The notes under the pieces are model-generated. The model was not told where the DNA came from and did no database searches. It was given only the letters and a program-made list of their open reading frames with translations. A program made the translations under genes and the position numbers. A stretch of DNA of 64,000 nt from contig JADZAY010000019.1 in assembly GCA_020852375.1 (NCBI GenBank), positions 15,319 to 79,318 on the forward strand, read 5' to 3'. This document shows positions 1 to 64,000 of this stretch, piece after piece. The stretch comes from Candidatus Yanofskybacteria bacterium (GTDB taxonomy: Bacteria; Patescibacteriota; Minisyncoccia; 2-02-FULL-40-12; GWA2-44-9). Positions within the stretch are counted from its first letter, which is position 1. Every line of letters starts with the position of its first letter.

Positions 1-340
1 ATTTCTATCAATTAACATTGGACATTGGGATAGTACAGATTTAAGAAAGATGAGTGAGGAAGTCGGCTTAAAGGATGTTTATGATCAATACTATAATTGG
101 ACTTCCGGCTACATACACGCCAACTGGGCGGCAATGAGAGAGTCTGTGTATGAGAAATGCCTTAATCCACTTCACAGACTCCACAGACTTCCCACAAGAA
201 ATTTTACCAAGCTAACCCCAGTTATCACTGATGCTCAAAATCTCTCTAATAAGATTTTTGAGCTGCTTAGTAAAGCCTATCCTGAATTTTCAGACAGGAT
301 TAAGCCTTTAGTGAACGAGGAGGCGGCAAAAGATAAGTAA
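1..340 (+). CDS. C-terminal fragment of a hypothetical protein; the frame is open from the window edge, so the true start is upstream of the window. It lies in the low-GC islet.
   Basis: Frame 2 has no stop from nt 2 to 340. The AT-rich composition contrasts with the rest of the window. I recognise no motif. Confidence 0.4.
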   Translation, partial: FLSINIGHWDSTDLRKMSEEVGLKDVYDQYYNWTSGYIHANWAAMRESVYEKCLNPLHRLHRLPTRNFTKLTPVITDAQNLSNKIFELLSKAYPEFSDRIKPLVNEEAAKDK

Positions 341-678
341 GAAGGCATATCAGTCTCCCCGTCAAAACTGTTGCAGCGTTGCGTTGCACCTTCATTGCAT
401 CATTGTGCATCATCGGTCATCCACGGCAATCTATGATAACACGATGCAATCATTCTGTTGGAAACCGGCTTTTTCGGTAAATACTGCTTGATCCGACTGA
501 ATTTTATTACGCATTCAATTAGTGCCATTCAAAAGTTTCAAGGAGGCGAGTGCAACTGTTGCAGCAAATTGTTGCGTTTCAATTTTCACAAATTTTGAGA
601 GGGTGTCTCGTGGATATAACTAAGTTAATAAAAGCTATGACGTACTACCATTCCATCTAATCCATTCTTGTTAAAAAT

Positions 679-1065
679 ATGCTAAAAGACAATAAACTAT
701 ATTCGGACGAGTTAGCTTATGTAAAAAGTAAGGGAGCATTATTAAGAAATGTCGTTGTGCTCTCGGCAATGATAGAAGCCCATATTACTTCTCTGGCAGA
801 CAGTTTTTTGATAGCACATAAAGTTAAATACAAGCCCCGCACTGAATGGGACGAGTATGGTTTTGCAATAAGAATTATTGAAGGAAACTCTTTGTTATCA
901 AAGGAAGAACTTAAATCCATTTACGATTTTCGTAAGATTAGAAAGCTGATATTCCACAACCTATTCAAAAGTGAACTAAGCCGGTCTGACTTCAATAGTT
1001 TGATAAAACAGGCTTATAGCATCGGCCTAAAGGTAGTTGAGGCGCTGGAAGGCAAGGAGTTATGA
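679..1065 (+). CDS. Hypothetical 128-aa protein in the low-GC islet; possibly HEPN-like on the basis of an Rx4H motif in RKLIFHNLF
   Basis: Clean ORF in the AT-rich block. The R-x4-H motif is typical of HEPN RNase domains. A terminator hairpin lies downstream. Confidence 0.4.
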   Translation: MLKDNKLYSDELAYVKSKGALLRNVVVLSAMIEAHITSLADSFLIAHKVKYKPRTEWDEYGFAIRIIEGNSLLSKEELKSIYDFRKIRKLIFHNLFKSELSRSDFNSLIKQAYSIGLKVVEALEGKEL

Positions 1066-1170
1066 CCTTACGAGTAGCAACAATTGATTGATCTGTTGCA
1101 GTGATACCGTAGGATAAGGGAAAATCTCCTCCCATTTAATGGTTCGGATATGCGCCCTCCAGGCGAGCAT

Positions 1171-1216
1171 AAAGCAAAACGAGACCCGTGTGGGTCTCGT
1201 TTTGCTTTTATCGTTT
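1171..1216 (+). terminator. Rho-independent terminator; perfect 17-bp stem AAAGCAAAACGAGACCC/GGGTCTCGTTTTGCTTT followed by a T-rich tract
   Basis: The inverted repeat at 1171-1208 is followed by tatcgttt. It sits at the boundary between the low-GC and high-GC sequence. Confidence 0.6.
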
Positions 1217-1344
1217 AGGCGGGAGGGACGAGAACGCCGAACGGATGCGACGCCAGCTGGTGTCGCCCGGAGGCGGTGCCCAGCCCGAGCCGAGTGACTG
1301 ACGAGGCGAGAGGCGAGGGCGAGTCCTACCCGCGGAGCAGATAA

Positions 1345-1373
1345 TTGCATAAACCACAGAAATGTGGTATAAT
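1345..1373 (+). promoter_or_regulatory. Sigma70-like promoter TTGCAT-N17-TGgTATAAT, with an extended -10
   Basis: The -35 element TTGCAT is at 1345-1350 and the -10 element TATAAT at 1368-1373, preceded by TGG. The RBS AGGAG lies upstream of the ATG at 1451. Confidence 0.5.
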
Positions 1374-1450
1374 ACGTTGTTAGGTAATCACGCCTACAGC
1401 TGGCGGAACGCCAGTTCTTTCAAAACTGCGGAACGCAGTAGGAGTAAGCC

Positions 1451-2455
1451 ATGAAGTTGAGTGCCCGGAAGAACCGGAAGCTGATCCAGCAGTATCCGTT
1501 CGTCCACGACATCTTGGGATCACGAAGCCTGGAGCCCCTGGGCGGCGAGCGGGTTGGGGGGCAGATCGACGACCTTACCATCCGCGTGCAGAAGGCGGAC
1601 GGCGACCTGATGTTCCGCCGGGCCCACAACATCGGCTTGGCGGGCGACAACGGACACATCTTCTCGCTGAAGGGCCCGCGCAATGGCCAGGTCGGTCGGT
1701 GCGGTGAGTACATCTTCGCAATCGATGCGAGCGGAGGCATCCTGAATCGGGTCGCGTGGCCGCGCAATCAGAATGAGCGGCGCGGGAAATCGAACCTCTA
1801 CGCGTGGTCGGTGCTCTGGGCCGGACGAACCACGCTGGCGAACGGAGAGCTAGGATACACTAAGCCGATCTGTGACAAAGTCGCATACCTCGTCTGGGTC
1901 ACCGTGGAGGCGTGGCACAAGATGACCGGGGTGGCGGCCGCACCGTTCGGGGAATTCGTGGATCGCCTGGTGGAAGTCACCATCTACGGAGCGCCGGACT
2001 GCGGATTCGAGAAGCTCCAGGAGAAGTCGAACGTCTACGAGAACCTCCACCTCGACAGCAATACCCTCATGAATGCGATGCTCGACAATGACTTCGACAT
2101 CATCTCGATCAACGGCCAGCTCAGCGAGCTGTGCCAGTCCTTCCAAGACGACGTCTACTTCAGCGGCATGAAGGAGGTGCTCGATAAGGGCAACGTCCGC
2201 GGTGCCTCAGGTCAGCTGGGCCCGGTGAAGGTGCTCGTCGGCGAGATGTGCGGCTACGACCGCGTGCAGCTCGAAGACGGTTCCTGCTGGGTCTCGTTCC
2301 AGCTCCGTCCCGGCGCCAAGAACATGTACGTGCTGGGTGTCGGCGGGACGCTTCCCCAGATCCGTCGGCTCATCAAGACCGCGGTGAAGGCCTGGAGCGA
2401 GAAACCCGAAGTCCGCGCTGCCTTCAAGGCGGATCGCGAAGTCTCGGTTCTGTAG
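1451..2455 (+). CDS. Hypothetical 334-aa protein; monocistronic, with its own promoter and terminator
   Basis: The RBS AGGAGTAAGCC precedes the ATG. Third-position GC is high throughout. The stop codon is TAG, and a terminator follows. I recognise no motif. Confidence 0.6.
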   Translation: MKLSARKNRKLIQQYPFVHDILGSRSLEPLGGERVGGQIDDLTIRVQKADGDLMFRRAHNIGLAGDNGHIFSLKGPRNGQVGRCGEYIFAIDASGGILNRVAWPRNQNERRGKSNLYAWSVLWAGRTTLANGELGYTKPICDKVAYLVWVTVEAWHKMTGVAAAPFGEFVDRLVEVTIYGAPDCGFEKLQEKSNVYENLHLDSNTLMNAMLDNDFDIISINGQLSELCQSFQDDVYFSGMKEVLDKGNVRGASGQLGPVKVLVGEMCGYDRVQLEDGSCWVSFQLRPGAKNMYVLGVGGTLPQIRRLIKTAVKAWSEKPEVRAAFKADREVSVL

Positions 2456-2469
2456 CTTGACGCCACGCA

Positions 2470-2506
2470 GGGGTGCATGGAGAAATCCGTGCACCCCGCT
2501 TTTTCC
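2470..2506 (+). terminator. Rho-independent terminator, GGGGTGCA-N12-TGCACCCC followed by GCTTTTTCC
   Basis: A perfect 8-bp GC-rich stem is followed by a T-run. It lies directly downstream of the 1451..2455 stop. A second hairpin plus T-run occurs at 2554..2586. Confidence 0.6.
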
Positions 2507-2617
2507 AATACACCAGAAATCGCGGTAAATGATCTCGCACTCATACTGTCGGTGGCGACGGCATCAGCTGTCGCCTTTTCTTTTACGACACGAAAGTGGT
2601 AGATTTTTTATCTCAGC

Positions 2618-3037
2618 CTAGTGCACGCCGTGGCGCTCGAAGAATGCGCTGTATTTTTTATCTGAGAGGAGAATGTGGTTGCTGAGCCAGGTTATCGAAA
2701 AGTTTGCGAGTTCTTCCGCTAATACTTTCGTTTCTTCTGGGTTGGTCTCGAGCTGTGCGAGTAGTACCCGCACTTTGTCGCGGTAGTGGTCGTGCTCTCG
2801 GATATGCTCTGCGGTGTGCGGATAGGAAAGCTCATGAAAATACCGCTCCTCGGTCGTCAGGTGGTATACGGCATAGTGCTCAAGCTCGCGCGCGATCGCG
2901 ATACAATCCTCCGGCGCCATGTCGGGTCGCTCGATGAGGTCGATGAGGTCGTTCGTGATGCGAAAGAAGTTCTTGTGCTGCTCGTCGATCGATGCTACGC
3001 CGACGCTATATTCCTCTTTCCAGATGAATTTTTGCAT
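2618..3037 (-). CDS. Hemerythrin-like metal-binding protein of about 139 aa
   Basis: His and Glu residues are spaced as expected for a hemerythrin cation-binding domain (IDEQHKNFF, LEHYAVYHLTTEERYFHELSYPHTAEHIREHDHYRD). An ATG with the SD sequence GGAGGTGA lies 8 nt past the stop of the giant gene. The track ORF extends upstream to 3178, but the part beyond 3037 is a spurious overlap. Confidence 0.7.
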   Translation of the reverse strand: MQKFIWKEEYSVGVASIDEQHKNFFRITNDLIDLIERPDMAPEDCIAIARELEHYAVYHLTTEERYFHELSYPHTAEHIREHDHYRDKVRVLLAQLETNPEETKVLAEELANFSITWLSNHILLSDKKYSAFFERHGVH

Positions 3038-3044
3038 CGGTTGG

Positions 3045-6000
3045 TCACCTCCGATACACCGGTACCTGCGAGAGCGCGGTGTAGGGTACGGGAGACTGTG
3101 CGTACCAATTGAACTCGTTGGAGTTGATGCAGAAGACCTTCTTGAAGAAGTCGGGGTCTTCGGAGACGGCCTGGGCACCGGTCAGGTTAATGTGGTGGAG
3201 CATCCCCGTATCCTCGCCGGTGACCTGAACGGCGTAGACCTCTTCGGCGTTCGTTTCGCAGTTGCGGAAAATGCCGGAAACGGGGAACGCGTCGCGGGTG
3301 GTCGGGGGAACCGTCTTCACGACGCTCCAGCCGCCGAGGTGGCCGTAGAAGCCGAAGATGACGGGGTTCAGGAAGAGGCGCTTGTAGCCGATCTCGTTCA
3401 CGATGTAGACGTCGGGGTCGGCAGAGTCGGTGGCACTGATGACGTCCCCTTCACGGAGACCAAGCTGGTCGGGGGGTGTCGGGGTGCCGCTGCCGGAGGG
3501 TGCAGGAGCTGGAGGCGTGCTGGGTTGTGGCGCAGGAGCCGGAGTGGGTGTGGGGGTGCTCGCATCGGAGGTGTAGGTGACTGTGCAGGTGTAGCCAACA
3601 CCGGAGAGTGCGAGGAGGTGACCTTGTGAGTCGCAGTCGCCCCCGAAGATGCGAGTGTAGCCGGTGAGCGGGGTTGCGCTTACGGTGTAGGAGCCGGCCA
3701 GGGCGGGATAGCCAACATTGGGGTCGATGAGACCAGTGTTCAAGGTGAGCTGAACATCCGCAGCGGTTGCTGAGCCGCCGGAGATGGCGAGGGTGACGCG
3801 GATGGAGCCGGCGGGGTTGGAGCCGCCGCCGGACGCAACGACGCAGGTGCTCGTGAAGCCGTTGAGGTTCAGTGTGCCGGCGGTGATCGTGCAGGTGCCG
3901 GAGGTGATGAAGTTGTCTTGTAGGTCCCACGAACCACCGGCGCCGTTGAAGGTGAGGTTGCTCGCGTAGGTCTTACCGGCGGATGTGATGAGTTTTGGAC
4001 CGGTGATAGCGGTGAAGGTGAGCGGTCCCGTGTAGGAGTTGGTCATGCCGGAGCCGAGCGTGATACCACCGGCGATGTTTGCCGAGCTCGCACCGCTCCA
4101 GGTGCCCGTGAAGCCGGAGAAGCTGAGCGAGCCAATAGTGGTGTTGGCGGTATTCCAAGTGAGCGCGGCGGAGGTGCCGGTGGATGGATCGGTGACATCG
4201 CCGAAATTCGCGCCGCCGTTGAGGTTTACGGTGCCACCGGTGTCTGAGGCCATGGTGACGGAGGCAAAAGCATCGGAGGATGCCGCAGAGATTGTCTTGG
4301 CAGAAGTGGAGGTGTCGGTGATAGAGAGCCTTGGAGCGCTGGTGTAGGTGAGGTTCGTGTTCGTGGCGGTGTTCCAGACAGTGCTGATGAAGGTGAGTGT
4401 CCAGATTCCGGAGCCGGGGGTGAGCGTTCGAACATTGCTGTTGGAGCTGGAAAAGGTTCCGGTGGTGACGTTCTTATTGTTCGCATCAAAGGTGCCCGCG
4501 GTGAGCGTGAGAGCGCCGGACGTTAAGACGAGATCATCTGCGAGTTGCAGCGTCCCACCGCTTCCATTCTCAACGAATGTTGCGCCGCCTCCAATTGCTA
4601 CCCCATTCGAAGTGATGATTTGTGTACCGGAGGTCGCGGTGAAGGTAAGTGTGTGGCTCGTCAGCGTCGCTGTCATTGTTGGCGCAAGTGTGAGGTTGCC
4701 GGAGACATTGAACGGAGCGCCGACACTTTCGCTCCAGGTGCCTGTGAAGCCCGTGAAATCCAGATTATGGATGGTTTGAGCGTTTCCGCTTCCGCCGGCT
4801 GTGAAGACTGAGCTGGTGCCTGTTGCCTGCACAGACACATCACCAAAGTTTGCCGGATTCGAGCCGGTGCTTGTGAGGTTCACGGTGCCCGCGGTGGTGG
4901 GGGTGATGGTCACGGAGGTGAACGTATCATTTGCCCCCGCGATAATCGTTTTTGAGGTTGTCGTTGCGTTCAGCACGCTTAAAATGGGCGGCGTGGTCAT
5001 CGTCAGGTTCGTATTCGTGGTGGTTGTCCAAATAGTCCCTGTCCCGGTGAGTGTCCAAGTTCCAGAGCCGGGAGTGATTGTTCGGACATTGCTATTCGAG
5101 CTAGAGAAGTTGGCGGTGCTGACGGTCTGGTTATTTGCATCGAATGTCCCAGCGGTGAGTGTAAGGGTGCCAGACACAGTTACCGCTCCGCCGGCGGTAA
5201 AGGTGCCTGCGGTAAGTGTGAAGGTTGCCGCAGAGACCGTGTTTCCGGCGGTGAACGTTCCGCCGTTGATGGCAAGCGTAGAGGACGTTGAAATGGCACC
5301 GGCGTTCGTAATGGTTCCTGAGGTGAGGGTGAGTGTGCTGGTCGTTGTGAACGCATCGGCGAAGTGGAGGGTCCCGCCGGTGCCGCTCTTGCTGAATGCG
5401 GATGCAAATGACTTTCCGGCGGAGGTAACCGTCTGGGTTCCGGAAGTTCCCGTAAACGTGAAGGCCCCGGTTTGGGTCCGGGTCATCCCTGTGCTCATCG
5501 TGAGGTCGCCCGTGAAGGTCATATTGTTGGCACCAGACCATGTGCCCGCGAATCCTGTGAAATCGAGACTGTTGAATGAAAATGTCGGAAAGCCGGCGCT
5601 CGTGAAAGCGATACTCGTACCCGAAGTGACGAACACGTCATGGAATGCGATTGTCGCGGCAGTGCCACCCGTGAATGTTCCAGCACCGGACATCGAGAAT
5701 TCGATATCGTTGTAGCATCCGGCGGCGACATTGCCCGCACTCATGGTCGGTGCGGCACCGGTGAACTTCAGACGTCCGCTGGAGGTACAGGTGATGTTGG
5801 CAGTCGTAGCCATCGTCCATGCGGAACCGGTTGCGGTGACCGTCCAGAGCCCGCTCCCCATCGTCAGCGTATGTGCGGTGGCGCTGTTTGAAGAGAAGCT
5901 CGCGATAGTGACATTCTGATTGTTTGCATCAAAAGTGCCAGCCGTCATGCTCAGTGCGCCTGTCGTGACAAGCGTATCCGCAAGCTGAACCGTGCCGCCA

Positions 6001-9000
6001 GCTCCGCTCACCGCTATTGCTGAAGCAAGAGAGAGTCCGTTCGTGGTGAGCACCTGAATACCCGAAGTAGCAATGAACGTGAGGGCACCCGTGCGAGTGA
6101 GGGTTATGCCAACCGGAAAGGTAATGCTATCGGAAAGATTGATGTTCCCCGCCCCTGCCCACGTCATTGTCGAAGAGAGCGTCACAGCTCCCGTCGTTGT
6201 CACCGTCCCGCCGGTCGTCCAGGTGCCGGTAAAGCCCGTAAGGTTGATGTTGCGCGCATTGGTGGTGGTGCAGCTGCTGGTGAAGGTGACGGCCGTAGAT
6301 GCTCCCGTGCCCGCGATGTTGATATCTCGGAATGTCGAGGTCGTACATGTGGCAGAAGAAAATGTGATCAATCCAGCGCTGCTCGTCGGGACCGTAAAGT
6401 CATTAAATGTGTTTGCCGCAATCGTGATCGTTTTTCCGGTCGTGCTCGTATCGGTCACGGTGAGCGTGCTGGTGTTCGCATTCAGCGTGAGGTTTGTACT
6501 GGTCTGAGTAGTCCATACCGATCCGGTACCGGTCAGCGACCAAGTCCCAGATCCCATCGTGATCGTCCGGGCATTGCTATTAGAGCTCGAGAATGACCCG
6601 AGATTTATGTTCTGATTGTTTGCATCAAAGATGCCGCTGGTGAGTGTCAGCGCGCCGGTTACCGTCAGCGTATCGGCAGGCGAGAGGGTGCCGGCGCCTG
6701 ATTTTGTAACGACAGGAAGCGAAATACTGTTCGAGGTGATGGTCTGCGTGCCTGAAGTCCCTGTGAATACGACGCCGCCGGTGTTGGTGCGGGTGAGTCC
6801 CACAGGGAGGGTGAGGCTTGAAGTCGACAATGTAATACTGCCGGTACTTGCCCACGTCATGGTTCCCGAGAGCGTGAGGGTTCCGTTGATGACGTTAAGG
6901 TTCGTGTTCTGCGTCCAGGTGCCCGTAAAGCCCGTGAAGTTTACATTATTGAACGTAAAACTATTGTTTGTTCCGCCGAATGTGAGTCCGGCGGATGTTC
7001 CCGTTGCCGCAACGGTAAGGTCGTGCAGAGAGACTCCACCGCTCGAGCCTCCACTAAAGGTCACGACTCCACCCGCAGCGGACGCGATGGAGACATCGTA
7101 AAAAACCGTAGCAGCGCTCGTGCCACCAGGAGAGAGCGTCTTTCCGGTGGCGCTTGTATCGGTGATGGAAATGGTACTCGTTCCCACGTCGAGGGTGAGG
7201 CCGGTTACGGTGGCAGTAGTCCAGATCGTTCCCGTTCCCGTGAGCGTCCACGTTCCGGAGCCCATCGTGAGCGCGCGGGTATTCGAGTTCGTGCTCGAAA
7301 GACTGCCCATCGTCAGGTTCTGATTGTTCGCATCAAGCGTTCCGCTGGTTAGAGTGACGGCTCCTGTTGTCACGAATGCATCGGCGAATGTCAGCGTTCC
7401 CCCCGCTCCTGATTTTGTGATGGCCGACGCGAGTGAAATGCCGTTCGAGGTGATGGTCTGTGTGCCGACTGTTGCGGAAAATGTGATACCTCCGGTAGTG
7501 GTGCGCGTGAGACCAATGGGAAGCGTGAGGTTCGACGTTGAAAGCGTGACGCCACCGGTACTTGCCCACGTCATGGTTCCCGAGAGTGTGAGGGTGCCGT
7601 TGATGACGGTTGGGCTGCTATTCGTCCAGGTGCCGGTGAAGCCGGTGAAATCTAAGTTGTTCACAGTGAGCCCCTGGTTTGTGGAAGCAAAGGCATACGC
7701 CGCCGAAGTACCGGTCGCAGCAACCGTGACGTTGTTCATGGTGCAACCGCCACTCGTACAACCGGAAACGGTAACCGATCCGGCCGTGCCGGAAGGAATC
7801 GATAGGTTGTACATAACAGTACCGCTTCCCGGGAAGGAAAGTGTTTTTGTGGTAGTGGTCGCATTGGTGACAGAAACCGTGCTGGTATTCACATTAAGGG
7901 TGAAATTTGTGCTGGTGGTAGCATCCCATACGGTGCCCACACTCGTGAGCGTCCACGTTCCCGAGCCCATAGATAAGGTGCGGGCGTTCGTGTTATTGCT
8001 CGAGAATATGCCCATCGTCAGGTTCTGGTTGTTCGCGTCGATGGTGCCGCTGGTCAGAGTCAAAGTCCCGGTTGTCACGAAGACATCGGCGAATGAGAGC
8101 GTTCCTCCAGCTCCTGACTTTGTGATTGCGCTCGTGAGGGTGTTCCCGTTTGAAGTAATGGTTTGGGTCCCGGAAGTCCCCGAAAACGCAATAGTCCCGG
8201 TGAAGGAGTTGGTGAGACCGATAGGAAGTGTCAGTCCGCTTGTTGAGAGGGTGATGGTGGCGCTGCCCGCCCAGGTCATGGTGCCGGAAAGCGTAAGGGT
8301 GCCCGCGACGGAAACCGTGCCGGAGCTGTGCGTCCAGGTGCCCGTAAAGCCGGTAAAGTCAAGGTTGTTGAACACATAGGCTACGTTTGTTGTGGCATAG
8401 GCGAGTTGAGCAGATGTACCTGTCGCGGCGACCGTGACGTTGTGGATTGCACACCCTCCGGAGGCGCAGCCAGAAAGCGTGACCGTACCACCGGCACCTG
8501 AGGGAATTGAAAGGTCGTATAAGAGCGTCGCCGTTGAGGAAAAAGCGAGAGTCTTTCCGGTGGTGCTCGAATCGGTGACGGAGACGGTGCTCGTCCCGAC
8601 ATTTAACGTCAGATTGGTTACCGTAGATGTGGACCAGATCGTTCCCGTTCCGGTGAGCGTCCAGGTGCCTGAGCCCATGTTGAGGGTGCGGGTGCCGGTT
8701 CCCGTACCACTAAACGTGCCCATCGTCGGACTGTAGGTCGCAAAATCGAGCGTGCCCGTGAAGGCGCCCATGGTAATAGAGGTGACGGTAGGGTCATAGG
8801 CAAGGGTAACTGTGCCACCACCGGAGGAACCGTCGAACGTGACGGTATCCGCAGCACCGGGGACCGATTGACCCCCCGCTCCTCCGGAAGTTGCCGCCCA
8901 GTGGGTGGTATCGGCGGCATCCCAGGTGCCGGTGCCACCGACCCAATAACGGGAAGCAGCCGAAGCTTCGTGCGCCGAAAGAAGGAGCGAGAGCGCAAAG

Positions 9001-9056
9001 CCGATGCCGAAGAGCGTGATGAATGTTTTGCGGCGCGCAAACATGCCGAATGACAA
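3045..9056 (-). CDS. Giant secreted cell-surface repeat protein, about 2000 aa. It has a signal peptide, about eight tandem Thr/Gly/Ser-rich beta-strand repeats of roughly 200 aa each (adhesin or autotransporter-passenger-like), a Pro/Thr linker, and a conserved 140-aa C-terminal domain.
   Basis: A single uninterrupted ORF. The N-terminus reads MFARRKTFITLFGIGFALSLLLSAHEASA, and the true start may be the ATG at 9044 or the TTG at 9056. The reiterated motifs include GSGTWTLT, NLDFTGFTGTWT, GTQTITSNG, ITKSGAGGTL and TSGTxDANNQN. The C-terminal domain (KRLFLNP, YGHLGG, FRNCETN, VTGED, LHH, FCINS) is shared with 50064..51161. Confidence 0.85.
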   Translation of the reverse strand: MSFGMFARRKTFITLFGIGFALSLLLSAHEASAASRYWVGGTGTWDAADTTHWAATSGGAGGQSVPGAADTVTFDGSSGGGTVTLAYDPTVTSITMGAFTGTLDFATYSPTMGTFSGTGTGTRTLNMGSGTWTLTGTGTIWSTSTVTNLTLNVGTSTVSVTDSSTTGKTLAFSSTATLLYDLSIPSGAGGTVTLSGCASGGCAIHNVTVAATGTSAQLAYATTNVAYVFNNLDFTGFTGTWTHSSGTVSVAGTLTLSGTMTWAGSATITLSTSGLTLPIGLTNSFTGTIAFSGTSGTQTITSNGNTLTSAITKSGAGGTLSFADVFVTTGTLTLTSGTIDANNQNLTMGIFSSNNTNARTLSMGSGTWTLTSVGTVWDATTSTNFTLNVNTSTVSVTNATTTTKTLSFPGSGTVMYNLSIPSGTAGSVTVSGCTSGGCTMNNVTVAATGTSAAYAFASTNQGLTVNNLDFTGFTGTWTNSSPTVINGTLTLSGTMTWASTGGVTLSTSNLTLPIGLTRTTTGGITFSATVGTQTITSNGISLASAITKSGAGGTLTFADAFVTTGAVTLTSGTLDANNQNLTMGSLSSTNSNTRALTMGSGTWTLTGTGTIWTTATVTGLTLDVGTSTISITDTSATGKTLSPGGTSAATVFYDVSIASAAGGVVTFSGGSSGGVSLHDLTVAATGTSAGLTFGGTNNSFTFNNVNFTGFTGTWTQNTNLNVINGTLTLSGTMTWASTGSITLSTSSLTLPVGLTRTNTGGVVFTGTSGTQTITSNSISLPVVTKSGAGTLSPADTLTVTGALTLTSGIFDANNQNINLGSFSSSNSNARTITMGSGTWSLTGTGSVWTTQTSTNLTLNANTSTLTVTDTSTTGKTITIAANTFNDFTVPTSSAGLITFSSATCTTSTFRDINIAGTGASTAVTFTSSCTTTNARNINLTGFTGTWTTGGTVTTTGAVTLSSTMTWAGAGNINLSDSITFPVGITLTRTGALTFIATSGIQVLTTNGLSLASAIAVSGAGGTVQLADTLVTTGALSMTAGTFDANNQNVTIASFSSNSATAHTLTMGSGLWTVTATGSAWTMATTANITCTSSGRLKFTGAAPTMSAGNVAAGCYNDIEFSMSGAGTFTGGTAATIAFHDVFVTSGTSIAFTSAGFPTFSFNSLDFTGFAGTWSGANNMTFTGDLTMSTGMTRTQTGAFTFTGTSGTQTVTSAGKSFASAFSKSGTGGTLHFADAFTTTSTLTLTSGTITNAGAISTSSTLAINGGTFTAGNTVSAATFTLTAGTFTAGGAVTVSGTLTLTAGTFDANNQTVSTANFSSSNSNVRTITPGSGTWTLTGTGTIWTTTTNTNLTMTTPPILSVLNATTTSKTIIAGANDTFTSVTITPTTAGTVNLTSTGSNPANFGDVSVQATGTSSVFTAGGSGNAQTIHNLDFTGFTGTWSESVGAPFNVSGNLTLAPTMTATLTSHTLTFTATSGTQIITSNGVAIGGGATFVENGSGGTLQLADDLVLTSGALTLTAGTFDANNKNVTTGTFSSSNSNVRTLTPGSGIWTLTFISTVWNTATNTNLTYTSAPRLSITDTSTSAKTISAASSDAFASVTMASDTGGTVNLNGGANFGDVTDPSTGTSAALTWNTANTTIGSLSFSGFTGTWSGASSANIAGGITLGSGMTNSYTGPLTFTAITGPKLITSAGKTYASNLTFNGAGGSWDLQDNFITSGTCTITAGTLNLNGFTSTCVVASGGGSNPAGSIRVTLAISGGSATAADVQLTLNTGLIDPNVGYPALAGSYTVSATPLTGYTRIFGGDCDSQGHLLALSGVGYTCTVTYTSDASTPTPTPAPAPQPSTPPAPAPSGSGTPTPPDQLGLREGDVISATDSADPDVYIVNEIGYKRLFLNPVIFGFYGHLGGWSVVKTVPPTTRDAFPVSGIFRNCETNAEEVYAVQVTGEDTGMLHHINLTGAQAVSEDPDFFKKVFCINSNEFNWYAQSPVPYTALSQVPVYRR

Positions 9057-9310
9057 TGATTTTCCTACTCATTCTACTTCACTCCGCACGAGAAGGGAAT
9101 AGAAATCGGGGGATTTCTTTTTCTTGAGATATGTGGGATAATCAGGGAGTAGCTATCACAACAATATTTCCATGGCGAAACGATATGGAGCGATGGGTCG
9201 GAACGCTACAAAGCGCCGATCGCACCCTCGAAAGACGGCAAAGCGATTGGCCGCGAAGCGGGCAACGCTCGCCAGCCGTTCAGCAAAGAAAAAGCGATAA
9301 TCTCCCTTCT

Positions 9311-9367
9311 CACACAGAGCCCTTCGGGGTTCTGTGTGTTACGACAAAAACTCCCCTTTGCGGGGAG
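9311..9367 (-). terminator. Tandem hairpins on the minus strand ending in a U-run; terminator for the small gene at 9368..9640
   Basis: The hairpin CTCCCC-tttgc-GGGGAG at 9351-9367 is followed on the minus strand by TTTTT. A second hairpin, CACACAGAGCCC-ttcg-GGGTTCTGTGTG, lies at 9311-9338. The first hairpin starts immediately after the TAG stop. Confidence 0.5.
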
Positions 9368-9640
9368 CTAAAATGCTCGGTGAGGGCCCTCATGGTGTTC
9401 TGGCAGGGAGCAGGTGAGGCGAATGTAGCCCGAGAGTCCGATGGGCTGTCCGCAGCGGTGCCACGGGGAGAGCGGCGTAGCAGCGGCGATGATCTCGTTG
9501 AGCTTTTGGCGAAGCTGTTCGCCGGTGATAGATTTTGAGCCACGGCAGACGGGGCAGAAAGTGCGCCCCGACAGCATGCCATCTTCAAGTCCGTCGGGAA
9601 TCCATCCCACGCCTCTGCATTCGTAGCAGCGGAAGCGCAT
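9368..9640 (-). CDS. Small zinc-ribbon protein of about 90 aa, with two CxxC pairs
   Basis: A strong SD sequence AGGAGG lies 6 nt before the ATG. The protein begins MRFRCYECRG and contains FCPVCRG. A terminator hairpin follows the stop. The gene lies upstream of the giant gene on the same strand. Confidence 0.55.
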   Translation of the reverse strand: MRFRCYECRGVGWIPDGLEDGMLSGRTFCPVCRGSKSITGEQLRQKLNEIIAAATPLSPWHRCGQPIGLSGYIRLTCSLPEHHEGPHRAF

Positions 9641-9904
9641 GTGCGTCCTCCTCGTATGAACTTCGCCAACGGTACCAGCCCCGCGTGAGGGGTGCAAGGT
9701 CGGTTGTATTGCTGTATAGGAGGAGTACGGTGCGGGTATGAGCCGTATTCGTCGCTGGTTTCTCTATATTACGAACAACGAGGAAATCTCCCGGCACGAG
9801 GAGCTGTTCGATATCCTCTTTTTCATCATCAATACTGCGGCGCTCGTGTTCGGTGTCGTCATGTTCATCGTCCACGACGAGCCCCAATGGATACCCGTGT
9901 TGGT

Positions 9905-9954
9905 CATTGAATACAGTTGGGCGCTTGATAACATGCGCCACAACCGTCCGTAGC
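9905..9954 (+). repeat. Copy A of a roughly 52-bp direct repeat, TCATTGaATAcAGTTGGGCGCTTGATAACaTGCGCCACAaCCGTCCGTAG. It contains the internal palindrome GGCGC-N10-GCGCC.
   Basis: Copy A is 45 of 50 identical to 26552..26601. It lies 38 bp upstream of the first gene of the plus-strand array. Confidence 0.7.
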
Positions 9955-9991
9955 TATGGGGGGCGTGTTGCGTGTGATACAATAGAGGCAT

Positions 9992-11560
9992 ATGCCTTGG
10001 AGGGTGCGTGTTTCACGAATCCGGTGGCTGTCTTTTTGGCAACGCGCCAAGGAGTACTGCTCAAAGCGGAGATTTCTCTCTACTACGAAGAGAGGTGCCT
10101 TGAGCGTCTTAGTGGTTGCGCTGGCTGCAACCCAGACGACCATTGTGCACGCGGGGGTTTCGTATTACTACTCACCGCTGTGCCTTGGGAGTCTGGTGAA
10201 TTCTCGGTATGCGGAGGGCCCGCCCGAAACGGGAGGTGATCCGGCGCAGTTCACGGGGGAAAATTCTGCGCAGGTTCAGAACACGAGCGGCCAAATATAC
10301 TGTGGGAGATTCGCGTCTTCCGACGCTCCGTCCGGTGATGTCCGATCTATTGCTCTTCGCATTGCGGCCACTACATCTGATGCTCTTCGCGGAACTCCTC
10401 CGGTCGAGGTTTTCGACGGGACGACCCTAGATGGATTTGATGCGAGCGGAGTTTTTATACCGCCCCAGGAGACCGACTCCGCTCCAGAAGGGGAGTCTCC
10501 CGTCGCATCAGGATCTGAGGCGCCGGCGCTCGTTCCGGTTGAGGAGCCGTCTCCGATTGCAACCTCGTCTCTTCCCGAAGAGACGCCGCTCTCGATCGAG
10601 CCGGTCGTCCTTGATCCAGTCATTTCGCCATTCGAGTCTCCTGTGCCATCAGATACCGCGCAGCCACCAGCAGCTTCTCCGTTCGTGGAGGAGCCCGCAG
10701 TCGTACCGACCCAAGAGCCCGTCCTAGAGCCCGAGCCCGCCCCAGAGCCGTCAGCGTTTTTGAAGTGGCTGTTTCCGGTAGCTCATGCGGGAGAGATCGC
10801 ATCCGATTCTGCGAGCTTGGACGAGGTCTTTACTGTGCGATATTCGATCGACGGAGCAACATGGATCCCGGCAGGTTCGGTGAAGAGGGGCCAGACGAGC
10901 GATATCCGCTTCGATCTCCCCACTGAGGCGTTCGAAGCCCTTGATAATTTCCAGGTTGCCATTTTCACCGGTCTTGGTCTTGAGACCTCAACGCTCTACG
11001 TTGATAGTATCTGGCTTGAGGTCGAATATGACTCTCCAATTGTTTCGTTCATCGGGGATGTCGCCGCGACGATCGTCGATGCGATCATCCCGGAAGAGGC
11101 GCCCTCCACTTCCGCGGATGCACTAGCGACTCCAACCCCGACGCCGAAGGTGAAGCGACTGGTTTGGGAGTTCGGTTCCTTGGGGAGCGAGGTCTCGACC
11201 GAGCAGGAGCTTCCCTGGTATCCCTCCGGAGCCTCGAGCGCCGACGCTTCCGGACCTGCCAAGGGTGAGCTGCGTATCTCCGGTGACCACATTTCCTTGA
11301 GTGGATCGTGCACCGAGACGCACTTTGTTGTGCTGGTGTTTCGTGGAAAAGAAGACTATGTGCGCGACCCGGCGTCTGCGCTTTACAACGCGGCACTTCC
11401 GTGCGACAGTGGATTACTTTCGTACGAGATGAGCTCGCTTCCGGTGCCGATAGAGGACGGAACGTATTGGCTTATGATCGGCCAGCAGGGCCGTGGTCCG
11501 TGGGAGCCGATCAGCTCGCTGTATCCGGTTCGCATCACCGTGCGAGAGGTTGAGGAGTAA
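9992..11560 (+). CDS. Secreted or membrane-anchored hypothetical protein of 522 aa with a Pro/Glu/Ser-rich low-complexity linker
   Basis: An N-terminal hydrophobic segment ALSVLVVALAATQTTIVHA is followed by a PE-rich linker and a globular C-terminal domain. The RBS AGAGG is present, and the extended -10 element TGaTACAAT at 9975-9983 implies a leaderless or near-leaderless mRNA. Confidence 0.6.
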   Translation: MPWRVRVSRIRWLSFWQRAKEYCSKRRFLSTTKRGALSVLVVALAATQTTIVHAGVSYYYSPLCLGSLVNSRYAEGPPETGGDPAQFTGENSAQVQNTSGQIYCGRFASSDAPSGDVRSIALRIAATTSDALRGTPPVEVFDGTTLDGFDASGVFIPPQETDSAPEGESPVASGSEAPALVPVEEPSPIATSSLPEETPLSIEPVVLDPVISPFESPVPSDTAQPPAASPFVEEPAVVPTQEPVLEPEPAPEPSAFLKWLFPVAHAGEIASDSASLDEVFTVRYSIDGATWIPAGSVKRGQTSDIRFDLPTEAFEALDNFQVAIFTGLGLETSTLYVDSIWLEVEYDSPIVSFIGDVAATIVDAIIPEEAPSTSADALATPTPTPKVKRLVWEFGSLGSEVSTEQELPWYPSGASSADASGPAKGELRISGDHISLSGSCTETHFVVLVFRGKEDYVRDPASALYNAALPCDSGLLSYEMSSLPVPIEDGTYWLMIGQQGRGPWEPISSLYPVRITVREVEE

Positions 11561-11569
11561 CGTTGCGAC

Positions 11570-12202
11570 ATGATCGTCTCAAAGCAGCTCGAACGAATGA
11601 ACGCGGTGGTCGTATTTCGGAGTGACGGGTTTTCTGTCCCCGATAATGCGGCATTCTCGGCGCTGTATCCCGGTCCCGCCGGGAAGGGGATGCGATTCGT
11701 TGAGGATCAGATCACGCGAACGTCCGTGCTGAGCGTTCCGTCGTTGCGACTTGTTTTCGCGGTTGAGGGGAATCGCTTTCGAGTCGACGACGATTCGGGT
11801 CAGGATCCCGGATCGAGCCCGCTACCTGATCATTTCCGGCAAGCTCTCGAAGGGCTCTTTCCTGGGGCGCGTCCGGAAAGCTACGGGTTTAATTTTGATG
11901 TGTACTTCCGTTTCGGGTCGGTTCTTCCGAGCGGTGCAGTATTTCGCTCTTTTGTGAGCGACGAGATCTTTCGCGAACGAGATCTACGCGATGTCGGTGT
12001 TCAGTTCACGATGGAGCGAAATGGCGGCGCGCAGCGCGAGACCTATTTCATAAAATTTGTCGATCCGCTCGAGATCGCGGTGCACGCGAATATCCATGTG
12101 CCGTCTGAGGATATACCGAGCAGTGACGGGCTTCGAGCTCGGTTGGCAGCGGCGTACAATGATATCGAAGGAGTTGTGAATACGCTCAAGCTAAACGCAT
12201 GA
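11570..12202 (+). CDS. Hypothetical protein of 210 aa
   Basis: Tightly linked in the array, and its stop overlaps the next start as ATGA. Third-position GC is high. Confidence 0.5.
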   Translation: MIVSKQLERMNAVVVFRSDGFSVPDNAAFSALYPGPAGKGMRFVEDQITRTSVLSVPSLRLVFAVEGNRFRVDDDSGQDPGSSPLPDHFRQALEGLFPGARPESYGFNFDVYFRFGSVLPSGAVFRSFVSDEIFRERDLRDVGVQFTMERNGGAQRETYFIKFVDPLEIAVHANIHVPSEDIPSSDGLRARLAAAYNDIEGVVNTLKLNA

Positions 12203-13773
12203 CCATCACTTCTCGCGGCGTCACGTTGAATCGCAGGCGGTGGGGGGCGATCGGGCTCCTGTTCCTTATTGCGGTCGAGGGGATTCTTTCCCTGTTCCTT
12301 GTACTTTCACTTGCCGCAGATGCACTTTTTCCTCAAGGGGCGCGTGCCGCGGTGGGGGTAAGTCGCAAGCTTTCCTATCAAGGGAGACTCACCGACTTGA
12401 GCGGAACTGCGCTTGGAGGTAGCTCGGGGACGAACTACTGCTTCCGGTTCCGGATCTACGACGCCGCCACCGGCGGGAGTCAGGTGTGGCCGCTGGGTGG
12501 CGCTACGCCTGCATCGACCACCGTGAAGGTGAAAGACGGGATTTTTGCGACTGCGATCGGAGATGCGAACGTGCTGAACTACGACTTTACCGCGAACGAC
12601 ACGTTGTATCTTCAAGTGGAGGTGAATAATACGCCGACCACGTGCAGTGGCAGCTGGGAGACTCTTGATGTGCGCCAGCGCCTCGATGCCGTCGCGTATG
12701 CTCGTACTGCTGAATTCGTATACTCTGACCTGCTTCGCGTCGCCTCGGGGTCCGCTGCGGTTCAGATCGGGACCGGCGCAGGGCAGGCAACGCCGATCTT
12801 CTTGGGCTTGGATGTGAAGAACACTGATGAGGCGGTCGGGGCTTCGTGCACCACGAATGGGCGGCTGTGGTACAACTCATCTGATTCTCGGGCACGGGTG
12901 TGCCAAGGCGGGATCATTCAAGATATTGTTGACGGTCTTTTGGTTCGGGACGAGGGTGTCGACCAGGGGCGCGCATCGACGGCCCTCGATTTTACCGGTG
13001 GTGGCGTTTCGGCGTCTCGTGGCGCCGGGGGAGTTATCAATGTGAACATTCCGGTGGGGAGCCTAAGCGGGGGGACCACGCGAGCGACGCTTGGTGAGAT
13101 CGTTTTCTCGAACGCGAACGGCGTCTCGTTCGGTGTGAACGGCCAGACCATCACGGCGAGCGTGAACGCGGGCGGCGGTGGAGGGGGGTTCCGCGAATAT
13201 GCGGCGACGAACATGCAGTCATGGAACTCTGCATATTGGGCGGTTGGAGCGAATACGACGCATAGTACGGTTCTGGTTGCCCCTCTTCAGATTCGCGGCT
13301 CCGTTTCCGTAAAGACGCTTGGGTTTATGCTGTCCAGAAGTAGTGGCACAACATTGGCACATACGCTCTATGCGGGAGTGTATTCATTAAATGGAAGTAC
13401 GCTTTCGCTTATCAGCTCAACATCCGGGAACTTCAGTCTTTCAACAACTGCACAATGGGCCGCGGCGCGTATGTACCAACTGACCGGATTGAGCGGCCTC
13501 GAGCTGACCCCTGGTCAGTACTGGGTTGCCGTCCGCGCGGCTGTTACGAGCGGCTCCATTCATCTCTTGGGACGAGCGAGTGCGTCGGGGAACTTTTCAG
13601 GGAGAGTCCTGCCGGGAACGAATAGCTCCGCTACGAATTCATCAGTACAGTGGTTTCCGGGTCAGGGTTGGTTTTCCTCAGGGGCCCTCCCGAACTCCAT
13701 GGCGCTTTCAAACATCAACAACGCCGGGACGCTCGGGCGCGGAGCTCCGTTCATAACGATCACCGAAATATAG
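12199..13773 (+). CDS. Membrane-anchored cell-surface protein of 524 aa with a single N-terminal TM helix; the N-terminal motif LSYQGRLTD...F.F.IYDA.TGG..WP is conserved
   Basis: The TM helix GAIGLLFLIAVEGILSLFLVLSLAA is followed by a large extracytoplasmic Gly/Ser/Thr-rich domain. Translationally coupled to both neighbours. Confidence 0.6.
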   Translation: MTITSRGVTLNRRRWGAIGLLFLIAVEGILSLFLVLSLAADALFPQGARAAVGVSRKLSYQGRLTDLSGTALGGSSGTNYCFRFRIYDAATGGSQVWPLGGATPASTTVKVKDGIFATAIGDANVLNYDFTANDTLYLQVEVNNTPTTCSGSWETLDVRQRLDAVAYARTAEFVYSDLLRVASGSAAVQIGTGAGQATPIFLGLDVKNTDEAVGASCTTNGRLWYNSSDSRARVCQGGIIQDIVDGLLVRDEGVDQGRASTALDFTGGGVSASRGAGGVINVNIPVGSLSGGTTRATLGEIVFSNANGVSFGVNGQTITASVNAGGGGGGFREYAATNMQSWNSAYWAVGANTTHSTVLVAPLQIRGSVSVKTLGFMLSRSSGTTLAHTLYAGVYSLNGSTLSLISSTSGNFSLSTTAQWAAARMYQLTGLSGLELTPGQYWVAVRAAVTSGSIHLLGRASASGNFSGRVLPGTNSSATNSSVQWFPGQGWFSSGALPNSMALSNINNAGTLGRGAPFITITEI

Positions 13774-13774
13774 G

Positions 13775-14587
13775 ATGGACGATCATCATGTTCGAATTCA
13801 TCGTTTGGACGACGTGCTCAAGGACGCATACCATGAGCGGGTCGCCTACAACGCGATGCCGCGCGGTGAGCACTTCCGAGATCTCTCCACGGTCATTATT
13901 ACGGCGGTTCGCGGCGATCGGAGAGAGACGAGGAGTATGAATTGTCCGAAGTGCAATCACCTAATCACCTATGAGCACTTCAGTTCGAACGGGTTCCATC
14001 CGATGGTCGTGGAGTCATGGAAGCGTATGATTCGTCCCATGAACCAGCCTATCGTCGAGGTGGTTTCTTCGGGGTATGAGGTCGGCGACGCCTACGAACA
14101 CTCCATTGAGGCGGTTCTGAACAATCCCGATCTTGCGAAATTCAAGTACATTCTCTTTATTGAGGACGATATGATCATCCCGTGGATGCCTGGTACGCGT
14201 GGCCCTTTGTTCGAGCTGTATCGGCATATGGATACTTACGATGTTGCCGGGGCACTGTATTGGACGAAGGGCGAGGTTTCCATGCCGCTTATTTTTGGTG
14301 ACCCTGCTCGCGGTACGGATAACTACGAGGCGCTTACGAATTGGGATTCGGGGGATGTGGTCGAGTGTAACGGTACCGGCATGGGATTTACGCTTTTCAA
14401 GATGGATTTGTTCAAGGACGCGCGCGTTGACCGTCCCTGGTTCCATACACTTCAGAATGTGGACGAGGGTGGAATGACGCAGGACCTGTATTTCTATCGA
14501 AAGATTCGGAGGCTGGGGTATCGTATTTGTGTTGACACATCGATCAAGTGCGGGCATCTCGATGTGAGAACGGGGCAGGTGTATTGA
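13775..14587 (+). CDS. Glycosyltransferase-like protein, GT-A fold, family 2-like
   Basis: The N-terminus TVIITAVRGDRR is Rossmann-like. A DxD-like motif FIEDDMI is present, as is a C-terminal QDLYFYRKIRRLGYRI resembling the GT2 ED..R...G.RI motif. The start lies 2 nt after the upstream stop. Confidence 0.5.
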   Translation: MDDHHVRIHRLDDVLKDAYHERVAYNAMPRGEHFRDLSTVIITAVRGDRRETRSMNCPKCNHLITYEHFSSNGFHPMVVESWKRMIRPMNQPIVEVVSSGYEVGDAYEHSIEAVLNNPDLAKFKYILFIEDDMIIPWMPGTRGPLFELYRHMDTYDVAGALYWTKGEVSMPLIFGDPARGTDNYEALTNWDSGDVVECNGTGMGFTLFKMDLFKDARVDRPWFHTLQNVDEGGMTQDLYFYRKIRRLGYRICVDTSIKCGHLDVRTGQVY

Positions 14588-14588
14588 T

Positions 14589-15563
14589 ATGGCGCGATCG
14601 CATAACCTAATCCTTCTCGCGGCGCTCGGGGGCATATTGGGTGTTGGTCTTGTCGCGCTCGCCGCGCAAAATCGTTCGTTGCGCAGTCAGCTTGCGGCGC
14701 ACAGCGCCTCTAGCTCGTTTGAGCTTTTGAATCCGGTGAAGGCGCTGAAGATCAATCGGCACTTCATCATCGACTTCTCTGATCTTCGAAAGAGCTTCGA
14801 TCGAATTGTGAAGAAGTATCCCCAGAAAACGTACCTCTATTTCATGTATCTGAGCAATGGTGGCTGGGTTGGAGTGAACGAGCGGGATCAATTTGTTGCG
14901 GCGAGCCTCATCAAAGTTCCGCTCGCGATGGCATTCTATAAGGCGGTGGAAGATGGCCGTATCAATCTTTCCCAGGAATACGCACTCGCGGAGACCGATC
15001 TTGATGATGGATTCGGTGATCTGTATAAAGTCGGTGCCGGTAAGAGCTATTCCGCTCGTGACCTGCTCCGCATCATACTGTCTCGTTCGGATAACACCGC
15101 CATGCGCGCCGTGACGACTCTTCTGCGGAGGGTTGGTATCGATGATCCGCTCAGTGATGTGTACGCCGAGTTGGGGTGGGAGGTGTTGCCTCCGCTGGTC
15201 GCAAATGGAGATGCTTCGGGCATTAATTATTCGGAGATCAGTGTGAAAGTGCTCTCGAATATGCTTCTCGCACTCTATAATGCTACCTATATCAGCAGCG
15301 AACACTCGCAGGAGATCCTCAAGGATCTGAGCGAATCAGAATTTAATGATTCGATTCCTGGGGGGGTTCCCAATGGCACTATTGTTGCGCACAAGATAGG
15401 GGCTTCGGCAAATGACCAGACATTCTCCGACTGTGGCATCGTGTATGTTCCCGGAAGACCCTATCTCCTGTGTCTTGGCTCGAACGGAGGAGATCAGGAT
15501 CGGGCGAACCGTTTCATGGCGGAGGTTTCACGCGCGGTATTCGATTTTGTTACTACCCACTAA
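14589..15563 (+). CDS. Membrane-anchored serine hydrolase of the class A beta-lactamase / PBP-like family
   Basis: The SxxK motif is AASLIKVP, the SDN motif is SRSDNTA, and a KTG-like motif is HKIGAS. An N-terminal TM anchor is present. Confidence 0.65.
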   Translation: MARSHNLILLAALGGILGVGLVALAAQNRSLRSQLAAHSASSSFELLNPVKALKINRHFIIDFSDLRKSFDRIVKKYPQKTYLYFMYLSNGGWVGVNERDQFVAASLIKVPLAMAFYKAVEDGRINLSQEYALAETDLDDGFGDLYKVGAGKSYSARDLLRIILSRSDNTAMRAVTTLLRRVGIDDPLSDVYAELGWEVLPPLVANGDASGINYSEISVKVLSNMLLALYNATYISSEHSQEILKDLSESEFNDSIPGGVPNGTIVAHKIGASANDQTFSDCGIVYVPGRPYLLCLGSNGGDQDRANRFMAEVSRAVFDFVTTH

Positions 15564-15566
15564 TCT

Positions 15567-16076
15567 ATGAAGCTTGATCTTGCGTGCGGACAGCAAAAGC
15601 GGCCGGGATTTCACGGTGTCGATATCACTCCTGGTTCCGGAGTTGATACGGTGTGGGATCTGGAGCGTTTTCCGTGGGAACCGTTTGCGGACAACTCGGT
15701 CGAGGAGATCCATGTGTCTCACTATGTGGAGCATACGAAGGACCTCATGAAGTTCATGGATGAGGTGTGGCGGATCGCCGCACCGGATGCGAAGGTGACC
15801 ATCGTGGGTCCGTACTACACCAGTATTCGTGCATGGCAGGATCCCACCCACACGCGGGCGATCTCGGAGGCGACCTGGGCATACTTCAACAAGGACTGGA
15901 GGGTCGCGAATAAGCTCGATCACTATCCCATTCGTTCCCATTTTGCCATCGACCGAATTTTGACGTTCTTCAACCCGCCGTGGGACAAGAAGAGCGATGA
16001 GGCAAAGCAGTTCGCCCAGCAGCATTACTTCAATGTGGTTTCAGACATTCTGGTCGAACTTCGCGCAATCAAATAG
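15567..16076 (+). CDS. Class I SAM-dependent methyltransferase, Methyltransf_11-like
   Basis: Motif I reads MKLDLACGQ, matching the LDLGCG pattern. The protein is 169 aa, a typical size. Confidence 0.65.
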   Translation: MKLDLACGQQKRPGFHGVDITPGSGVDTVWDLERFPWEPFADNSVEEIHVSHYVEHTKDLMKFMDEVWRIAAPDAKVTIVGPYYTSIRAWQDPTHTRAISEATWAYFNKDWRVANKLDHYPIRSHFAIDRILTFFNPPWDKKSDEAKQFAQQHYFNVVSDILVELRAIK

Positions 16077-16077
16077 C

Positions 16078-16554
16078 ATGCGGCGACACATTGGGCGTGT
16101 CGTGGTGCTTTGCGTCGCGCTTGTGATCGTTTTTGCGGTGTTGCGTGGTGAGCATGACGACGGCGCGTCCCAGGAGCTTCGAGGGTTCGCTATCCGGCCT
16201 CTGGCGCAGGGATTCAGTCTCGGGGGTGAGGATGGTGGTCGGAAATCAGTTCTCCACGACATTCTTTCGGGATATCCCGAACCCGCGAAATTCCGCTCCG
16301 TCGACATTCCTGGCGGGTCGTTTGCGATCGCAGAGTCCTGTCGAGACGCTTATATCGCTGTTATCCTCTATGCTCGGAAGATCGATTACCGAAAGGAGCC
16401 GGCAGCGGCCGCGCTTAATCAGGCATATCCCTGCACGCCCGGGAAGCGTTTCGTGATAACTGTGGACGCGGAGTCGTATGGACTTCGTGCGGGGACATAT
16501 TATATTGTCGTAGCCGATCAGGGTGTTTCCGGTGCTTGGTACAATCCTCGATAA
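16078..16554 (+). CDS. Hypothetical membrane-anchored protein of 158 aa
   Basis: An ATG (MRRHIGRVVVLCVALVIVFAVL) lies 1 nt after the upstream stop, and a TM helix follows. The track ORF begins earlier in an overlapping frame. Confidence 0.5.
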   Translation: MRRHIGRVVVLCVALVIVFAVLRGEHDDGASQELRGFAIRPLAQGFSLGGEDGGRKSVLHDILSGYPEPAKFRSVDIPGGSFAIAESCRDAYIAVILYARKIDYRKEPAAAALNQAYPCTPGKRFVITVDAESYGLRAGTYYIVVADQGVSGAWYNPR

Positions 16555-16563
16555 ATACGCATC

Positions 16564-17022
16564 ATGAAAGCTGTCACTATTCGAATGCCAACGATGAGTC
16601 AGCTGCGGAGTATGTTTTTGATCGGTGCTGCTGTCTTGGGTGCGATTTTTTTCCTTCTGCCCGCCGCTCAGCGCTTTGTATCGGTGCGTGCAGAAACGCT
16701 TCGTGGTTGGCAGGCCGTATATCTGGTGAATGGGGACCTGTATATCGGGCGCATTCGATCGCTTGATGACAGGAGCCTTGAGCTGAAAGACGCATACTAT
16801 GTTTCACTCGGGTCGAATGATGGTGGACCGGGGCAGGCCGCAAGCGTAAAGCTGCAGAGCGGCGAATTCCGGACGGTGTCGCTTGTTCGGTGGGGGTTTA
16901 GCCAGCCGCTGGTCTCCTTTGGGGTGCTGCAGATCGAGCGATCATCAGTGCTTTTTTGGGAATCGCTGAGCGGTGATGCGGAAGTGGTGAAACAGGTCGA
17001 AGAGGCTCGGAAAAAACAGTAA
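16564..17022 (+). CDS. Hypothetical membrane-anchored protein of 152 aa
   Basis: An N-terminal TM segment MFLIGAAVLGAIFFLLPAA is present. Third-position GC is high. Confidence 0.5.
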   Translation: MKAVTIRMPTMSQLRSMFLIGAAVLGAIFFLLPAAQRFVSVRAETLRGWQAVYLVNGDLYIGRIRSLDDRSLELKDAYYVSLGSNDGGPGQAASVKLQSGEFRTVSLVRWGFSQPLVSFGVLQIERSSVLFWESLSGDAEVVKQVEEARKKQ

Positions 17023-17049
17023 GCTCCATTTCGTGTATACTGGAGGCAC

Positions 17050-17883
17050 ATGAGTCTTTTTGCGCGCACGGGTCTTATTCTACAGGGAGTTGCCATTTTT
17101 GCCTGCCTAATACTGGTGCTCGCGTGGCTTGTTCCCGATGATGCTCTCGGGTACATCGCGAGTTCCTCCTCGTTCATTCTTTTCGGAGGTGGAGTTGATA
17201 GCATCGCTGGGACGGGGTCTTCGTCGACGTTTTTCAATACGAGTGCGGGCGGCCAGGCTGTTGCAGGAGTCGCATCATCCTCATCGTTCATTGCATGTAA
17301 GGGCGCATTGTGCGATCAGCCGGCTGCCGGCACTCCCACGTCATTGACCCTTACCATCGAATCCGGCGGGACGGTGAGCTTCGGGACGCTGGGCTTTCAG
17401 TCCCGTGTGACCCGGACGACAAATCTCCGTATAGACACCACGAATGCAACGGGGTACCAGTTGAGTGCCGGGAGACAGCGTGCGATCGCAAACGTGACCC
17501 TTGCGTCAAGCGCGAATCCGGGGAGCGTCTACATTGACGATATCGGGGGCGGCATCGATGTGTTCGGTGGCCTTGGCGGTTCATGCGGTGCCGCGCAGTG
17601 GCCAGCTGCGTCGGGAGCCTCGACCGGTCTCGGGTTTACCGTATGGGCGGCGAGCATCAATAAAGACACGACGTGCTGGGGGGCCGGATCGACCGAAAGC
17701 GCGATCGAAAACCGCTATGCGGCATTGCAGGCGTCATCGGCTGCATCCGCATTCTTGAGCGCGACTTCGAATAGTCCGAACCCCTCATTTGCATCGGTGG
17801 GCTATAGCCTTGAGATCACGCAGCTTCAGCAGGCGACAGGGTATAGTGGGCAGGTCATCTTTACGGGAACGACTGCTCCATGA
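17050..17883 (+). CDS. Ser/Thr/Gly-rich membrane-anchored protein; paralogue A of the protein encoded at 20191..20958
   Basis: The protein has an N-terminal TM helix. It shares blocks with the 20191 protein: RAIANVTLAS.ANPGS, TGLGFTVWA, CWGAGS, YAALQASSAASA, and a C-terminal YSGQVIFTGTTAP. Its stop overlaps the Wzy_C gene start as ATGA. Confidence 0.6.
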   Translation: MSLFARTGLILQGVAIFACLILVLAWLVPDDALGYIASSSSFILFGGGVDSIAGTGSSSTFFNTSAGGQAVAGVASSSSFIACKGALCDQPAAGTPTSLTLTIESGGTVSFGTLGFQSRVTRTTNLRIDTTNATGYQLSAGRQRAIANVTLASSANPGSVYIDDIGGGIDVFGGLGGSCGAAQWPAASGASTGLGFTVWAASINKDTTCWGAGSTESAIENRYAALQASSAASAFLSATSNSPNPSFASVGYSLEITQLQQATGYSGQVIFTGTTAP

Positions 17884-20135
17884 CGCACGACGGCATCCAG
17901 GGCAGTGTGCAAGCGCTCGGGCTGATCGATCGAGTCCTCATACGGGTGATCCGAAGCGGCCTTTTCCTGACCGCGTTTATCCCGCTGGTCATTTTTCAGC
18001 GTACGTTTTCCCCGTTCTTCTTTGGAAAAGAAATACTCTTCCGCTTGTTGATCGAGCTTCTCGCGCCGCTCTATCTCTTCGTTGTCCTGCGTCATCCTGT
18101 CATGCGGCCGCCGCGTTCACTTCCGCTTTTGCTTCTGTGGGTGAGTGTTGCCGTTGCTATTATTGCGGGGCTTGCCAGCGCAAACCCGCAGCTCAGTTTT
18201 TTTGGGACCTGGGAGCGGATGGGCGGGGTGTTTACCCTCCTGCATGGCGCTCTGCTTGTGACTATGCTCTCTGGGATGTTCCAATCGCGAGGGGACTGGC
18301 GGACATTATTCGGATTATCGGTGGGAGTCGCGCTGGTATCAGCGTTGTACGGAATGCTCCAACTGACGACTATTCCGGGTATCGCGGGTGCGACGAGCAG
18401 GTTTCGAATCTTTGGGACGATTGGGAACCCTGCCGCTTTTGCGGGGTATCTTCTCGTAAATGTGTTTCTGGGACTCGCGCTTCTGCCGTCATCTTCGCTC
18501 CGCGCGCGAACTGCCATTGGTGTGAGCACGCTGGTGCTCGGCGGCGGCATCCTACTGAGTGCGGTCAGAGGCGCGGTAGCGGGCCTTATCGCCGGGCTTT
18601 GCTTTCTTGGATACCTGAAGTGGGGCGGCGTGAGCGCGCTGTTTCGGGGTCGAAGGATGGTCATGCTTGTTGTGGGGGCACTGCTGCTCGGTGGAGTGTT
18701 GTTCTTCTTTTCGAACACTGACCACTGGACTCGCCTTGTCCGATTCGATCTTTTCTGGGAGACGATCGGCCAGCGTCTGGTCGTTTGGTGGATGGGCATC
18801 CGCGGCGCCGCACAGCATCCGATGCTCGGGTGGGGACCAGAGCAGTTTCCGTCGCTGTACAGCGTCTGGTTCGATGCGCGCCTTTTTACGAACGCCCAAG
18901 GTGTCATATTCGATCGGGCACATAACATCATTGTCGATATCGCTTCGACGCAGGGGCTTATTGGTCTCACTGTGTATGCCGCGCTTCTGTGGGCCACATT
19001 CATTCGTCTCCCTGGCGTGCTGAAGGCGGGATTCGTGGCGGTTCTTGGTCACCTACTGTTCTTTTTCGATCTTCTTCCGACGGCGCTACTTGTTGGATAT
19101 CTCATCGCTTATGCGGCGCACCGGGGTGATAGCGCCCGGTGGCGGATGCCTACCGGGAAACGGGTGCAGGGGGTCAGTACGGTTGTTGTGGTAGCGCTTT
19201 CTGTTGGAGGATTGCTCCTGAACATCGGATCGCTTACCAGCAACCTCGCGGTGGCGCGCTCATATACCGCCTTCGCCACCGGGAATGGAGTGGATGGGAT
19301 TCGTTTCGGTGAGGTTGCGATGGGACGAGAACGGATGTTTTTGCAGGATGTTCGGAGAAAATACACTGAAGGTCTGGTTGGATATGCGTTTCGCGCCTCT
19401 CCGGAAGAGCGGGAGGCCATCGGCGGTTCTCTGAAAAATCTCCTCGGAGCGCTTCGGGAAGAGATTGATCATACGCCTGACGATTATGCCGGATACCTCT
19501 ATCTGTATAAAGCGTGCCGCGCGAATCGGATGCTCTTTTCGGATGCATACGGCGACAGTGCGTGTTCTCCTGATGTGCTCACTGAGGGGATACGGCGGTT
19601 ACCGCGGGCTCTTCCGCTCCAAGACGAGCAGTACAATGGCCTCATGGAGGCGGGCAAGTTTTCCGACGCGATTATCGTAGTATCAGGCATTCGCGCGGCA
19701 CTTGAGCAGCCGTCGTCCGAGACGTTGTTCATGCTTGGGGCTGCGCGTGTATCGATGGCTGTTGCGCGTGTGCCGCACGACCCTTCTGCCCTCCAAGAGG
19801 GGATGTGGGAGATCCAGTCCGCGATCGACGGCGGGTATCGAGATGCAGGAGCGGTGCAGGCGGCGGCTCAATTATTGGAGCGTTCTCGTGAATTCTCGTC
19901 GGAGCTCGCACTTTTTAGCGCGCTTGCCCGTTTCGAGCCGCGCTATCTGGTTCCGTTGGCGTATACGCATTTGATCATCGGAGAAAAGGACGCTGCGCAT
20001 CAAATAGCCGATCAAGCACTGGCGTTGCCTGACGGCGTCCTGAGCCCGGCCGGGTTTCAGGTGCTGGCAGAGCTCTATCGTCTTCTGGGGGATACTGCCG
20101 GCAGGAGCCGGGCATTTCTCCGGAGCACCCCATGA
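17880..20135 (+). CDS. O-antigen ligase / Wzy_C-domain polytopic membrane protein (PglL/PilO/WaaL-like glycosyl or oligosaccharyl transferase family) with a soluble C-terminal domain of about 330 aa
   Basis: Multiple TM helices are present. The hallmark motifs are RFRIFGTIGNPAAFAGYLL and the periplasmic loop GWGPEQF (the GxGxGxF pattern), along with R..VWWMG. Confidence 0.7.
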   Translation: MTHDGIQGSVQALGLIDRVLIRVIRSGLFLTAFIPLVIFQRTFSPFFFGKEILFRLLIELLAPLYLFVVLRHPVMRPPRSLPLLLLWVSVAVAIIAGLASANPQLSFFGTWERMGGVFTLLHGALLVTMLSGMFQSRGDWRTLFGLSVGVALVSALYGMLQLTTIPGIAGATSRFRIFGTIGNPAAFAGYLLVNVFLGLALLPSSSLRARTAIGVSTLVLGGGILLSAVRGAVAGLIAGLCFLGYLKWGGVSALFRGRRMVMLVVGALLLGGVLFFFSNTDHWTRLVRFDLFWETIGQRLVVWWMGIRGAAQHPMLGWGPEQFPSLYSVWFDARLFTNAQGVIFDRAHNIIVDIASTQGLIGLTVYAALLWATFIRLPGVLKAGFVAVLGHLLFFFDLLPTALLVGYLIAYAAHRGDSARWRMPTGKRVQGVSTVVVVALSVGGLLLNIGSLTSNLAVARSYTAFATGNGVDGIRFGEVAMGRERMFLQDVRRKYTEGLVGYAFRASPEEREAIGGSLKNLLGALREEIDHTPDDYAGYLYLYKACRANRMLFSDAYGDSACSPDVLTEGIRRLPRALPLQDEQYNGLMEAGKFSDAIIVVSGIRAALEQPSSETLFMLGAARVSMAVARVPHDPSALQEGMWEIQSAIDGGYRDAGAVQAAAQLLERSREFSSELALFSALARFEPRYLVPLAYTHLIIGEKDAAHQIADQALALPDGVLSPAGFQVLAELYRLLGDTAGRSRAFLRSTP

Positions 20136-20190
20136 CGGTTATCCACAGCCGAATGGGCTGCTCGTGGTGTAAAATAAGAGCATCAACACT

Positions 20191-20958
20191 ATGGATACAC
20201 CGACGCGCAGTCCAAAGGAGTTCGCGGTGGTTGCGGTCATCGGTTTCGCGCTCTTCTTCGGCTGGTCGCTGTATGACTCTGGTTTGTACCAAGCGCTCTT
20301 CCGTCCGGTAACTGTTTCGGCGGCTTCTTCGAGTTCGACGGCGACACTCTCGGTTACCGTTGGCTCAAATATCACCCTCACCATCGATGGGACCTGTGAT
20401 AATGGAAAAACGAACTGCGATTCGAACGCGAGCGCGAGCTTCGGCACGCTCACGGCCCTGACCAGCAATAACGCCAATACGCGTGTGAAGTTTGTTGCGA
20501 ATGATACTGCTACGCTTGCGATCGGGCGAAAGCGGGCGATCTCGAACGTAACTCTTGCATCGGATGCTAGCCCCGCCTCGATCAACATTTCAGATCTCGG
20601 AAGCGGGACCGGAACCGCGAATGCGGGGCCGAAGGCATTCACGGGTTGCTCGTCTCCGGTGACGGCCGCATGGTCGGAGGGCGTTTCAACGGGGCTTGGA
20701 TACACGGTTTGGGCAACTTCTACAGGGGGCGACAAGTCGGCCGGCTGCTGGGGCACGGGGACCGATTTCACTGGCGGGAGTGCGGCGGGGAACTTGTACG
20801 CAGCTCTTCAGGCCTCCAGCTCCGCGTCTACCGCGCTCACAACCTCTGTTACGGGTACCTACTATGCGTCGATCGGCTACCGTCTCGCAGTCACCGCGAC
20901 GCAAGCAGCAACCACCTATACCGGTAATGTCATCTATACCGGTACAACAACCCCCTAG
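20191..20958 (+). CDS. Ser/Thr/Gly-rich membrane-anchored protein; paralogue B of the protein encoded at 17050..17883
   Basis: The N-terminal TM segment is FAVVAVIGFALFFGWSLY. Blocks shared with the 17050 protein are RAISNVTLASDASPAS, TGLGYTVWA, CWGTGT, YAALQASSSAST, and a C-terminal YTGNVIYTGTTTP. Confidence 0.6.
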   Translation: MDTPTRSPKEFAVVAVIGFALFFGWSLYDSGLYQALFRPVTVSAASSSSTATLSVTVGSNITLTIDGTCDNGKTNCDSNASASFGTLTALTSNNANTRVKFVANDTATLAIGRKRAISNVTLASDASPASINISDLGSGTGTANAGPKAFTGCSSPVTAAWSEGVSTGLGYTVWATSTGGDKSAGCWGTGTDFTGGSAAGNLYAALQASSSASTALTTSVTGTYYASIGYRLAVTATQAATTYTGNVIYTGTTTP

Positions 20959-20997
20959 CGGCGTTGTACTGCGCAATGCGCACGACAGGCGGCGCAG

Positions 20998-21026
20998 TTG
21001 GCTGTTTTTCTGTACGGTGCTATAGT
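20998..21026 (+). promoter_or_regulatory. Sigma70-like promoter TTGGCT-N17-TATAGT; the ATG lies about 7 nt downstream, giving a near-leaderless mRNA
   Basis: The -35 element is at 20998-21003 and the -10 element at 21021-21026. The ATG at 21033 follows. Confidence 0.45.
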
Positions 21027-21032
21027 GCCAGC

Positions 21033-21932
21033 ATGATGAGGTCCACGAGATTTTTGAGCGGCAGTATCGTTCTCTTCGCTGCTTTTTTGTGCGCATCATT
21101 TGCTGCCGCCGCTCCGGTCGGTGTTACCGTTGCTCCGATCCGTTATGCAGTGAATGTGGACCCTGGAGCATCGTATGAAGATGTCATTACGGTTGCGAAT
21201 CCGAACGATTTTGTCCTTCGGGTGCAACCAGAGTTTCAAGATTTCCGCGTGACCGATGGCAATACGATCCAGTGGGTTCCGTCCGATGTCGAGAACCCCT
21301 ATCGGATGGTCGATTGGATCGAGATCGATCGGAGCATTGTCACGCTGAAGCCCCACGAGGAGGCTCGAATTCCGTTCACCATCCGTGTTCCACGGGCGGC
21401 AACTGCCGGTGGGCGGTATGCCGCGATCTTTTTTACGGCGGTGCTGAACAACCAAGGGGAGAATGTTGGTGCAGTCCCTCGGGTCGGTGCTCTCGTGATC
21501 CTGAACGTGAACGGGGATCTTACGCGGACTGGGAATCTTACGTCTTTGGATATTCCTCGCTTTGTTGCTGGCGGTCCCGTGAGTATGAAGGTTGGGTATT
21601 TGAACACGGGAACTACGCATTATGAGAGCAATGTATCAGTCAGTATTCGGGGTCTCATTGGGAAGACCACCGTTGTTCAGGGGGAGCGGCGTTTCGTGTA
21701 CCCGAATATCGAGCGAACGATCACGGCGCAGTGGAGTCGAGCATTCCCGTTCGGCGTGTATCGTGTTACCGCAACGGCGGTTGATGGGAGTGGTGTTTCT
21801 CAAATAATGGAGCGTTGGGTGGTCGCGGTGCCGTTCCGTCTCGTGATACCGGCTGCGCTGATATTCTTCGCACTCTTCTTCGGACTGCGGTGGTTCCGAT
21901 CGAAATTTAAGATCGTACGAGCTTCGGTTTAG
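21033..21932 (+). CDS. Secreted surface protein with a signal peptide and a C-terminal TM anchor, about 300 aa
   Basis: The N-terminus is MMRSTRFLSGSIVLFAAFLCASFAAAAP. The C-terminal hydrophobic helix PAALIFFALFFGLRWFRSKFK is followed by basic residues. The middle appears beta-rich. Confidence 0.55.
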   Translation: MMRSTRFLSGSIVLFAAFLCASFAAAAPVGVTVAPIRYAVNVDPGASYEDVITVANPNDFVLRVQPEFQDFRVTDGNTIQWVPSDVENPYRMVDWIEIDRSIVTLKPHEEARIPFTIRVPRAATAGGRYAAIFFTAVLNNQGENVGAVPRVGALVILNVNGDLTRTGNLTSLDIPRFVAGGPVSMKVGYLNTGTTHYESNVSVSIRGLIGKTTVVQGERRFVYPNIERTITAQWSRAFPFGVYRVTATAVDGSGVSQIMERWVVAVPFRLVIPAALIFFALFFGLRWFRSKFKIVRASV

Positions 21933-22855
21933 TGTGTGGCTGTATGAATATCCTGGGGCGCACGATCACGGTCTGTGCAGTCATGTTTTTCGTGTCGGTT
22001 CCCGCTTTTGCTGCAACCGGGTCGCTTGATGTACGAGTGGTTCCATTTTCTCCGACGCCAACCCCATCGTCGACACCCACTCCGACGGCATCTCCGCTAT
22101 CTGGGGGGTCTGTGAGCGGAGACGTAAGTTGGAGTCGCATTGCGGCGATAGAGCTCAATGGTGTTGCGTTTCCGCGCGCGACCGTTCATCTGCTGAAGGA
22201 CGGCGTTGACGTCGCGCGAAGCGATGCGGACGACGAGGGGCGCTTTCGCATTGCACTATCGGGACTCGCGGGCGGGTCGTATCTGTTCGGTTTGACGGCA
22301 GTTGCGAATGACGGCACAAGAACCGATCCGTATTCGTTCGTAGCTATTCCCATTCTTGGATCCACGACTCATATATCGAATATCCTCCTTCCGCCTCTTG
22401 TCGTGGCGGAGGATAGCCAAGCGGCTGGCGGAACGGGGGCCTGGCTGCGGGGATGGACCGCCCCGGGAGCTCAGATCGAAGTAACGGTTGATGACGGTGT
22501 GTGGCAAGGCATCGCATTTGTCCATAATGACGGATCATACCGAGCTGAAGTTATTCCGAACGATCAACGTTCCGGTGAGCACGTGCTCCGCGTTCGGGCC
22601 ATCGTGGGGCGCATGGGGTCGCCGTCGTCTCGCGAGATCCGATTTGTGGTGGGCGAGGCGCTGCCTTCTGTGTGTGGTACAGGTGTGGACACGGCTGATA
22701 TTAATGATGACGGGAGGGTAGATCTGGTGGATTTTTCCATCCTATCTTTTTGGTACGAGAAACCGATCGATGCCGGGGCTCGTGCTGATCTGAATTGCGA
22801 CGGCTCGGTCACACTCGCCGACGTGAGTATATTGGCTTTCTTTTGGACGGGATGA
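21932..22855 (+). CDS. Secreted protein with a C-terminal type-I dockerin domain
   Basis: A signal peptide is present. Two calcium-binding dockerin repeats are visible: DINDDGRVDLVDFSIL and DLNCDGSVTLADVSIL. The stop overlaps the next start as ATGA. Confidence 0.65.
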   Translation: MCGCMNILGRTITVCAVMFFVSVPAFAATGSLDVRVVPFSPTPTPSSTPTPTASPLSGGSVSGDVSWSRIAAIELNGVAFPRATVHLLKDGVDVARSDADDEGRFRIALSGLAGGSYLFGLTAVANDGTRTDPYSFVAIPILGSTTHISNILLPPLVVAEDSQAAGGTGAWLRGWTAPGAQIEVTVDDGVWQGIAFVHNDGSYRAEVIPNDQRSGEHVLRVRAIVGRMGSPSSREIRFVVGEALPSVCGTGVDTADINDDGRVDLVDFSILSFWYEKPIDAGARADLNCDGSVTLADVSILAFFWTG

Positions 22856-23721
22856 CCTCCTCTCGTTTCATTGCTCTCTGTGCGGGTGTCCTGCTTGGAG
22901 TTCTCCTGAGCCCCCTGCGGGGACATGCAGCAGAGCTGATCCTTGTCCGGGATGGCTCTTCGGGGTCGGGAGGCGTTACGGTGCGCGTCGTGGTCAAGCC
23001 GGAGGAGCCCGTGAACGCCCTTTCGGGTGAGTTGCGATATGACCCCGCGCTGTTGAAGGTTGAAGATGTAAATGCTGCCAACTCGGTCATCAGCCTTTGG
23101 ACGCGGGCCCCAGCGGAGAACTCCGAGGGGGTGATCGTTTTTGCGGGAGCAATTCCCGGAGGACTTACGCCTGCAGTGGCGGTGAACGCGGAGGTGTTCC
23201 GGGTACGCTTTTCTACTCGTTCTGCGGGTGCGACGAGTCTGCGCATGAGCGACCTCGTGGCGTACCTACACGGTCCGAATGCTCAGCGCGATGTCGTTCG
23301 GACCGCGCCGCTCTTATTGGATCTTACGCGTCCAGCAAGCGCATCGGAGCCGCTTATGCTCGACTTTTCTCCGCCAGAGCCGTTTGTGGTCCGTTTGGTG
23401 AAGAGCGTGGAGCTGATGAACGCGGCGTCGGTGCTCGTCTTTCAGACTGCCGATAAGGGTTCCGGTGTCGTTTCATACCAGGTTCGGGAGCGACGGTTCG
23501 GGATTTGGAGCGATTGGCGTGAAGCTCAAAGTCCGATGCGGATATCCGGTATCCACCTCTTGAGTGCATACGAGATTAAAGCGGTGGATGCTGTCGGGCA
23601 CGAGTATATTGCCCGGTTCACTCCTCCCCGACTGGAGGCCCTTTGGACGATCGGGGCTTCGCTCGGAGAGAAGATCTGGCACATCATGCGTTCGGCCGTT
23701 CGCTGGCTTCGTGTGTGGTGA
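22852..23721 (+). CDS. Secreted protein with a cohesin-like domain
   Basis: The signal peptide is MTSSRFIALCAGVLLGVLLSPLRGHAA. The segment GVTVRVVVKP...LSGELRYDPALLKVEDV...GVIVFAGAIPGG fits the cohesin pattern (V.V.V...F.L.YDP..L...). Translationally coupled to the dockerin gene. Confidence 0.55.
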   Translation: MTSSRFIALCAGVLLGVLLSPLRGHAAELILVRDGSSGSGGVTVRVVVKPEEPVNALSGELRYDPALLKVEDVNAANSVISLWTRAPAENSEGVIVFAGAIPGGLTPAVAVNAEVFRVRFSTRSAGATSLRMSDLVAYLHGPNAQRDVVRTAPLLLDLTRPASASEPLMLDFSPPEPFVVRLVKSVELMNAASVLVFQTADKGSGVVSYQVRERRFGIWSDWREAQSPMRISGIHLLSAYEIKAVDAVGHEYIARFTPPRLEALWTIGASLGEKIWHIMRSAVRWLRVW

Positions 23722-23752
23722 TGCGCACTGGACATATGGTATACTAGAGGGT

Positions 23753-24427
23753 ATGTTCACCCATCAGCTCATCCTAGGAGTAGGCGTGCTGGTTAGTATG
23801 CTTGCGGTATTGATCGGATTCGGATTCGGGGCTGAAATAGTTTCCGTTGCCATTGCGACAAACCTTCTCCTTATCAGTACCTTTGGGGCGAAACTGATCT
23901 CTATTTTCGGGTTCGTCAGTAATATTGGAAACATTTTCTATGCGACGACATTTTTTGCTGTTCAACTCTTGCTTGAGCGATATGGCAGGCGGGAAGCAGT
24001 TCGGGCGGTGTGGGCCGGCGTGTTCGCTCTCGTGGTGTTCGTGATCATGGGGTAGTTGGCTCTGGATCTGGGCGAGATCGTTGTGTCTGGCGATGTCGAT
24101 AAAGCGATTACCACGATATTCCAAGGCGGCATCAGACTCGGAATCGCTATCGGTATACCATTTTTGATTGCTCAACACATTCAGATCGCGATTTTTGAGA
24201 CGCTGAAGCGTTCGACGGGTAAACGACTGCTTTGGGTGCGGAGTCTCGCGGCGACGGTCGGCGGGCAATTCATCGATAGCATTCTCTTCTTCTCGATCGC
24301 ATTCGTGGGAATGCTTCCCGATCCGCTGGTACTTCAGATGATGGTCGCGGGATTTCTGGCAAAGACAGGGTTCGGTGTATTGAGCGTACCGCTCCTCTAT
24401 GTAAGTCGGAGAGCTCGGCATGCATAA
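23753..24427 (+). pseudogene. yhhQ: YhhQ/DUF165 (vitamin-uptake-transporter family) queuosine-precursor transporter, interrupted by an in-frame TAG at 24053-24055
   Basis: The track ORFs 23564..24055 and 24056..24427 are in the same frame, separated only by the TAG. The C-terminal half carries the family signature LWVRSLAATVGGQFIDSILFFSIAF. The ATG at 23753 is preceded by the extended -10 element TGgTATACT, which makes the mRNA leaderless. TAG is used as a true stop codon elsewhere in the window. Confidence 0.5.
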
Positions 24428-26540
24428 TATGGCGCGCTATTTTGTTTTCTGGCAGAAGATCGCATCGCGGCTCTGGCAGCAGCTTGTTCGGAGGCGCGCC
24501 TTTTTTGGTATGACGGTACTAGGACTTGTTCTTGCGGCGAGCATATTTCTGATCGAGCCGAAGATTGTCGGGCTCGTGACCCGGAACGAATTTCTCCAGT
24601 ACAGAGAGCGAGTCCGGCAGCATGCGCGCGAGCAGACGGTGCCGCTTCTTGATGGTGCGCGTGAGATCGCGCGATCAGATGCGCTGATCCATTTTATTCG
24701 TGATGGAGATGTTTCGAGCATTGCTCTGCTTGCCCACCGCGAGGGAGAGAAGCGTGGTATCAATGCGGTTCTTGTCGTGGACCGGAACGGCGTCGCGCTC
24801 TCCCGATCATATGCGGTGACACAGTACGGCGACTACACATTTCAGGCATCTCCCTGGGGCGACGCACTCTCCCGAGGGGAAGAGGTGAGTGGCATCGATC
24901 GGGGGGTGGCGCATCCGCTGGTGATGTTTGCTGGTGTCCCGGTGATGGACAACGGAGAATTTGTCGGCGCTGTGGTTACAGCATTCCCGTTATATGATGA
25001 CTACGCTAGCGTGTTCCGGTCTACACATCTCCGGGGTGGGGAGCACGTCGCGTTCTATCGGCGAGGGATCGGGTTGACCGGAGCGAGCTTTACCGACCAA
25101 GCGGATCGGAGTGCGATCGCTGCGTACCTGAACTCCGGGAGTGACCTTACGACGTGTTGCAGCGATCCGGAGCTTTTGCGTATTCACGACGATGTGTACC
25201 TTATCGGCAATATCGTCTTTCCGGGGGTGCGAGAGCCGGCTGGCGGGATGATCCTCCTTCATCCGGTGCAGTCACGCGGGCAGCGTCTCGGTATGGTTTT
25301 GGGGATGACAGTTGCGCTGCTTGCCGCTCTTTCATATCTTGCGTGGCGGAGGCGTCTAACCCTGCTGGATGTTCGGTGGGCGCTTTTCTTCTGTGCGCTT
25401 TTCTTTTTCTTTGCGCTCCAAATAATCCTGACCGTCTTTCTTACGCGCCAGGGTTTCGTGCGGGTCATGGATGTGCCCGAGACGACTTCAATCTACAACT
25501 CGACCATGAGTTTTGGTCCCGAGACCGCTGTGTTCGAACTGAACTCAGAACACCGGATCGCGATCAATGTCGAGACTGGGGGAGAGCGGGTGAACGCTAT
25601 CCGAGCCGTGGCCTCTTTCGACCCGTCACGGGTCGCCGCTGTCGGTGTCGAGTCAACAGATTCCCTGTGTGAGAAGGGGATTGTGCTCGAAAGAACGATC
25701 GACAACGAGAGTGGCACCGTTTCTGTCTCTTGTGGATTACTGGGAGCTGAATTTTCCGGCACCGATGTCTTTGTTCGGCTCATTCTTCGTCCCCTCAAGG
25801 CGGGTGACTTTACGCTTCGTTTTGCGGAAGGGACTCAAGTGCTCGCGAATGATGGGCTGGGGACCAGCGTCTTGCGCTCGTGGACGGATAGCGGGTATAC
25901 GGTAATCGCCGAGCGCTCGAGTGCTTCCAGCGGTAAGATCCCATTCACCATGTTCTCTCCAACACATCCCAATCGTGAGCGCTGGTATTCTTCAAGGGAT
26001 GTGGGCGTCTCATGGCTTTCGCGGCCTGGCATCCGCTACACCTACGCTGTCGATGCTACCGGCAGTGAAGTACCGGTGCCTGTCGGCGACTCGTCTCTCG
26101 AGGTTGTCGGGTTATCAGACGGAGCACATATGATCCGACTGTCTGCCTGGAAAGACGGCATCAGAACGGAGACAGCAGAAATCCGCCTAAAGATTGATGG
26201 GACTCCCCCCGAAGGTTTTATGGTCAGGGCGAGCGACACGAGTGTCGTCGCTGGGGATGTTGTTCGCATCGATGCTGCGGCAGCCGACAATCTAAGTGGG
26301 TTGCAAAAGAGCACGTATGTTCAGGTAGACGATGGGGTCCTACTCCCTGTGCGGCTTCCGGTTTCTATACCGTTCACACGGAAGGGGGTGCATCAGGTGA
26401 TGGTTCGTGTGTTTGATAATGCAGGAAACCATGCGGATGCTACGACCGAAATACATGTTCGGTCGCGGTCCGGTTTCATAGACCGCTTTTTGAACGAACT
26501 CCTTCCGACCATTTCGGGGTTCGCCTCCTCATTCCTTTGA
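24420..26540 (+). CDS. Large membrane protein of 706 aa: an N-terminal TM helix, an extracytoplasmic sensor-like domain, a second TM helix, and a C-terminal region with a second cohesin-like module
   Basis: TM helices occur near residue 30 and near residue 300 (VLGMTVALLAALSYLAW, FFFALQIILTVFL). The C-terminal segments AVASFDPSRVAAVGVE and GTDVFVRLILRPLKAGDFTLRF resemble a cohesin. Confidence 0.55.
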   Translation: MHNMARYFVFWQKIASRLWQQLVRRRAFFGMTVLGLVLAASIFLIEPKIVGLVTRNEFLQYRERVRQHAREQTVPLLDGAREIARSDALIHFIRDGDVSSIALLAHREGEKRGINAVLVVDRNGVALSRSYAVTQYGDYTFQASPWGDALSRGEEVSGIDRGVAHPLVMFAGVPVMDNGEFVGAVVTAFPLYDDYASVFRSTHLRGGEHVAFYRRGIGLTGASFTDQADRSAIAAYLNSGSDLTTCCSDPELLRIHDDVYLIGNIVFPGVREPAGGMILLHPVQSRGQRLGMVLGMTVALLAALSYLAWRRRLTLLDVRWALFFCALFFFFALQIILTVFLTRQGFVRVMDVPETTSIYNSTMSFGPETAVFELNSEHRIAINVETGGERVNAIRAVASFDPSRVAAVGVESTDSLCEKGIVLERTIDNESGTVSVSCGLLGAEFSGTDVFVRLILRPLKAGDFTLRFAEGTQVLANDGLGTSVLRSWTDSGYTVIAERSSASSGKIPFTMFSPTHPNRERWYSSRDVGVSWLSRPGIRYTYAVDATGSEVPVPVGDSSLEVVGLSDGAHMIRLSAWKDGIRTETAEIRLKIDGTPPEGFMVRASDTSVVAGDVVRIDAAAADNLSGLQKSTYVQVDDGVLLPVRLPVSIPFTRKGVHQVMVRVFDNAGNHADATTEIHVRSRSGFIDRFLNELLPTISGFASSFL

Positions 26541-26551
26541 TCCTTGCCGGA

Positions 26552-26601
26552 TCATTGCATATAGTTGGGCGCTTGATAACGTGCGCCACAGCCGTCCGTA
26601 G
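26552..26601 (+). repeat. Copy B of the roughly 52-bp direct repeat, paired with copy A at 9905..9954
   Basis: Copy B reads TCATTGcATAtAGTTGGGCGCTTGATAACgTGCGCCACAgCCGTCCGTAG. It lies 12 bp after the last gene of the array and is followed directly by AGGAGG-N4-GTG. Confidence 0.7.
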
Positions 26602-26604
26602 GAG

Positions 26605-26847
26605 GTGGTTGTGATCCTGCTTCTGTTCCGCCGGTCTACTGACCTGGTGGCCTGTGAGCGGATCCTTTCGGATTTCGGTGCGTCGTTCGCTGTGTGGGCG
26701 CAGGTATTCGATCGGGTGCGCGGGCTGCATGCTGTGCGCATCGCACGGGGTGATCCAGTAGCGTGGCGTGAGGCGCTTATGCGCCTTCCCGAGGTCGAAT
26801 GGGCGGAGGCGGTGCGTTCGGTGTCGTTTTCCCCGCGAATCTCCTAG
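26605..26847 (+). CDS. Hypothetical small protein of 80 aa, predicted from a GTG start
   Basis: The RBS AGGAGG lies 4 nt before the GTG, immediately after repeat copy B. Third-position GC is about 75%. I recognise no motif. Confidence 0.3.
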   Translation: MVVILLLFRRSTDLVACERILSDFGASFAVWAQVFDRVRGLHAVRIARGDPVAWREALMRLPEVEWAEAVRSVSFSPRIS

Positions 26848-26860
26848 GTTTGCGGGGTTA

Positions 26861-26889
26861 TTGCATACTTCGAAAATATGTTATATAAT
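26861..26889 (+). promoter_or_regulatory. Strong sigma70-like promoter TTGCAT-N17-TATAAT; only an 8-nt leader separates it from the ATG at 26898
   Basis: The -35 element is at 26861-26866 and the -10 element at 26884-26889. Confidence 0.55.
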
Positions 26890-26897
26890 ATATCGCT

Positions 26898-27962
26898 ATG
26901 CATGAGTCCCGACTCGCACACTACCTGAACGACGCCGAAAAAGCTGGCATGACGCTGGCTGATGTTGCTCGCGACCTCGCGAATGCGGGGTGGACTCCCG
27001 CGCATCTTGCTACTGCCATCGGATCTCCGATGGTTCCGTCGGGCACGATCGACGTGATCGAAGTTTCTGATCTGGTGAAGCGATACGGGCAATTCACAGC
27101 TGTTGGGGGCATCTCGTTCACCGTCCGGCGAGGGGAGATCTTCGGTATTCTTGGACCTAACGGAGCGGGAAAAACGACGACACTCGAGATGATCGAGGGC
27201 TTGCGAACGCCGACGGCGGGGACTATTCATATTGATGGCTTGAGTGTGACGACGCATACGAATGACGTGAAGCGGCGGATCGGCGTACAGCCTCAGGCGA
27301 GCACGTTCTTCGACGGACTTACCCTGCGGGAGACGCTCGCGCTGTTCGGCGCGCTGTACGGGCGCACAGTTGACCCCGAGGCACTGCTCGCCGATGTCCA
27401 GCTTGGAGAAAAAGCGGGGAGTATGGTCAAGGAGCTTTCCGGGGGACAGAAGCAGCGATTTTCCATTGCGGTTGGCTTGGTGAACGATCCGGTCGTGCTG
27501 TTCCTGGACGAGCCGACGACCGGATTGGACCCGCAGGCGCGTCGGAATCTCTGGGACCTTATTCGGCAGGTCAATGCTCGCGGCACAACCGTCGTGCTGA
27601 CGACCCACTATATGGATGAGGCCGAGGTGCTGTGCGACCGCATTGCGGTCATGGATCACGGTGCCATTGTGGCGCTCGATGCGACTGATCGCTTGCTCGC
27701 CGCGCACGGCGGCGATGCGGTGATCGAGTTTACGAGCGATCACCAGATCGGCGATGGCGTTCTTGCCGCATTGGCCGATGTACGCTCGGTCAGGCAGGCA
27801 GACGGCGTTCATTTTGTGACAACGGCACAGCCGCGGCATACACTCGATGAACTGTTCGGTGCTGGACGCGCGCACGGATTTTCCATCGGGGCGCTTACTC
27901 TGAAGCGCCCGACTTTGGAGGACGTGTTCTTGAATCTGACCGGACATCAACTTCGCGAATAA
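26898..27962 (+). CDS. ABC transporter ATP-binding protein, ABC-2 exporter type, with an N-terminal extension of about 50 aa
   Basis: The Walker A motif is GPNGAGKTT. The ABC signature LSGGQKQR is followed by the Walker B motif LFLDEPTTGLD. Confidence 0.8.
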   Translation: MHESRLAHYLNDAEKAGMTLADVARDLANAGWTPAHLATAIGSPMVPSGTIDVIEVSDLVKRYGQFTAVGGISFTVRRGEIFGILGPNGAGKTTTLEMIEGLRTPTAGTIHIDGLSVTTHTNDVKRRIGVQPQASTFFDGLTLRETLALFGALYGRTVDPEALLADVQLGEKAGSMVKELSGGQKQRFSIAVGLVNDPVVLFLDEPTTGLDPQARRNLWDLIRQVNARGTTVVLTTHYMDEAEVLCDRIAVMDHGAIVALDATDRLLAAHGGDAVIEFTSDHQIGDGVLAALADVRSVRQADGVHFVTTAQPRHTLDELFGAGRAHGFSIGALTLKRPTLEDVFLNLTGHQLRE

Positions 27963-27968
27963 TCCATT

Positions 27969-29063
27969 ATGAATACTTTTCGCTCGCTTGTCGTATCGTC
28001 AGCACTCATTTTCCTGCGGAGCCGCCAGGCGCTGTTCTTTACGCTGTTCATGCCGTTGGTCATTATGTTTATTTTCGGGCTCATCGGGTTCGATAAGGCG
28101 CCGACCTACGATATCGGCGTTGTTGCGGCATCAGCGCAACCGGCAACCGTGCAATTTATCGACCGTCTCAAGGAGTTCGAGATGCTCAAGGTGCATGAGG
28201 GGTCGCTGGCGGACGAGCGAGCGGCGCTCGAGGCTGGGGAGCGCGTCGTAGTCCTGGTTATTCCCGGAGATCTGATTGATGCTGCTGGCGACGCTCCGAA
28301 GGAGGTGGTCGTGTATGTGAACGACGGGCAGCCTGCACAGGTGCAGTCGATCGTCTCGATGCTGAGCCAGTATCTCGACAAGACCAGCCTCGCGCTTGCG
28401 CACGCTCCGACCTTCTTCACGCTCCGCCAGGAGCGCGTGGAGTCGCGCGACTTGAAGTACATCGATTTCCTGCTCCCGGGGCTCATCGCGATGTCGGTCA
28501 TGCAGATGTCCGTTTTCTCGGTCGCGTTCCTTTTCGTGCAATACAAGGAGAAGGGAGTCCTCAAGCGGCTCGCCGCGACTCCGATGCGACCGTTCCAGTT
28601 CGTTGCGGCGAACGCGGTGACGCGATTGGCGGTGTCATTCGTCCAGACCGCTATCTTCATTCTGGTCGGAGTGCTCGTGCTCGATGCGACCGTCGTCGGC
28701 TCGTACTGGCTGATCGCGCTTTGCGTGATATTGGGAGCGCTCATGTTCCTGGGGCTCGGATTCACTGTGTCGGGCATCGCGAAGACCGTTGAATCAGTGC
28801 CAGCGCTCGCGAACCTTATCGTGTTCCCGATGCTGTTCTTGGGTGGGACATTCTTCCCTCTCTCCAGTATGCCCGAGTGGCTGCAGACCGGGGCCAAGCT
28901 TCTTCCATTGACCTTCTTCTCGACTCCGCTTCGCGAGGTTATGACCAAAGGTGCGGGATTTTCCGCGATCGCGGGTGATCTGCTCGGCATGGTGGTGTGG
29001 GGTGCCATTCTCATTGGCACCGCAACGCTGACGTTTGGACTCCAGGAACGCGATAGTGCATAA
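27969..29063 (+). CDS. ABC-2 family transporter permease
   Basis: A polytopic membrane protein of 364 aa, encoded immediately downstream of the ATPase. Confidence 0.75.
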   Translation: MNTFRSLVVSSALIFLRSRQALFFTLFMPLVIMFIFGLIGFDKAPTYDIGVVAASAQPATVQFIDRLKEFEMLKVHEGSLADERAALEAGERVVVLVIPGDLIDAAGDAPKEVVVYVNDGQPAQVQSIVSMLSQYLDKTSLALAHAPTFFTLRQERVESRDLKYIDFLLPGLIAMSVMQMSVFSVAFLFVQYKEKGVLKRLAATPMRPFQFVAANAVTRLAVSFVQTAIFILVGVLVLDATVVGSYWLIALCVILGALMFLGLGFTVSGIAKTVESVPALANLIVFPMLFLGGTFFPLSSMPEWLQTGAKLLPLTFFSTPLREVMTKGAGFSAIAGDLLGMVVWGAILIGTATLTFGLQERDSA

Positions 29064-29070
29064 GTCATTG

Positions 29071-29541
29071 ATGCCGACAGTGTATACTGGCGGCATGATC
29101 CCCTCATACTTCTCGAAGCCGATCCTTGCGGTGCTGCGTATTGCGATGGGCTGGATGTTCTTGTACGCAGGCGTCACCAAGCTTCTCGATCCCGAGTGGT
29201 CGGCGGCCGGATATCTCCAGAACGCAAAAGCGCTGACCGGGTTGTACCACTGGCTTGCCAGTCCTGGCATCTTGCCTGTCACGAACGCGCTGAACGAATG
29301 GGGCCTCACGCTCCTTGGTATTTCGCTCACACTCGGCGCGTTCGTGCGTTTTAGCGCGCCGTTCGGCGCGCTGTTGATGGTGCTGTACTACCTGGCGCTT
29401 GGATTCCCATATCCGAACCCGAATGCATTTGTTATTGACCAGCACATCATCTTTGCGCTGGTGCTCATGTTCCTAGCAGCATCGAGCGCCGGGCGGTTTT
29501 GGGGTCTTGATGCGTGGCAGCGATTTAACCGCGCCAACTAG
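29071..29541 (+). CDS. DoxX family membrane protein
   Basis: The segment ILAVLRIAMGWMFLYAGVTKL is typical of DoxX, and there are 4 TM helices. The start could instead be the ATG at 29095. The track ORF from 29035 overlaps the permease gene. Confidence 0.6.
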   Translation: MPTVYTGGMIPSYFSKPILAVLRIAMGWMFLYAGVTKLLDPEWSAAGYLQNAKALTGLYHWLASPGILPVTNALNEWGLTLLGISLTLGAFVRFSAPFGALLMVLYYLALGFPYPNPNAFVIDQHIIFALVLMFLAASSAGRFWGLDAWQRFNRAN

Positions 29542-30056
29542 AATAAGAGGCGGTAGATGAACGATGCGACCGGATCGATGTCTGGTCCGTATGCGATGAT
29601 GCCGCCGAGCGCGCCGGTGAGCGTGATGAGCGTAAGTCCGACGATGCTGACGACATATGCGAAGCGCGTTTCTGTGATGCGCTGCCCAAGCGCGTGTATC
29701 ATGCGGAATGCGGAGGTATGACGCAGGCGCGTGAATACCTGTTCACGCTCCATCCACTGCGCGGCATAGGCGATGGAGAGTATTCCAAACACGCCGAGCG
29801 TTGCAGTTGCGAGTGATGAATGAAGCTCGACGATACGGGCGGTTGTCGTCCCGTCGTAGAGGTGTTCGAGGAGCTCTCCGGTTTGCAAGGCAATGAATCC
29901 ACTGATCGTGCCGGCGATCACCAGGAATGCCTTCGTATGGAAGATGTAGGACTTCTGGAGAACTCGGCGAAACCGGACAAGCTCGAGCGTGGCGGCGAGT
30001 GTGAGGAGGGCAACCGGGAAATGCACGAAGATCGGATGAATATTGAGAGGTGTCAT
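29538..30056 (-). CDS. DUF2231-like membrane protein
   Basis: The N-terminus reads HPIFVHFPVALL, and there are 4-5 TM helices. Convergent with the DoxX gene, overlapping it by 4 nt. Confidence 0.55.
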   Translation of the reverse strand: MTPLNIHPIFVHFPVALLTLAATLELVRFRRVLQKSYIFHTKAFLVIAGTISGFIALQTGELLEHLYDGTTTARIVELHSSLATATLGVFGILSIAYAAQWMEREQVFTRLRHTSAFRMIHALGQRITETRFAYVVSIVGLTLITLTGALGGIIAYGPDIDPVASFIYRLLF

Positions 30057-30094
30057 ATGCAGGCATCATACGCCTCCCCGGGATTGAAGCAATC

Positions 30095-30122
30095 TTGTAT
30101 CGCCGACGTGTCTGCGTATACT
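30095..30122 (+). promoter_or_regulatory. Sigma70-like promoter TTGTAT-N16-TATACT
   Basis: It lies upstream of GGGAGG-N5-GTG at 30155. Confidence 0.4.
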
Positions 30123-30154
30123 GTCGGGTACAGCTCTTTTCACGGGAGGCCATA

Positions 30155-30706
30155 GTGACCACGGTGCTTGGCTACCACTCAGCGGATGAGTTTTTCCGGG
30201 ATGCTCTCACTGCAGCGATGCAGCGCGAGCGCATTCATGTTTCCGCGCTCGCAGAGTTCTACCTTACGACGCTGCTTGCCCGTCCTGCGGGCTGGAGTGC
30301 TCGGTCCGGCTTGCCGCTGAGCACTCGGTTCGTTCAGGCGATCGGGATGCCGCATACCTCAGCGGAACGGGCGCGCCTGCTTCGTGAGGTTGGCGACGAT
30401 GCGCTCACAAGCTTCGTCTGGTGGCAGTTGGAGTCTCGCCGTCGCTCCGGAAGTCTCGCGCTGTATCGGCATCTGGGGGAGCGTGCGTATCTCCACTGCG
30501 GAGCGTGCCCATTCCATGAACTGGGGACTAAATTTCGCCGCATCTCGGATGCCATGGCTCGATGCGGTACGGCGCTGGGAGCGTTGCGACCTCCCGATGT
30601 CCTTCGGCTCTACGAGCTTTGGGCGGAAACGGGAAGCGAGTACGCTGCACGCGCAGTCACCGAACTCGGCCTCTTTTTCGCCGGGAGCGGAGATGCCCAC
30701 GACTGA
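30155..30706 (+). CDS. Hypothetical protein of 183 aa
   Basis: The RBS GGGAGG lies 5 nt before the GTG. The track ORF from 30050 overlaps the divergent DUF2231 gene, so I prefer the GTG start. Confidence 0.45.
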   Translation: MTTVLGYHSADEFFRDALTAAMQRERIHVSALAEFYLTTLLARPAGWSARSGLPLSTRFVQAIGMPHTSAERARLLREVGDDALTSFVWWQLESRRRSGSLALYRHLGERAYLHCGACPFHELGTKFRRISDAMARCGTALGALRPPDVLRLYELWAETGSEYAARAVTELGLFFAGSGDAHD

Positions 30707-30752
30707 TCGTGGGCGTTTTTCTTTTCCTATTTTTGTGCTATAATACAGCACT

Positions 30753-31556
30753 ATGTCCGCTCCGACCCGCTCTCGCATACTGCTCGGTGTGGGGATCTGT
30801 GCGGTGCTTGCCGCTGTCGTTTGGCGTGGCGTTATCCGCGATGCGGTTGTCGAACTGGCGAAGCCGCCAGTGCCCAGCGAGCAGCCGCGGTTCTCGCCGA
30901 CTCCCGCGCTATCGGCGGTCGTTGTTCGGCCCTCGGTATCCGCAACACCCGGTCCGGTGAACCTTGCCGTGCCGTTCTCCTCGCAGGCGCCGTTCGGCGA
31001 CTGGTCGCTTCCATGGCAGGAGGCGTGTGAGGAGGCGAGCGCACTTTTGGTGGATGCATACTGGCGCGGGGCGACGGTTTCGGCAGACAGTGTTGCTGCC
31101 GAGATCCAGCGCCTTGTCGCATGGGAACAGGAGCGGTTCGGGTACTACCAGCATACGACCGCGGCCGAAACCGCGCTGATGCTCCGTGAAGTGTACGGAT
31201 ACCGCCGCGTCGATGTTGAATATGGAGTGGGTACCGAGCGCATCGCGGAACATGTGCGCGCCGGGCGCCCGGTCATTGTGCCGCTTGCCGGGCGTTTGCT
31301 GGGGAACAAATACTATACGCAACCCGGCCCGGCGTACCATATGTTGGTCGTCAAAGGCGTGGCGGAGAACGGAGATATCATTACGAACGACGTCGGAACT
31401 CGGCACGGGCGAAATCTTACCTATGCGCCAGCAGTATTCCTGAACGCCATGCATGATGTGCCGCAAGGCGGCGACGCATGGCCTGCCGATATTGATCCCG
31501 CCGAATACATCAAAACCGGGCGGCGAGCTATTATCGTTGTGTATCCGAACGAATAA
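30753..31556 (+). CDS. Secreted protein with a possible peptidase-C39-like (papain-fold) domain
   Basis: An N-terminal TM or signal sequence is present. The segment VPFSSQAP...LPWQEACEEASALLVDAYW is consistent with a Gln/Cys oxyanion-plus-nucleophile block. A later His lies in YHMLVVKG. I call this from memory. Confidence 0.45.
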   Translation: MSAPTRSRILLGVGICAVLAAVVWRGVIRDAVVELAKPPVPSEQPRFSPTPALSAVVVRPSVSATPGPVNLAVPFSSQAPFGDWSLPWQEACEEASALLVDAYWRGATVSADSVAAEIQRLVAWEQERFGYYQHTTAAETALMLREVYGYRRVDVEYGVGTERIAEHVRAGRPVIVPLAGRLLGNKYYTQPGPAYHMLVVKGVAENGDIITNDVGTRHGRNLTYAPAVFLNAMHDVPQGGDAWPADIDPAEYIKTGRRAIIVVYPNE

Positions 31557-31558
31557 AA

Positions 31559-31578
31559 CCGCCGGAGTCTCCGGCGGC
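31559..31578 (+). terminator. Hairpin CCGCCGGAG-tc-TCCGGCGG between convergent genes, with flanking T-rich tracts
   Basis: It lies between the 31556 stop on the plus strand and the 31601 stop of murJ on the minus strand. Confidence 0.45.
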
Positions 31579-31600
31579 GATCTCTCTGGTAGGTTTTTGC

Positions 31601-32941
31601 TTAGTGTGCGATACGAAGCCGCCGGCGGAGCAGGAAGAACAGAGCGACCGCTTCGATCGAGACTGATATCACATATGCGCATCCCAGCGCATTGATGCCG
31701 AGCGACGGTATGAGGGCGCGGGCAAGCGCCCAAATGAGTCCGAGTCCCGGCACGGAGATGAAGATAGGGGTCCAGGTGTCTTTTAGCGCGTAGAACGCGC
31801 GTACGAAGAGATGGATGAAACTCTCTGCCGGTATGGAAAGCGCAAATACTGCAAGGAGGCGAGCGGTTGCGGCGACCTGCTCGGAGCCGAACCGTCCGCC
31901 ACCGAGGAAGAGGTCGATAACAAGCCGCCCTGCAATCATGTAGAACGCGGCAGAGAGGAGTGTAACCAGTGCGAGCGGCTGCGCTGCTCCTTTTAATGCG
32001 CGCATGAACGCCGCATCGTCGTTGAGCGCCGCGGCCCGGGAAAGCGAGGCGAAGACCGCTGTCGAAAAGGAGATGCCAAACAGGGCGACCGGGACCGATT
32101 GGAAATTCCGTGCAAAGCTCAAAATAGCGATCGAGCCGACGGCGAGCGATGATGCGAGATTCGTGAACAAGAAAAAGGTGATCTGCTCGACGGGTTGTCC
32201 CGCCATACGAGGGATCATAAGCTTCAACACTTGGCGGAATTCCGGATGCGCGAGATCGATCGGTCCTGACGGGCGGAAGCGAGATCGCCACAGCGCAATG
32301 ATCCGCGTGCAGAGGTGAAGCGCTGCGCCGCCGACCGTACCGATCACCAAGCCGACAGGTCCGAGCGCGGGGACCAGAAATACGCCCCCGATGATACCAA
32401 TGTTGTAGAGTATGGGAGACGTCCCGTATCCGACGAATCGCTCGAGAGAAACGAGAATACTTCCGAGCGTGTTGGAGAGCGCGAACAGGATCGGAGAGAG
32501 GAGCATAAAGCGGCTCATGCGGATCAGGAGGGCCATCTCATCGGGGGAGAATCCTGGCGCCACAATGCCCGCAATCTGCGGCATAAAGAGAAGGGCGAGG
32601 ATGCCGATCACCAGCATCGCGCCGGGGGCGCCCACAAGCATGGTTGCCGCCAGTTGGCGGGCGTCATCAGAGCGTTCTCGAGCGAGAAGGTGGGTGAAGA
32701 CGGGTACGAACGCAGCTGCGAGCGCTCCGGCAACGAAGACGTTCAGGAGGGTGTCGGGGACGATGAATGCCGCGTTGTAGACATCGAGCAGGCGCCCCGC
32801 GCCCAGCATCCGCGCAAACAGCATGTCGCGTACCAATCCCAGAAGGTAGCTCGCGAACGTAAGCGCGGTCAGGAGTGTTGCTCCGCGGCGAAATACCGAG
32901 CCGAACAGATAGTCCCAGATCTTTTGCATTGCAGTGTCCAT
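31601..32941 (-). CDS. murJ: Lipid II flippase MurJ (MviN family)
   Basis: The N-terminus carries ASYLLGLVRDMLFARMLGAG...DVYNAAFIVPD, which is characteristic of MurJ. There are at least 12 TM helices. Confidence 0.75.
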   Translation of the reverse strand: MDTAMQKIWDYLFGSVFRRGATLLTALTFASYLLGLVRDMLFARMLGAGRLLDVYNAAFIVPDTLLNVFVAGALAAAFVPVFTHLLARERSDDARQLAATMLVGAPGAMLVIGILALLFMPQIAGIVAPGFSPDEMALLIRMSRFMLLSPILFALSNTLGSILVSLERFVGYGTSPILYNIGIIGGVFLVPALGPVGLVIGTVGGAALHLCTRIIALWRSRFRPSGPIDLAHPEFRQVLKLMIPRMAGQPVEQITFFLFTNLASSLAVGSIAILSFARNFQSVPVALFGISFSTAVFASLSRAAALNDDAAFMRALKGAAQPLALVTLLSAAFYMIAGRLVIDLFLGGGRFGSEQVAATARLLAVFALSIPAESFIHLFVRAFYALKDTWTPIFISVPGLGLIWALARALIPSLGINALGCAYVISVSIEAVALFFLLRRRLRIAH

Positions 32942-33039
32942 CGTACCGCACTCGAGCCGCGTGTTCCAGCGGTTGACTGCCCATTGTGGGCGGCGTAGGG
33001 TTGATTCCGGCCGCGCTCTCGGGGGAGCCGGAATGTGAT

Positions 33040-34650
33040 ATGATACATACGTTCACTATGAAACACCTTTTTTCGTGGTTTTTGCATCTTTCTCGGGGCG
33101 CTCGGATTGCTGTGGGCGCCGGTGCCGCGATCTTTTTGATCGTTATCGTGCGTGTAGTCGTGGGTGGCGGTACCGACGCCAACCGTTTTATCGCGGTCAC
33201 TCGGGGATCCGTCCAGCAGATCGTATCGGTAACCGGGCGGGTGAAGGCGACGCAAGACGTTGAACTCGCATTTCAAGGGACGGGGCGTGTCGCCCAGGTG
33301 GGTGCGCGCGTCGGTGATCGTGTGGTTCCGGGACAGATCTTAGCGAGCCTCGATAATGCCGAGCTGAATGCCCAGCTCCGCGATGCACAGGCGAATGTGC
33401 TTGCCCAACAGGCGAAGCTTCAAGAGCTTGAGGGTGGTGGCAGAGCTGAGGAGATCGCGATCAAAGAGTCTGAACTTCGCAAAGCGCAGCAGGACCTCGA
33501 AAATGCATACGCGAATGTGTACGACGTGCTGCTCGATGCGTACACGAAGACCGACAACGCAGTGCGCATTCAGACGGCTCAGATCCTGCTGAGCGTAGGA
33601 AGCGAAACGGTCCCGCAGTACCAGCTGGCATTCACCTGCGCATGCGACCAGCTTCAGCGCGACGCACTTTCGAAGCGTGTCAGCGCGGAAGTCGCGCTGC
33701 ATCGATGGCAGCAGGAGCTGAACGGTATCTCACTGAGCAGCTCTCCGGAAATGCTCATGAAGGCGCTTCGGAACGCTCGGGGGTATACCCAGACCGCGAA
33801 AGAGCTTCTCGCGCTCACCCAGGGCATTCTCGACAATAGCAGCGTCCAGGTTGACTCGGATACGCTACAAACCTACCGGACCAATGTGAATACCGGGCGA
33901 GCAAACATTGTTGCCGCACAGACGGCGGTCAACACTCAGGACCAGCTGGTCGCAACAAATATCCTAACGGTTGAGCGCGTGACGGGCGAGCTCGCGCTTA
34001 CCAAGGCGGGCTCGACGCCCGAACAGGTCACGGCCCAACGTGCGGTAGTTCTCTCCGCCGAGGCGCAGGCACAGCGGATCCAGGCGCAGATCGCTAAGAA
34101 CATCATTCGGAGCCCATTGAAGGGGATCGTGACCCGGCAGGATGCAAAGGTCGGGCAGACCGCAACATCCGGGCAAGCCTTGGTTGCGGTCATCTCTGAT
34201 CAGGATCTCGAGATCGAGGCGAACGTTCCCGAAGTTGATATCGGACGGCTTGCGATCGGCAATCCGGTGCGGATGACCGTGGACGCCCTTCCGGGGCAGA
34301 CACTCGCGGCGCGGGTGACGTTCATTGATCCCGCCGAGACCGTTATCGACGGTGTGGTGAACTTCAAGGTGACCGTTCTTTTAGATGCCCCGAACACCGG
34401 TCTGAAGAGCGGTCTGACCGTTAACTTGGACATCGAGTCCGCTCGCCGAGAGGGTGTCCTACTATTGCCGCAGTTCACGATCATCGAGGATGATCGGGGC
34501 GCGTTCGTCAAAAAGCTTGTTGGGGACGCAACGATGGAAGCATCGGTGGTGCTGGGGCTTCGCGGGCAGGACGGCACCGTTGAGATCGTCTCGGGTCTTT
34601 CCGAAGGGGATCGCGTCGAGAATATCGGCATCAAGCGGAATGGCAACTAG
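33040..34650 (+). CDS. Periplasmic adaptor subunit of an efflux system (HlyD/membrane-fusion protein family, MacA-like)
   Basis: An N-terminal TM anchor is followed by a long coiled coil (LDNAELNAQLRDAQANVLAQQAKLQELEGGG...) and then a beta-barrel region. It lies directly upstream of MacB-like genes. Confidence 0.7.
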   Translation: MIHTFTMKHLFSWFLHLSRGARIAVGAGAAIFLIVIVRVVVGGGTDANRFIAVTRGSVQQIVSVTGRVKATQDVELAFQGTGRVAQVGARVGDRVVPGQILASLDNAELNAQLRDAQANVLAQQAKLQELEGGGRAEEIAIKESELRKAQQDLENAYANVYDVLLDAYTKTDNAVRIQTAQILLSVGSETVPQYQLAFTCACDQLQRDALSKRVSAEVALHRWQQELNGISLSSSPEMLMKALRNARGYTQTAKELLALTQGILDNSSVQVDSDTLQTYRTNVNTGRANIVAAQTAVNTQDQLVATNILTVERVTGELALTKAGSTPEQVTAQRAVVLSAEAQAQRIQAQIAKNIIRSPLKGIVTRQDAKVGQTATSGQALVAVISDQDLEIEANVPEVDIGRLAIGNPVRMTVDALPGQTLAARVTFIDPAETVIDGVVNFKVTVLLDAPNTGLKSGLTVNLDIESARREGVLLLPQFTIIEDDRGAFVKKLVGDATMEASVVLGLRGQDGTVEIVSGLSEGDRVENIGIKRNGN

Positions 34651-34658
34651 CGGCATTC

Positions 34659-35372
34659 ATGATCGAGCTTGAACATCTCGGAAAAGTATATCGCGAGAAT
34701 GGAGGAGAGCTGTCGACGGTCGCACTGACCGATGTTACTTTTTCCATACAGAAAGGGGAGTTCGTCGCCATTATGGGCCCTTCTGGTTCGGGGAAATCCA
34801 CACTCCTTCATATTCTCGACTTCCTTGATCGTCCGACGAGCGGCGCATATCGGTTCATGGGGCGAGATACTTCGACATTGACCGACATTGAGCTTGCCCA
34901 TTTACGGAACAAGGAGATGGGGTTCGTGTTTCAGGCATTTAATCTATTGAGTCGGGCGAGTGTGCACGAGAATGTCGAACTTCCACTCATGTATGCTCCG
35001 ATACCGCAATTTCGACGCCAAGAACTGGTGGAGCGAGCTGTACGTGCAGTGGGACTTGAAGAAAAGATCCAGTCGCCTGCCGCGAACCTTTCGGGAGGGC
35101 AAAAGCAGCGCGTTGCGATCGCGCGCGCACTGGTGAACGATCCGAGCATTATTTTTGCAGACGAGCCGACCGGTAACCTCGACTCGAAGAGTGGTGGTCA
35201 GATCATGGAGATACTGCAGGGACTCAACGACGCGGGGCGTACCATCATTCTGGTGACGCATGAGACCTATACCGCCCGCTATGCGGGGCGCCTCATCGCC
35301 TTGCGGGATGGGGGAGTTGAGCGTGATGAGCCAATTACCGATCGGAATAAAGGGAACGGTCTCTTCAAATAA
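34659..35372 (+). CDS. ABC transporter ATP-binding protein, MacB/LolD-like
   Basis: The Walker A motif is GPSGSGKST. The signature [15 protein letters not shown] and Walker [11 protein letters not shown] are present. Confidence 0.8.
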
Positions 35373-35374
35373 CC

Positions 35375-36604
35375 ATGCAGTTCAACGACGCCATTCGCTC
35401 ATCGCTTCGCGGTCTGCGGCAGAACAAGATCAGGACGACCCTGACGATGCTCGGCATCATTATTGGTGTCTCTTCGGTCATTCTGATCATGTCGATCGGT
35501 CGCTCGGCGGAGCGATATATTATCGACCAAGTCCAGAGCTTTGGATCGAACCTGATCAGCGTCAACCCCGGTGCTCCCACGAAGGGTGCGCCAGCGATCG
35601 CCCAAGGCATTGTGATCAAGACGCTGGTCCAGCGCGATGTGGATTCGCTCGAGCGCGAGCCGTCGATCGTTTCCGTCGCGGCTCGGGTGAGCGGGCAATC
35701 GCGATTCTCCTACGGAAACACCAGCAAGTCGGTCGTGTGGCATGCGATGCCCCCGAATGTCTTTTCGATGTTCAATATCGAGTTGAGTCGCGGGCAGTAT
35801 TATACCGAGGCGGACTCGCAGGCGTACAATAAGGTCATTATTCTGGGTCAGGAGTTGGCGAACGATCTGTTCGGGAATGCCGATCCGATTGGTCGGAGTG
35901 TGCGCGTGAAGGATTTCAATTTCCGCGTCGTTGGCATCATGAAGCCGAAGGGCGCAGGCATCTTTAGCTTTGATGAGAGCGCTATTCTCCCGCTGACCGT
36001 TGGTCAGAAGCAGCTACTGGGTATCGACTACTACCAAGAGATCCACGCGGAGATCGATCCGGTATATGATGCGAGCTTTGTGAAGTCGCGCATCACTTCC
36101 ATCTTGCGACAGAATCACCGTATCACCGACCCGTCGAAGGACGATTTCATGGTCGCCTCGATGGAGGAGGCGCTTTCGATCATCCAAAATGTCACGTCTG
36201 CACTAACGGTGTTCCTGTCCGCGATCGCGGCGATCTCGCTGGTGGTCGGCGGCATCGGCATTATGAATATTATGCTGGTATCCGTGGTCGAGCGCACCCG
36301 AGAGATCGGGCTTCGAAAGGCGCTTGGCGCCACCGAGGCGGACATTCTTCGCCAGTTCCTTGTGGAGTCGGTCATTCTCACCTCGATTGGTGGAGCGATC
36401 GGCATTACCGCAGGTGCGTTCTTCACCATTGCGACGTATTTTGGTGTCACGTATATCGCGAAATTTGCGTGGCCGTTGCAATTCCCGCTCTCTGCGGTCA
36501 TCATCGCAGTGACGGTCTCGGTGCTGACCGGATTGGTGTTCGGCGTGTATCCTGCACGCCAGGCCGCTCGGAAGAATCCTATCGACGCGCTTCGATACGA
36601 GTGA
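35375..36604 (+). CDS. ABC transporter permease with MacB_PCD and an FtsX-like domain
   Basis: An N-terminal TM helix, a large periplasmic domain, and 3 C-terminal TM helices. The start lies 3 nt after the ATPase stop. Confidence 0.8.
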   Translation: MQFNDAIRSSLRGLRQNKIRTTLTMLGIIIGVSSVILIMSIGRSAERYIIDQVQSFGSNLISVNPGAPTKGAPAIAQGIVIKTLVQRDVDSLEREPSIVSVAARVSGQSRFSYGNTSKSVVWHAMPPNVFSMFNIELSRGQYYTEADSQAYNKVIILGQELANDLFGNADPIGRSVRVKDFNFRVVGIMKPKGAGIFSFDESAILPLTVGQKQLLGIDYYQEIHAEIDPVYDASFVKSRITSILRQNHRITDPSKDDFMVASMEEALSIIQNVTSALTVFLSAIAAISLVVGGIGIMNIMLVSVVERTREIGLRKALGATEADILRQFLVESVILTSIGGAIGITAGAFFTIATYFGVTYIAKFAWPLQFPLSAVIIAVTVSVLTGLVFGVYPARQAARKNPIDALRYE

Positions 36605-36690
36605 TCGATACCCCGCCTCCCATGCCCGGCACATCCCCCTCGGACGCGCTTGCCGCCCCTGCGCGGCGGCTTCGCTCTGCACTCGGTGCC

Positions 36691-36722
36691 GGACCCGTCA
36701 AGGAGTGACCCTTGACGGGTCC
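36691..36722 (+). terminator. Perfect 12/13-bp GC-rich hairpin GGACCCGTCAAGG-agtgacc-CTTGACGGGTCC, about 90 nt after the permease stop
   Basis: An inverted repeat with no clear T-run. It could be an intrinsic terminator or part of a structured RNA. Confidence 0.4.
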
Positions 36723-37026
36723 GTGCTCCGGCATTCGTGACGGTCCTCAGGGGACATGCCGGGCACGGGAGCGCGGAGACACCCCCACATCGCCGTCATG
36801 CCTTCCGGAGGCTTCCGAGCGGAAGGAATCACTGGCATCCGTCGGCATCGCCCGGATGCCACACACCTCGCGAGTGCCGACGGAGGGCATGGCGGAGAGG
36901 CGGGGGGGGATGTGCTGAGTAGGAAGGATCCTCTGCCTACCGGCAAGCAGGACGGATGGGAGCGATCCCTTCTCAACTTCAGCCGTCCTGTGCTAGGATG
37001 GCCTGCGGACCTAATGTATTTATCAT

Positions 37027-37380
37027 ATGAGCAAAAGCGTTCAGGAGATATTCGGTCGGTTGCAGGAGAAGCGCCAGCAGGCGCGCATCATTTCAAGCAA
37101 GTATAAAGCGGAGCTTGCCGCGTCGCACGACTATCAGCAGATCAAAGAACAGATGGAGAAGCTTCGTGAGCGGAAGAAGAAGCACGAAGCATCGGTGCGC
37201 GAGCAGGCCGGAGCGAATTTTTCTCGCATGGAGGAGCTGAAGTTCGCCATCAAGCAGGATGCGCAGCTGCTTTCGGACGTCGCGCTTACCGCGATCATGA
37301 AAGGCGAATCCGTTCAGATCAAGGACGAGCACGTCGAATACGAACCCGTTTTCACAGTTCGCTTCCGTAAGACGAAATAG
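37027..37380 (+). CDS. Hypothetical coiled-coil protein of 117 aa, rich in Lys and Glu
   Basis: Its stop lies 3 nt before the start of the Cas4-like gene. Confidence 0.5.
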   Translation: MSKSVQEIFGRLQEKRQQARIISSKYKAELAASHDYQQIKEQMEKLRERKKKHEASVREQAGANFSRMEELKFAIKQDAQLLSDVALTAIMKGESVQIKDEHVEYEPVFTVRFRKTK

Positions 37381-37383
37381 TAT

Positions 37384-38124
37384 ATGGGATTCAAGCGCAG
37401 CAACTATGACCCGGCGGCGGAGCGACCGTTCCGGGTGAGTCGCTCGAAGATCGACCTCTACGTGCAGTGTCCGCGGTGTTTTTATCTGGATCGGCGGTGC
37501 GGTGTCTCTCGGCCGTCGATGCCCGCGTTCACACTCAACAATGCTGTCGACGCGCTCCTGAAGCGCGAGTTCGATATCCATCGCGCTGCCGGTACTCCGC
37601 ATCCGCTGATGAAGGCCTACGGGATCGACGCGGTGCCACTCGCTCACGAACGGATGGATGAGTGGCGCGATTCATTGCGTCGGGGAGTGCAATACATCGA
37701 CCCCGCAACGAACTTCCAGGTGACGGGCGGCGTCGATGATATTTGGGTGAACCCCGCAGGGGAACTGATCGTCGTGGACTACAAGGCGACATCATCGCCA
37801 CATGAGGTGACGCTGGATGGCGTCTGGAAGGAAGCCTACAAACGGCAGATGGAGGTATATCAGTGGCTTCTTCGGCGGAACGAATTTACCGTCTCGTCGA
37901 CGGGCTACTTTGTGTACTGCAACGGGGATGCCGATCGCGAAGCATTTGATGCGCGTTTGGAGTTTGATGTTCGCATCCTTCCGTATACCGGAGACGACGC
38001 ATGGGTTCCGGGTGTGCTCCGGGAGATGAAGGTGTGTCTTGATGCCGATACGCCGCCGCTTGCTGCCGATGGATGCGAGCACTGCGCGTATCGAGCCGCT
38101 GTCCGTCAGGCGATTGGCGAGTGA
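37384..38124 (+). CDS. Cas4-like / RecB-family PD-(D/E)xK nuclease with a 4Fe-4S-type cysteine cluster
   Basis: The nuclease motifs are VVDYKAT (D-x-K) and QMEVYQW (QxxxY). Cysteines are arranged as in Cas4: CPRC near the N-terminus and C-x13-C-x2-C at the C-terminus. There are no CRISPR repeats in the window. Confidence 0.65.
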   Translation: MGFKRSNYDPAAERPFRVSRSKIDLYVQCPRCFYLDRRCGVSRPSMPAFTLNNAVDALLKREFDIHRAAGTPHPLMKAYGIDAVPLAHERMDEWRDSLRRGVQYIDPATNFQVTGGVDDIWVNPAGELIVVDYKATSSPHEVTLDGVWKEAYKRQMEVYQWLLRRNEFTVSSTGYFVYCNGDADREAFDARLEFDVRILPYTGDDAWVPGVLREMKVCLDADTPPLAADGCEHCAYRAAVRQAIGE

Positions 38125-39095
38125 TCAGGCGCCTGTTTTGCCGTAATGCACGCTCGGAGTACCGCTTCGAGCCGTGCCATCGATTCGATGTCGTGAATAC
38201 TGAGCGGGAGCGCATCGACGCCAGCCTCGCGAAAGCGTTCGCAGAGCCGCTCTACCGTTGCGGGGTCGACGAGGTCCGTTTTCGTGAGCAGGACCCGCTC
38301 GTCTTTTTGGAGCATGACCGGACTGTACGCGCCGAGCTCCCCGCGAATGACCGACCAGTCGCGCACGGGATCGTCGGACTCACAGGAAACAAGATGGAAC
38401 AAGGTTCGGGTCCGTTCAACGTGGCGAAGGAATTTGATACCCAGCCCTTTTCCGGATGCCGCGCCCTCGATGAGTCCAGGGATGTCGGCAATGATGAGCT
38501 CGTAGTATACTCCGAGCGACGGTTCGAGAGTCGTGAACGGATAATTTGCCACCTTTTGCTGAGCGCGTGTGAGCTCGTTGAGGAGACTCGATTTTCCGGC
38601 GTTCGGCATGCCAATGAGGCCGATGTCGGCGATGAGCTTGAGCTCGAGGCGAATACTGAACGATTGGCCGGGCGTTCCGGGCTCGAAGCGTTTGGGCGAT
38701 GTATTGAGGGACGAGCGGAAATGGAAGTTGCCGCGGCCGCCTTTGCCGCCGCGCGCCAGCAGGATGCACTCTCCGATCGCGGTGATCTCAACATCTTCAC
38801 CAGTGTCGAGGTTGTGCACGACGGTGCCGACTGGTACCGGGAAGACGAGATCGGCGCCATCCTTCCCATCGCGGAACTGCATACCGCCCTGCTCGCCCGG
38901 TTCCGCGGTTGCCGCTTTGGTGTTCCTCCAACGTGAAAGCGCGCCGATGTCGGCGACTCCCTCGCAATACACGCTGCCGCCGTGGCCTCCGGATGCGCCA
39001 GTCGGCCCCAGTTCCATGAGGTTTTTATTGAAGGCTACGGCCCCGTCTCCACCATTTCCGGCCGCAACTGTGATCGTTACATCGTCGATGAGCAT
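38106..39095 (-). CDS. obg: GTPase Obg/CgtA
   Basis: The glycine-rich Obg fold is visible in AGNGGDGAVAF...GGHGGSV. The G1 motif is GMPNAGKSSLL, and there are G3 and G4 motifs. Confidence 0.85.
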   Translation of the reverse strand: MLIDDVTITVAAGNGGDGAVAFNKNLMELGPTGASGGHGGSVYCEGVADIGALSRWRNTKAATAEPGEQGGMQFRDGKDGADLVFPVPVGTVVHNLDTGEDVEITAIGECILLARGGKGGRGNFHFRSSLNTSPKRFEPGTPGQSFSIRLELKLIADIGLIGMPNAGKSSLLNELTRAQQKVANYPFTTLEPSLGVYYELIIADIPGLIEGAASGKGLGIKFLRHVERTRTLFHLVSCESDDPVRDWSVIRGELGAYSPVMLQKDERVLLTKTDLVDPATVERLCERFREAGVDALPLSIHDIESMARLEAVLRACITAKQAPDHSPIA

Positions 39096-39172
39096 TGCGC
39101 ATGTACCATACCACAGCTGTCGACTTCGGCGAAGTGGTGGTAGAATGAGGGTGTATTCATTGAACTACACGT

Positions 39173-40321
39173 ATGAAGCGATCACTCGGTTTGCTCGCGG
39201 TCGCTGTGCTTGCGGCGTTTCCGCTGAGCACATCGGCTGCAACGCTGGTTTCGGGCCAGCAGTACGCGCTTCCTGCACAGCAGCGCGTATCGGGTAGTTT
39301 GTATATCGCCGCAGGGACTGCAACGGTCGGCGGTACGGTCGATGGCGACGTGCTCTCGGTCGGCGGTACGGTGTCCGTGACCGGTGCGGTCCTCGGCGAT
39401 GTTGCTGCGATCGGGGGCAACGTACAGATTCTCGGTCCGGTGTCGGGTGATGCTCGAATCGCCGGCGGATCGATCGTACTGAATGACCGTATTGCCGGAG
39501 ATCTTGTTGTTGCCGGTGGAAGTATCCACCTCCTTCCCAGTGCGCGCGTGGGCGGCGATCTGGTCATTGCCGGAGGCCAGGTGGTGATCGACGGTGCGGT
39601 TGATGGGAATGTCCGCATGATCGGCGGTGTTCTTGTGGTGAACGGGACGATCAATGGAGATGTCTCCGTCCGTGCGGACGAGAGCGTAACGCTCGGATCG
39701 TCAGCAGTGATCGGTGGGGATCTGACTTACCGTTCCCGGCAAGAGCTTCAACGCGCAGATGGTGCGCGTATCTCGGGATCCGTCGCGTATACGCCAGCTC
39801 CGAAGGGTGTTCGGTTCGACGACCGAACCCCGAAGCGTATCGGTTGGGCGATCGTGGGAGTGCTCTCGGCGATGAAACTGTTCGCGACGCTTGGTCTCGC
39901 CGCATTCCTGATGTGGAGATGGCGGCGCCAGATGCTCGCATTGTTTGCACAGACGCACGAGGCGTTCACTCGCTCGCTTGGGCGTGGGATCATTTATGGC
40001 GTCATGGTACCGATCGTTGCCGTGCTGTTGCTCGTCAGCTTTATCGGCGTGTTGCCGGGCGTGCTCCTCATCATGGCATACGCGAGCATGCTGATCCTGG
40101 CGAAGGCGCTTGCCGGAATGTTCTTTGGATCGTGGATCGTCATGCACTTCCAGAAGAAGACCACGCTCCAGCTGACATGGGTGTCGGCACTCGGCGGCGT
40201 TATTCTGTTCGGGCTCGTGGGAGTCATTCCGGTCATCGGGTGGCTTGTCGGTGCAGTGCTCTATCTGGCGGTGCTCGGGATGCTTGCCCACGAGGTTTTC
40301 CAGTGGGCGACGGGAAACTAG
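39173..40321 (+). CDS. Exported beta-helix repeat protein (bactofilin/DUF4097-like G-D-V..G repeats) with a 4-TM C-terminal domain
   Basis: A signal peptide is followed by reiterated hexapeptide-like repeats (VGGTVDGDVLSVGGTVSVTGAVLGDV...) and then hydrophobic helices. Confidence 0.5.
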   Translation: MKRSLGLLAVAVLAAFPLSTSAATLVSGQQYALPAQQRVSGSLYIAAGTATVGGTVDGDVLSVGGTVSVTGAVLGDVAAIGGNVQILGPVSGDARIAGGSIVLNDRIAGDLVVAGGSIHLLPSARVGGDLVIAGGQVVIDGAVDGNVRMIGGVLVVNGTINGDVSVRADESVTLGSSAVIGGDLTYRSRQELQRADGARISGSVAYTPAPKGVRFDDRTPKRIGWAIVGVLSAMKLFATLGLAAFLMWRWRRQMLALFAQTHEAFTRSLGRGIIYGVMVPIVAVLLLVSFIGVLPGVLLIMAYASMLILAKALAGMFFGSWIVMHFQKKTTLQLTWVSALGGVILFGLVGVIPVIGWLVGAVLYLAVLGMLAHEVFQWATGN

Positions 40322-40371
40322 TTGCGTGTTCCAGTATGATAAACCCCGCATTCGCGGGGTTTATCATACTC

Positions 40372-42531
40372 CTACGGGCGCACCTCTTTATAGGATGGTA
40401 TGCCTTTGTTTACCTGGAATCCCTGTGAAGCGGCGCATGAATCGCCAGGGTTCATACCGCTTGTGGACACGCGAAGCGTCGCGGTGATCCCCGCAGGATC
40501 CGCATAGAGGTGGGCGATGATCCCGGTTCCCGGACTTTCCGAAGTGATCGTCCCATCGCCGAAATTCCACTCACGGGTGGTCGGAGTGAAGGCGCCGTAA
40601 TCGGTCGTGTCGGTGAACAGCGCGTCTTGGTCTGCGAATGGCGGTGTCGGATCTACTGTGAAGGTGATGGACGGGTATGGCCCTGGAGGGGTTGTGGCGG
40701 TCGCTGAGGATCCTGACCATGCACTGGGTGTGTCGGTGGCATCCCACACCATGACGCGCGCTCGGAACGTTGCGTTGTAGCTTAGTGGGTCGGTGGGGTG
40801 CGTCGTTCCGGTTGATGATATCTTCAGCGAATCATAGATCGGCGTGGCGAAGTTGAACGCGGGACCTGCTGCGATCTGCACGCGGTAGGCACTCTGTGCG
40901 CCAGCTCCTGGTGTGTATGTCCACGATACAGCCTGGCGTGGTGCTGTCCCTCCGCAGTAGTTCGGGGCGGTCATTTGTACCCCGGCCGCGACTGGCGGGG
41001 GGACCCCCGCGACCGTCACGGTCGACCGAGCTTCGGCGGACGGTGCGGTGCTTCGCTCGACGATGACTTTGGGCGTATAGGTCCCCGCGGCATAGGCATG
41101 CTGTGTGGTTGAGCGGGGAACCGTATTCACAGCATCGCACTTGTACCCGTTCGCATTTCCAGCGCAGGCTCCCGGGGTTGGCGCTGGGAGAGCTCCGCAG
41201 GCTGCTGATGCTACAGCAATGCTTGTGGTTGTGTTGGCGCAGTTCCACCAGAAGCTGTAGTTGATGGTTCCGGTGGCGGTTCCGCCGGGCGTTGCCTGCA
41301 GGGTTGAGTTCACCGGTGCGGTGCCCGTGTTTGGTGTTGCGGTGAGGGATACGGAGAGCGTCGGAGCGGGGGCGACCGTGATGGTCGCGGATCCGCATGC
41401 AGATCCGAACCATCCAACATTTTGCTCGAGCAATCGATATTGACCCGCGTATGAACCGGGAGCCGCGGGAGCGGTGATCGAAAGCGGTATGGTCATTGAT
41501 TGGCCGGGTGCCACGGATGCCATTGATAGGTCGCTTGTTTGTGGGAGGAGTGACGGCGCTGTAGGGGGCCACGGCCACAAGGAGACGTCGTAGTTTGCTG
41601 GCGTTAGCTGGGTCCAGGTGCTGGTGCCGGTGTTCTGGAATGTGACCGATGCCGGGACGGTTTGCCCTACGGTCATGGTCGTCGGGATCGTATGCCCGGT
41701 GCATAGCGCATCGTTCGTTCCGGTTGGTGGCGGGCTGTTTGGTATGGGGGCGCAGTCGAGTGAAAGATAGATCGGCTCGGTCCATCGTGTCCACGGTCGG
41801 AAATCGGTGCTTCCTACACAGTCATAGCCCGGGTTCGGGTTTGGGCCGCCCCAACCGGAGTGTATCGAATATTCGCCGGCACCGGCACAGACGCCGTTCT
41901 GGCAGAGGGCATTCATCTGGGTAGGGGTCGCGTCTCCTGTGCCCTGTCTCCCATTGCAGGTATATGGTCCGGGAGGGCAATAGAGTCCCCACTTGAGCGA
42001 TTGTACGGGGGATGTCTCGATGGTGATATCGGAATACGAGATATTATTGCACTGGCCAGCATTTCCTTCGGTGGTATCGTCGGGGGAGCTGCATCCACAG
42101 TCATTAGGGTAGTCGGTGTACCCATCATTGTCGTCGTCCTGTCCGTTCGAGCAAACTGCATTGCCCGGTGGAGGTGTGCCGTTAATTCGAAAGGTGATAC
42201 GATTGCTGCCCGTTGGTCGGATGCATGAACGAAGCTCGTCCTCTCCGTACAGCGAGAGATCGAACACTGTTCCGGGCCCGCCCGTGTAGGTCGTGTATAC
42301 CGTTCGGGAGACAGTGCCGTCTCCACCAGCGATTTCGCCGTCACCATTTCCGAAGTCAACTTCGCCATATACCGCTCCGGAGCCTATGACCTGCCACACG
42401 ATCTTCGCTTGTGTTCCGGAGGGTCCGGAGGTTGGGGTCACACTTAAGGAGCATGCGATGGCGTGTGCGGCGCGGGCGCCGACGAATTGCGCGGCGAGTA
42501 CGATGAAGGTGATGAGGAGGAAGCGTTTCAT
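40372..42531 (-). CDS. Secreted PKD-domain protein of 719 aa
   Basis: A signal peptide is present. The Cys-rich N-terminal part contains a DDDNDGYTDYPND motif. Ig-like repeats carry the PKD hallmark REWNFGDGT. Confidence 0.7.
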   Translation of the reverse strand: MKRFLLITFIVLAAQFVGARAAHAIACSLSVTPTSGPSGTQAKIVWQVIGSGAVYGEVDFGNGDGEIAGGDGTVSRTVYTTYTGGPGTVFDLSLYGEDELRSCIRPTGSNRITFRINGTPPPGNAVCSNGQDDDNDGYTDYPNDCGCSSPDDTTEGNAGQCNNISYSDITIETSPVQSLKWGLYCPPGPYTCNGRQGTGDATPTQMNALCQNGVCAGAGEYSIHSGWGGPNPNPGYDCVGSTDFRPWTRWTEPIYLSLDCAPIPNSPPPTGTNDALCTGHTIPTTMTVGQTVPASVTFQNTGTSTWTQLTPANYDVSLWPWPPTAPSLLPQTSDLSMASVAPGQSMTIPLSITAPAAPGSYAGQYRLLEQNVGWFGSACGSATITVAPAPTLSVSLTATPNTGTAPVNSTLQATPGGTATGTINYSFWWNCANTTTSIAVASAACGALPAPTPGACAGNANGYKCDAVNTVPRSTTQHAYAAGTYTPKVIVERSTAPSAEARSTVTVAGVPPPVAAGVQMTAPNYCGGTAPRQAVSWTYTPGAGAQSAYRVQIAAGPAFNFATPIYDSLKISSTGTTHPTDPLSYNATFRARVMVWDATDTPSAWSGSSATATTPPGPYPSITFTVDPTPPFADQDALFTDTTDYGAFTPTTREWNFGDGTITSESPGTGIIAHLYADPAGITATLRVSTSGMNPGDSCAASQGFQVNKGIPSYKEVRP

Positions 42532-42537
42532 AGGGTG

Positions 42538-43002
42538 CTATTCCTTACTGCTTCGGGTGATCGCAAGGATACTCTCGCCGTTCGAGCGGGGAGCAATGTC
42601 GACCGTCATACGAAAAGTGTCTTTCTGTACGGTCAGCCGGAGGGGATTCTTGGTGACGGTATATTCCCACCCGATCACATCGAAATATTCCCCGTATTCT
42701 CGCTGAATGTCAGAAGGGGAGTTTTCGACGGTGAATACAACACGCTCGACATTCGGCGCATGGGGCGCCGCTGTTTCCAGGACGATCGGATGAACACCGA
42801 AGATAAAGCCCTTCATGCGCGGGCTGGAAATGCGCGCGAGCGATTCAGTTGAGAGCTTCGGGAGATCCTTGGAGATCGAACCGTCCGCTTCAATGGTGTA
42901 CCGGGGAAACCCGGATCCGCGATACGAGCGCCACACAAGAGCCGCAGCGCCGATCAGCACAAGAACAAGCACACCAATGCCGACGCGATGCCATGGCTTC
43001 AT
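42538..43002 (-). CDS. Hypothetical membrane-anchored protein of 154 aa
   Basis: An N-terminal TM helix is present. It lies immediately downstream of the PKD gene on the same strand. Confidence 0.5.
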   Translation of the reverse strand: MKPWHRVGIGVLVLVLIGAAALVWRSYRGSGFPRYTIEADGSISKDLPKLSTESLARISSPRMKGFIFGVHPIVLETAAPHAPNVERVVFTVENSPSDIQREYGEYFDVIGWEYTVTKNPLRLTVQKDTFRMTVDIAPRSNGESILAITRSSKE

Positions 43003-43245
43003 ACTTCACAGTATATCGCACATGCTGCAGTGCTTGTAGCGTTGCTGTGGGGAAATGGTCTTGCTATACTAGGGTAAATGGCTACTGTATCAAACACGCG
43101 ACGCGATGTGCGTCCGGCTCGGCGTCCTCCGACACCGAAGCGGAAGCCGGCTCGGCTCGGCTCCAAAGTCTCGGTGTTCCGTGGTCATAATGTGCGAAAG
43201 CCGCGTTCGCGGTAAGCACCGTATTATCTTTTCACTCCATTCTCT

Positions 43246-43797
43246 ATGTTGCATGGAATTGTAGGGAAGTGCTATCGGTGGTGTCACAATAAATCACTCG
43301 GATTGCTTGTATTGCGGCTTGCGCTTGGCGCGTTCTTCATCGGTCATGCTGTCGCGAAGTTCCAGAATCTGCCGGCGACGGTCGAAATGTTCCAAGGATG
43401 GGGGTTCGGCGCCTTCTGGGCGTACCTTGCAACAGGAAGCGAGCTGCTCGCTGGGCTTCTTCTCGTGCTCGGGGCGTTTTTGTGGATCGCCGCGGCGCTG
43501 GTCGTTGTCGTGATGGCGGTCGCCGTCTATGCGGTAACCGGACCGAACCCGATGGGACAGCCGCCGTTGTTGCACTATATCTTCGGATGGGGCCAGAACG
43601 CCGTATTCGCCGCAGCTGCTCTGGCGCTCGCGTTTACAGGTGCAGGCCGCTGGTCACTTGCCGCGTGGTGGATGCGTCGTCGCTCCGGAAGTGTGGAGTG
43701 TCGGGAGTGTAAGTCGGATCACGGCATGGGGTGCAACTGTGGTTCGTGCTCCGAGCATCACGGCATGAGCTCGAGGTCGGAGATGAGTGCTCAGTAG
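43246..43797 (+). CDS. DoxX family membrane protein with a Cys/His-rich C-terminal tail
   Basis: The segment LLVLRLALGAFFIGHAVAKF is typical of DoxX. The tail CRECKSDHGMGCNCGSCSEHHG resembles a metal-binding site. Confidence 0.6.
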   Translation: MLHGIVGKCYRWCHNKSLGLLVLRLALGAFFIGHAVAKFQNLPATVEMFQGWGFGAFWAYLATGSELLAGLLLVLGAFLWIAAALVVVVMAVAVYAVTGPNPMGQPPLLHYIFGWGQNAVFAAAALALAFTGAGRWSLAAWWMRRRSGSVECRECKSDHGMGCNCGSCSEHHGMSSRSEMSAQ

Positions 43798-43854
43798 CAG
43801 GGATCTCAGCGCAAGATCGACGGCCGATCCAGGAGGGGTCGGCCGTCCTCGGAT

Positions 43855-44484
43855 ATGATTGTTGTTGATGTTGAGACAACCGGAACAGACCCACTGCTGC
43901 ACGCCATCGTCTCTATCGGAGCCGTTGATTTCTGTCAGCCCGGGCGGCAATTCTATCGAGAGTGTCGCATCTTTGATGGGGCACAGGTGCAGGCCCAGGC
44001 ACTTGCGGTGAACGGGTTCACCGTTGAGCAGGTGACCGACTCCGCAAAACCAACACTGGAGGAGGCGATTGGGCAGTTCATTGCGTGGTGCCGGGAGGCG
44101 GAGAATCGTACGCTGGGAGGACACAATACCGCATTCGATCGTGGCTTCCTGCAGGCGAGCGCGGACCGCTATAACCTCGCGTGGCATTTTGGGAATCGAG
44201 TGCTCGACCTGCATTCGGTCGGGTGGACGCACATGATGACAGCGGGTATTGAGATTCCAAAAAAAGCGGGGCGGAGCGATCTTTCATGTGACGCGATCCT
44301 GCAGTATACCGGGCTTCCCGCTGAGCCGAAGCCGCACAACGGTCTTGTGGGGGCGAAAATGGAAGCGGAGGCATTCTCGCGCCTTGTGCGTGGGCGTCCC
44401 CTTTTCGAGGAGTTCGCGACCTATCCGATCCCGTTCCATCCGCATGCCTCGGGAGCCGAGCCCGCTCAGGGGGGATTATTCTAA
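43855..44484 (+). CDS. 3'-5' exonuclease of the DEDDh / DnaQ-like family
   Basis: The Exo I motif is MIVVDVETTG. Exo II (HNTAFD) and Exo III (a YxxxD-like motif) are also present. Confidence 0.7.
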   Translation: MIVVDVETTGTDPLLHAIVSIGAVDFCQPGRQFYRECRIFDGAQVQAQALAVNGFTVEQVTDSAKPTLEEAIGQFIAWCREAENRTLGGHNTAFDRGFLQASADRYNLAWHFGNRVLDLHSVGWTHMMTAGIEIPKKAGRSDLSCDAILQYTGLPAEPKPHNGLVGAKMEAEAFSRLVRGRPLFEEFATYPIPFHPHASGAEPAQGGLF

Positions 44485-44493
44485 GATATCGCC

Positions 44494-45261
44494 ATGGACT
44501 TTTTTCACGCACTTATTCTCGGTATCGTCGAAGGGATCACGGAGTTTCTTCCGATCTCGTCTACGGGACATCTGGTCATCGCCGGCCGGCTCCTCGGCCT
44601 GCAGAGCGGGGATTTTTTGAGGACATTCGATATCGCTATTCAGCTCGGTGCCATTCTTGCGGTACTTACCTTGTATGGCATGCCGCTCCTGCGAAGCCGC
44701 GGACTTCTCATGCGAGTGATCGTTGCGTTCATTCCGACGGGGATCGTTGGGCTCCTCTTTTACCCGCTCGTGAAGCGGCTCGTTGCCGATCCAATGGTCA
44801 GTGTGTGGGCGCTCGGTATCGGAGGCGCCCTTCTGATCGCGTTCGAGCGCTGGTATGACGAGCCTGCTGATGCGCAGGAGGACCTCTCCACGCTTTCGTA
44901 TCGGTCGGCACTCCTGATCGGATTGGCGCAGTCCGTCGCCATGATTCCCGGCGTCTCTCGTGCGGCGGCGACCATTTGCGCGGGTCTTGCCGCCGGTCTT
45001 TCCCGCCGTGCGATCATCGAATTTTCATTCTTACTTGCACTTCCGACGATGGCTGCCGCGACCGGTCTTGAGGTGGTCTCCTCTGCGAGCACCTTCACAA
45101 GGGATCAATTTGGCGCTCTTACGATTGGCTTCCTCGTTTCATGGTTCGTAGCGGTGCTTGCGATCCGCTGGTTGCTCACATTCGTTCGATCGCATGATTT
45201 CACCTGGTTTGGGGTGTATCGGATCATTGCCGCAGTGGTGTTCTGGCGCTTGCTCTCGTAG
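44494..45261 (+). CDS. uppP: Undecaprenyl-diphosphatase UppP (BacA)
   Basis: The N-terminus carries GIVEGITEFLPISSTGH. There are 8 TM helices. Confidence 0.85.
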   Translation: MDFFHALILGIVEGITEFLPISSTGHLVIAGRLLGLQSGDFLRTFDIAIQLGAILAVLTLYGMPLLRSRGLLMRVIVAFIPTGIVGLLFYPLVKRLVADPMVSVWALGIGGALLIAFERWYDEPADAQEDLSTLSYRSALLIGLAQSVAMIPGVSRAAATICAGLAAGLSRRAIIEFSFLLALPTMAAATGLEVVSSASTFTRDQFGALTIGFLVSWFVAVLAIRWLLTFVRSHDFTWFGVYRIIAAVVFWRLLS

Positions 45262-45280
45262 GGCGTGATACAATGCAGAC

Positions 45281-46930
45281 ATGGGTCTTGCCGATGATCT
45301 CCGGAGCATTCGGTGCGGTGATGTTGATGATGCCGATGCTACGCGTGATGCGGTCCAGTATGACGCGAGCATCTTTGCGGCGCGTCCCGAGGTTGTCGTC
45401 GCTCCGACGAGCAGCGACGAGATCGGTGCTCTTGTGCGGTATGCCGCCGCGCATAGCGGGGTATCGATCGTTGCCCGAGGTGCTGGGACCGATATGTCGG
45501 GCGGCGCGATCGGCGAGTCGGTCATTCTTGATATGACGCGTCACCTGAACCGGCTTCTCGATGTAAATCGCGACGAGGCGGTTCGGGGTCAGCAGGGAAG
45601 CGCGACGGTTCAGCCGGGAATGTACTATCGGGATTTCGAGCGGGCGACGCTTGCCCGCGGCCTTCAGTATCCGGTCTATCCCGCCTCTCGCGATCTTTGC
45701 ACGGTCGGCGGGATGGTCGCGAACAACTCTGCCGGTGAGCGTTCGCTTCGGTATGGGCAAGCCGTCGACTGGGTTCGAAGCTGCCGTGCGATCCTTGCTG
45801 ACGGGAACGAGTACCTCTTTGAGCCGCTCGATTTCGGCGGCGTGCAGCTGAAAATGAGCCGTATCGGATTCGAAGGCGATCTCTACCGAGCGCTCTGGAA
45901 GCTGGTGACCGAACAGCGAGAGTTCCTCGAACGGTATCAGCCGAAGGTGAGTAAGAACGCGTCGGGATATAACCTCTGGCGCGTGTGGGATGGGACGACC
46001 TTCGATCTCACCAAGCTCATGGTCGGATCACAGGGAACGCTTGGCGTTGTAACGCGGGTGACGCTCGGCCTGATTCGTCCTCCGCTGCATCGGCGCATGG
46101 TCGTGGTATTCCTGCGCGATCTTCCGTATGTGGCGAGCGTCGTGGATGACCTCCTGCAATTTCAGCCGGAGTCGTTGGAGTCGTTCGATGACAAGACACT
46201 CTCGTTCACGGTTCGTTTTTTGCCAGACTTCGTGCGCCTCATGGGAGCCTCGAACATCATTGCCCTTGGCTTACAGTTCCTCCCGGAGGCGTGGATGACG
46301 GTGACGGGCGGCCTTCCGAAGTTAGTACTGATGGCCGAGTTTTCCGGCGACGACGAGCAGGAAGTGACAAAGCGGGCGGAGGCTGCGCTCGGCGCGTTGA
46401 AGCGGCGGCATCTGAAGGCGCGGCTTACCGAAGGACCCGAAGAGAGTCACAAATATTGGACTATTCGGCGGCAGTCGTTCAACGTTCTCCGGCATCATAC
46501 GACCGGAAAGCGGACCGTGCCGTTCATTGACGACATCATCGTTCCCGTTGAGCGTATGTCGGAGTTCCTCCCGAAGCTCTACACGCTCTTAGAGCCCTAT
46601 CGGCTCACCCTAACGGTTGCCGGACATGCGGGGAACGGGAACTTCCACATTATTCCGCTCATGGATCTTGCCGATCCAAATACGAAAAAGACCATTGTCG
46701 AGTTGTCGGAGAAGGTGTACGACCTTGTGCTGGATCACGGCGGCTCGATCACCGCGGAGCACAATGACGGGCTTATCCGCGGTCCGTGGGTTCGGAAGCA
46801 GTTCGGACCCAAGATGTATGACCTTTTCCGTCAGGTGAAACAGCTCTTTGATCCGAAGGGGATCTTCAATCCCGGGAAAAAGATCGATGTCGACCGTGAG
46901 TGGGCGCTTGCACACATTCGCACCAACTAG
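45281..46930 (+). CDS. FAD-linked oxidase (FAD_binding_4 plus FAD-oxidase_C; GlcD / D-lactate dehydrogenase-like)
   Basis: The segment VVAPTSSDEIGALVRYAAAHSGVSIVARGAGTDMSGGA is a PCMH-type FAD-binding site. Confidence 0.8.
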   Translation: MGLADDLRSIRCGDVDDADATRDAVQYDASIFAARPEVVVAPTSSDEIGALVRYAAAHSGVSIVARGAGTDMSGGAIGESVILDMTRHLNRLLDVNRDEAVRGQQGSATVQPGMYYRDFERATLARGLQYPVYPASRDLCTVGGMVANNSAGERSLRYGQAVDWVRSCRAILADGNEYLFEPLDFGGVQLKMSRIGFEGDLYRALWKLVTEQREFLERYQPKVSKNASGYNLWRVWDGTTFDLTKLMVGSQGTLGVVTRVTLGLIRPPLHRRMVVVFLRDLPYVASVVDDLLQFQPESLESFDDKTLSFTVRFLPDFVRLMGASNIIALGLQFLPEAWMTVTGGLPKLVLMAEFSGDDEQEVTKRAEAALGALKRRHLKARLTEGPEESHKYWTIRRQSFNVLRHHTTGKRTVPFIDDIIVPVERMSEFLPKLYTLLEPYRLTLTVAGHAGNGNFHIIPLMDLADPNTKKTIVELSEKVYDLVLDHGGSITAEHNDGLIRGPWVRKQFGPKMYDLFRQVKQLFDPKGIFNPGKKIDVDREWALAHIRTN

Positions 46931-46952
46931 CAGTTCGCGCTTTCTGTTCGAA

Positions 46953-46974
46953 CAAAAAGCCCCCGAAGGGGCTG
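46953..46974 (-). terminator. Hairpin GCCCC-cgaa-GGGGC with a U-run on the minus strand; it may act in both directions
   Basis: It lies directly after the TGA stop at 46976-46978 of the minus-strand gene. Read on the minus strand, the sequence is GCCCCTTCGGGGGCTTTTTGTTCG. Confidence 0.55.
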
Positions 46975-46975
46975 T

Positions 46976-47290
46976 TCATTTGGGCGAGAGCGCTCTTACC
47001 AGAAGGAACGTTACAAAGAGAGGCGCGGAGATGAGCATCGCGGTCATTCCGACGAGCAAGATGGGGTCGCCTCCGATGAGTGCGCTTGCTGGAAGCCTTG
47101 AGATCCCGATGCCCAGGGACGCACCGGCGACTCCAGTGAGCCACACGAGTGGCAGTGTGCGGTTTTCCGACTGGCAGTCAGCAATGAGACCGAGAAGGAT
47201 CCCCGCCATGGCAGTGCCACCCAAGAAGAATAAGTAGCTGAGCGCTCCTGCGATCAGGAATCCGGCAGTCGCGGGCTTCGGTAGCTTCAC
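46976..47290 (-). CDS. Small membrane protein of about 104 aa, possibly GlsB/YeaQ/YmgE-like
   Basis: The GTG start is preceded by GGAGG. GTG and the upstream TGA stop overlap as GTGA. There are 3 TM helices. Confidence 0.45.
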   Translation of the reverse strand: MKLPKPATAGFLIAGALSYLFFLGGTAMAGILLGLIADCQSENRTLPLVWLTGVAGASLGIGISRLPASALIGGDPILLVGMTAMLISAPLFVTFLLVRALSPK

Positions 47291-47664
47291 GGCATCCTCC
47301 TTTGGGACGGTCGAACCCTTTGCTCTTCGTATGTGATCGTGCAGAGCCAGCGGGCGATCCCCGCATACAGCGCGAGGATCGTTACGAGTGCCAAGAGGTC
47401 CCATCGCTGCCCCATGAATCCCAGAAAAAGGGTCTGGGGTAGGGAGCTACTACCAACGGCAGCCAGAATGGCGGGGACCGCGGCGTGCGCCTCGATGCGC
47501 GCCTTCCCAAGGATCCAGGCGACTGCAAGGCTGCCGGCAATGCTTCCGACGACGGGGAGCATGGTGCTGATAGCGGCTCCGATGACGGTGGCACAGGCCG
47601 CCAATTCTGAGCGGCTCATCGCGCTCAGCCGCGTGTGTGCCAATACGGCGGATCGAGCAAGCAT
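47287..47664 (-). CDS. Small membrane protein of 125 aa
   Basis: A hydrophobic ORF whose stop overlaps the start of the downstream small membrane-protein gene. Confidence 0.45.
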   Translation of the reverse strand: MLARSAVLAHTRLSAMSRSELAACATVIGAAISTMLPVVGSIAGSLAVAWILGKARIEAHAAVPAILAAVGSSSLPQTLFLGFMGQRWDLLALVTILALYAGIARWLCTITYEEQRVRPSQRRMP

Positions 47665-47788
47665 AGACGCCTCCTTGTGTTTGTCGAAGGACTCGCGCGA
47701 AGATACCGCATGCCAAACGGGAGGTCAATGGATGTGTTGCGTCATCGGGCAAACTTTGATATAATTTCCGTCGCTTCTCCCCACCGAT

Positions 47789-49642
<1,854 letters not shown>

Positions 49643-49666
49643 AAGCTCGACAGACCGCGATGTTCC

Positions 49667-50026
49667 GTGTACCATCCCCTCAGTTCATATGGGAGCGATG
49701 GTATGGCGCAACCGTGTATCCGGCTAGATGCTATCGGATGCTGCGCGATGGTCCACGCGTTTCTTCGGCACCCGTCGCACATACGCGAATGGGGTAGGGC
49801 AGTCGGGCAGTTCAATACGCTCTACGAGATCTTTACGAACACAAACTCGCTCGTGTTTGCTCCGAATGAGATGGCAGCTGCTGCGTATCGAGCCTTTGCA
49901 CTGGCAGAGATCGCGCGATTGGGTGGCAGTGGTCCCGATCGGCTGATGTGCCGGCATGGTGCGGCGCGACATATTGCCGCACTGAAGGAATTTATTGCTG
50001 CTCTTCCGCGGCAGCGCGCGAACTAA
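49667..50026 (+). CDS. Hypothetical protein of 119 aa
   Basis: An ORF immediately downstream of typA. I recognise no motif. Confidence 0.3.
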   Translation: MYHPLSSYGSDGMAQPCIRLDAIGCCAMVHAFLRHPSHIREWGRAVGQFNTLYEIFTNTNSLVFAPNEMAAAAYRAFALAEIARLGGSGPDRLMCRHGAARHIAALKEFIAALPRQRAN

Positions 50027-50063
50027 CTCCCCCATGACGGGGGAGTTATTGTCTCGTCCGCTC

Positions 50064-51161
50064 TTAGTAGGTCGGGATGCCGTGGCGGTAGATGGTGCCG
50101 AATGTCGTTCCGTTGATGACGACGTCGTATTGTCCTACTGGAGCGGACGCGAGATCGAGAACTGCTCCAGATGAGAATGGCCGTGTTATCTGAACACACG
50201 CTCCGCTGTTCGGACTGACCACTGCCGATGCGGAGACGCCGATGAGAAATTTCCACCCGACTCGTCCGACGGTCACCGGGTCAAGCGTGTAGCACGGGGT
50301 GGGGAGATACCCGGAGAATGTGACCAGTGCTGATGACTGATAAGTGCTGAGTGTCGGGATCTGCGCGCTGGTGACGGTAGCCTGTTGCGAGATGGTGGTC
50401 GTGGTCGGCGTTGGAGTTGGGCACACGAGGACCGGGTCGCAAGGGGCGCGAATACACTGCACCTGCTGGTAGTAGCAGCCCGGAGGAGGTGTTGGCGTAG
50501 TCCCCGGGCACCACCCTTCAACGGGTTCCGGAATGCTACACGATGGTGTTGCGTCGAGGCATACGGGGCGAACTTGGCATGCGCGGCGGAAGTACTGCGG
50601 GATGTCGGCAATACGGGTGTAGGGCGTGATGCTCTTGGGGTAGTAGTCGTCTTCGCGCGAGTTGATGCAGAACACTTTATCAAAGAAGCGGCCATCCTCC
50701 GCACTTGCCTGATCGCCGGTCATTTGCACATGGTGCAGGACGCCATTATCCTCACCGGTCACTTCGGTTGCCCAAACTTTTTGCTCGTTCGTCTCGCAGT
50801 TGCGGAACAATCCGGAGGTTACGAACGAATCGCGAACTGCTGCGGTGACCTGGTGAACCTTTGCGTATCCGCCAAGGTGGCCGTACATACTGAAAATTGC
50901 GGGATTCAGGAAAAGTCGTTTGAATCCGTTATAGTCGCCATAGTTTGCACCGGGTGTCGCGTAGCCTGTGAACCCCTTGAGCTTGATAATAAAGATATCC
51001 GGATCCCCAGCGCTCTGGTTCGCCGAGATGAGATCACCGTCATGGAGCGGGGTGCCGAAGATGTCGACCGTTGCAGGCGGAACGGCGGCGGCGGGGTGTA
51101 CTGCAATGGTGACGATGCTGGCAATGCCGAGCATGAGACCCACGAGGAGGAGTTTTTTCAT
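50064..51161 (-). CDS. Secreted protein of about 365 aa. A signal peptide is followed by a conserved domain of about 140 aa shared with the C-terminus of the giant protein, and then by a Cys-rich, Pro/Thr-rich C-terminal half.
   Basis: The N-terminus is MKKLLLVGLMLGIASIVTIAVHPAAA. The shared-domain blocks are KRLFLNPAIFSMYGHLGG, FRNCETN, VTGEDNG, LHH, FFDKVFCINS and PYT. Confidence 0.65.
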   Translation of the reverse strand: MKKLLLVGLMLGIASIVTIAVHPAAAVPPATVDIFGTPLHDGDLISANQSAGDPDIFIIKLKGFTGYATPGANYGDYNGFKRLFLNPAIFSMYGHLGGYAKVHQVTAAVRDSFVTSGLFRNCETNEQKVWATEVTGEDNGVLHHVQMTGDQASAEDGRFFDKVFCINSREDDYYPKSITPYTRIADIPQYFRRACQVRPVCLDATPSCSIPEPVEGWCPGTTPTPPPGCYYQQVQCIRAPCDPVLVCPTPTPTTTTISQQATVTSAQIPTLSTYQSSALVTFSGYLPTPCYTLDPVTVGRVGWKFLIGVSASAVVSPNSGACVQITRPFSSGAVLDLASAPVGQYDVVINGTTFGTIYRHGIPTY

Positions 51162-51217
51162 ATACCAGTAGTATACGGGCATACCGAGGGCTCACAAGGT
51201 TGTCGGTGGACAATAAA

Positions 51218-51240
51218 CCCCCGAGTTTCCTCGGGGGTGA
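51218..51240 (-). terminator. Hairpin CCCCCGAG-tttc-CTCGGGGG; on the minus strand it is followed by TTTATTG
   Basis: It lies immediately downstream of the minus-strand Cys/His-rich mini-ORF. Confidence 0.4.
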
Positions 51241-51261
51241 GTTCTTCGGCTCATGTCATGC

Positions 51262-51459
51262 CTACTCGATGCCGTGGCATTCGCGGAGGTGGAGGCTGAG
51301 CAGAAGTGGGTGGACGTGGGTGTGGCCGTGTCCGCAGCCGGTGCAACATGGTATGGCGTGGCGGATGCCTGGTTCGAAGTGGCATCTACACATGCAGCGA
51401 TGAGTGCAGTGTGCGGGGGAGCCTTTTTCAACGATCAGGTCGATCGGGCCGCTGCTCAC
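51262..51459 (-). CDS. Small Cys/His-rich protein of about 65 aa, with C-terminus ...HCTHRCMCRCHFEPGIRHAIPCCTGCGHGHTHVHP...; a candidate metal-binding peptide or precursor
   Basis: A GTG start has AAGGAGG 4 nt upstream. Third-position GC is about 80%, whereas the competing plus-strand frames are mixed. A terminator hairpin follows the stop. The C-terminal 45 aa contain 7 Cys and 8 His. Divergent from the HExxH genes. Confidence 0.35.
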   Translation of the reverse strand: MSSGPIDLIVEKGSPAHCTHRCMCRCHFEPGIRHAIPCCTGCGHGHTHVHPLLLSLHLRECHGIE

Positions 51460-51528
51460 GGTGCCTCCTTGACTTATGCCTATTTTCAGTATATCAAGGG
51501 CTAGGTTCTTGCACAAGGAGGGGGACGC

Positions 51529-52083
51529 ATGCTCGGATTGATCGCCGTGATGCTCTTGCAGATCGCTCCGGTAGACGCCCTGCAGCCGGGCGCTCAGTAT
51601 TTCTGGAGCCCGCCCTGCATCGTCCAGAAGTCGGATCCGACCAACCGAGTCGAGCGGTTGTTCGCGAAGCACTTTACGGCATCCGGCGTTACGGTGCGGC
51701 TCGTGCGGTGTCGGCAGCCTGAGGGACGCTTCTCGCCCGTCTTCGCGACCGATCCGATCGAGGGTGTCGGGGTAGTTGCCATCTACAGCGAGGAATTCGA
51801 GGCGCTGACGTTCAGCGAACTCGCACTTGAGGGCCTTGTGGCTCACGAGGTCGCCCACATGACGCTCAAGGCGACGTGTCAGGGCCTCGGAAGCTTAGAG
51901 GAGTACATTTCGTGTGAGTCCGATGTCGACCATGAGGCCGCTCGGCATGCGAGTCCGGCCGCAGTGGAGGCGGCGCTGATCGCGTACCATCGGATGCATC
52001 TCCACATGGCCGCTCAAGCGCTTGCCGAGATCCGTCGACGTCTCATCGATGAGCGCTTGCCGCGGTTGCGGCGGCGGAGGTAG
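51529..52083 (+). CDS. Secreted HExxH zinc-metallopeptidase-like protein (minimal zincin), 184 aa
   Basis: The RBS AGGAGGGGG lies 7 nt before the ATG. A signal-like N-terminus is followed by the HEVAH motif and later by a conserved EH/CE...H block. Confidence 0.55.
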   Translation: MLGLIAVMLLQIAPVDALQPGAQYFWSPPCIVQKSDPTNRVERLFAKHFTASGVTVRLVRCRQPEGRFSPVFATDPIEGVGVVAIYSEEFEALTFSELALEGLVAHEVAHMTLKATCQGLGSLEEYISCESDVDHEAARHASPAAVEAALIAYHRMHLHMAAQALAEIRRRLIDERLPRLRRRR

Positions 52084-52085
52084 CT

Positions 52086-52589
52086 ATGGGATCTGCGTTG
52101 CTGATGGCCATGCTTGCGCTTGCCGAGGCGAACGAGCCGTATCGGATCGATCCTGTGCTGACCGAGCGGGTACAGGCACAGGCGCGGTCGTATGGGCTGG
52201 AGTACCGCGTCGTTGTTGCGGTGGTGCCGTCGTGGAAAGCGCAGGGCAAGGTGCAGGTGGAGACGCGTTTCCGAGGCGGTATCGTCGCCATCCTCGTTAG
52301 CCCCATTCTCTACGAGGAAATGGACGGCGGGGCGTTCAGGGCGATGTTCGCTCACGAGCTTGCACATACGCTTCGTCCGTGCGGGCTTCGTCCATACACA
52401 TCGATCGCCGAGCACAACGCATGTGAGCATGCGGCGGATGCACAGGCGGCCGCGTGGGTGGGGAAGCGGGAAGTCTTGCGCGGATTGTGCCAGGTGAGGG
52501 CGATCGGCTGGGACTGGCGATACAATACCGACGCGACACCGATGAACGAGCGCATCCGGCTCCTGCACAACCGAACGGACATACGGTAA
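52086..52589 (+). CDS. Paralogous HExxH zinc-metallopeptidase-like protein, 167 aa
   Basis: A signal-like N-terminus and a HELAH motif with the same architecture as the upstream gene. The start lies 2 nt after the upstream stop. Confidence 0.55.
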   Translation: MGSALLMAMLALAEANEPYRIDPVLTERVQAQARSYGLEYRVVVAVVPSWKAQGKVQVETRFRGGIVAILVSPILYEEMDGGAFRAMFAHELAHTLRPCGLRPYTSIAEHNACEHAADAQAAAWVGKREVLRGLCQVRAIGWDWRYNTDATPMNERIRLLHNRTDIR

Positions 52590-52630
52590 ACAAAGCCCCG
52601 ATGGAGATCGGGGCTTTTCGTGCCATTGTT

Positions 52631-52969
52631 TCAGATGGCGCCGAGAGCTCGCGCGAGCGCGGCGGTGCCCAGAGCGAGGAAGAGCAGCTGTCGCGGGTAC
52701 CACAGCCACATCCGCGCGTTCACCAGCGACCATCCGCAGGGGACCGTTGTTCCGGCAACGAGCGCCGTACCGCAGGCGAACCAGCCGATAGCGATGAGCG
52801 ACGGCGTGGCCGCGAGACTGCCCAGCGAGACGCACAGCGCGCTGGCGGCGAACACCGCGTTCCACGCGTGGTTGCGGATGGGGCGGTACCGTGTCTGCCA
52901 TCCGAGCATCTTCGCGATGTGGCGGTACAGCTCGCGTACCGCCATCAATGCCATCAATGCGTACACCAT
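52631..52969 (-). CDS. Hypothetical small membrane protein of 112 aa
   Basis: There are 3-4 hydrophobic helices. Same orientation as the downstream pyk gene. Confidence 0.4.
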   Translation of the reverse strand: MVYALMALMAVRELYRHIAKMLGWQTRYRPIRNHAWNAVFAASALCVSLGSLAATPSLIAIGWFACGTALVAGTTVPCGWSLVNARMWLWYPRQLLFLALGTAALARALGAI

Positions 52970-53027
52970 CGGATCCTCCGTGGATACGTTGTATCACGCC
53001 GTTCGCGGTTGCGCCAGCGCCTGGTTC

Positions 53028-53840
53028 CTAGAGCTTGTTCACGTCGCGCTCGTACTTCTCGGCTTCTGTGCACACGCGCTCCATGTAGGTGACGGCCTCG
53101 ACGGGATACTTCCCGCGAGCGGTCTCTTCAGAGAGCATCACGGCGTCGGCGCCCAGGATGATGGCGTATGCGATATCGGTGATCTCTGCGCGGGTCGGCT
53201 CGGGATTTTCCACCATGCTCTTGAGCATTTCGGTGGCGACGATAACGGGGGTGCGATGTTCTTTGCAGTGGTGAACGACGAGCGCCTCGGCGAACGGAAC
53301 CTGCTCGAGCGGGATGCTCTGGCCGAGGTCACCGCGCCCGAGCATAACCGCATCGCTGGCGGCGATGATCTCTTCGATGTTGTCGAGCGCCTCTTTCCGT
53401 TCCACTTTTGCCATAACCTTCGGAAGCCCCTTCTCCGCGGGCACACTGCCGTTTCGCTTTTGTATCTCTTGTCGGAGCTGTTCCACATCCTTTGCCGAGC
53501 CGACGAACGAAAGGCACACATATTCAACCCACTGCGAAAGGCCGAAATCGAGATCAATCAGATCTTTTTCGGTGATGACCTGAATAGCATTCGGGTCCAT
53601 GTGGTGTTCGCTGCCGGTTTGTACACGCGGTCCGGAGAGGTCTTGGATGATGGGGATAACGCGGCCGGCGCGCTTGGCTGCTGCGCGAACGTTCTCGATC
53701 AGAGCTCGGTGCTCATCGTGCGTGCCATGGCTGAAGTTTAGCCGTGCGACATCCATACCGTGCGCGATGAGCGCGTCAAGAACTGCGGGATCCTTTGATG
53801 CGGGACCGATGGTACAGACGATTTGGGTACGAGTGGGCAT
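53028..53840 (-). CDS. pyk: Pyruvate kinase, minimal form: the A-domain barrel only, 270 aa
   Basis: The motifs are TQIVCTIGPAS, VARLNFSHG, DLSGPRVQTG and MLSEETARG. The roughly 100-aa B domain is missing after GPR..TG, and there is no C-terminal domain. Confidence 0.75.
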   Translation of the reverse strand: MPTRTQIVCTIGPASKDPAVLDALIAHGMDVARLNFSHGTHDEHRALIENVRAAAKRAGRVIPIIQDLSGPRVQTGSEHHMDPNAIQVITEKDLIDLDFGLSQWVEYVCLSFVGSAKDVEQLRQEIQKRNGSVPAEKGLPKVMAKVERKEALDNIEEIIAASDAVMLGRGDLGQSIPLEQVPFAEALVVHHCKEHRTPVIVATEMLKSMVENPEPTRAEITDIAYAIILGADAVMLSEETARGKYPVEAVTYMERVCTEAEKYERDVNKL

Positions 53841-53858
53841 AGAGCTATTCTAGCATTC

Positions 53859-54176
53859 CTACTCCCAAAAAATGAGTACAAGAGACGCAACGCCGAACAC
53901 GAACCCGATGAGCTGTGTGCGGGTGACGGTTTCGTTGTACATGCCTACACCGATTAACACGGCAAGAAGCGCCGATACGACCGAGAAAATGACGGCTCCG
54001 CGACCAAGGCCGGAGCCGTTGTGGAGTGCGAACAGCCAGAATGTATTTGCTGCGAGATATGCGGCGAGTGCGCCGGCCGCAAGAAGCGAGCCGCCAACCA
54101 GCGACCATTTTTTCGCCACGATATCAGCGACCAATTCAAAGAATATGAGAATGCCGAGCGGAAGGAGCCATTTCAT
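53859..54176 (-). CDS. Small 4-TM membrane protein of the DMT/SMR-like family (ArnE/EamA-like)
   Basis: A hydrophobic protein of 105 aa whose stop overlaps the eno start region. Confidence 0.5.
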   Translation of the reverse strand: MKWLLPLGILIFFELVADIVAKKWSLVGGSLLAAGALAAYLAANTFWLFALHNGSGLGRGAVIFSVVSALLAVLIGVGMYNETVTRTQLIGFVFGVASLVLIFWE

Positions 54177-55417
54177 GCAAGCAATTCAATGAACCGATTG
54201 TACTTGGCGACGCGCTCGCCGCGCTGAGGGCCACCAGCTTTCACTGCGAAGACTCCGAATGCGACGGCGAGATCGGCAATGAACGAGTCATTCGTCTCGC
54301 CTGAGCGGTGGGACACAATGCACTCGATACCGTTCTCGCGGGCGAGCTTCATAGTGTTCAGAGTTTCGGTGAGGGTCCCCACCTGGTTGACCTTGATGAT
54401 GACGCCAGAGATTGCCTTCTGCTCGATGGCCTGTGTTAGGAATGTTGTGTTCGTAACCGTGAGGTCGTCGCCAACGATAACGGTCGAGCCGTCGTTGAGC
54501 CGTGTAAAATCAGCGAACGCGGTTTCATGGAACGGATCTTCAATGTAGAGGAGCGGGAAATCGCGGATGATACCGCGAAGCTCCGCTTCCAATTCTGCGG
54601 CGGTGTGCGTGCCGGCGTCGTAGGAGTAGCGGTCGGCCGCATCATCGTAGAACGACGATGCGGCAACGTCCATTGCAAGCTTGATACGGCGGTCGAGGTC
54701 GAGCTCCGCGGCGGTCTCCATGAGGAGTGTGAGTGGCGTGCGCACCGAGGGGAGATCGGGGGCGAAGCCGCCCTCGTCGCCGACGTTGGCGTGCACCGCG
54801 CCGTATTCCTTGGCGATCCGTTTCTTGAGCGCATGCATGATGCGCGTCCCGATGTTCATGGCTTCGGCGACGTCATCAACGTCTGGGACGAGCTTGTATT
54901 CCTGGAATGCCAATCGCGTTGCGGCGTGCTTGCCGCCGTTCACGAGGTTCATGCCGAAGTAGGGTGTCCGGCGTCCGGTCGCAGAGCGCGAAATATCGGG
55001 AGCGAGCGAGCGGAGATACTCCGGAAGCGGTGCTCCCAGCGCGACGGCGGCAGCCTTCGCGATGGCGATCGACACGCCGACGATGGCATTGCCCCCGAGC
55101 TTGGATTTATTCGGCGTGCCGTCTATGGCAATCATCCGTTCGTCGATTGCCCGTTGGTCGCGGGCGTCCATGCCGATAAGCGCGTCCGCGAGGTTCACAC
55201 TCACATGGGTCGCTGCTTTCAGAACTCCGGCTCCGCCGAATCGGTTGGCGGTGGCATCGCGCAGCTCGATGGCTTCATGGGTGCCGGTTGATGCACCCGA
55301 GGGGACCCCGAACGAACCCGAACCGCCTTCGCAGGCGATCGTTACTTCGAGCGTCGGGACTCCGCGGGAATCAAGAATCTCGCGTGCGTGAATACCGGTA
55401 ATCGTGGCGCGGGACAT
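54173..55417 (-). CDS. eno: Enolase (phosphopyruvate hydratase)
   Basis: The N-terminus MSRATITGIHAREILDSRGVPTLEV...VPSGASTGTHEAIELRD matches enolase. Only the 3' 1245 nt of the track ORF 54173..56827 are real. The upstream extension runs antisense to genes on the plus strand. Confidence 0.9.
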   Translation of the reverse strand: MSRATITGIHAREILDSRGVPTLEVTIACEGGSGSFGVPSGASTGTHEAIELRDATANRFGGAGVLKAATHVSVNLADALIGMDARDQRAIDERMIAIDGTPNKSKLGGNAIVGVSIAIAKAAAVALGAPLPEYLRSLAPDISRSATGRRTPYFGMNLVNGGKHAATRLAFQEYKLVPDVDDVAEAMNIGTRIMHALKKRIAKEYGAVHANVGDEGGFAPDLPSVRTPLTLLMETAAELDLDRRIKLAMDVAASSFYDDAADRYSYDAGTHTAAELEAELRGIIRDFPLLYIEDPFHETAFADFTRLNDGSTVIVGDDLTVTNTTFLTQAIEQKAISGVIIKVNQVGTLTETLNTMKLARENGIECIVSHRSGETNDSFIADLAVAFGVFAVKAGGPQRGERVAKYNRFIELLA

Positions 55418-55441
55418 GTGTGTTGATTTTAGCATACTCGT

Positions 55442-55777
55442 GTGGTAGAGAAGAGCGTGTGGAGGTGGAGAGTGGACATACTTCGCGACGCCGGTTTTCG
55501 GGAGCGAGCTGTTACGCGGACGCGGAAGCTCGTCGAAGCGGAGATCAGCTCCATTCGCTCGGCGAACTGCCAGCAGAATGCGCAAGCGCACTTCGACGCG
55601 ATCTGGGGCATCCTCGAGGCGGCGTTGCGGCTTACGCTTCTCCCGCACATCGAAAAGAGAGACATCCTGGAGCTGCGCTCTCAGCTGACCCCGTGTGTCG
55701 GCCCGATGTTCATGCTGGGGATGTTCCACGAGGCGGGGGAGCTGACGGCCCGCCATGTGACGAGCATTCTGCCCTAG
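55442..55777 (+). CDS. Hypothetical protein of 111 aa
   Basis: An ORF followed by a strong terminator. I recognise no motif. Confidence 0.35.
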   Translation: MVEKSVWRWRVDILRDAGFRERAVTRTRKLVEAEISSIRSANCQQNAQAHFDAIWGILEAALRLTLLPHIEKRDILELRSQLTPCVGPMFMLGMFHEAGELTARHVTSILP

Positions 55778-55783
55778 CAATAC

Positions 55784-55815
55784 GGCCCGGAAACCACTGT
55801 GTTCCGGGCCTTTTC
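55784..55815 (+). terminator. Rho-independent terminator GGCCCGGAA-N9-TTCCGGGCC followed by TTTTCG...TTTTTT
   Basis: A perfect 9-bp stem with a T-rich tail. Confidence 0.55.
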
Positions 55816-55990
55816 GCACCCCTTGCTTTTTTGTTCGGACCGTGCTATACTTCAATTCAGCGTAGGTATCTCGGCAGCCAGTCGCCTCGTGCGAAGGGTC
55901 TCGACGGGAGGTCGCCCTCACGCAACATACGTGTTTTGTACCGGACCGCGTAACGATATCGTTGCTCGGGACGCACAAAGCGCAGAAGAA

Positions 55991-56287
55991 ATGGCGAACA
56001 AGCTTTACATCGGCAACCTGCCTTACAGCACGACCGGTGAAGAGTTGCAGCAGCAGTTCTCGCAGGCTGGCCAGGTCTCTGAAGCCGTCGTTATGATGGA
56101 CAAGATGACCGGTCGTTCCCGCGGGTTCGGCTTCGTCACCATGGCATCCGATGAGGATGCACAGAAGGCCATTGAGATGTTCAATGGTAAGGACTTCGGC
56201 GGCCGCGCAATCGTGGTCAATGAAGCCCGTCCGATGGAGCAGCGCGCTCCTCGCTCTGACCGTGGTGGCTTCGGTGGCGGATACTAA
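55991..56287 (+). CDS. RRM-type RNA-binding protein of 98 aa, glycine-rich at the C-terminus
   Basis: The RNP-2 motif is LYIGNL and the RNP-1 motif is RGFGFVTM. About 190 nt of leader lie upstream of the ATG at 55991. Confidence 0.8.
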   Translation: MANKLYIGNLPYSTTGEELQQQFSQAGQVSEAVVMMDKMTGRSRGFGFVTMASDEDAQKAIEMFNGKDFGGRAIVVNEARPMEQRAPRSDRGGFGGGY

Positions 56288-56305
56288 TCCGTACCGACTA
56301 CTCAA

Positions 56306-56339
56306 CAGAAGGCGCCCGAAAGGGCGTCTTCTGTTTTTG
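56306..56339 (+). terminator. Rho-independent terminator CAGAAGGCGCCC-gaaa-GGGCGTCTTCTG followed by TTTTTG
   Basis: A perfect 12-bp stem with a T-run. Confidence 0.6.
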
Positions 56340-56362
56340 CTGGAAAGCGCTACACTATTTTC

Positions 56363-56608
56363 ATGCACATCAATACCAAGTTTCGCATTCTCGAGTTCAT
56401 TGTTGCTGGTATTCTGCTCGATCTCGTGGAGAACCTCGTGGTCTTCAAGGTCGCCGCCGGCCGGACACTCGTGCTCGAGGAGATGTTGGTCGCAGTTGCG
56501 GTCATCGTCCCGTTCGCCGCGGTCACCGAACTGGTGATCGATCATCCGCGTTTCTGGCATCGTCTTTTCCGCATGAAGGGGCACAAGTTCGACCATCTGA
56601 AACTCTAG
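56363..56608 (+). CDS. Hypothetical small membrane protein of 81 aa
   Basis: A hydrophobic ORF. Support is weak. Confidence 0.3.
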   Translation: MHINTKFRILEFIVAGILLDLVENLVVFKVAAGRTLVLEEMLVAVAVIVPFAAVTELVIDHPRFWHRLFRMKGHKFDHLKL

Positions 56609-56615
56609 CGAATCC

Positions 56616-57134
56616 ATGATCGTCCTCATCACCGGAAACGGAAAAGGGAAGACGACCGCCGCTATCGGGCAGGCCGTGCGCGCGGTTGGCGATGGGCGGC
56701 GAGCTCTCATGGTGCAGTTCATTAAAGGCCCCTGGCGTTCCGGTGAGGACGATGCGCAGATGCTTCTGCGTCCGTGGTTCAAGATCGTCAAAACGGGGCT
56801 GGGATTCGTGGGTATTCTCGGCGACACCCTGCCGCGGGAGGAGCATGTCCGTGCCGCCCGAGAGGGTCTCGCATTCGCCTACGGGGAGGTCATGAGCGGC
56901 TCCTGGGATCTTGTCATCCTCGATGAAGTGAACAATGCCGTGCATCTCGGCCTTCTCTCGGTCGCCGATGTACTCGAAGTGCTTCGCGCTGTGCCTGATG
57001 GGGTGGACCTTGTCCTGACGGGACGGGATGCCCCTCCAGAATTCATCGAGCGGGCCGATATCGTCTCCGAGGTCATGGAGGTAAAGCATCCCTATCAACA
57101 CGGACAGGAGGGGCAAAAGGGTATTGAGTGGTAA
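56616..57134 (+). CDS. ATP:cob(I)alamin/corrinoid adenosyltransferase, CobO/BtuR/CobA family
   Basis: The P-loop is ITGNGKGKTTAAIG, and the MVQFIKG motif is present. Confidence 0.7.
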   Translation: MIVLITGNGKGKTTAAIGQAVRAVGDGRRALMVQFIKGPWRSGEDDAQMLLRPWFKIVKTGLGFVGILGDTLPREEHVRAAREGLAFAYGEVMSGSWDLVILDEVNNAVHLGLLSVADVLEVLRAVPDGVDLVLTGRDAPPEFIERADIVSEVMEVKHPYQHGQEGQKGIEW

Positions 57135-57143
57135 TATACTGGC

Positions 57144-57404
57144 ATGGCACAATTCACACTTCTCGTAGCGTCGGCGGCGATTGCGGTCTTCGGGTGGGGA
57201 TGGGTGAAGCAGCGCATCATGCCTCGCCCCATGGATCGCGTTCGCATGGAGCAGCAGCTCCAGAAAGAGGGCGTTCTCAAGAGCGACGGGACCATCGCGG
57301 CAGATAAAGAGTTCGATGTCGAGCTGAACGCACTCGCGCGTGAACTGAACGCGCTTGATGCTGATGCGGCTGCGGAGCTGGACGCCACGGCGTCGGTGCA
57401 GTAG
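57144..57404 (+). CDS. Hypothetical small protein of 86 aa
   Basis: An ORF with an N-terminal hydrophobic segment. Confidence 0.3.
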   Translation: MAQFTLLVASAAIAVFGWGWVKQRIMPRPMDRVRMEQQLQKEGVLKSDGTIAADKEFDVELNALARELNALDADAAAELDATASVQ

Positions 57405-57412
57405 GGTGCGGC

Positions 57413-57757
57413 ATGGGCGACTTCAAGCCGCCGCGCGACAATGCAAACTTTCGCTGGACGCACCACGTGGTGCGGAAGCTTCGGTTCTATGCGCTCACGC
57501 CGAGCCGCGTGCTCCGGGTGATCCGCGCGCCTGAGCGGGTCGAAGACGGGGTCGCTGAAGGCACGCTTGCCGCCATGCAGACCGCGGGCACCAAAGCGAA
57601 GCCGTGGGAGGTGTGGGTGATGTGGCGTGAGGAGGGGAAACGGAGGGTCGTGATCACGGCGTGGCGGTATCCCGGGGTCTCACCGGTGCGTGAGCGGGTG
57701 CCGCTTCCTGCGGGCGTGCTTGCGGAGCTGGAGTCTGAGGGGCTCTTGGATGCCTAA
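57413..57757 (+). CDS. Hypothetical protein of 114 aa
   Basis: An ORF with high third-position GC. Confidence 0.4.
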   Translation: MGDFKPPRDNANFRWTHHVVRKLRFYALTPSRVLRVIRAPERVEDGVAEGTLAAMQTAGTKAKPWEVWVMWREEGKRRVVITAWRYPGVSPVRERVPLPAGVLAELESEGLLDA

Positions 57758-57762
57758 TCCTT

Positions 57763-58017
57763 TTGTGGTATAATCCGGATATGTTCAACGACATCCTGCA
57801 GATACCGCTGGATCGCCAGCTTTGGTATCTCGCACTGTTCGCGTGGGTGGTAGTGTGGAAGGGGCTTGCCCTGTGGCGAGCGGCTCAGAAGGAGCAGAAG
57901 TGGTGGTTCATCGCTCTGCTCGTGGTGAATACGCTCGGGATCCTCGAGATCCTCTACGTATACGTGTTTTCGGTCGAGCGACCGAAGGCTCGCGCCGAGG
58001 AGGCGAAAACCGAGTAA
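57763..58017 (+). CDS. Hypothetical small 2-TM membrane protein of 84 aa
   Basis: Two hydrophobic helices. It overlaps the 3' tail of the tgt ORF, which lies on the opposite strand. Confidence 0.4.
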   Translation: MWYNPDMFNDILQIPLDRQLWYLALFAWVVVWKGLALWRAAQKEQKWWFIALLVVNTLGILEILYVYVFSVERPKARAEEAKTE

Positions 58018-59116
58018 GAAATTGCTTTTTGAAGCGAACATACGAGCCGTCCGCAAGGGCGGCTCGTATGCGTTCTAAGAGCAGGTTGAACCAGCGGACG
58101 TTGTGAAGCGTTGCCAGTCGGCCTGCGCGCTGATCATGTGCACGGAACAAGCGGTGGAGGCGGCCGATGCTCGCGCGAGAGACAAGGAGCGGTCGCACAT
58201 CGTCGGCATACTTCACCTTTCGCACATCAACGATGCCGTCGTCGGTATAGATGCGGGCGTGGCGTGCCTCACGAGTCGGAACGACGCAGTCCATGGTGTC
58301 GATGCCCGCTTCTACGGCGATGAAAATATCCTGAACGGATCCGATACCCAGGAGGTGTCGCGGTTTATCGTCGGGGAGGTGCGGCACGACCGTCGCTAAC
58401 GTTGCGGCCATTTCATCTTTTCCAAAACTTCCGCCGATGCCATAGCCGCCGAACGGCAGCGCTGCCAGGGTCTTGGCGCTCGCGACGCGCAGTCGCTTGA
58501 ATCGGCCGCCCTGGACGATGCCGTACAGGAGTTGATCGCGCCGCGCATGCGCGCGCAGGGAGCGGAGCGCCCAACGGTGGGTGCGCTCCATCGAGTTCTT
58601 GGTGTACGCGAGGGGATGGAGCGGGGACGTGCATTCATCGAATACGAAGATGATGTCCGCTCCGAGGCTTTCCTGCGTTGCGATCGACGATTCGGGTGTG
58701 ATCATGAGCCTGCTCCCCTCGACGCGGATCGCAGCTCCCTTCTCGGTGATCGAGACGGTGGAAAAGTCATTGCCGTCTGATGTGGTCCGGTGTCCGCGTT
58801 TCAGCACTTTGCCGACGCGATGGTCTTTTGCCGCGCCCAGCGAAAACACCTGAAATCCGCCGCTATCGGTCATCATTGGGATGCGGGCGCCGAGCATGCG
58901 GTGCGCATCGCGGCGCCCCCAGAGGTGGTAGGTGTTCGCAATGACGAGCTGCGTCTTCGTTTTCTTGATGTCCGCCGGAGTGAGCGTCCGCACCTGTGCG
59001 TGGGTTGCCACGATGACGTACGCGGGCGTTTGCACGGTGCCGTGCGGCGTGCGAAGGACGCCGAGGCGTGCTCGGCCGGCGCGTGAGCGTTTGTGGATAC
59101 GAAACGTCGGCTTCAT
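57908..59116 (-). CDS. tgt: Queuine tRNA-ribosyltransferase Tgt, with an unusual Arg/Ser/Pro-rich C-terminal extension of about 35 aa
   Basis: The N-terminus is MKPTFRIHKRSRAGRARLGVLRTPHGTVQTPAYV, and the MTDSGGFQ and VFDECT motifs are present. The conserved sequence ends near ...KKQFLTRF, at about 58010. Confidence 0.85.
   Translation of the reverse strand: MKPTFRIHKRSRAGRARLGVLRTPHGTVQTPAYVIVATHAQVRTLTPADIKKTKTQLVIANTYHLWGRRDAHRMLGARIPMMTDSGGFQVFSLGAAKDHRVGKVLKRGHRTTSDGNDFSTVSITEKGAAIRVEGSRLMITPESSIATQESLGADIIFVFDECTSPLHPLAYTKNSMERTHRWALRSLRAHARRDQLLYGIVQGGRFKRLRVASAKTLAALPFGGYGIGGSFGKDEMAATLATVVPHLPDDKPRHLLGIGSVQDIFIAVEAGIDTMDCVVPTREARHARIYTDDGIVDVRKVKYADDVRPLLVSRASIGRLHRLFRAHDQRAGRLATLHNVRWFNLLLERIRAALADGSYVRFKKQFLTRFSPPRREPSVARPKTRIRRGSRGSRAYSPRAER
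58039..58070 (+). terminator. Hairpin CATACGAGCCGTCC-gcaa-GGGCGGCTCGTATG
   Basis: A perfect 13-14-bp inverted repeat. It lies inside the predicted 3' tail of the tgt ORF. Confidence 0.45.
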
Positions 59117-59134
59117 GGTGCTTGTTGAGGTATA

Positions 59135-59163
59135 ATAATACTGAATTTGTGTGATTTTGGCAA
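59135..59163 (-). promoter_or_regulatory. Sigma70-like promoter on the minus strand, TTGCCA-N17-TATTAT, lying 12-19 nt upstream of the tgt ATG
   Basis: The -35 element is the reverse complement of 59158-59163 and the -10 element is the reverse complement of 59135-59140. Confidence 0.5.
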
Positions 59164-59220
59164 ATTTTGCGTTGCGGTTTCGGTGCGGTATGATGGTCGC
59201 GTATCACTCAATTGTTCCCT

Positions 59221-59472
59221 ATGCCGAACATTACGATTTATTCGACTCCGACCTGCGGCTACTGCAAGATGGCCAAAGAATACCTCGCATCCAAAAACAT
59301 CCCGTTCACCGATATCGATGTGTCCCGCGACCATGCAAAGGCGCAGGAAATGTACACGAAGTCCGGTCAGCTCGGCGTACCGGTCATCGATGTGGATGGC
59401 AAGATCATTGTGGGCTTCGATAAGCGCAAGCTCGACGAGTACGCAGGTATCACCGGAAACGCCTCCCGTTAG
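59221..59472 (+). CDS. Glutaredoxin-like protein of the Grx/NrdH family
   Basis: The active site is TPTCGYC. The protein is 84 aa with a thioredoxin fold. Confidence 0.7.
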   Translation: MPNITIYSTPTCGYCKMAKEYLASKNIPFTDIDVSRDHAKAQEMYTKSGQLGVPVIDVDGKIIVGFDKRKLDEYAGITGNASR

Positions 59473-59557
59473 AAGTGAACGGACAATGAATATACTCATA
59501 ACAAATGAACAAGTGCATATCTCCACATATCGTGGTGGCGTGTTACTTGTTCACTTC
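59473..59557 (+). promoter_or_regulatory. Long-range perfect 12-bp inverted repeat TTAGAAGTGAAC...GTTCACTTCTAA. It brackets an AT-rich segment of about 60 bp that contains a TATACT element, and it lies immediately upstream of the sod gene.
   Basis: The arms are at 59472-59483 and 59546-59557. It could be an operator or a leader structure. Confidence 0.4.
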
Positions 59558-59564
59558 TAACGGG

Positions 59565-60173
59565 ATGGATACCAAACCTTTACCCTTCGACGCCGACACG
59601 CTTGGCGATATCAGTGCGAAGACGCTGGCCATTCACCACGATAAACTCTACGCGGGCTATGTGGCGAAGGCGAACGACATCTCCCAGAAGCTCACAGAGC
59701 TCGCGGCATCCGGCTCGGTCGCCGGGAACGCGACCTACTCCGAGCTTCGGGCGCTGAAGGATGCAGAGACGTTCGCTGTGAACGGCGTCTACCTCCACGA
59801 GTGGTACTTTGAGGTGCTCGGGGGCGATGGGGCAACTGAAATGGCTCCTGAGCTCACGAAGGCGCTTGCGGATAAGTGGGGCTCGCTCGACAATGGTCTG
59901 AAGTACTTTTCGGAGTGCGCCATGGCGGCCCGCGGATGGAGCGTGCTTGCGTGGGACACAAAGGCCGGGAAGCTGAAGCACTACAACGCCGACGCGCACA
60001 ACCAGGGCGGCGTCTGGGGGTGCTTGCCCGTCATCGTGCTCGATGTCTACGAGCACGCCTACTTCATCGACTTTGGTTCTGACAAGAAGGCCTACATCGA
60101 GGCCTTCTGGAAGCACTTCAACTGGGCAAAGGCGGAGGAACTATACCTCAAAGTGCGACAGGTGATGCTGTAG
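59565..60173 (+). CDS. Fe/Mn superoxide dismutase
   Basis: The SOD motifs are LAIHHDKLYAGYV, the LHEWYF segment with its His ligand, GWSVLAW and DVYEHAYF. Confidence 0.75.
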   Translation: MDTKPLPFDADTLGDISAKTLAIHHDKLYAGYVAKANDISQKLTELAASGSVAGNATYSELRALKDAETFAVNGVYLHEWYFEVLGGDGATEMAPELTKALADKWGSLDNGLKYFSECAMAARGWSVLAWDTKAGKLKHYNADAHNQGGVWGCLPVIVLDVYEHAYFIDFGSDKKAYIEAFWKHFNWAKAEELYLKVRQVML

Positions 60174-60215
60174 CCGATCATACTCACAACAACCCCCTCA
60201 GAGGGGGTTGTTTCG

Positions 60216-61580
60216 TTACCGCCACGAGTTAAACCAGGTCCGAGCGTTGTATGCCGCGTCGGAGAGGGGGAGCCCATACGAGAGCGGGGCGAAGTAGACG
60301 AATCCAATGAGCGCAACGAGTACCAATGCCCCTGCGATGTGGACGCGGTGGCGCGACCGGTCGACTAGATATCCGAGCATGAGGATCGCCCAGAGCAGTC
60401 CCGGGAAGTAGTGGTACAAAAACATGACACGATGGATGCCAATGAACGGCAGGAGGTTCATAAGCCAAGCGCCGAGAAGCACAAAGAGTACGCGCGGCGT
60501 CTTTCGCGGATGCGTGAACAGTACATTCGCGATGACTGCGAACACGGCGATCGTGGATGCCCACCAGATGAACGGATTGCCGAGCAGGTAGATGCGGCTC
60601 GTTCCGTCGACCCAGTAGTAGATGCTGCGATCCATGAACGGCCAGGTGTACCACATGCTCGCATACGGGTGCGATGCGGTGAGTCGCTGATTCGAGCGGT
60701 ACATTTCGATATTCAGTTCGATGGTCTTTTCGAGCGGAGACAGAGGGGCAAGCGATGTGTCAGCGGCGAAGGTGCTCCCGATCAGATCGTGCTGGAAGCG
60801 GGCACTCATGAACGCATCGCCGGTACCGGTGCGGGTGAGGAGGAGGAAGTGGGCGATGAAGATCGCGGTGTATACGATGACCGGAAGCATGAGAAGCGTG
60901 AGTGCGCTCGTGACAGGGATGCGGAATCCTGACCGCCGCATCTTCCACAGGCGAGGCAATTCCACGATAACGATCAGTGCGAGGAATGTTGCCCCGGTCC
61001 ACTTAATACTCATCGCCATACCTCCGAAGATGCCGGCCGCAGAGAGCCACGCTCCGATCCGAGCGGGTGGTGCGTCAATCGCTCGGAGGTAACACCAGAC
61101 TGCCGAGAATCCGAACAGGAGGAGGAAAGAGTCGAGCAGGATCAGTCGTGACTGAACGAGGAGCGCGTTATCGAGCGCGACAAGTACACCGACGAGGAGC
61201 GCCGCGGTCCGAGAAAAGCGGAGCTGGCGTGCGATGCCGTACAGAACGAGCGGTAGGAGCGTTCCCGCCAGGGTGGGCAGGAAGCGGAGCATGAGCGCGA
61301 AGTGGTCCGGGTAGGCATCGCCGATGTTGGTGAACGAAAATCCCGGCTGGAATCCCCAGAGCCAACCCCATCCGGCGAGAATGAGCTTGCCGAGCGGGGG
61401 ATGGATATCGAAGTAGTACTGGTGCGTGAAGTAGGCCGAAAGGAATTTCCCAAAATGGACTTCGTCGAACACGATCTCGTTCGGGTGTCCGAAAAAGAGG
61501 GCGTGTACCAGGATCGAGAGCGCGAGGACCGCCCACGGCGCATACTTGCCAAATCGTTTGATTTGTGCTATTATATGCAT
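60216..61580 (-). CDS. Dolichyl/polyprenyl-phosphate-mannose protein mannosyltransferase (GT39 / PMT family)
   Basis: The N-terminal loop motif is FDEVHFGKF...FDIHPPLGKL. A polytopic membrane protein of 454 aa. Confidence 0.75.
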   Translation of the reverse strand: MHIIAQIKRFGKYAPWAVLALSILVHALFFGHPNEIVFDEVHFGKFLSAYFTHQYYFDIHPPLGKLILAGWGWLWGFQPGFSFTNIGDAYPDHFALMLRFLPTLAGTLLPLVLYGIARQLRFSRTAALLVGVLVALDNALLVQSRLILLDSFLLLFGFSAVWCYLRAIDAPPARIGAWLSAAGIFGGMAMSIKWTGATFLALIVIVELPRLWKMRRSGFRIPVTSALTLLMLPVIVYTAIFIAHFLLLTRTGTGDAFMSARFQHDLIGSTFAADTSLAPLSPLEKTIELNIEMYRSNQRLTASHPYASMWYTWPFMDRSIYYWVDGTSRIYLLGNPFIWWASTIAVFAVIANVLFTHPRKTPRVLFVLLGAWLMNLLPFIGIHRVMFLYHYFPGLLWAILMLGYLVDRSRHRVHIAGALVLVALIGFVYFAPLSYGLPLSDAAYNARTWFNSWR

Positions 61581-61628
61581 AGCTCACTTCAGTGTAGCAT
61601 ATGCCGCACATGCGGCGAAAGGAGCGTC

Positions 61629-62261
61629 ATGCGGTTTCGGCATCTGATCCTGCTCGCACTCGCCCTGTCCCTTCCGGTCGCGGCGCAGACGGAAGTCTCC
61701 GTCGGAACCGCGGTGCAGGGCACGGACAACATGGGCCAGAGCGGTACCCAGGCCGCGTTCGGCCTCGGTGCCCGTAAGGCCCTGGGTCTCTTCGACCTCT
61801 CGGCCGCCGTGAAGCGTGCCGAGCTCGAGAAGGTCGGCACGCCGGGCGGCCACCAGTGGACCATCAGCGGTGACATCCGCCACTGGGTCGGGCCTAACCT
61901 CTTCCTCGTCGTCGGCGGTCACCGCATCCTCTCGGATGCGACCGTCTGGACGAAGAAGACGTCGTGGGTCGATGGCGGTATCGGGCTCTGCGCCCGGTAC
62001 GGCACAACGGCCACACGCCGTCCGCACCGCGACGAGTTCTCGGTGCGCTACGGCGGCGAGGTGGGGACCGACGCCGAGGCCCCCAACCACACCCAGGGCT
62101 GGGCGTTCCTGTGGAGCCACGACCTCCCGCTCCGCGGCAGCGCCTTCCTGCGAGGCTCGGTCGGGACGTCGTCCCGGAAGTACCTCCAGGACGGCGCGTG
62201 GCGCCACGGGACGTCGTCCTCTCTGGGGATCGCGTTCGTCCTGCGCCCCCAGGATCTCTAG
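61629..62261 (+). CDS. Secreted hypothetical protein of 210 aa
   Basis: The RBS is AAGGAG. The signal peptide is MRFRHLILLALALSLPVAAQ. A strong terminator lies downstream. Confidence 0.5.
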   Translation: MRFRHLILLALALSLPVAAQTEVSVGTAVQGTDNMGQSGTQAAFGLGARKALGLFDLSAAVKRAELEKVGTPGGHQWTISGDIRHWVGPNLFLVVGGHRILSDATVWTKKTSWVDGGIGLCARYGTTATRRPHRDEFSVRYGGEVGTDAEAPNHTQGWAFLWSHDLPLRGSAFLRGSVGTSSRKYLQDGAWRHGTSSSLGIAFVLRPQDL

Positions 62262-62277
62262 GTCCCCCTGTCGTACA

Positions 62278-62307
62278 CCCCCATCTTCGGATGGGGGTTC
62301 TTTTTTT
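62278..62307 (+). terminator. Rho-independent terminator CCCCCATC-ttcg-GATGGGGG followed by TTCTTTTTTT
   Basis: A perfect stem with a 7-T run. Confidence 0.65.
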
Positions 62308-62333
62308 CGTCGGTTTGTTATACTGGTCTTCGT

Positions 62334-63248
62334 ATGTACGACCTCATTATCATTGGCGGCTCCGCCGCGGGAGCATCTGCCGGAGTGTACGCTGCGCGTC
62401 GCGGACTGAAGTTTCTCATTATTGCAAAAGATCTCGGCGGCGAGGTCGCGCTCTCCGGTGAAGTGGAGAACTGGCTGGGCATCAAGCACACGACGGGCAT
62501 CGAATTGTCCCAGATGTTCCGTGAGCATATCGAGAGCTACAGACCGGAGATCAAAGAAGGGTATCTGGTGAGCTCGATTGTGAAGGGCTCTGACGGCATG
62601 TTCACGGTGACCGCAGATGATGGCGCATTGTATCAGGCGAAAGCCGTCATTGTTGCAACGGGGGCCCACTCGCGATTGCTGGGCGTGCCCGGTGAAGAGC
62701 AGTATCGGCTCAAAGGGGTGTCGTACTGCACGGTTTGTGACGGTCCGCTGTTCGGGGGAAGGCGCGTGGTGACCATCGGCGGCGGCAACTCCGCGCTTGA
62801 GAGCGCGCTCATGCTCGCCGATATTGCCGCGGAGGTGACCGTCATCAACAAAAACCCTGCGTTCAAAGGGGAGGCGTCGCTCATCGAGAAGGTCACGAAG
62901 CACCCGAAGATAGAAGTGATCTACCAAGCCCGCACGACCGAGATCACCGGGAACGGTTCGCTGGCAACGGGATTGAAATATACCGGTGCCGACGGCGCGG
63001 AGCATCAGATCGAGATGGATGGCGCGTTTGTGCACATCGGGCAGGTCCCGAACTCGCAGATGGTCCCTGCAGAATGCGCAAAGGATGCGTTCGGATATAT
63101 CACTATCGGACTCGATGGCGCCACGACTTTGCCGGGATTGTTCGCCGCAGGCGACGTGACCAATGGCGCCCACAAACAGATCATCATCGCGGCCGGCCAC
63201 GGTGCCGCCGCCGCTCTCTCCGCGGTGCAGTACATTAATCGACTCTAA
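62334..63248 (+). CDS. trxB: Thioredoxin-disulfide reductase-like FAD/NAD(P)-dependent oxidoreductase
   Basis: The FAD-binding site is DLIIIGGSAAG. The redox-active CxxC is CTVCDG. An NADPH-binding site GGGNSA is present. Confidence 0.8.
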   Translation: MYDLIIIGGSAAGASAGVYAARRGLKFLIIAKDLGGEVALSGEVENWLGIKHTTGIELSQMFREHIESYRPEIKEGYLVSSIVKGSDGMFTVTADDGALYQAKAVIVATGAHSRLLGVPGEEQYRLKGVSYCTVCDGPLFGGRRVVTIGGGNSALESALMLADIAAEVTVINKNPAFKGEASLIEKVTKHPKIEVIYQARTTEITGNGSLATGLKYTGADGAEHQIEMDGAFVHIGQVPNSQMVPAECAKDAFGYITIGLDGATTLPGLFAAGDVTNGAHKQIIIAAGHGAAAALSAVQYINRL

Positions 63249-63254
63249 GGCAAC

Positions 63255-63285
63255 AAAAAGCCCCACACTCACGTGAGTGTGGGGC
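63255..63285 (-). terminator. Perfect 24-bp palindrome CCCCACACTCAC/GTGAGTGTGGGG between convergent genes, with a U-run on the minus strand
   Basis: It lies between the trxB stop at 63248 and the SPFH-gene stop at 63292. The reverse complement shows TTTTTG after the hairpin. Confidence 0.55.
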
Positions 63286-63291
63286 GGACTG

Positions 63292-64000
63292 CTACTTCTT
63301 GGCGGTGGCGCCTTCCCCGGCCATGTCCATGCTGAGCGCGAGGTCCTTAGCCGTCTTGGCGGTCAGGAGCTCCACGAGGCTTGCGGCATTCCCTCCGGCA
63401 TTCTGTCCACCACCGGACCCCATCACGATGCCAGGGACCAGATTACCCCTGAACTCCTTGATGGCGTTTGCCCAAAGCTCTTGACTCTTGAGCCATGCCT
63501 CGAGCTTCTTCTCGAGCGCTCCGTCCGCCGACATGACCAGTTTTCGGCGTTCGGCTTCGCCTTCGCCGAGGAGAATCTGCTGCCGTTTGGTCTGTTCGGC
63601 GGCCTTGGCCTCCAGCTGGGCGACCTCGAGCTTCTGCTGGGCCTCGGTGACCATCTTCGCCTTAATGACTTCCTGCTCCCACTTCGCCTTGGCCGCCTGG
63701 GCTTCACCGTTCTTGGCGGCGGTGATGGCCTCTTGCTCTGCTTCTCGGGCCTTGGCCTGTGCGGTTTGCACCTGCATCGTCGCCGCCTGCTGTTGCTTGA
63801 TCTGGGCTTCGACGGTGTCGTCGTACGCGATCTCGTTCAGTGAGGGGTTGAAGGTCCGGATACCGAACTCGACCAGCGGCGACTTGTCAGTGCGGACGAA
63901 GTTTCCATCCTTGTCCTTGGCGATCTCGGTGATCTTGACGGTCTTGTCCGCTCCCGTCATCACGTCTTTCGTGCTCGCCTCGCGGACGCTGGTCTGGTAG
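63292..64000 (-). CDS. SPFH/band-7 (prohibitin/flotillin-like) protein; partial, because the 5' end lies beyond the window edge
   Basis: The frame is open through position 64000 (...YQTSVREASTKDVMTGADK...). The C-terminal half is an Ala/Glu/Gln-rich coiled coil typical of the SPFH family. Confidence 0.6.
   Translation of the reverse strand, partial: YQTSVREASTKDVMTGADKTVKITEIAKDKDGNFVRTDKSPLVEFGIRTFNPSLNEIAYDDTVEAQIKQQQAATMQVQTAQAKAREAEQEAITAAKNGEAQAAKAKWEQEVIKAKMVTEAQQKLEVAQLEAKAAEQTKRQQILLGEGEAERRKLVMSADGALEKKLEAWLKSQELWANAIKEFRGNLVPGIVMGSGGGQNAGGNAASLVELLTAKTAKDLALSMDMAGEGATAKK

Follow-up and report, generated by a model that had tools for sequence, protein, structure and literature searches.

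A conserved, uncurated domain at the ends of unrelated secreted proteins of Yanofskybacteria-type Patescibacteria: predicted two-unit fold and a putative role in envelope anchoring

Sequence comparison confirmed that the segment shared by a giant secreted protein and a second, smaller secreted protein of Candidatus Yanofskybacteria is a genuine, strongly conserved and uncurated domain, both copies of which are encoded in the window (the whole stretch of 64,000 nucleotides analysed here). The family to which the two copies belong is real, large, taxonomically restricted and uncurated, and the domain is modelled with high confidence as a two-unit fold, for which the term didomain is used below. 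By analogy with known terminal modules of other bacteria, the didomain is read as a non-catalytic binding module that would retain its passenger on the envelope of the producing cell, a reading to which we give about an even chance.

Two copies of the domain and the proteins that carry them

The giant protein carries its copy at the C-terminal end, with the following features.

3045..9056, minus strand: giant secreted protein, longest ORF of 2003 aa with a TTG start (ORF list and translation)
8958..9044, minus strand: predicted signal peptide of the giant protein, MFARRKTFITLFGIGFALSLLLSAHEASA, read from the translation and ending in an AxA motif
3465..3563, minus strand: Pro/Thr/Ala-rich linker STPTPTPAPAPQPSTPPAPAPSGSGTPTPPDQ leading from the passenger to the terminal domain (translation)
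3279..3464, minus strand: half 1 of the didomain, giant-protein aa 1865-1926, with the motifs DPD, YKRLFLNP and IFxFYGHLGG
3087..3278, minus strand: half 2 of the didomain, giant-protein aa 1927-1990, with an enlarged GED hairpin and a Cys pair (AF2 and hhalign)
3048..3086, minus strand: C-terminal tail of the domain, PVPYTALSQVPVYRR, which ends the giant protein and whose Y and R are conserved in at least 94% of members

The corresponding features of the second protein are given below.

50064..51182, minus strand: second secreted protein, 372-aa longest ORF, or 365 aa if the start is the ATG at 51161
50586..51047, minus strand: second copy of the didomain, aa 46-199 of the 372-aa ORF (tblastn, BLASTP and HMM)
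50934..50981, minus strand: insertion of ~12-16 aa (…KLKGFTGYATPGANYGD…) at aa ~68-83, in half 1 (BLASTP gap and HMM split)
50412..50582, minus strand: Cys-rich mini-modules (CQVRPVCLDATPSCSIPEPVEGWC ... GCYYQQVQCIRAPCDPVLVCP) directly C-terminal of the didomain (translation)

The strong similarity of the two copies, which the original prediction had proposed by eye, was borne out by BLASTP with compositional adjustment, in which the C-terminal 184 aa of the giant protein aligned with the 372-aa protein at 86 identical residues of 183 (47%, E=3e-52). All six sequence blocks quoted in that prediction were found in the alignment of both copies. Only two copies of the domain were located by tblastn in the whole 64-kb window, at 3464..3048 and 51047..50586, both on the minus strand, the second matching the 139-aa domain with 50% identity over 154 aa (E=2e-47). 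Both copies matched the family HMM over its full length, together with the motifs DPD, YKRLFLNP, YGHLGG, NCE, GED, FCIN..E..Y and the terminal Y.R, with a score of 231 bits for the giant-protein copy (HMM positions 2-138) and of 194 bits for the second copy, which was split into two HMM pieces at its insertion. The coordinates proposed earlier, 3045..3470, were right, the domain occupying 3048..3464 and the stop codon 3045..3047, as were the C-terminal placement in the giant protein behind a Pro/Thr linker (3465..3563) and the N-terminal placement in the 372-aa protein (aa 46-199). The extent of the latter protein required correction: it had been given as 372 aa at 50064..51161, whereas a length of 372 aa belongs to the ORF 50064..51182 and position 51161 is the internal Met8 (MKKLLL...), from which 365 aa are encoded. 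A promoter-like match at 51197..51170, which ends 9 nt upstream of this ATG, suggests it as a possible true start.

From its N-terminus, the giant protein consists of the signal peptide, seven Thr/Gly/Ser-rich repeats of ~235 aa, the Pro/Thr linker and the C-terminal didomain. Its true start is likely the ATG at 9044 rather than the TTG at 9056, and the signal peptide, as read from the translation, would comprise a basic n-region, a hydrophobic core and an ASA motif. Copies of the motif GSGxW[TS][LV]T lie at aa 128, 364, 599, 835, 1067, 1330 and 1548, and T, G and S together account for 46.4% of residues in the complete protein, 48.7% in the repeat body and 47-49% in the repeats. No Pfam or NCBIfam match was obtained for the giant protein, repeats included.

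The 372-aa protein is ordered as signal peptide, didomain, Cys-rich mini-module, Pro/Thr linker and an uncharacterised C-terminal region, with the didomain beginning ~12 aa beyond the AAA motif of the predicted signal peptide. The closest relative in which the parts follow this order is P0262, from which the insertion in the strand-2/strand-3 hairpin of half 1 is absent; among the inspected sequences this insertion occurs in the second copy of the window only. In P0029 and P0047 the same Cys-rich motifs precede the didomain, and in P0264 and P0266-P0268 they occur without a didomain. A search with the last 174 aa of the 372-aa protein gave only seven weak relatives, which have Cys-rich motifs in common with it, and the last ~110 aa are not shared by these seven.

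Family extent, predicted fold and internal duplication

When 1.84 billion cluster representatives were searched exhaustively with a profile, 1397 matched at E<=1e-3 and 339 at E<=1e-30, and a word-indexed search gave 178 homolog matches (best E=1e-61). Members of the family are 50-70% identical across more than 1000 protein clusters. The domain is encoded in 187 stretches of GTDB species representatives, and the best 80 of these 187 were derived from ~58 assemblies, of which 18 contained at least two loci and four contained three. In the same best 80 stretches the assigned taxa were nearly all Ca. Yanofskybacteria, Parcubacteria group, Paceibacterota, Minisyncoccia, Spechtbacteria, Terrybacteria or generic 'Patescibacteria'.

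The domain had been called uncharacterised, and searches of Pfam, NCBIfam, PHROGs and PDB sequences agreed with this description. The only line at E<=1 in Pfam-A was SH3_2 (E=0.22), whose 11.7 bits fall short of the cutoff of 21.8, and membership in SH3b was rejected. NCBIfam and PHROGs searches with the domain gave no match, five different queries against PDB sequences gave chance-level matches only, and no description of the domain was found in a literature search. Assignment to the curated wall-anchoring modules (SLH, LysM, CW_binding_1/2, PG_binding_1, SH3b, GW and LPXTG) was likewise rejected, no profile match above threshold being obtained. Homologs are annotated as 'hypothetical protein' or 'SH3 domain-containing', the second label arising from a separate SH3_3 domain.

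The AF2 model of the domain, for which an alignment of 52 sequences was used, had a pLDDT of 94.5 and a pTM of 0.86. In this model the secondary structure E-E-E-H-H-E-H of residues 8-58 is repeated at residues 65-120, each half containing four strands and two to three short helices in the order b-b-b-a-a-b-a; half 1 modelled alone gave a moderate pLDDT of 79. Direct comparison of half 1 with half 2 using hhalign was not significant (E=0.044 over 8 columns), and the duplication became visible only via an intermediate, the generic ~55-aa repeat, whose profile was aligned by hhalign with half 1 at 96.8% probability (E=2.6e-10) and with half 2 at 93.9% probability (E=1.5e-7, 53 columns). In P0224, P0245 and P0130, a degenerate second copy immediately follows the canonical didomain, and its own halves are plainly alike. 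A local single-repeat HMM matched half 1 at iE<1e-3 in 142 of 261 hits to that half and matched half 2 weakly, in register. In the joint alignment of the halves, DP-x-[VI]Y is present in both, as is [IV]-x-[IV]-[ND]-x-x-E-[LF]-x-x-Y, and the G-x-K-[KR] of half 1 lies opposite the enlarged GED...LH[HW] hairpin of half 2. Since both halves match the generic repeat and share these aligned motifs, the domain is a diverged tandem duplication. Like the didomain, the degenerate ~55-aa repeat has no Pfam entry. It is homologous to both halves and adjoins the canonical didomain, but is far less conserved, and neither the YGHLGG motif nor the GED hairpin nor the Cys pair is present in it.

As modelled, the fold combines two units of a small alpha/beta repeat in a new arrangement whose structural kin are weak. 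Its neighbours appear to be small envelope-associated binding units, at low scores that signify resemblance and not membership. The repeat domains R1-R4 of EccB from ESX/type VII secretion (PDB 3x3m, 7np7 and 6sgy) are among the closest known systems. The EccB1 repeat is a four-stranded sheet with two helices, and PlyCB forms an octameric ring (PMC4769845). The AF2 model follows the PlyCB/EccB-like unit plan of ~50-70 aa, with a four-stranded antiparallel sheet on two helices. No PDB-sequence match to EccB, PlyCB or an endolysin CBD was found at E<=10 by phmmer or hmmsearch with the domain, its halves, the generic repeat or a mixed profile, and the Pfam family T7SS_ESX1_EccB was not matched by the domain. 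Similarity to the PlyCB-type CBDs (PlyCB, 4f87; LysIME-EF1 CBD, 6ist; Lys170 CBD, 7d55) is weak and purely structural. These CBDs are single, homo-oligomeric units from phages of Firmicutes, either C-terminal or on separate subunits, whereas the domain described here consists of two fused units, has a putative disulfide, is chromosomally encoded in Patescibacteria and is located N- or C-terminally.

The Lys170 and LysIME-EF1 CBDs act as oligomers (tetramers). Such oligomeric function of the closest fold neighbours, PlyCB included, lends some weight to an explanation in which the didomain binds a dedicated surface receptor protein, or self-assembles into rings or lattices, instead of recognising a wall polymer. 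The cohesin domain that is also carried by P0130 (Pfam E=2.5e-5) and the large, strongly conserved surface of the domain, which would suit a protein interface, are in keeping with this docking or oligomerisation. However, neighbour-gene clustering of 80 loci revealed no universally conserved partner gene adjoining the domain genes, the largest neighbour clusters comprising at most 19 loci, and we consider this explanation quite unlikely. The neighbour genes that do recur look like general envelope or glycosylation genes.

Conserved residues and domain chemistry

Among 234 full-length members, 46 of the 138 columns are at least 90% conserved and twelve (D16, D18, I21, N23, R29, F37, Y40, D85, F111, N114, E117 and Y121) are invariant. 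The original prediction had described His, Cys, Glu and Asp residues as invariant and had taken them to suggest an enzymatic or metal-binding module. Asp and Glu residues are among the twelve (D16, D18, D85 and E117), but the description does not hold for His90, position 91 or the Cys pair. Cys69 and Cys112 (giant-protein aa 1933 and 1976) are both present in 207 of the 234 members, both absent in 26 and represented by one of the two in a single member, so that joint loss accounts for 11%. We read this covariation as the mark of a structural disulfide within half 2, which it would stabilise. His42 is 96% conserved, His90 is 82% conserved (Arg in 15%) and position 91 is Trp in 82%. A catalytic Cys/His site was considered and rejected on the joint loss of the Cys pair, the 82% conservation of His90 and the predominance of Trp at position 91.

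The degenerate repeat retains, at aligned positions, the DP before the VY strand, the K/R of YKRL, F37, Y40 and IN..E..Y. Because polar residues recur in this repeat, we infer from the alignment that they are probably inherited signatures of the fold or of ligand contact, and not a newly assembled catalytic centre or purpose-built active site. Together with the Cys pair covarying as a disulfide and the variation at positions 90 and 91, this recurrence ran counter to the proposed enzymatic or metal-binding function. A small enzyme or metal-binding domain, in which conserved Asp, Glu and His residues would form an active or ion-binding site acting on the envelope or on the passenger, is accordingly regarded as very improbable, even though the twelve invariant columns include D16, D18, D85, E117, N114 and R29, H42 reaches 96%, the D-P-D motif and the E-D pair could chelate Ca2+, and no sequence match to any known binding family was found. 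The high conservation of D16, D18, N23, R29, D85, N114, E117, Y40 and Y121 would fit a catalytic or ion-binding site as well as the anchoring reading, and the latter could accommodate a structural Ca2+ site.

With a median net charge of -5 and a pI of about 5.0, the domain is acidic, and it is rich in aromatic residues (14.5% F/W/Y). The aromatic content, often seen in glycan-binding modules, counts for the anchoring reading. The acidic charge, unlike the basic charge of many wall-binding modules, counts against it and argues against simple electrostatic binding to anionic polymers.

Terminal placement and the putative anchoring function

In 141 representatives the domain was found N-terminally only in 93, at the C-terminal end only (finishing <=15 aa from the protein end) in 39, in two copies in four and internally in five, counts that depend on metagenome gene calls since short 'standalone' matches came mostly from fragmentary contigs. 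Within related genomic loci, 33 of 86 copies end less than 12 aa before the stop codon. An assignment as a C-terminal sorting signal of the T9SS CTD, PEP-CTERM or GlyGly-CTERM type was rejected on the N-terminal position of the domain in 93 of 141 representatives and in the second copy of the window.

In proteins of the N-terminal type, the domain begins a median of 6 aa (range 1-13) past an N-terminal hydrophobic segment, which was detected in 75 of 96, and its start is typically just beyond an AxA motif. Neither a C-terminal TM segment nor LPXTG was found in 95 of these 96 proteins, and the domain itself contains neither. In the C-terminal type, an N-terminal signal was present in 30 of 40 proteins and a P/T/S/A/G-rich stretch lay within the 30 aa preceding the domain in 27 of 40. 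The partner domains in 71 scanned members were PG_binding_1 (seven times), Kre9_KNH Ig-like (six), fn3 (five) and SH3_3 (three), with PKD, CarboxypepD_reg, subtilase, trypsin, Laminin_G_3 (LamG) and beta-propellers as further partners. The passengers are unrelated to one another, and conservation of the domain is far higher than theirs.

An anchoring or targeting module is favoured because of the mostly terminal placement, the linker in the C-terminal type, the lack of any other anchor in the N-terminal type, the variety of passengers and paralogs and the high conservation. Terminal anchoring and targeting modules as such are well known. The domain resembles SLH, CWB2 and LysM in being a conserved terminal module on unrelated secreted proteins, with paralogs in each genome, a frequent linker and conservation well above that of the passengers; it differs from them in having no Pfam sequence match, in that they were absent among the returned structural matches, and in being acidic instead of basic. 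A scan of IMG/VR gave a single match, which was not an endolysin, and no phage-lysin support for wall binding.

In the favoured explanation, a ~55-aa beta-beta-beta-alpha-alpha-beta-alpha unit was duplicated in tandem to give a self-contained extracellular didomain of ~139 aa, which Yanofskybacteria-type Patescibacteria attach to one or the other end of numerous secreted proteins that are otherwise unrelated. Its ligand would be a conserved constituent of the cell's own envelope, be it a glycan of the wall, peptidoglycan or a receptor protein at the surface, and this binding would keep the passenger on the cell surface, making the didomain a functional analogue of the SLH, CWB2, LysM and endolysin wall-binding modules of Gram-positive bacteria. 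In the window it would tether the 2003-aa Thr/Gly/Ser-rich fibrous protein by its C-terminus and the 372-aa Cys-rich protein by its N-terminus. Binding by the didomain, the ligand and retention through that binding are what we infer here, and proteins with no other recognisable anchor could instead be released to the medium.

Patescibacteria are commonly regarded as episymbionts, for which adhesins are needed, and the didomain could on this ground be a distal adhesive tip whose ligand is a substrate polymer or lies on the surface of a host or partner cell. It would then be fixed to the patescibacterial cell through the opposite protein end or through a signal anchor that is not cleaved. The distal location of the giant-protein copy, beyond ~1800 aa of fibrous repeats and a flexible linker, is consistent with such a tip, as are fold neighbours that bind the walls of other cells and a composition both aromatic-rich and acidic, as in many lectins. 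However, the domain is the most conserved part across paralogs and ~58 assemblies, whereas host-recognition tips usually diversify. In the N-terminal type, moreover, a domain 1-13 aa past the hydrophobic core would be membrane-proximal if the signal were uncleaved, 95 of 96 of these proteins have no C-terminal anchor, and paralogs within one genome share the module on different passengers, proteases included, for which a common address tag is the better fit. An adhesive tip is thus held to be unlikely.

The anchoring reading may be extended to the more tentative proposal, which we think somewhat doubtful, that Yanofskybacteria and related Paceibacteria possess a lineage-specific system for surface display in which the didomain serves as universal address tag, recognising an undescribed envelope polymer or receptor in a role like that of the SLH-pyruvylated SCWP pair in Firmicutes. 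All carriers would then constitute a displayed surfaceome, comprising candidate S-layer-like proteins of ~1100-1200 aa, giant fibrous adhesins, proteases and small Cys-rich proteins. The family merits a curated entry, as its members are currently annotated 'hypothetical'. To our knowledge, almost nothing is known of how Patescibacteria (CPR) build and decorate their envelope and attach to partner cells. If the didomain is an anchoring tag, a simple sequence rule would list the surface proteome of the uncultured, Yanofskybacteria-type episymbionts from their genomes; it would also point to a conserved envelope ligand, and a domain-GFP fusion would offer a handle for labelling or capturing uncultured cells.

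Architecture of the didomain proteins

The repeat body of the giant protein and the Cys-rich segment of the 372-aa protein lie at the following positions in the window:

3564..8957 (-): giant-protein body, seven repeats of ~235 aa marked by GSGxW[TS][LV]T and DANNQN
50412..50582 (-): two Cys-rich mini-motifs, directly C-terminal of the didomain in the 372-aa protein

Thr, Gly and Ser together made up about 49% of the giant-protein body (48.7% over the first 1830 aa), in which only four Glu residues were counted, and no match was obtained when this body was searched against Pfam and NCBIfam. It is probably a surface protein, with a beta-helical or fibrous fold as the candidate structure.

The first of the Cys-rich mini-motifs of the 372-aa protein reads CQxRPxCLDxxPxCxxPEPxEGWC and the second PGCYYQQVQC[IF]xAPCxP[IV]LVCP. 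In Pfam no family was found for them, the sole match being DUF281 at E=0.39. Both motifs recurred in the relatives P0029 and P0047, where they are N-terminal of the didomain; the second without the first was found at the N-terminus of P0264 and P0266-P0268, secreted proteins that are otherwise unrelated. The mini-motifs look like candidate disulfide-knot modules that have been shuffled between proteins.

A second, much more divergent didomain copy was located in four relatives:

P0121, aa 41-173
P0130, aa 376-481
P0224, aa 177-282
P0245, aa 175-283

The second copies of P0130, P0224 and P0245 each consist of a degenerate pair of the generic ~55-aa repeat, and it was these that exposed the internal duplication of the didomain.

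Start of the 372-aa protein gene and other genes of the window

On the minus strand, a sigma-70-like match (TTGTGA-16-TATACT, 51170..51197; a match to the consensus only) ends 9 nt ahead of an internal ATG of the 372-aa ORF at 51161, so that the true product may be a 365-aa protein starting MKKLLL, the mRNA of which would possibly be leaderless or carry a very short leader. Two adjoining small ORFs lie next to this gene in divergent orientation:

51529..52083 (+): 184 aa, HExxH motif VAHEVAHM
52086..52589 (+): 167 aa, HExxH motif FAHELAHT

Their mutual similarity around HExxH was weak (28% over 50 aa, E=0.002) and neither gave a Pfam match at 1e-3; they may be a pair of small uncurated metalloprotease-like proteins. 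Further envelope-related genes of the window are:

14589..15563 (+): class-A beta-lactamase-family protein (Beta-lactamase2, E=2e-40)
17880..20135 (+): Wzy_C O-antigen-ligase-like membrane protein
24420..26540 (+): dCache/PKD-containing protein

Several large ORFs nearby (9992..11560, 12199..13773 and 13775..14587) had no Pfam match. No tRNA gene was found in 1..64000, where GC skew was positive in all 4-kb blocks (+0.05 to +0.145). Along the window, GC content climbs from 54% to 61%; a value of about 58% seems high for Parcubacteria.

Genomic settings of didomain genes

A single IMG/VR contig encodes the didomain (L081, IMGVR_UViG_3300005573_000006, 91 kb):

5896..8118 (+): N-type didomain protein, 740 aa, with signal peptide, didomain and Ig-like-looking repeats

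The ORFs beside it encode a GroEL-like chaperonin, an Hsp20-like protein and two HNH-type proteins. The contig may represent a Parcubacterium phage or mobile element with a surface protein, or may be misclassified.

Among the best 80 of 187 didomain-encoding loci in GTDB species representatives, recurrent neighbour genes flank the didomain gene in 10-19 of the 80 (e.g. L052, L053, L063 and L003). Judged by eye, the products of these genes resemble two kinds of glycosyltransferase (one GT1-like, the other a membrane enzyme of PMT/TPR type), another repeat protein rich in Thr/Gly/Ser, and a protein with a lamin-tail domain plus a beta-propeller. These resemblances suggest that didomain genes sit in envelope or glycosylation neighbourhoods.

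Follow-up and report, generated by a model that had tools for sequence, protein, structure and literature searches.

In the genome of a Candidatus Yanofskybacteria bacterium, two nearly identical direct repeats, hereafter copy A and copy B, precisely bracket an array of 17 co-directional genes, and we asked what these repeats are. The window analyzed here is a 64,000-nucleotide stretch of one contig, and a preliminary description of it had offered two readings of the pair: an operator or leader element shared by two operons, or att-like boundaries of an island. Our results favor the second. Based on the comparisons described below, the repeats probably mark the two junctions, left and right, of a 16.6-kb insertion that duplicated the 3' end of a small gene, here called s71, and not a regulatory motif. 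The features of the locus are collected in Table 1.

Table 1. Features of the s71 locus, with coordinates in the window.
Feature	Position	Strand	Basis
s71, 71-aa small membrane-protein gene, target whose 3' end is duplicated	9738..9953	+	ORF and homologues
Copy A (attL-like), final 16 codons and TAG stop of s71, functional coding sequence	9904..9953	+	Repeat search, ORF
Putative inserted segment, 16.6 kb, 17 co-directional ORFs (9992-26540), mostly envelope/surface	9954..26551	+	No match in L002/L063
Array proteins: glycosyltransferase-like, beta-lactamase-fold, methyltransferase, Wzy_C/TPR, WxLIP-like, Big_6+dockerin, cohesin-like, Vut_1, dCache/PKD	9992-26540	+	Domain scans
Promoter-like TTGATC-17-TATAGT across the right junction and copy B (speculative)	26537..26565	+	Consensus scan
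Copy B (attR-like), non-coding relic of the s71 3' end	26552..26601	+	Repeat search, reading of the sequence
AGGAGG Shine-Dalgarno of p80, overlapping the relic TAG	26600..26605	+	Sequence; empty site in L002 and L063 arranged likewise
p80, 78-aa gene (78-80 aa; ORF open from 26605), native downstream partner of s71	26611..26847	+	ORF, homologues
ABC transporter ATPase (26898-27962) and ABC-2 permease (27969-29063), conserved right flank	26898..29063	+	Pfam

A repeat search of the window returned two direct copies of 50 nt, identical at 46 of 50 positions. The existence and placement of the pair were thus as first described, while its length (given as 52 bp) and identity (given as 45/50) had to be corrected, and copy A sits one base further left. 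The longest exact run common to the copies is about 19 nt. A repeat longer than 50 bp was considered and rejected, as the identity of the aligned flanks is at random level, and a 19-aa tblastn alignment beginning at 26542 contributes only chance matches beyond copy B. From the end of copy A to the ATG of the first array gene there are 38 nt, as previously counted, and copy B starts 11 nt, not 12, past the TGA of the last one, which encodes 706 aa. On its other side, copy B abuts an AGGAGG sequence and the GTG start of p80, its TAG overlapping the former, in agreement with the first account, and reading of both copies confirmed that each contains a GGCGC-N10-GCGCC palindrome.

We also looked for additional copies. 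With up to 3 mismatches allowed, a 26-nt core motif was found at exactly two places in the window, and none of 100 shuffles gave any match. The scattered copies that would have been typical of a generic repeat, a concern raised in the preliminary description, were absent: the core motif had no match in the GTDB representative genomes, related loci totalling 1.05 Mb held no further copy of the repeat, and a degenerate pattern of the s71 C-terminus had no match in IMG/VR. The JGI metagenomes gave a single match, on an unrelated low-GC contig (L001), where the 21-mer lies inside an HNH-like ORF (…CWALDNLRPLC…). We consider this match a coincidence, because a motif with 20 specified bases should turn up about once by chance in so large a collection.

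The coding nature of copy A, which is the 3' end and stop of s71, had been overlooked. By its sequence, s71 belongs to a very conserved, unannotated family of membrane proteins of about 70 aa in Parcubacteria. We found 295 homologues; the best 120 of the 295 are at least 70% identical, and no Pfam domain was found in these 120. The C-terminus, QWIPVLVIEY[ST]WALD[NS]MRHNRP, is nearly invariant across homologues. Compared with its orthologue in L002, an assembly of the nearest species, s71 is 96% identical in amino acids but only 83% in nucleotides, and all 10 nucleotide differences in copy A are synonymous or stop-to-stop. The amino-acid sequence of copy A is identical to that of the orthologues, so that s71 stays intact. 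Moreover, the repeat block terminates exactly at the s71 stop codon, as would be expected of elements that restore the 3' end of the gene into which they insert.

We then asked whether related genomes lack the bracketed segment. The nearest species is represented by two assemblies, L002 and L063 (95-96% identical), which together make one independent outgroup species. Results showed that exactly the 16.6 kb is missing from both: s71 runs straight on into p80 and the ABC genes, with a single s71 end. In L002, positions 8333-8636 align to window 9649-9951 and positions 8591-18622 align to window 26554-36604, a stretch over which the right flank is collinear, and one L002 segment therefore matches both window copies; L063 gave the same pattern. 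In a four-way alignment, copy A resembles the relatives leftward only and copy B rightward only, and all sequences agree inside the block. In contrast to the two flanks, which match, window 9954-26551 gave nothing by blastn or tblastn in either L002 or L063, and tblastn with the array proteins found nothing in L002.

Copy B, on the contrary, does not belong to a gene. Its frame has no start codon and is interrupted by stops at 26479-81 and 26491-93. The conceptual translation, IAYSWALDNVRHSRP followed by a stop, differs from s71 at three invariant residues (E58A, M66V and N69S), and tblastn with the s71 C-terminus matches copy B at 68% identity. Within the 50-nt block, copies A and B differ at 4 positions, A and L002 at 10, and B and L002 at 12. 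Three of the four differences between A and B alter invariant residues, whereas those between A and L002 are all silent (Fisher's exact p ~0.03, calculated by hand), a pattern indicating coding constraint on copy A and not on copy B. In addition, copy B carries the lineage-specific synonymous states of copy A, such as the AGT serine codon and the TAG stop. Copy B thus lies 4 differences from copy A but 12 from the sister species, and from this we conclude that the duplication arose in the window's own lineage; with a single independent outgroup, this polarity depends on the distances among A, B and L002, and gene conversion between the two copies could have distorted them.

Taken in order, these data suggest the following history. 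The ancestral arrangement, kept in the sister species, would have been s71-p80-ABC transporter, with the ribosome-binding site of p80 overlapping the s71 stop. After the split from the sister species, 17 envelope/surface genes would have entered exactly behind the s71 stop codon, and the insertion would have duplicated the final 50 bp of s71. Copy A would have stayed the working end of s71, and copy B would be an untranslated relic gathering amino-acid-changing substitutions while presumably still giving p80 its native upstream context and Shine-Dalgarno. Homologues of p80 are limited to the window genome, the L002 genome and L063, and at the empty site of both L002 and L063 the s71 stop overlaps GAGGAGG, followed by the start.

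The persistence of a 50-bp relic in a tightly packed genome raises the possibility that copy B is under selection for a role in expressing p80 and the ABC genes, through a junction promoter and a native initiation context. This reading would supplement the insertion scenario, and we regard it as conceivable but doubtful. The Shine-Dalgarno overlaps the relic stop just as it does at the empty site, and a promoter-like site, TTGATC-17-TATAGT, extends across the junction and copy B, with a -10 box that uses a C-to-T difference between the two copies. However, the T at the -10 box is also found in L002 and may simply be ancestral, and a sigma-70 scan describes CPR promoters poorly. As the scan gave one site against 0.7 expected by chance, we count this site as a lead and not as evidence.

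In a different history, the array would already have been present at this locus in the ancestor instead of being a new insertion. Copy B would then be the remnant of a full-length paralogue, the ancestor having the order s71-array-s71'-p80; s71' would have lost its 5' 166 bp in the window lineage, and the lineage of L002 would have deleted the array by recombination between s71 and s71', an event that the conservation of s71 would ease. Some support comes from a distant relative (JGI metagenome 3300078620, a contig of 11,771 bp), in which the right half of the array is present, the last array gene having 46% amino-acid identity. There, as in the window, it lies upstream of a Peptidase_C39_2-MurJ neighbourhood, and an uncharacterised 63-aa ORF comes after it. 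This synteny hints that the array may be older in this chromosomal region than a recent insertion implies. Nevertheless, the 4 differences in 50 nt between A and B, against 10-12 in 50 to L002, and the lineage-specific synonymous states shared by the two copies place the duplication after the species split, barring homogenisation of the copies by gene conversion. In addition, we looked at ten other s71-bearing loci, in eight distinct contexts, drawn from the 68 related loci. Each has exactly one s71 C-terminus, and no second copy or fragment of s71 was found in the retrieved flanks, which reach up to 10 kb downstream. We therefore judge the paralogue history unlikely, and the insertion remains our preferred reading. 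In these comparisons we also observed that the genes downstream of s71 vary across every lineage examined, and that in L064 a tyrosine recombinase gene lies directly 3' of s71.

The operator or leader reading, in which the GGCGC-N10-GCGCC hairpin would act as a shared regulatory element ahead of two operons, is very improbable. Both copies do fold into the same hairpin (-15.7 kcal/mol, z = -2.7 for copy A; -15.1 kcal/mol, z = -1.4 for copy B), and each lies upstream of a co-directional gene set. However, the RNA structure is not conserved: folding and reading of the orthologous 50-mers showed that the hairpin is lost via synonymous changes in L063, L060, L064, L065 and L066, and it is not favored in L002 (z about 0). 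As the hairpin is broken in orthologues, we take the palindrome to be a by-product of coding. Moreover, copy A is coding and under amino-acid constraint, the relatives carry one copy only, and Rfam gave nothing at gathering thresholds over the whole window nor at E<=1 around both copies.

Equally hard to sustain is an assembly artefact that threaded the array between two near-identical repeats: the window does come from a MAG contig (82,295 nt; its proteins match NCBI entries IT406_03435, IT406_03520 and IT406_03525), but the copies differ at 4 positions, and their longest exact run, about 19 nt, is not enough to confuse an assembler working at normal k. Moreover, the sequence is clean at the two junctions, and private substitutions are present in each copy.

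We also characterized the content of the bracketed segment. Domain scans matched Wzy_C, Big_6 with dockerin, a cohesin-like region, a WxL-interacting-protein domain, PKD/dCache, a beta-lactamase-like fold, a methyltransferase and Vut_1. Several matches fall under the Pfam thresholds, and 8 of the 17 ORFs had no domain match at all. When PHROGs and NCBIfam were applied to the ORFs lacking a Pfam match, the sole result was a glycosyltransferase-like hit for a 270-aa ORF. "Cell-surface gene array", as the segment had been called, is a fair label with these reservations. Its composition deviates modestly from that of the right flank (GC 56.5% versus 59.3%; tetranucleotide distance 15-18 versus 10-14, x10^-3), the reference flank being included in its own comparison.

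We also looked for mobility genes. The preliminary description had seen no integrase, and our scans agreed. Neither the array nor the rest of the 64-kb window was found to contain an integrase, transposase or excisionase. No recombinase domain was detected in the 17 array ORFs (Pfam, PHROGs and NCBIfam) or in some 30 other long ORFs across the window (Pfam and NCBIfam), and tblastn of the whole window with the Xer-like recombinase from L064 was negative. The first half of the array had no blastn match in phages, the second half none in plasmids, and s71 none by tblastn in phage and plasmid collections. No tRNA or tmRNA genes, the classical att sites, were found in the window. The island part of the preliminary description therefore holds in its essentials, since the closest species lacks exactly the 16.6 kb and its single s71 end aligns to both copies; as for site-specific integration, because no integrase was found, this is something that we infer rather than observe.

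A transposon generating a target-site duplication was also considered. Such elements share with this locus a direct duplication of the target flanking the inserted DNA, and their known duplications measure about 2-15 bp. Here the duplication is 50 bp, no transposase is present, and the segment ends, CTATGGGGGGCG... and ...CCTTGCCGGA, have no terminal inverted repeats; we rejected this candidate.

The likeliest mechanism would be a Campbell-type integration, in which a circular DNA carrying an s71 3' end (attP-like and ending at the stop) recombined with the s71 end on the chromosome. The island itself would not encode the recombinase: it may have been lost or have acted in trans, or host homologous recombination may have done the work instead. 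The resulting direct repeats, 92% identical, would permit a precise and scarless loss of the island.

We read the locus as an att-like junction scar left by a genomic island that carries surface genes but no integrase, and island scars of this kind are already known. As in att-flanked islands at the 3' ends of genes (tRNA, tmRNA or protein-coding), direct repeats of tens of bp surround a lineage-specific block, the target gene has an intact 3' end made up by one of the repeats, the repeat block ends at the gene end, and a related genome has the empty site. Unlike in those islands, there is no integrase or excisionase at either end or in the 64-kb window, the target is a 71-aa membrane-protein gene of the CPR and not a tRNA, and the cargo consists entirely of envelope/surface genes; moreover, the present island is known from its sequence alone. 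The available excerpts on the microcin H47 island of E. coli describe it as small, flanked by direct repeats, devoid of its own recombinase and lost by RecA-independent recombination between the repeats (PMC3191183, PMC5426353). As far as these excerpts go, the two islands have in common a size in the 13-17 kb range, short imperfect direct repeats, the lack of their own site-specific recombinase and a plausible precise loss, but the mobility of the microcin island was demonstrated experimentally, whereas ours is read from sequence, and the organisms, cargo and repeat sequences are unrelated. Islands with dusA-specific integrases, according to the part of the source available, target the 5' end of the gene and invariably carry the cognate integrase (PMC4482086); in common with our locus, they insert into a conserved protein-coding gene that is reconstituted, while our locus has its insertion at the 3' end and lacks an integrase.

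What gives this locus its interest is the organism and the cleanness with which the event can be read. The genomes of CPR/Patescibacteria are tiny, and these bacteria rely on contact with host cells; therefore, surface proteins are central to their biology. To our knowledge, the gain or swapping of surface genes in these bacteria is poorly documented. Here a 16.6-kb block of surface genes appears to have entered a Yanofskybacteria genome without a recognisable mobility gene, and the locus is cleanly resolved, with an insertion point defined to the nucleotide, an empty site in a sister species and a dated relic copy. At present it stands as a single island scar of ordinary appearance in an unusual organism, and the weight of the s71 junction would rise if the site proves to be repeatedly used. 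A bolder proposal, to which we give little credence, is that the s71 3' end is a dedicated docking site of CPR/Parcubacteria for integrase-less surface-gene cassettes, which would be mobilized either by a Xer-like recombinase acting in trans from the chromosome or through homologous recombination once DNA has been taken up. If true, it would provide tiny host-attached bacteria with a swappable module of cell-surface variation. The proposal draws on the tyrosine recombinase directly after s71 in L064 and on the downstream neighbors of s71, which differ from lineage to lineage.

Sequence reading and a repeat search located two direct copies of a 50-nt repeat, identical at 46 of 50 positions and 16,648 bp apart, which bracket the 16.6-kb array of surface and envelope genes. 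The bracketing repeat of the preliminary description is thus confirmed, with its length corrected from 52 to 50 nt, its identity to 46/50 and the start of the left copy (copy A) to 9904. The distances claimed around the copies also held: 38 nt separate copy A from the ATG at 9992, 11 nt separate the stop of the 706-aa gene from the right copy (copy B), and AGGAGG and a GTG start follow copy B. With up to 3 mismatches allowed, the window contains two matches to the 26-nt core motif and no more, against none in 100 dinucleotide-preserving shuffles, and the repeat search found no other pair of comparable length and identity in the window outside the giant repeat-protein gene.

Features of the island and of related loci (L002 and L063, two assemblies of the nearest species; L064, another s71-bearing locus; L001, an unrelated contig)
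Feature	Sequence	Position	Strand	Remark
Giant surface-protein ORF	window	3045-9056	-	2003 aa, Thr/Gly/Ser-rich; ~700-nt internal repeats
s71	window	9738-9953	+	71-aa ORF; last 16 codons and TAG stop are copy A
Copy A	window	9904-9953		
Inserted segment	window	9954-26551		17 co-directional, tightly packed ORFs
522-aa ORF, C-terminus	window	11276-11503		resembles 185-aa ORF
185-aa ORF, matching region	window	16306-16539		
152-aa ORF	window	16564-17022	+	
277-aa ORF	window	17050-17883		
255-aa ORF	window	20191-20958		
Vut_1 gene	window	23564-24427	+	in-frame TAG at 24053-24055
Stops in copy B frame	window	26479-26481, 26491-26493		
Copy B	window	26552-26601		
ABC-2 permease	window	27969-29063		
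Enolase-containing ORF	window	54173-56827	-	884 aa; enolase match, residues 476-881 only
s71	L002	8423-8638		
p80 homologue	L002	8645-8884		6-nt gap after s71
blastn match, left	L002	8333-8636		aligns to window 9649-9951
blastn match, right	L002	8591-18622		aligns to window 26554-36604
Giant-gene relative	L063	1-3720		
Tyrosine recombinase	L064	10226-11146		306 aa; starts 12 nt past s71 stop
21-nt core match	L001	1021-1041		

Copy A is the 3' end of s71, a small membrane-protein gene. A search of 5.8 billion proteins returned 295 homologues; the best 120 of these are about 70 aa long, at least 70% identical and without a Pfam domain or informative name, and wherever a source is named among them it is Parcubacteria/Patescibacteria. 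An alignment of 30 homologues shows hardly any variation in the C-terminal tail, QWIPVLVIEY[ST]WALD[NS]MRHNRP. Moreover, s71 is 96% identical to its counterpart in the closest genome (L002) as protein and only 83% as DNA, and all 10 differences between copy A and L002 within the block are synonymous or stop-to-stop. It follows that s71 is a genuine gene on which purifying selection is strong. The family (homologues P0001-P0120) comprises strikingly conserved single-helix membrane proteins of about 70 aa, widespread in Parcubacteria, with the motifs YITNNE, SRHEE and QWIPVLVIEYxWALDNMRHNRP; it has no Pfam or other annotation, its only match being a weak and probably spurious one to part of an NCBIfam model of F0F1 ATP synthase subunit a (E = 4e-4).

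Copy B is a dead, drifting fragment. In the s71 frame it would encode IAYSWALDNVRHSRP*, and this frame has no start codon and is interrupted by upstream stops. It differs from copy A at four sites, three of which alter family-invariant residues (E58A, M66V, N69S); non-synonymous sense-codon changes amount to 0/6 between A and L002 versus 3/4 between A and B (Fisher's exact p = 0.033, hand-calculated).

Related loci were fetched by the downstream ABC-2 permease, with one genome per GTDB species. All near matches of the permease were from Patescibacteria, the best being L002, a Candidatus Yanofskybacteria MAG (82% aa identity). In L002, s71 is followed by a homologue of p80, the 78-80-aa gene that is its native downstream partner, then by the ABC ATPase and permease. 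A single L002 stretch aligns by blastn to both window copies, while the segment between them has no blastn match in L002 and none of the 17 array proteins has a tblastn match there. The Logan contig L063 has the same empty site; its 95-96% identity to L002 makes it another strain of that species, so the two count as one lineage. In a four-way alignment of A, B, L002 and L063, the relatives are matched by A leftward and by B rightward, and all four agree inside the block, which terminates exactly at the s71 stop codon. This is the classical attL/attR/attB picture, and the suggestion that the repeats are att-like island boundaries was essentially right.

As the outgroup is a single species and parsimony alone cannot separate gain from loss, polarity was drawn from the block itself, where copy A differs from copy B at 4 of 50 nt and from L002 at 10, and copy B differs from L002 at 12. 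Copy B also carries the lineage-specific synonymous states of copy A (AGT serine codon, AAC, CGT, TAG stop). Barring gene conversion homogenising A and B, copy B therefore derives from the s71 of the window lineage itself, at a time when this had already split from L002/L063; the empty site is then ancestral and the array an insertion. The main rival holds that copy B is what remains of another, full-length s71 gene and that the array has long been at the locus. This would fit the single homologue found for the last array gene (on a JGI contig, 46% identity): there too the right half of the array is syntenic and precedes a Peptidase_C39_2-MurJ neighbourhood, and the homologue is followed by a 63-aa ORF, but the distances among A, B and L002 speak against it.

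At this locus, DNA was inserted precisely after the s71 stop and the last 50 bp of the gene were duplicated; the left copy still works, the right one is decaying, and no mobility gene is present. For this insertion, we favor Campbell-type integration of a circular intermediate that would have carried the s71 3' end, because the block ends exactly at the gene end, inverted repeats are absent and 50 bp far exceeds any known transposon target duplication. Since copy B derives from the window lineage, any attP-like segment would come from a very close relative, or the duplication would have been made from the recipient's own sequence. The recombinase may have been lost or may act in trans; alternatively, host homologous recombination may have been used. 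No integrase, transposase, relaxase or phage protein was found among the array ORFs (Pfam, PHROGs, NCBIfam), no mobility gene among roughly 30 additional long window ORFs (Pfam, NCBIfam) and no tblastn match in the whole window to a relative's Xer-like recombinase, in agreement with the initial failure to see an integrase. The window has no tRNA gene, the first half of the array resembles no known phage at the DNA level and the second half no known plasmid, and s71 has no match in phage or plasmid collections. The island is of a kind already known, flanked by a duplicated gene end. Like it, the microcin H47 island of E. coli is described as integrase-less and bounded by direct repeats (PMC3191183, PMC5426353), and dusA islands likewise lie in a protein-coding gene (PMC4482086). 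The present case is notable mainly for its CPR host, its surface-gene cargo, its conserved 71-aa target gene and the absence of a detected recombinase.

The other proposal, a shared operator or leader element, is rejected: the GGCGC/GCGCC hairpin folds in both window copies (z = -2.7 for A, -1.4 for B), since one was copied from the other, but is not favoured in L002 (z about 0), is broken in L063 by a synonymous CGC-to-CGG change and is absent from four other s71 loci (L060, L064, L065, L066), and Rfam gave no match at permissive thresholds. The hairpin arises from Ala-Leu…Met-Arg-His codons in a GC-rich genome. A promoter-like TTGATC-17-TATAGT lies across the right junction (1 site versus 0.7 expected by chance). 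In the relatives, the s71 stop and the ribosome-binding site of p80 overlap, suggesting that the two genes are translationally coupled; the insertion would have severed this coupling yet kept the 50 nt upstream of p80, and a secondary possibility is that the preserved context aids p80 expression.

The array encodes a beta-lactamase-fold protein, a methyltransferase, a Wzy_C/O-antigen-ligase-like membrane protein, a WxL-interacting-protein-like domain, Big_6 with dockerin, a cohesin-like domain, a Vut_1 transporter, a dCache/PKD protein and a glycosyltransferase-like protein, several of these calls being below Pfam thresholds, and 8 ORFs have no match. Its GC content is 56.5% versus 59.3% in the right flank, with only a mild shift in tetranucleotide usage. 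Paralogy was seen between the 277-aa and 255-aa ORFs (41-47% identity over the C-terminal 150-180 residues) and between the 522-aa and 185-aa ORFs (29%). The Vut_1 gene (YhhQ-like queuosine-precursor transporter) has Pfam matches on both sides of its in-frame TAG (…VFVIMG*LALDLGE…), which could reflect a pseudogene, a sequencing error or read-through; on the JGI contig its homologue is uninterrupted, at 225 aa. That contig (metagenome 3300078620, 11,771 bp, with P0125) reads 298 aa, 294, 299, Vut_1 225, dCache_3 698, 63, M23 peptidase (-), holin-like, 182, Peptidase_C39_2, 155 and MurJ (-); its version of the array's right half is conserved, with 46% aa identity, and precedes C39_2-MurJ like that of the window. 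In many Saccharibacteria loci (L040-L047, L052, L057), the homologous ABC-2 permease has a relative of the 152-aa ORF (25-32% identical) some 2 kb upstream of it, so that the association recurs.

The downstream neighbours of s71 vary by lineage: Peptidase_C39_2 (L060/L061), an HTH protein (L065), a flavoprotein (L066), a YbjQ-like protein (L068) and, directly adjacent in L064 (Ca. Yanofskybacteria GCA_016181145.1), a tyrosine recombinase with a Phage_integrase domain, XerC/D-like in size. No further s71 fragment turned up at any of these loci in the flanks retrieved, which reached up to 10 kb downstream, a limit that longer islands would escape; a possible role of the s71 3' end as an insertion hot spot is thus unsupported. 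Just upstream of s71, the giant surface gene has a relative in L063, while L002 (95-96% identical) instead has a 309-aa ORF; s71 is thus flanked on its other side too by a variable surface locus, here one that varies between strains. The 475-aa N-terminal extension of the enolase ORF, the window's longest enolase-containing frame, may be a chance open frame in GC-rich DNA or a fusion. The only metagenome match of the 21-nt core lies on the low-GC contig Ga0256397_1005974 (L001), in frame within a 282-aa ORF, HNH-endonuclease-like in appearance, that ends in …HIHPQSKLPYDSLEHPNFQKCWALDNLRPLCAIENIKKNNK; the WALDN(L/M)R peptide it has in common with s71 is probably a coincidence.

Follow-up and report, generated by a model that had tools for sequence, protein, structure and literature searches.

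A conserved Parcubacteria gene cluster combining pilin-like paralogues, a WxLIP-like anchor and a Wzy_C-family membrane protein

Genes of the locus and their conservation

The window analysed here is a 64-kb stretch of DNA from Candidatus Yanofskybacteria, an ultra-small groundwater bacterium. A sequence-only reading had singled out three tightly packed forward-strand genes, namely those for paralogue A (17050-17883), a Wzy_C-family protein (17880-20135) and paralogue B (20191-20958), as a candidate protein O-glycosylation module. The packing is as described, and the ATGA overlap of the start and stop codons of the A and Wzy_C genes at 17880-17883 is real. These three genes do belong together, but the unit is larger than had been proposed, being an operon of about eight genes. 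This eight-gene cluster, shared by six or more divergent loci of Parcubacteria, comprises the genes for a small membrane protein, for A and B, and for the Wzy_C protein and its TPR-like tail, together with those for a DUF916/WxLIP-like anchor, a Big_6-dockerin protein and a pair of cohesin-like proteins.

The first conserved cluster gene (16564..17022, +) codes for a 152-aa protein whose single membrane helix is N-terminal (residues 17-35) and for which a Pfam search returned zero matches; in loci L001 (E=2e-25) and L008 (E=7e-25) a homologue immediately precedes the A-type gene. Beyond A, Wzy_C, B and the anchor gene (20964..21932, +; probable true start at ATG 21033), the cluster continues with a gene for a secreted protein (21932..22855, +; probable start 21944) that combines a Big_6 Ig-like domain with a C-terminal type I dockerin (Pfam Big_6 E=1.8e-8 and Dockerin_1 E=3.9e-5, each above its own cut-off) and is kept in L001, L004, L005 and L008. 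The next gene (22795..23721, +) probably starts at ATG 22852, in an ATGA overlap with the preceding stop codon, and encodes a cohesin-like protein with a weak Pfam Cohesin match (E=0.0043, below cut-off). It has orthologues in the same four loci, several with a C-terminal membrane helix, and is likely the partner of the dockerin protein. Finally, a 706-aa protein (24420..26540, +) with Pfam matches combines a Cache-like and a cohesin-like region with a PKD domain and internal membrane helices; its residues 334-682 match the product of the gene next after the cohesin-like one in these four loci (E=1e-17 to 1e-22). It is the counterpart of the last conserved cluster gene elsewhere, separated in the window from the remaining cluster by an interrupted Vut_1 gene.

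Upstream lie four forward-strand genes shared only with L001, coding for a GT-A-like protein (13775-14587; phmmer E=8e-50), a class-A beta-lactamase-like protein (14589-15563; Pfam Beta-lactamase2; phmmer E=6e-102), a small methyltransferase (15567-16076; Pfam Methyltransf_11; phmmer E=6e-100) and a 185-aa membrane protein (15997-16554; phmmer E=6e-26), the phmmer values being those against L001. In L004 and L005 they are missing from the region ahead of the cluster; possibly they are accessory to it, their membership being uncertain. The first had been read as a GT2-like enzyme, an assignment whose weak backing consists of an EDD motif resembling DxD and a weak match (E=0.4) to A197, a GT-A protein of viral origin.

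Two gene orders are seen: A, Wzy_C, B, WxLIP, Big_6-dockerin, cohesin in the window, L004, L005/L006 and L008, and A, B, WxLIP, Wzy_C in L001 and L015. The position of the Wzy_C gene thus varies between loci, always within the cluster. The GC content of the cluster-bearing loci ranges from 33% to 57%. Further Wzy_C homologues and B homologues occur on contigs of matching size (7161, 5433 and 4442 bases). The retention of Wzy_C in one cluster across six independent, divergent loci and in two orders argues for a functional tie to A and B.

The paralogue family and its WxLIP-like partner

The paralogy of A and B is evident from a BLASTP alignment (43% identity over 186 residues, E=2e-20), in which all the shared blocks noticed earlier, RAI.NVTLAS, TGLG.TVWA, CWG.G, YAALQASS and Y.G.VI.TGTT.P, fall in register. 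Their description as Ser/Thr-rich and membrane-anchored likewise holds, with Ser+Thr making up 24% of A and 29% of B as against 10-16% of nine other window proteins, and with one N-terminal hydrophobic helix in each. This single helix, together with conserved Cys pairs, is consistent with export, and the topology of both is accordingly that of exported proteins; charged residues account for 8-9% of each. Paralogue A (277 aa; E=3.8e-53 against family profile A3) is of a large type; it has the membrane helix, three SSSxF motifs and a C-terminal pilin-like beta-sandwich ending TGTTAP, and the genes in its position in other loci encode 403-573 aa with extra N-terminal domains. Paralogue B (255 aa; 32 homologues) is of a small type, with an N-terminal membrane helix or signal followed by the pilin-like domain alone, ending TGTTTP.

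The family of secreted proteins to which they belong is unnamed: 158 representative proteins match it at E<=1e-3, and a profile search of the 64-kb window recovered exactly two members, A and B. Among the matches listed, the domain of ~190 residues stands at, or a few residues from, the C-terminus, in proteins of either 200-250 aa or 400-2854 aa. Eight distinct loci extend far enough to reveal neighbours, and in all of them a family gene adjoins one for a membrane-anchored, two-Ig-domain DUF916/WxLIP homologue; even genes of distant family members (L011, L017) do so. One Parcubacteria clade has in its cluster, besides this pair, a Wzy_C protein ending in a TPR-like region, a dockerin protein and cohesin-like proteins. 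In the window the WxLIP-like partner is the product of 20964..21932, in which two Ig-like domains follow a signal peptide and the C-terminus has a membrane helix and a basic KFKIV tail. Pfam WxLIP_PGBD matches six of six anchor orthologues (best E=5.1e-7, below cut-off), a profile of these orthologues retrieves proteins annotated as DUF916 from Clavibacter (E=1.3e-18) and from E. faecium (E=1.9e-7), and all 11 tblastn matches of the anchor fall on DUF916/WxLIP-type genes, eight of them annotated DUF916. A and B were also considered as genuine WxL domains; the sequence homology was not significant (0/84 family members match PF13731; hhalign probability <3%).

A confident AlphaFold2 model of B (pLDDT 88.3, pTM 0.84) is an Ig-like beta-sandwich whose best structural matches, at modest scores, are the donor-strand-exchange fibre subunits TLP-1, CsuA/B and TasA; weak Pfam matches to DUF4402 and SCPU that recur in the family point in the same direction. 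The pairing of this pilin-like, C-terminal-domain family with a DUF916/WxLIP-like anchor places A and B in the context of a surface fibre or adhesin complex, and we regard it as very probable that the cluster is a conserved surface-complex operon of the WxL/WxLIP type. Between two strands of the B model sits an Ala/Ser loop (YAALQASSSAST, residues 203-214), which carries a 3-residue insertion and is restricted to the Parcubacteria proteins more closely related to A and B. Its pattern, LQAS(S/A)xAS(T), is nearly invariant and confined to this group, where Wzy_C is present in each locus that extends far enough to reveal neighbours. The LQAS(S/A)xAS loop is the best candidate for a glycan acceptor site on A and B.

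The Wzy_C-family protein and its candidate acceptors

The 751-aa polytopic membrane protein encoded at 17880-20135 is, as had been recognised, a member of the Wzy_C family of the WaaL/PglL superfamily (Pfam Wzy_C, residues 217-366, E=1.7e-13, 51.1 bits against a cut-off of 31.7) and hence a putative glycan transferase. It bears the GWGPEQF motif noted previously (residues 317-323), and its best solved relative is a WaaL (7tpg, E=7.5e-7, residues 186-378). A C-terminal TPR-like domain of ~300 aa is predicted by a topology estimate to lie outside the cell, and the orthologues carry Pfam TPR matches. Five orthologues that are 28-33% identical have R230, R299, GWGPExF and D345..H348-N349 invariant, of which R230, R299 and H348 correspond to R215, R288 and H338 of E. 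coli WaaL and to R224, R298 and H349 of PglL (PMC3643930). Such invariance of the catalytic residues and of GWGPExF at this level of divergence is what an active enzyme would be expected to show. The PglL-specific motif (Pfam PglL_A) had zero matches in the protein. In a neighbour-joining tree, computed without support values, the cluster-linked Wzy_C proteins form one clade outside glycan-synthesis operons, sister to copies inside them, whose Wzy_C-TPR genes adjoin genes for GT4/GT2 enzymes, a flippase of Wzx type or a priming enzyme (Bac_transf); a role as polymerase or ligase could therefore be ancestral. None of the window ORFs scanned encodes a priming phosphoglycosyltransferase, a flippase or a GT4 enzyme, so a donor pathway has to be assumed.

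Activity of the Wzy_C protein on the surface complex appears to us somewhat better than an even bet, and its most likely role there, as an inferred step, is that of a dedicated O-oligosaccharyltransferase on A and B; this specific assignment is tentative, falling a little short of even odds. The proposed O-glycosylation module is partly supported: it has in its favour the tie of Wzy_C to A and B, their exported topology and the invariant Arg/Arg/His, and against it the missing PglL_A motif, the donor-glycan genes not found nearby and the glycan-synthesis setting of the sister clade. The same motif's absence would suit a ligase or polymerase with a non-protein acceptor, for example an envelope glycopolymer on lipid or peptidoglycan, with A and B not among its substrates and the pilin-like/WxLIP complex binding, or embedded in, that glycopolymer. 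We consider this unlikely, albeit a serious contender: WaaL is a ligase acting on a glycolipid, the sister Wzy_C-TPR clade keeps company with GT4/GT2, flippase or Bac_transf genes, and Firmicutes WxL/WxLIP proteins are reported to bind peptidoglycan (PMC9772566, PMC10599100), which makes a wall-glycan partner plausible. However, the cluster-type clade resides outside glycan loci, within a secreted-protein cluster in six loci; the extracytoplasmic TPR-like domain suggests a protein partner; and the Ala/Ser loop is restricted to those A/B relatives whose known loci have Wzy_C.

GT39 enzymes O-mannosylate Ser/Thr-rich secreted proteins in Actinobacteria, and the window does contain the GT39 gene reported earlier (60216-61580, -; E=1.4e-51), with a strong PMT and PMT_4TMC match. 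A and B could be its substrates or unglycosylated, with Wzy_C otherwise employed in the operon. This is improbable, as the PMT gene, ~40 kb off, is unlinked to the cluster in the window, no PMT family was listed among the called genes of the retrieved loci with the cluster or other family members, and the strict conservation of Wzy_C within the operon would be left unexplained. More improbable still is a mainly non-catalytic, usher- or scaffold-like membrane platform for export or assembly of fibre subunits: the size and polytopic nature of the protein, its protein-binding TPR-like domain and the place of its gene between subunit genes would suit that function, but the active-enzyme pattern of its three catalytic residues and GWGPExF speaks against it.

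We propose that this is probably a conserved, previously undescribed Parcubacteria operon for a sugar-decorated cell-surface fibre or adhesin. Taken as a whole, the reading that its core builds a WxL/WxLIP-like surface fibre or adhesin complex, together with its own Wzy_C-family glycan transferase, has in our estimate a probability of about 45%. Under this preferred reading, A and B would be exported, and Wzy_C would act on the outside of the membrane, transferring to their Ser/Thr residues an undecaprenyl-pyrophosphate-linked glycan pre-assembled by enzymes encoded elsewhere in the genome, with the TPR-like domain predicted to hold the protein substrate and the exposed LQAS(S/A)xAS(T) loop serving as putative acceptor. 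The WxLIP-like anchor would then keep the glycosylated subunits at the surface, probably via beta-strand complementation; these subunits may polymerise through donor-strand exchange, and the dockerin/cohesin pair would add one more displayed protein.

Comparison with known systems

The catalytic loop of the WaaL O-antigen ligase of Cupriavidus metallidurans (PDB 7tpg) aligns with that of the Wzy_C protein. Unlike WaaL, the latter has an extra membrane helix and the TPR-like tail, and its gene is not flanked by lipopolysaccharide genes; Patescibacteria are not known to possess an outer membrane or lipopolysaccharide. Also related are PglL, PilO (TfpO) and WsaB, the last of which has an S-layer protein of a monoderm bacterium as its substrate; all have a Wzy_C domain with the conserved Arg/Arg/His found here. 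The Wzy_C protein departs from PglL and PilO in the PglL_A motif, which it lacks, and in its neighbours, which are not type IV pilins; to our knowledge, the ~300-residue C-terminal TPR-like domain has no counterpart in either. As with pglL and pilO beside pilin genes, its gene adjoins those for Ala/Ser-rich secreted structural proteins, and the placement of an O-oligosaccharyltransferase gene beside its substrate gene is documented for both PglL and PilO, with 21 of 31 pglL genes adjoining pilin substrates (PMC3643930).

The remainder of the cluster parallels the Firmicutes WxL/WxLIP (DUF916-DUF3324) clusters, such as Csc of Lactiplantibacillus and the Enterococcus Swp/Lwp/Duf loci. Both have the same minimal unit of a small domain-only protein, a large protein with the domain at its extreme C-terminus and a two-Ig-domain protein with a C-terminal membrane helix (PMC9772566, PMC10599100), and the anchor of the present cluster is a detectable DUF916/WxLIP homologue. 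The conserved motifs of the A/B family run in the WxL order. Its C-terminal motif, YxGxV(I/T)(Y/F)TxTxxP, equals in length what we take to be the WxL counterpart, YxxxLTWxLxxxP, which agrees with the enterococcal WxL alignment. In contrast to WxL proteins, A and B have neither Trp-x-Leu motif; there is no LPXTG protein in the cluster; the Wzy_C-TPR enzyme and the dockerin/cohesin proteins are not mentioned in the descriptions of WxL clusters (PMC9772566, PMC10599100); and the host belongs to the Patescibacteria, not to the gut Firmicutes.

The donor-strand-exchange subunits that the B model resembles are the TLP-1a/b fibrils of pond water (9ikj, 9ikk), the archaic chaperone-usher pilins CsuA/B and CupE (SCPU family), and TasA. 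A and B are similarly secreted, with few charged residues and a beta-prone N-terminal segment after the signal. TLP-1 too is an unannotated bacterial protein family, known from structure alone (PMC11494351).

The gene cluster and its surroundings

The sequence-only reading had placed a Wzy_C-family membrane protein between two paralogous Ser/Thr-rich secreted proteins, A and B, and had proposed that the three constitute a protein O-glycosylation module. The three ORFs lie in the window exactly where that reading put them, with A at 17050-17883 (+, 277 aa), the Wzy_C gene at 17880-20135 (+, 751 aa; annotated ‘O-antigen ligase family protein’ in the source, a metagenome-assembled genome of Candidatus Yanofskybacteria, Parcubacteria) and B at 20191-20958 (+, 255 aa; annotated ‘hypothetical protein’). 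The stop codon of A and the start codon of the Wzy_C gene overlap as ATGA, the sign of translational coupling described in that reading, and a second ATGA overlap is found at 22852-22855, provided the cohesin-like gene uses its first plausible ATG. The genes in the window are packed with overlaps or short gaps. Promoter and terminator scans gave counts near chance.

The whole conserved unit is larger than this three-gene module. Traced via loci encoding B homologues, followed by a profile re-search of those loci, it comprises a small membrane protein, an A-type protein, the Wzy_C-family protein with its C-terminal TPR-like tail (henceforth Wzy_C-TPR), a B-type protein, a ~300-aa DUF916-like protein (the WxLIP-like protein; 20964-21932 in the window), a Big_6-dockerin protein, a cohesin-like protein and a second cohesin-like/PKD protein. 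The dockerin assignment stands at 24.2 bits for Dockerin_1 against a cut-off of 22.9, and the Cohesin match of the cohesin-like protein is weak (E=0.0043, 17.7 bits against a cut-off of 24.1). This gene order (A, Wzy_C, B, WxLIP-like, Big_6-dockerin, cohesin-like) is common to the window and the comparison loci L004, L005/L006 and L008; in L001 and L015 it is A, B, WxLIP-like, Wzy_C. That the Wzy_C gene shifts its position yet stays within the cluster supports a functional tie better than fixed adjacency would. Three more Wzy_C homologues lie on contigs whose lengths equal those of contigs carrying B homologues, and the contigs of two further homologues, P0055 and P0056, are too short to show their neighbours. 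The GC content of these divergent Parcubacteria loci ranges from 33% to 57%, and a scan of the genome collection with the alignment A1 of the family including A and B recovered one locus.

Several neighbouring genes deserve mention in their own right. Unannotated surface-type proteins are encoded upstream in the window (9992-11560, 12199-13773 and 15997-16554) and also in other loci (L001 337-2025 and 6813-7328; L008 3-857). Upstream proteins of 522 and 185 aa possess a common C-terminal domain (E about 1e-8) and a 524-aa protein is conserved ahead of the cluster in both L001 and L008; hence, the island of surface proteins may reach further upstream than the operon. A 169-aa Methyltransf_11-like protein (15567-16076, +) finds a match in L001 with E=6e-100 over 169 residues, a conservation far stronger than that of its neighbours, and the 3' end of its gene runs past 15997, where the next ORF was mechanically called to start. 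A 2003-aa ORF (3045-9056, -), for which no Pfam match was obtained at E<=0.01, could encode a surface protein of giant size or could simply be an artefact of the high-GC reverse frame. The cohesin-like gene is separated from the cluster's last conserved gene by one for Vut_1, a YhhQ-like vitamin or queuosine-precursor transporter (23564-24427, +), which is split by an in-frame TAG (24053-24055) into a first ORF covering profile positions 2-43 and a second, in the same frame, covering 56-151 (E=4.7e-20); this may reflect a pseudogene, an assembly error or read-through. Finally, a Spermine_synth domain is found in a polytopic membrane protein that adjoins the cluster in two unrelated loci (L004 2203-3903 and L017 2156-3646), lying in L017, which is without Wzy_C, between two WxLIP-like genes, and it may be an alternative accessory enzyme.

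The A/B family, its WxLIP-like partner and the predicted fold

The proposed paralogy of A and B was borne out at 43% identity over 186 residues (E=2e-20), with every conserved block named in the sequence-only reading falling into alignment, as was their Ser/Thr richness: these residues make up 24% of A and 29% of B, and nine other window proteins range over 10-16%. Charged residues constitute only 8-9% of A and B. Across the 64-kb window the family profile matches A and B and no others. Neither protein has a match in Pfam or NCBIfam, and a profile search recovered 158 relatives at E<=1e-3 among 1.84 billion representative proteins. Among the matches listed, the domain ends at, or a few residues before, the C-terminus. 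The family falls into a small class of ~200-250 aa, consisting of a signal peptide and the domain, and a large class of 400-2854 aa, in which other domains precede it. Every Parcubacteria locus has one small-type and one large-type member, proteins of 403-573 aa occupying the position of A in L004, L005, L008 and L015. Distant family members in L011 and L017 also adjoin a homologue of the WxLIP-like protein.

The export of A and B is supported by sequence features, namely their single N-terminal hydrophobic helices, the canonical signal peptides of distant family members and the conserved Cys pairs (153/186 in B and 179/209 in A, each protein having a second pair). The N-terminus of the Parcubacteria proteins additionally holds a conserved W(S/T)xYDNxxYF segment. 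The C-terminal ends read TGTTAP in A and TGTTTP in B. Type IV pilins were ruled out for A and B by the absence of the type IV prepilin leader and sortase-anchored proteins by the absence of LPXTG; both proteins end in Pro, whereas PilO/TfpO acceptors are type IV pilins modified at a C-terminal Ser/Thr. In A-type proteins a short motif occurs three times (ASSSSFxL, GSSSTFF and ASSSSFI) between the membrane helix and the domain, in A at residues about 30-90 (window 17140-17310). These A-type motifs, also considered in the homologues P0058, P0063, P0032 and P0019, matched no database family; distant large-type members carry a related repeat, S-x-N-Y-(K/R)-L, at the equivalent place, and one idea is that the motifs provide extra strands for complementation.

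The WxLIP-like protein displays a signal peptide, Ig-like domains, a C-terminal membrane helix (286-304) and a short basic tail. All six of its orthologues match PF06030 (best E=5.1e-7), two reported scores, 23.1 and 25.2 bits, lying just under the 27.3-bit cut-off. A profile of these orthologues matches annotated DUF916 proteins of Clavibacter (E=1.3e-18), where the alignment covers both domains, and Enterococcus faecium (E=1.9e-7). In a tblastn search of a plasmid collection, all 11 matches fell on DUF916-type genes, eight of them annotated as DUF916. The second domain has weak fn3-like matches and none to the DUF3324 (host-binding domain) family. Judged by these comparisons, the protein is a true relative of DUF916/WxLIP.

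In Firmicutes, the partners of such proteins are WxL domains; however, none of 84 A/B family members (23 + 61) matches PF13731 (WxL), and hhalign of the family against an enterococcal WxL profile gave a non-significant probability below 3%. Motif order alone agrees: an xFG is followed by GYxL here and by GWxL in WxL domains, and the C-terminal YxGxVxYTxTxxP corresponds to an equal-length WxL-containing motif, such that GYxL and (Y/F)TxT align with the two Trp-x-Leu motifs. As only this order is shared and homology is not significant by Pfam or hhalign, we set aside an assignment of A and B as WxL domains; they appear to occupy the WxL slot, and a remote homology to WxL is possible. On the Clavibacter phaseoli plasmid pCCh (L014 5218-5844), a ~208-aa hypothetical protein precedes an annotated DUF916 gene and weakly resembles the family motif at the C-terminal hairpin (TPTTVDAGDYSSTITLS) only. 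Such neighbours of DUF916 genes in Actinobacteria suggest that, beyond Firmicutes, the WxL slot is filled by still other unnamed proteins.

An AlphaFold2 model of B residues 41-255, built from 86 sequences (pLDDT 88.3, pTM 0.84), shows a beta-sandwich and supersedes an earlier full-length model from 23 sequences that was too poor (pLDDT 61.8). Its best structural matches are subunits of donor-strand-exchange fibres (TLP-1, CsuA/B and TasA); Foldseek returned the same list with marginal E-values, and weak Pfam matches to DUF4402 and SCPU, recurrent among family members, agree with them. Comparison of the family profiles with the sequences of solved structures gave chance-level matches only. As the structural scores are modest, we consider a pilin-like fold of the A/B domain likely and polymerisation of A and B an inference. 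The TLP-1a/b fibrils, of unknown origin, were solved directly from the 0.22 um filtrate of pond water, and donor-strand exchange is their mode of assembly (PMC11494351); they are plain protein, unlike the TLP ‘glycofibrils’ (10.1101/2025.09.30.679562), and thus lend no support to glycosylation of A and B.

The Wzy_C-TPR enzyme and its putative glycan transfer

Profile comparison upheld the Wzy_C assignment (PF04932 over residues 217-366, E=1.7e-13, 51.1 bits against a cut-off of 31.7), with the GWGPEQF motif at 317-323, and the orthologues likewise match this profile. The closest solved relative by sequence is the WaaL ligase 7tpg (E=7.5e-7). R215, R288 and H338, functionally needed in E. coli WaaL, are conserved in PglL as R224, R298 and H349 (PMC3643930). 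R230 (AVRGA), R299 (QRLxVW) and H348 (DRAHN) of Wzy_C-TPR align to the 7tpg WaaL sequence and are invariant across five orthologues at 28-33% identity. The PglL_A motif (PF15864), which separates PglL from WaaL, is absent from Wzy_C-TPR, a Pfam search at E<=0.1 giving Wzy_C alone; the equivalent region holds a conserved HNxFFFD with a spacing unlike that of PglL H400/E404/P406. The topology, an estimate from hydropathy, the positive-inside rule and the WaaL alignment rather than from a dedicated predictor, places the loop 279-358 outside, the Lys/Arg-rich loop 411-430 inside and, after one further helix, the C-terminal ~300 residues outside; Pfam TPR matches are seen in that region in orthologues.

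Typical PglL acceptor sites are Ala/Ser-rich low-complexity segments. Aligning the family shows a loop, YAALQAS(S/A)x(A)(S)(T), that is almost unchanged among the nearer Parcubacteria relatives of A and B and contains an insertion of three residues. It sits between two strands in the B model, and the candidate acceptor peptide of B centres on YAALQASSSAST. All loci of this loop-bearing group with enough flanking sequence to show the neighbours carry Wzy_C. In the more distant members YAG(F/I)Pxxxx replaces the loop, and the two with usable context (L011 and L017) both lack an adjacent Wzy_C. This correlation suggests the Ala/Ser loop as a candidate acceptor site. With respect to the donor, the window encodes an undecaprenyl-pyrophosphate phosphatase (BacA) and MurJ, and the window ORFs scanned include no priming enzyme, Wzx or GT4.

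The main rival to glycan transfer onto A and B is that the substrate of the Wzy_C enzyme is a glycan of the wall or one linked to lipid, which the enzyme would ligate or polymerise and the complex would bind, a reading that is possible though on balance unlikely. Wzy_C-TPR proteins are common in Patescibacteria, and three more distant ones (26-30% identity; P0216, P0219 and P0206) sit in classical glycan-assembly loci that are free of nearby family or WxLIP genes: one among GT4/GT2 genes, another next to a Wzx-type flippase, GT4s and methyltransferases, and the remaining one next to a Bac_transf priming enzyme. The cluster-type clade differs from a Wzy O-antigen polymerase, which sits in a Wzx/Wzy-dependent glycan-synthesis locus. 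PglL-type O-oligosaccharyltransferases are recognised by a gene beside that of an acceptor protein and outside lipopolysaccharide or glycan-synthesis loci (PMC3643930). Comparably, the Wzy_C gene adjoins the A and B genes in six loci, and in the six examined the cluster contains no glycosyltransferase, flippase or priming gene. In a neighbour-joining tree of the membrane domains, computed without support values, the cluster-linked proteins form one clade, sister to the glycan-locus clade. The simplest reading is a duplication after which one copy was dedicated to the surface-protein operon, with the lipid-linked donor made elsewhere in the genome. A lipopolysaccharide ligase was ruled out, as there is no lipopolysaccharide gene context. 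The Patescibacteria loci L019-L021 are complete-looking Wzx/Wzy-type loci with Wzy_C-TPR, a Bac_transf priming enzyme, GT4/GT2, a Polysacc_synt flippase and many methyltransferases; they raise the question of what the acceptor of such a pathway is in lipopolysaccharide-free Patescibacteria.

Two lesser rivals remain. A and B might be glycosylated instead by the GT39 mannosyltransferase, whose presence in the window, as proposed earlier, is clear (60216-61580, -; PMT E=1.4e-51, PMT_4TMC E=1.6e-42); this protein O-mannosyltransferase gives the genome another, independent enzyme that may glycosylate secreted proteins rich in Ser/Thr, encoded apart from the cluster that holds A, B and Wzy_C. Alternatively, the Wzy_C protein might be purely structural, a reading to be set beside its TPR-like tail on the one hand and its invariant arginines and histidine on the other. 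The O-glycosylation module itself stays plausible and withstands both refuting conditions set in the sequence-only reading, with A and B bearing the features of exported proteins and the cluster-linked Wzy_C proteins grouping apart from those of glycan-synthesis loci; however, it is unproven and too narrow for the larger operon.

A proposed fibre system and its relation to WxL clusters

We propose that A and B would be exported, after which Wzy_C-TPR would move a pre-assembled lipid-linked glycan onto their Ser/Thr residues on the outward-facing side of the membrane, its TPR-like domain holding the protein substrate. The WxLIP-like protein would then anchor the subunits, perhaps also chaperoning them via strand complementation; the subunits may polymerise, and the dockerin protein would dock onto the membrane-anchored cohesin-like protein. 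Of this scheme, the gene content and its conservation, the family relations, the catalytic residues and the predicted fold come from the analysis itself; transfer of glycan to protein, the acceptor loop, strand complementation and the pairing of cohesin with dockerin are inferred. More generally, we assign a probability of roughly 0.2 to the reading that the family and its WxLIP-like partner constitute a chaperone/anchor-assisted, donor-strand-complemented fibre system of outer-membrane-less bacteria, a counterpart of chaperone-usher pili and TapA-TasA, with the Firmicutes WxL clusters as a diverged branch and the Parcubacteria fibre O-glycosylated at the fixed Ala/Ser loop by a dedicated Wzy_C-TPR oligosaccharyltransferase. 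If true, this would represent a glycosylated attachment organelle of ultra-small episymbiotic bacteria and one plausible source type for unassigned environmental fibrils such as TLP-1.

Although Patescibacteria are highly abundant, most have never been cultivated, and their attachment structures are little known beyond type IV pili. The operon, being conserved, is a concrete candidate for encoding one, and its parts are open to testing: the two subunits and their anchor, the glycan transferase with a putative acceptor loop, and the dockerin/cohesin pair. Were Wzy_C-TPR a protein O-oligosaccharyltransferase, it would represent a new subclass that bears a TPR and whose natural substrate is defined, of interest for glyco-engineering. 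The components, viz., the Wzy_C superfamily, DUF916/WxLIP, pilin-like Ig folds and dockerin/cohesin, are known; what is new is their combination: a candidate-phyla-radiation bacterium has a cluster built in the WxL/WxLIP style, and the TPR-bearing Wzy_C enzyme in it belongs to a clade of its own. In full-text literature we found no paper pairing Patescibacteria or Parcubacteria with WxL or DUF916.

A Firmicutes WxL cluster is defined by a small and a large protein with a common C-terminal domain and one WxLIP protein (PMC9772566, PMC10599100). The architecture here matches it, with small and large domain-sharing proteins beside one WxLIP-like gene, and extends to a distant phylum a design described mainly in Firmicutes, mostly in gut-commensal species. 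AlphaFold work on WxL proteins predicted a DUF916 hairpin inserted beside the N-terminal WxL strand (PMC10599100), the same kind of strand complementation as in donor-strand-exchange fibres, and the operon would tie the WxL/WxLIP design structurally to those fibres.
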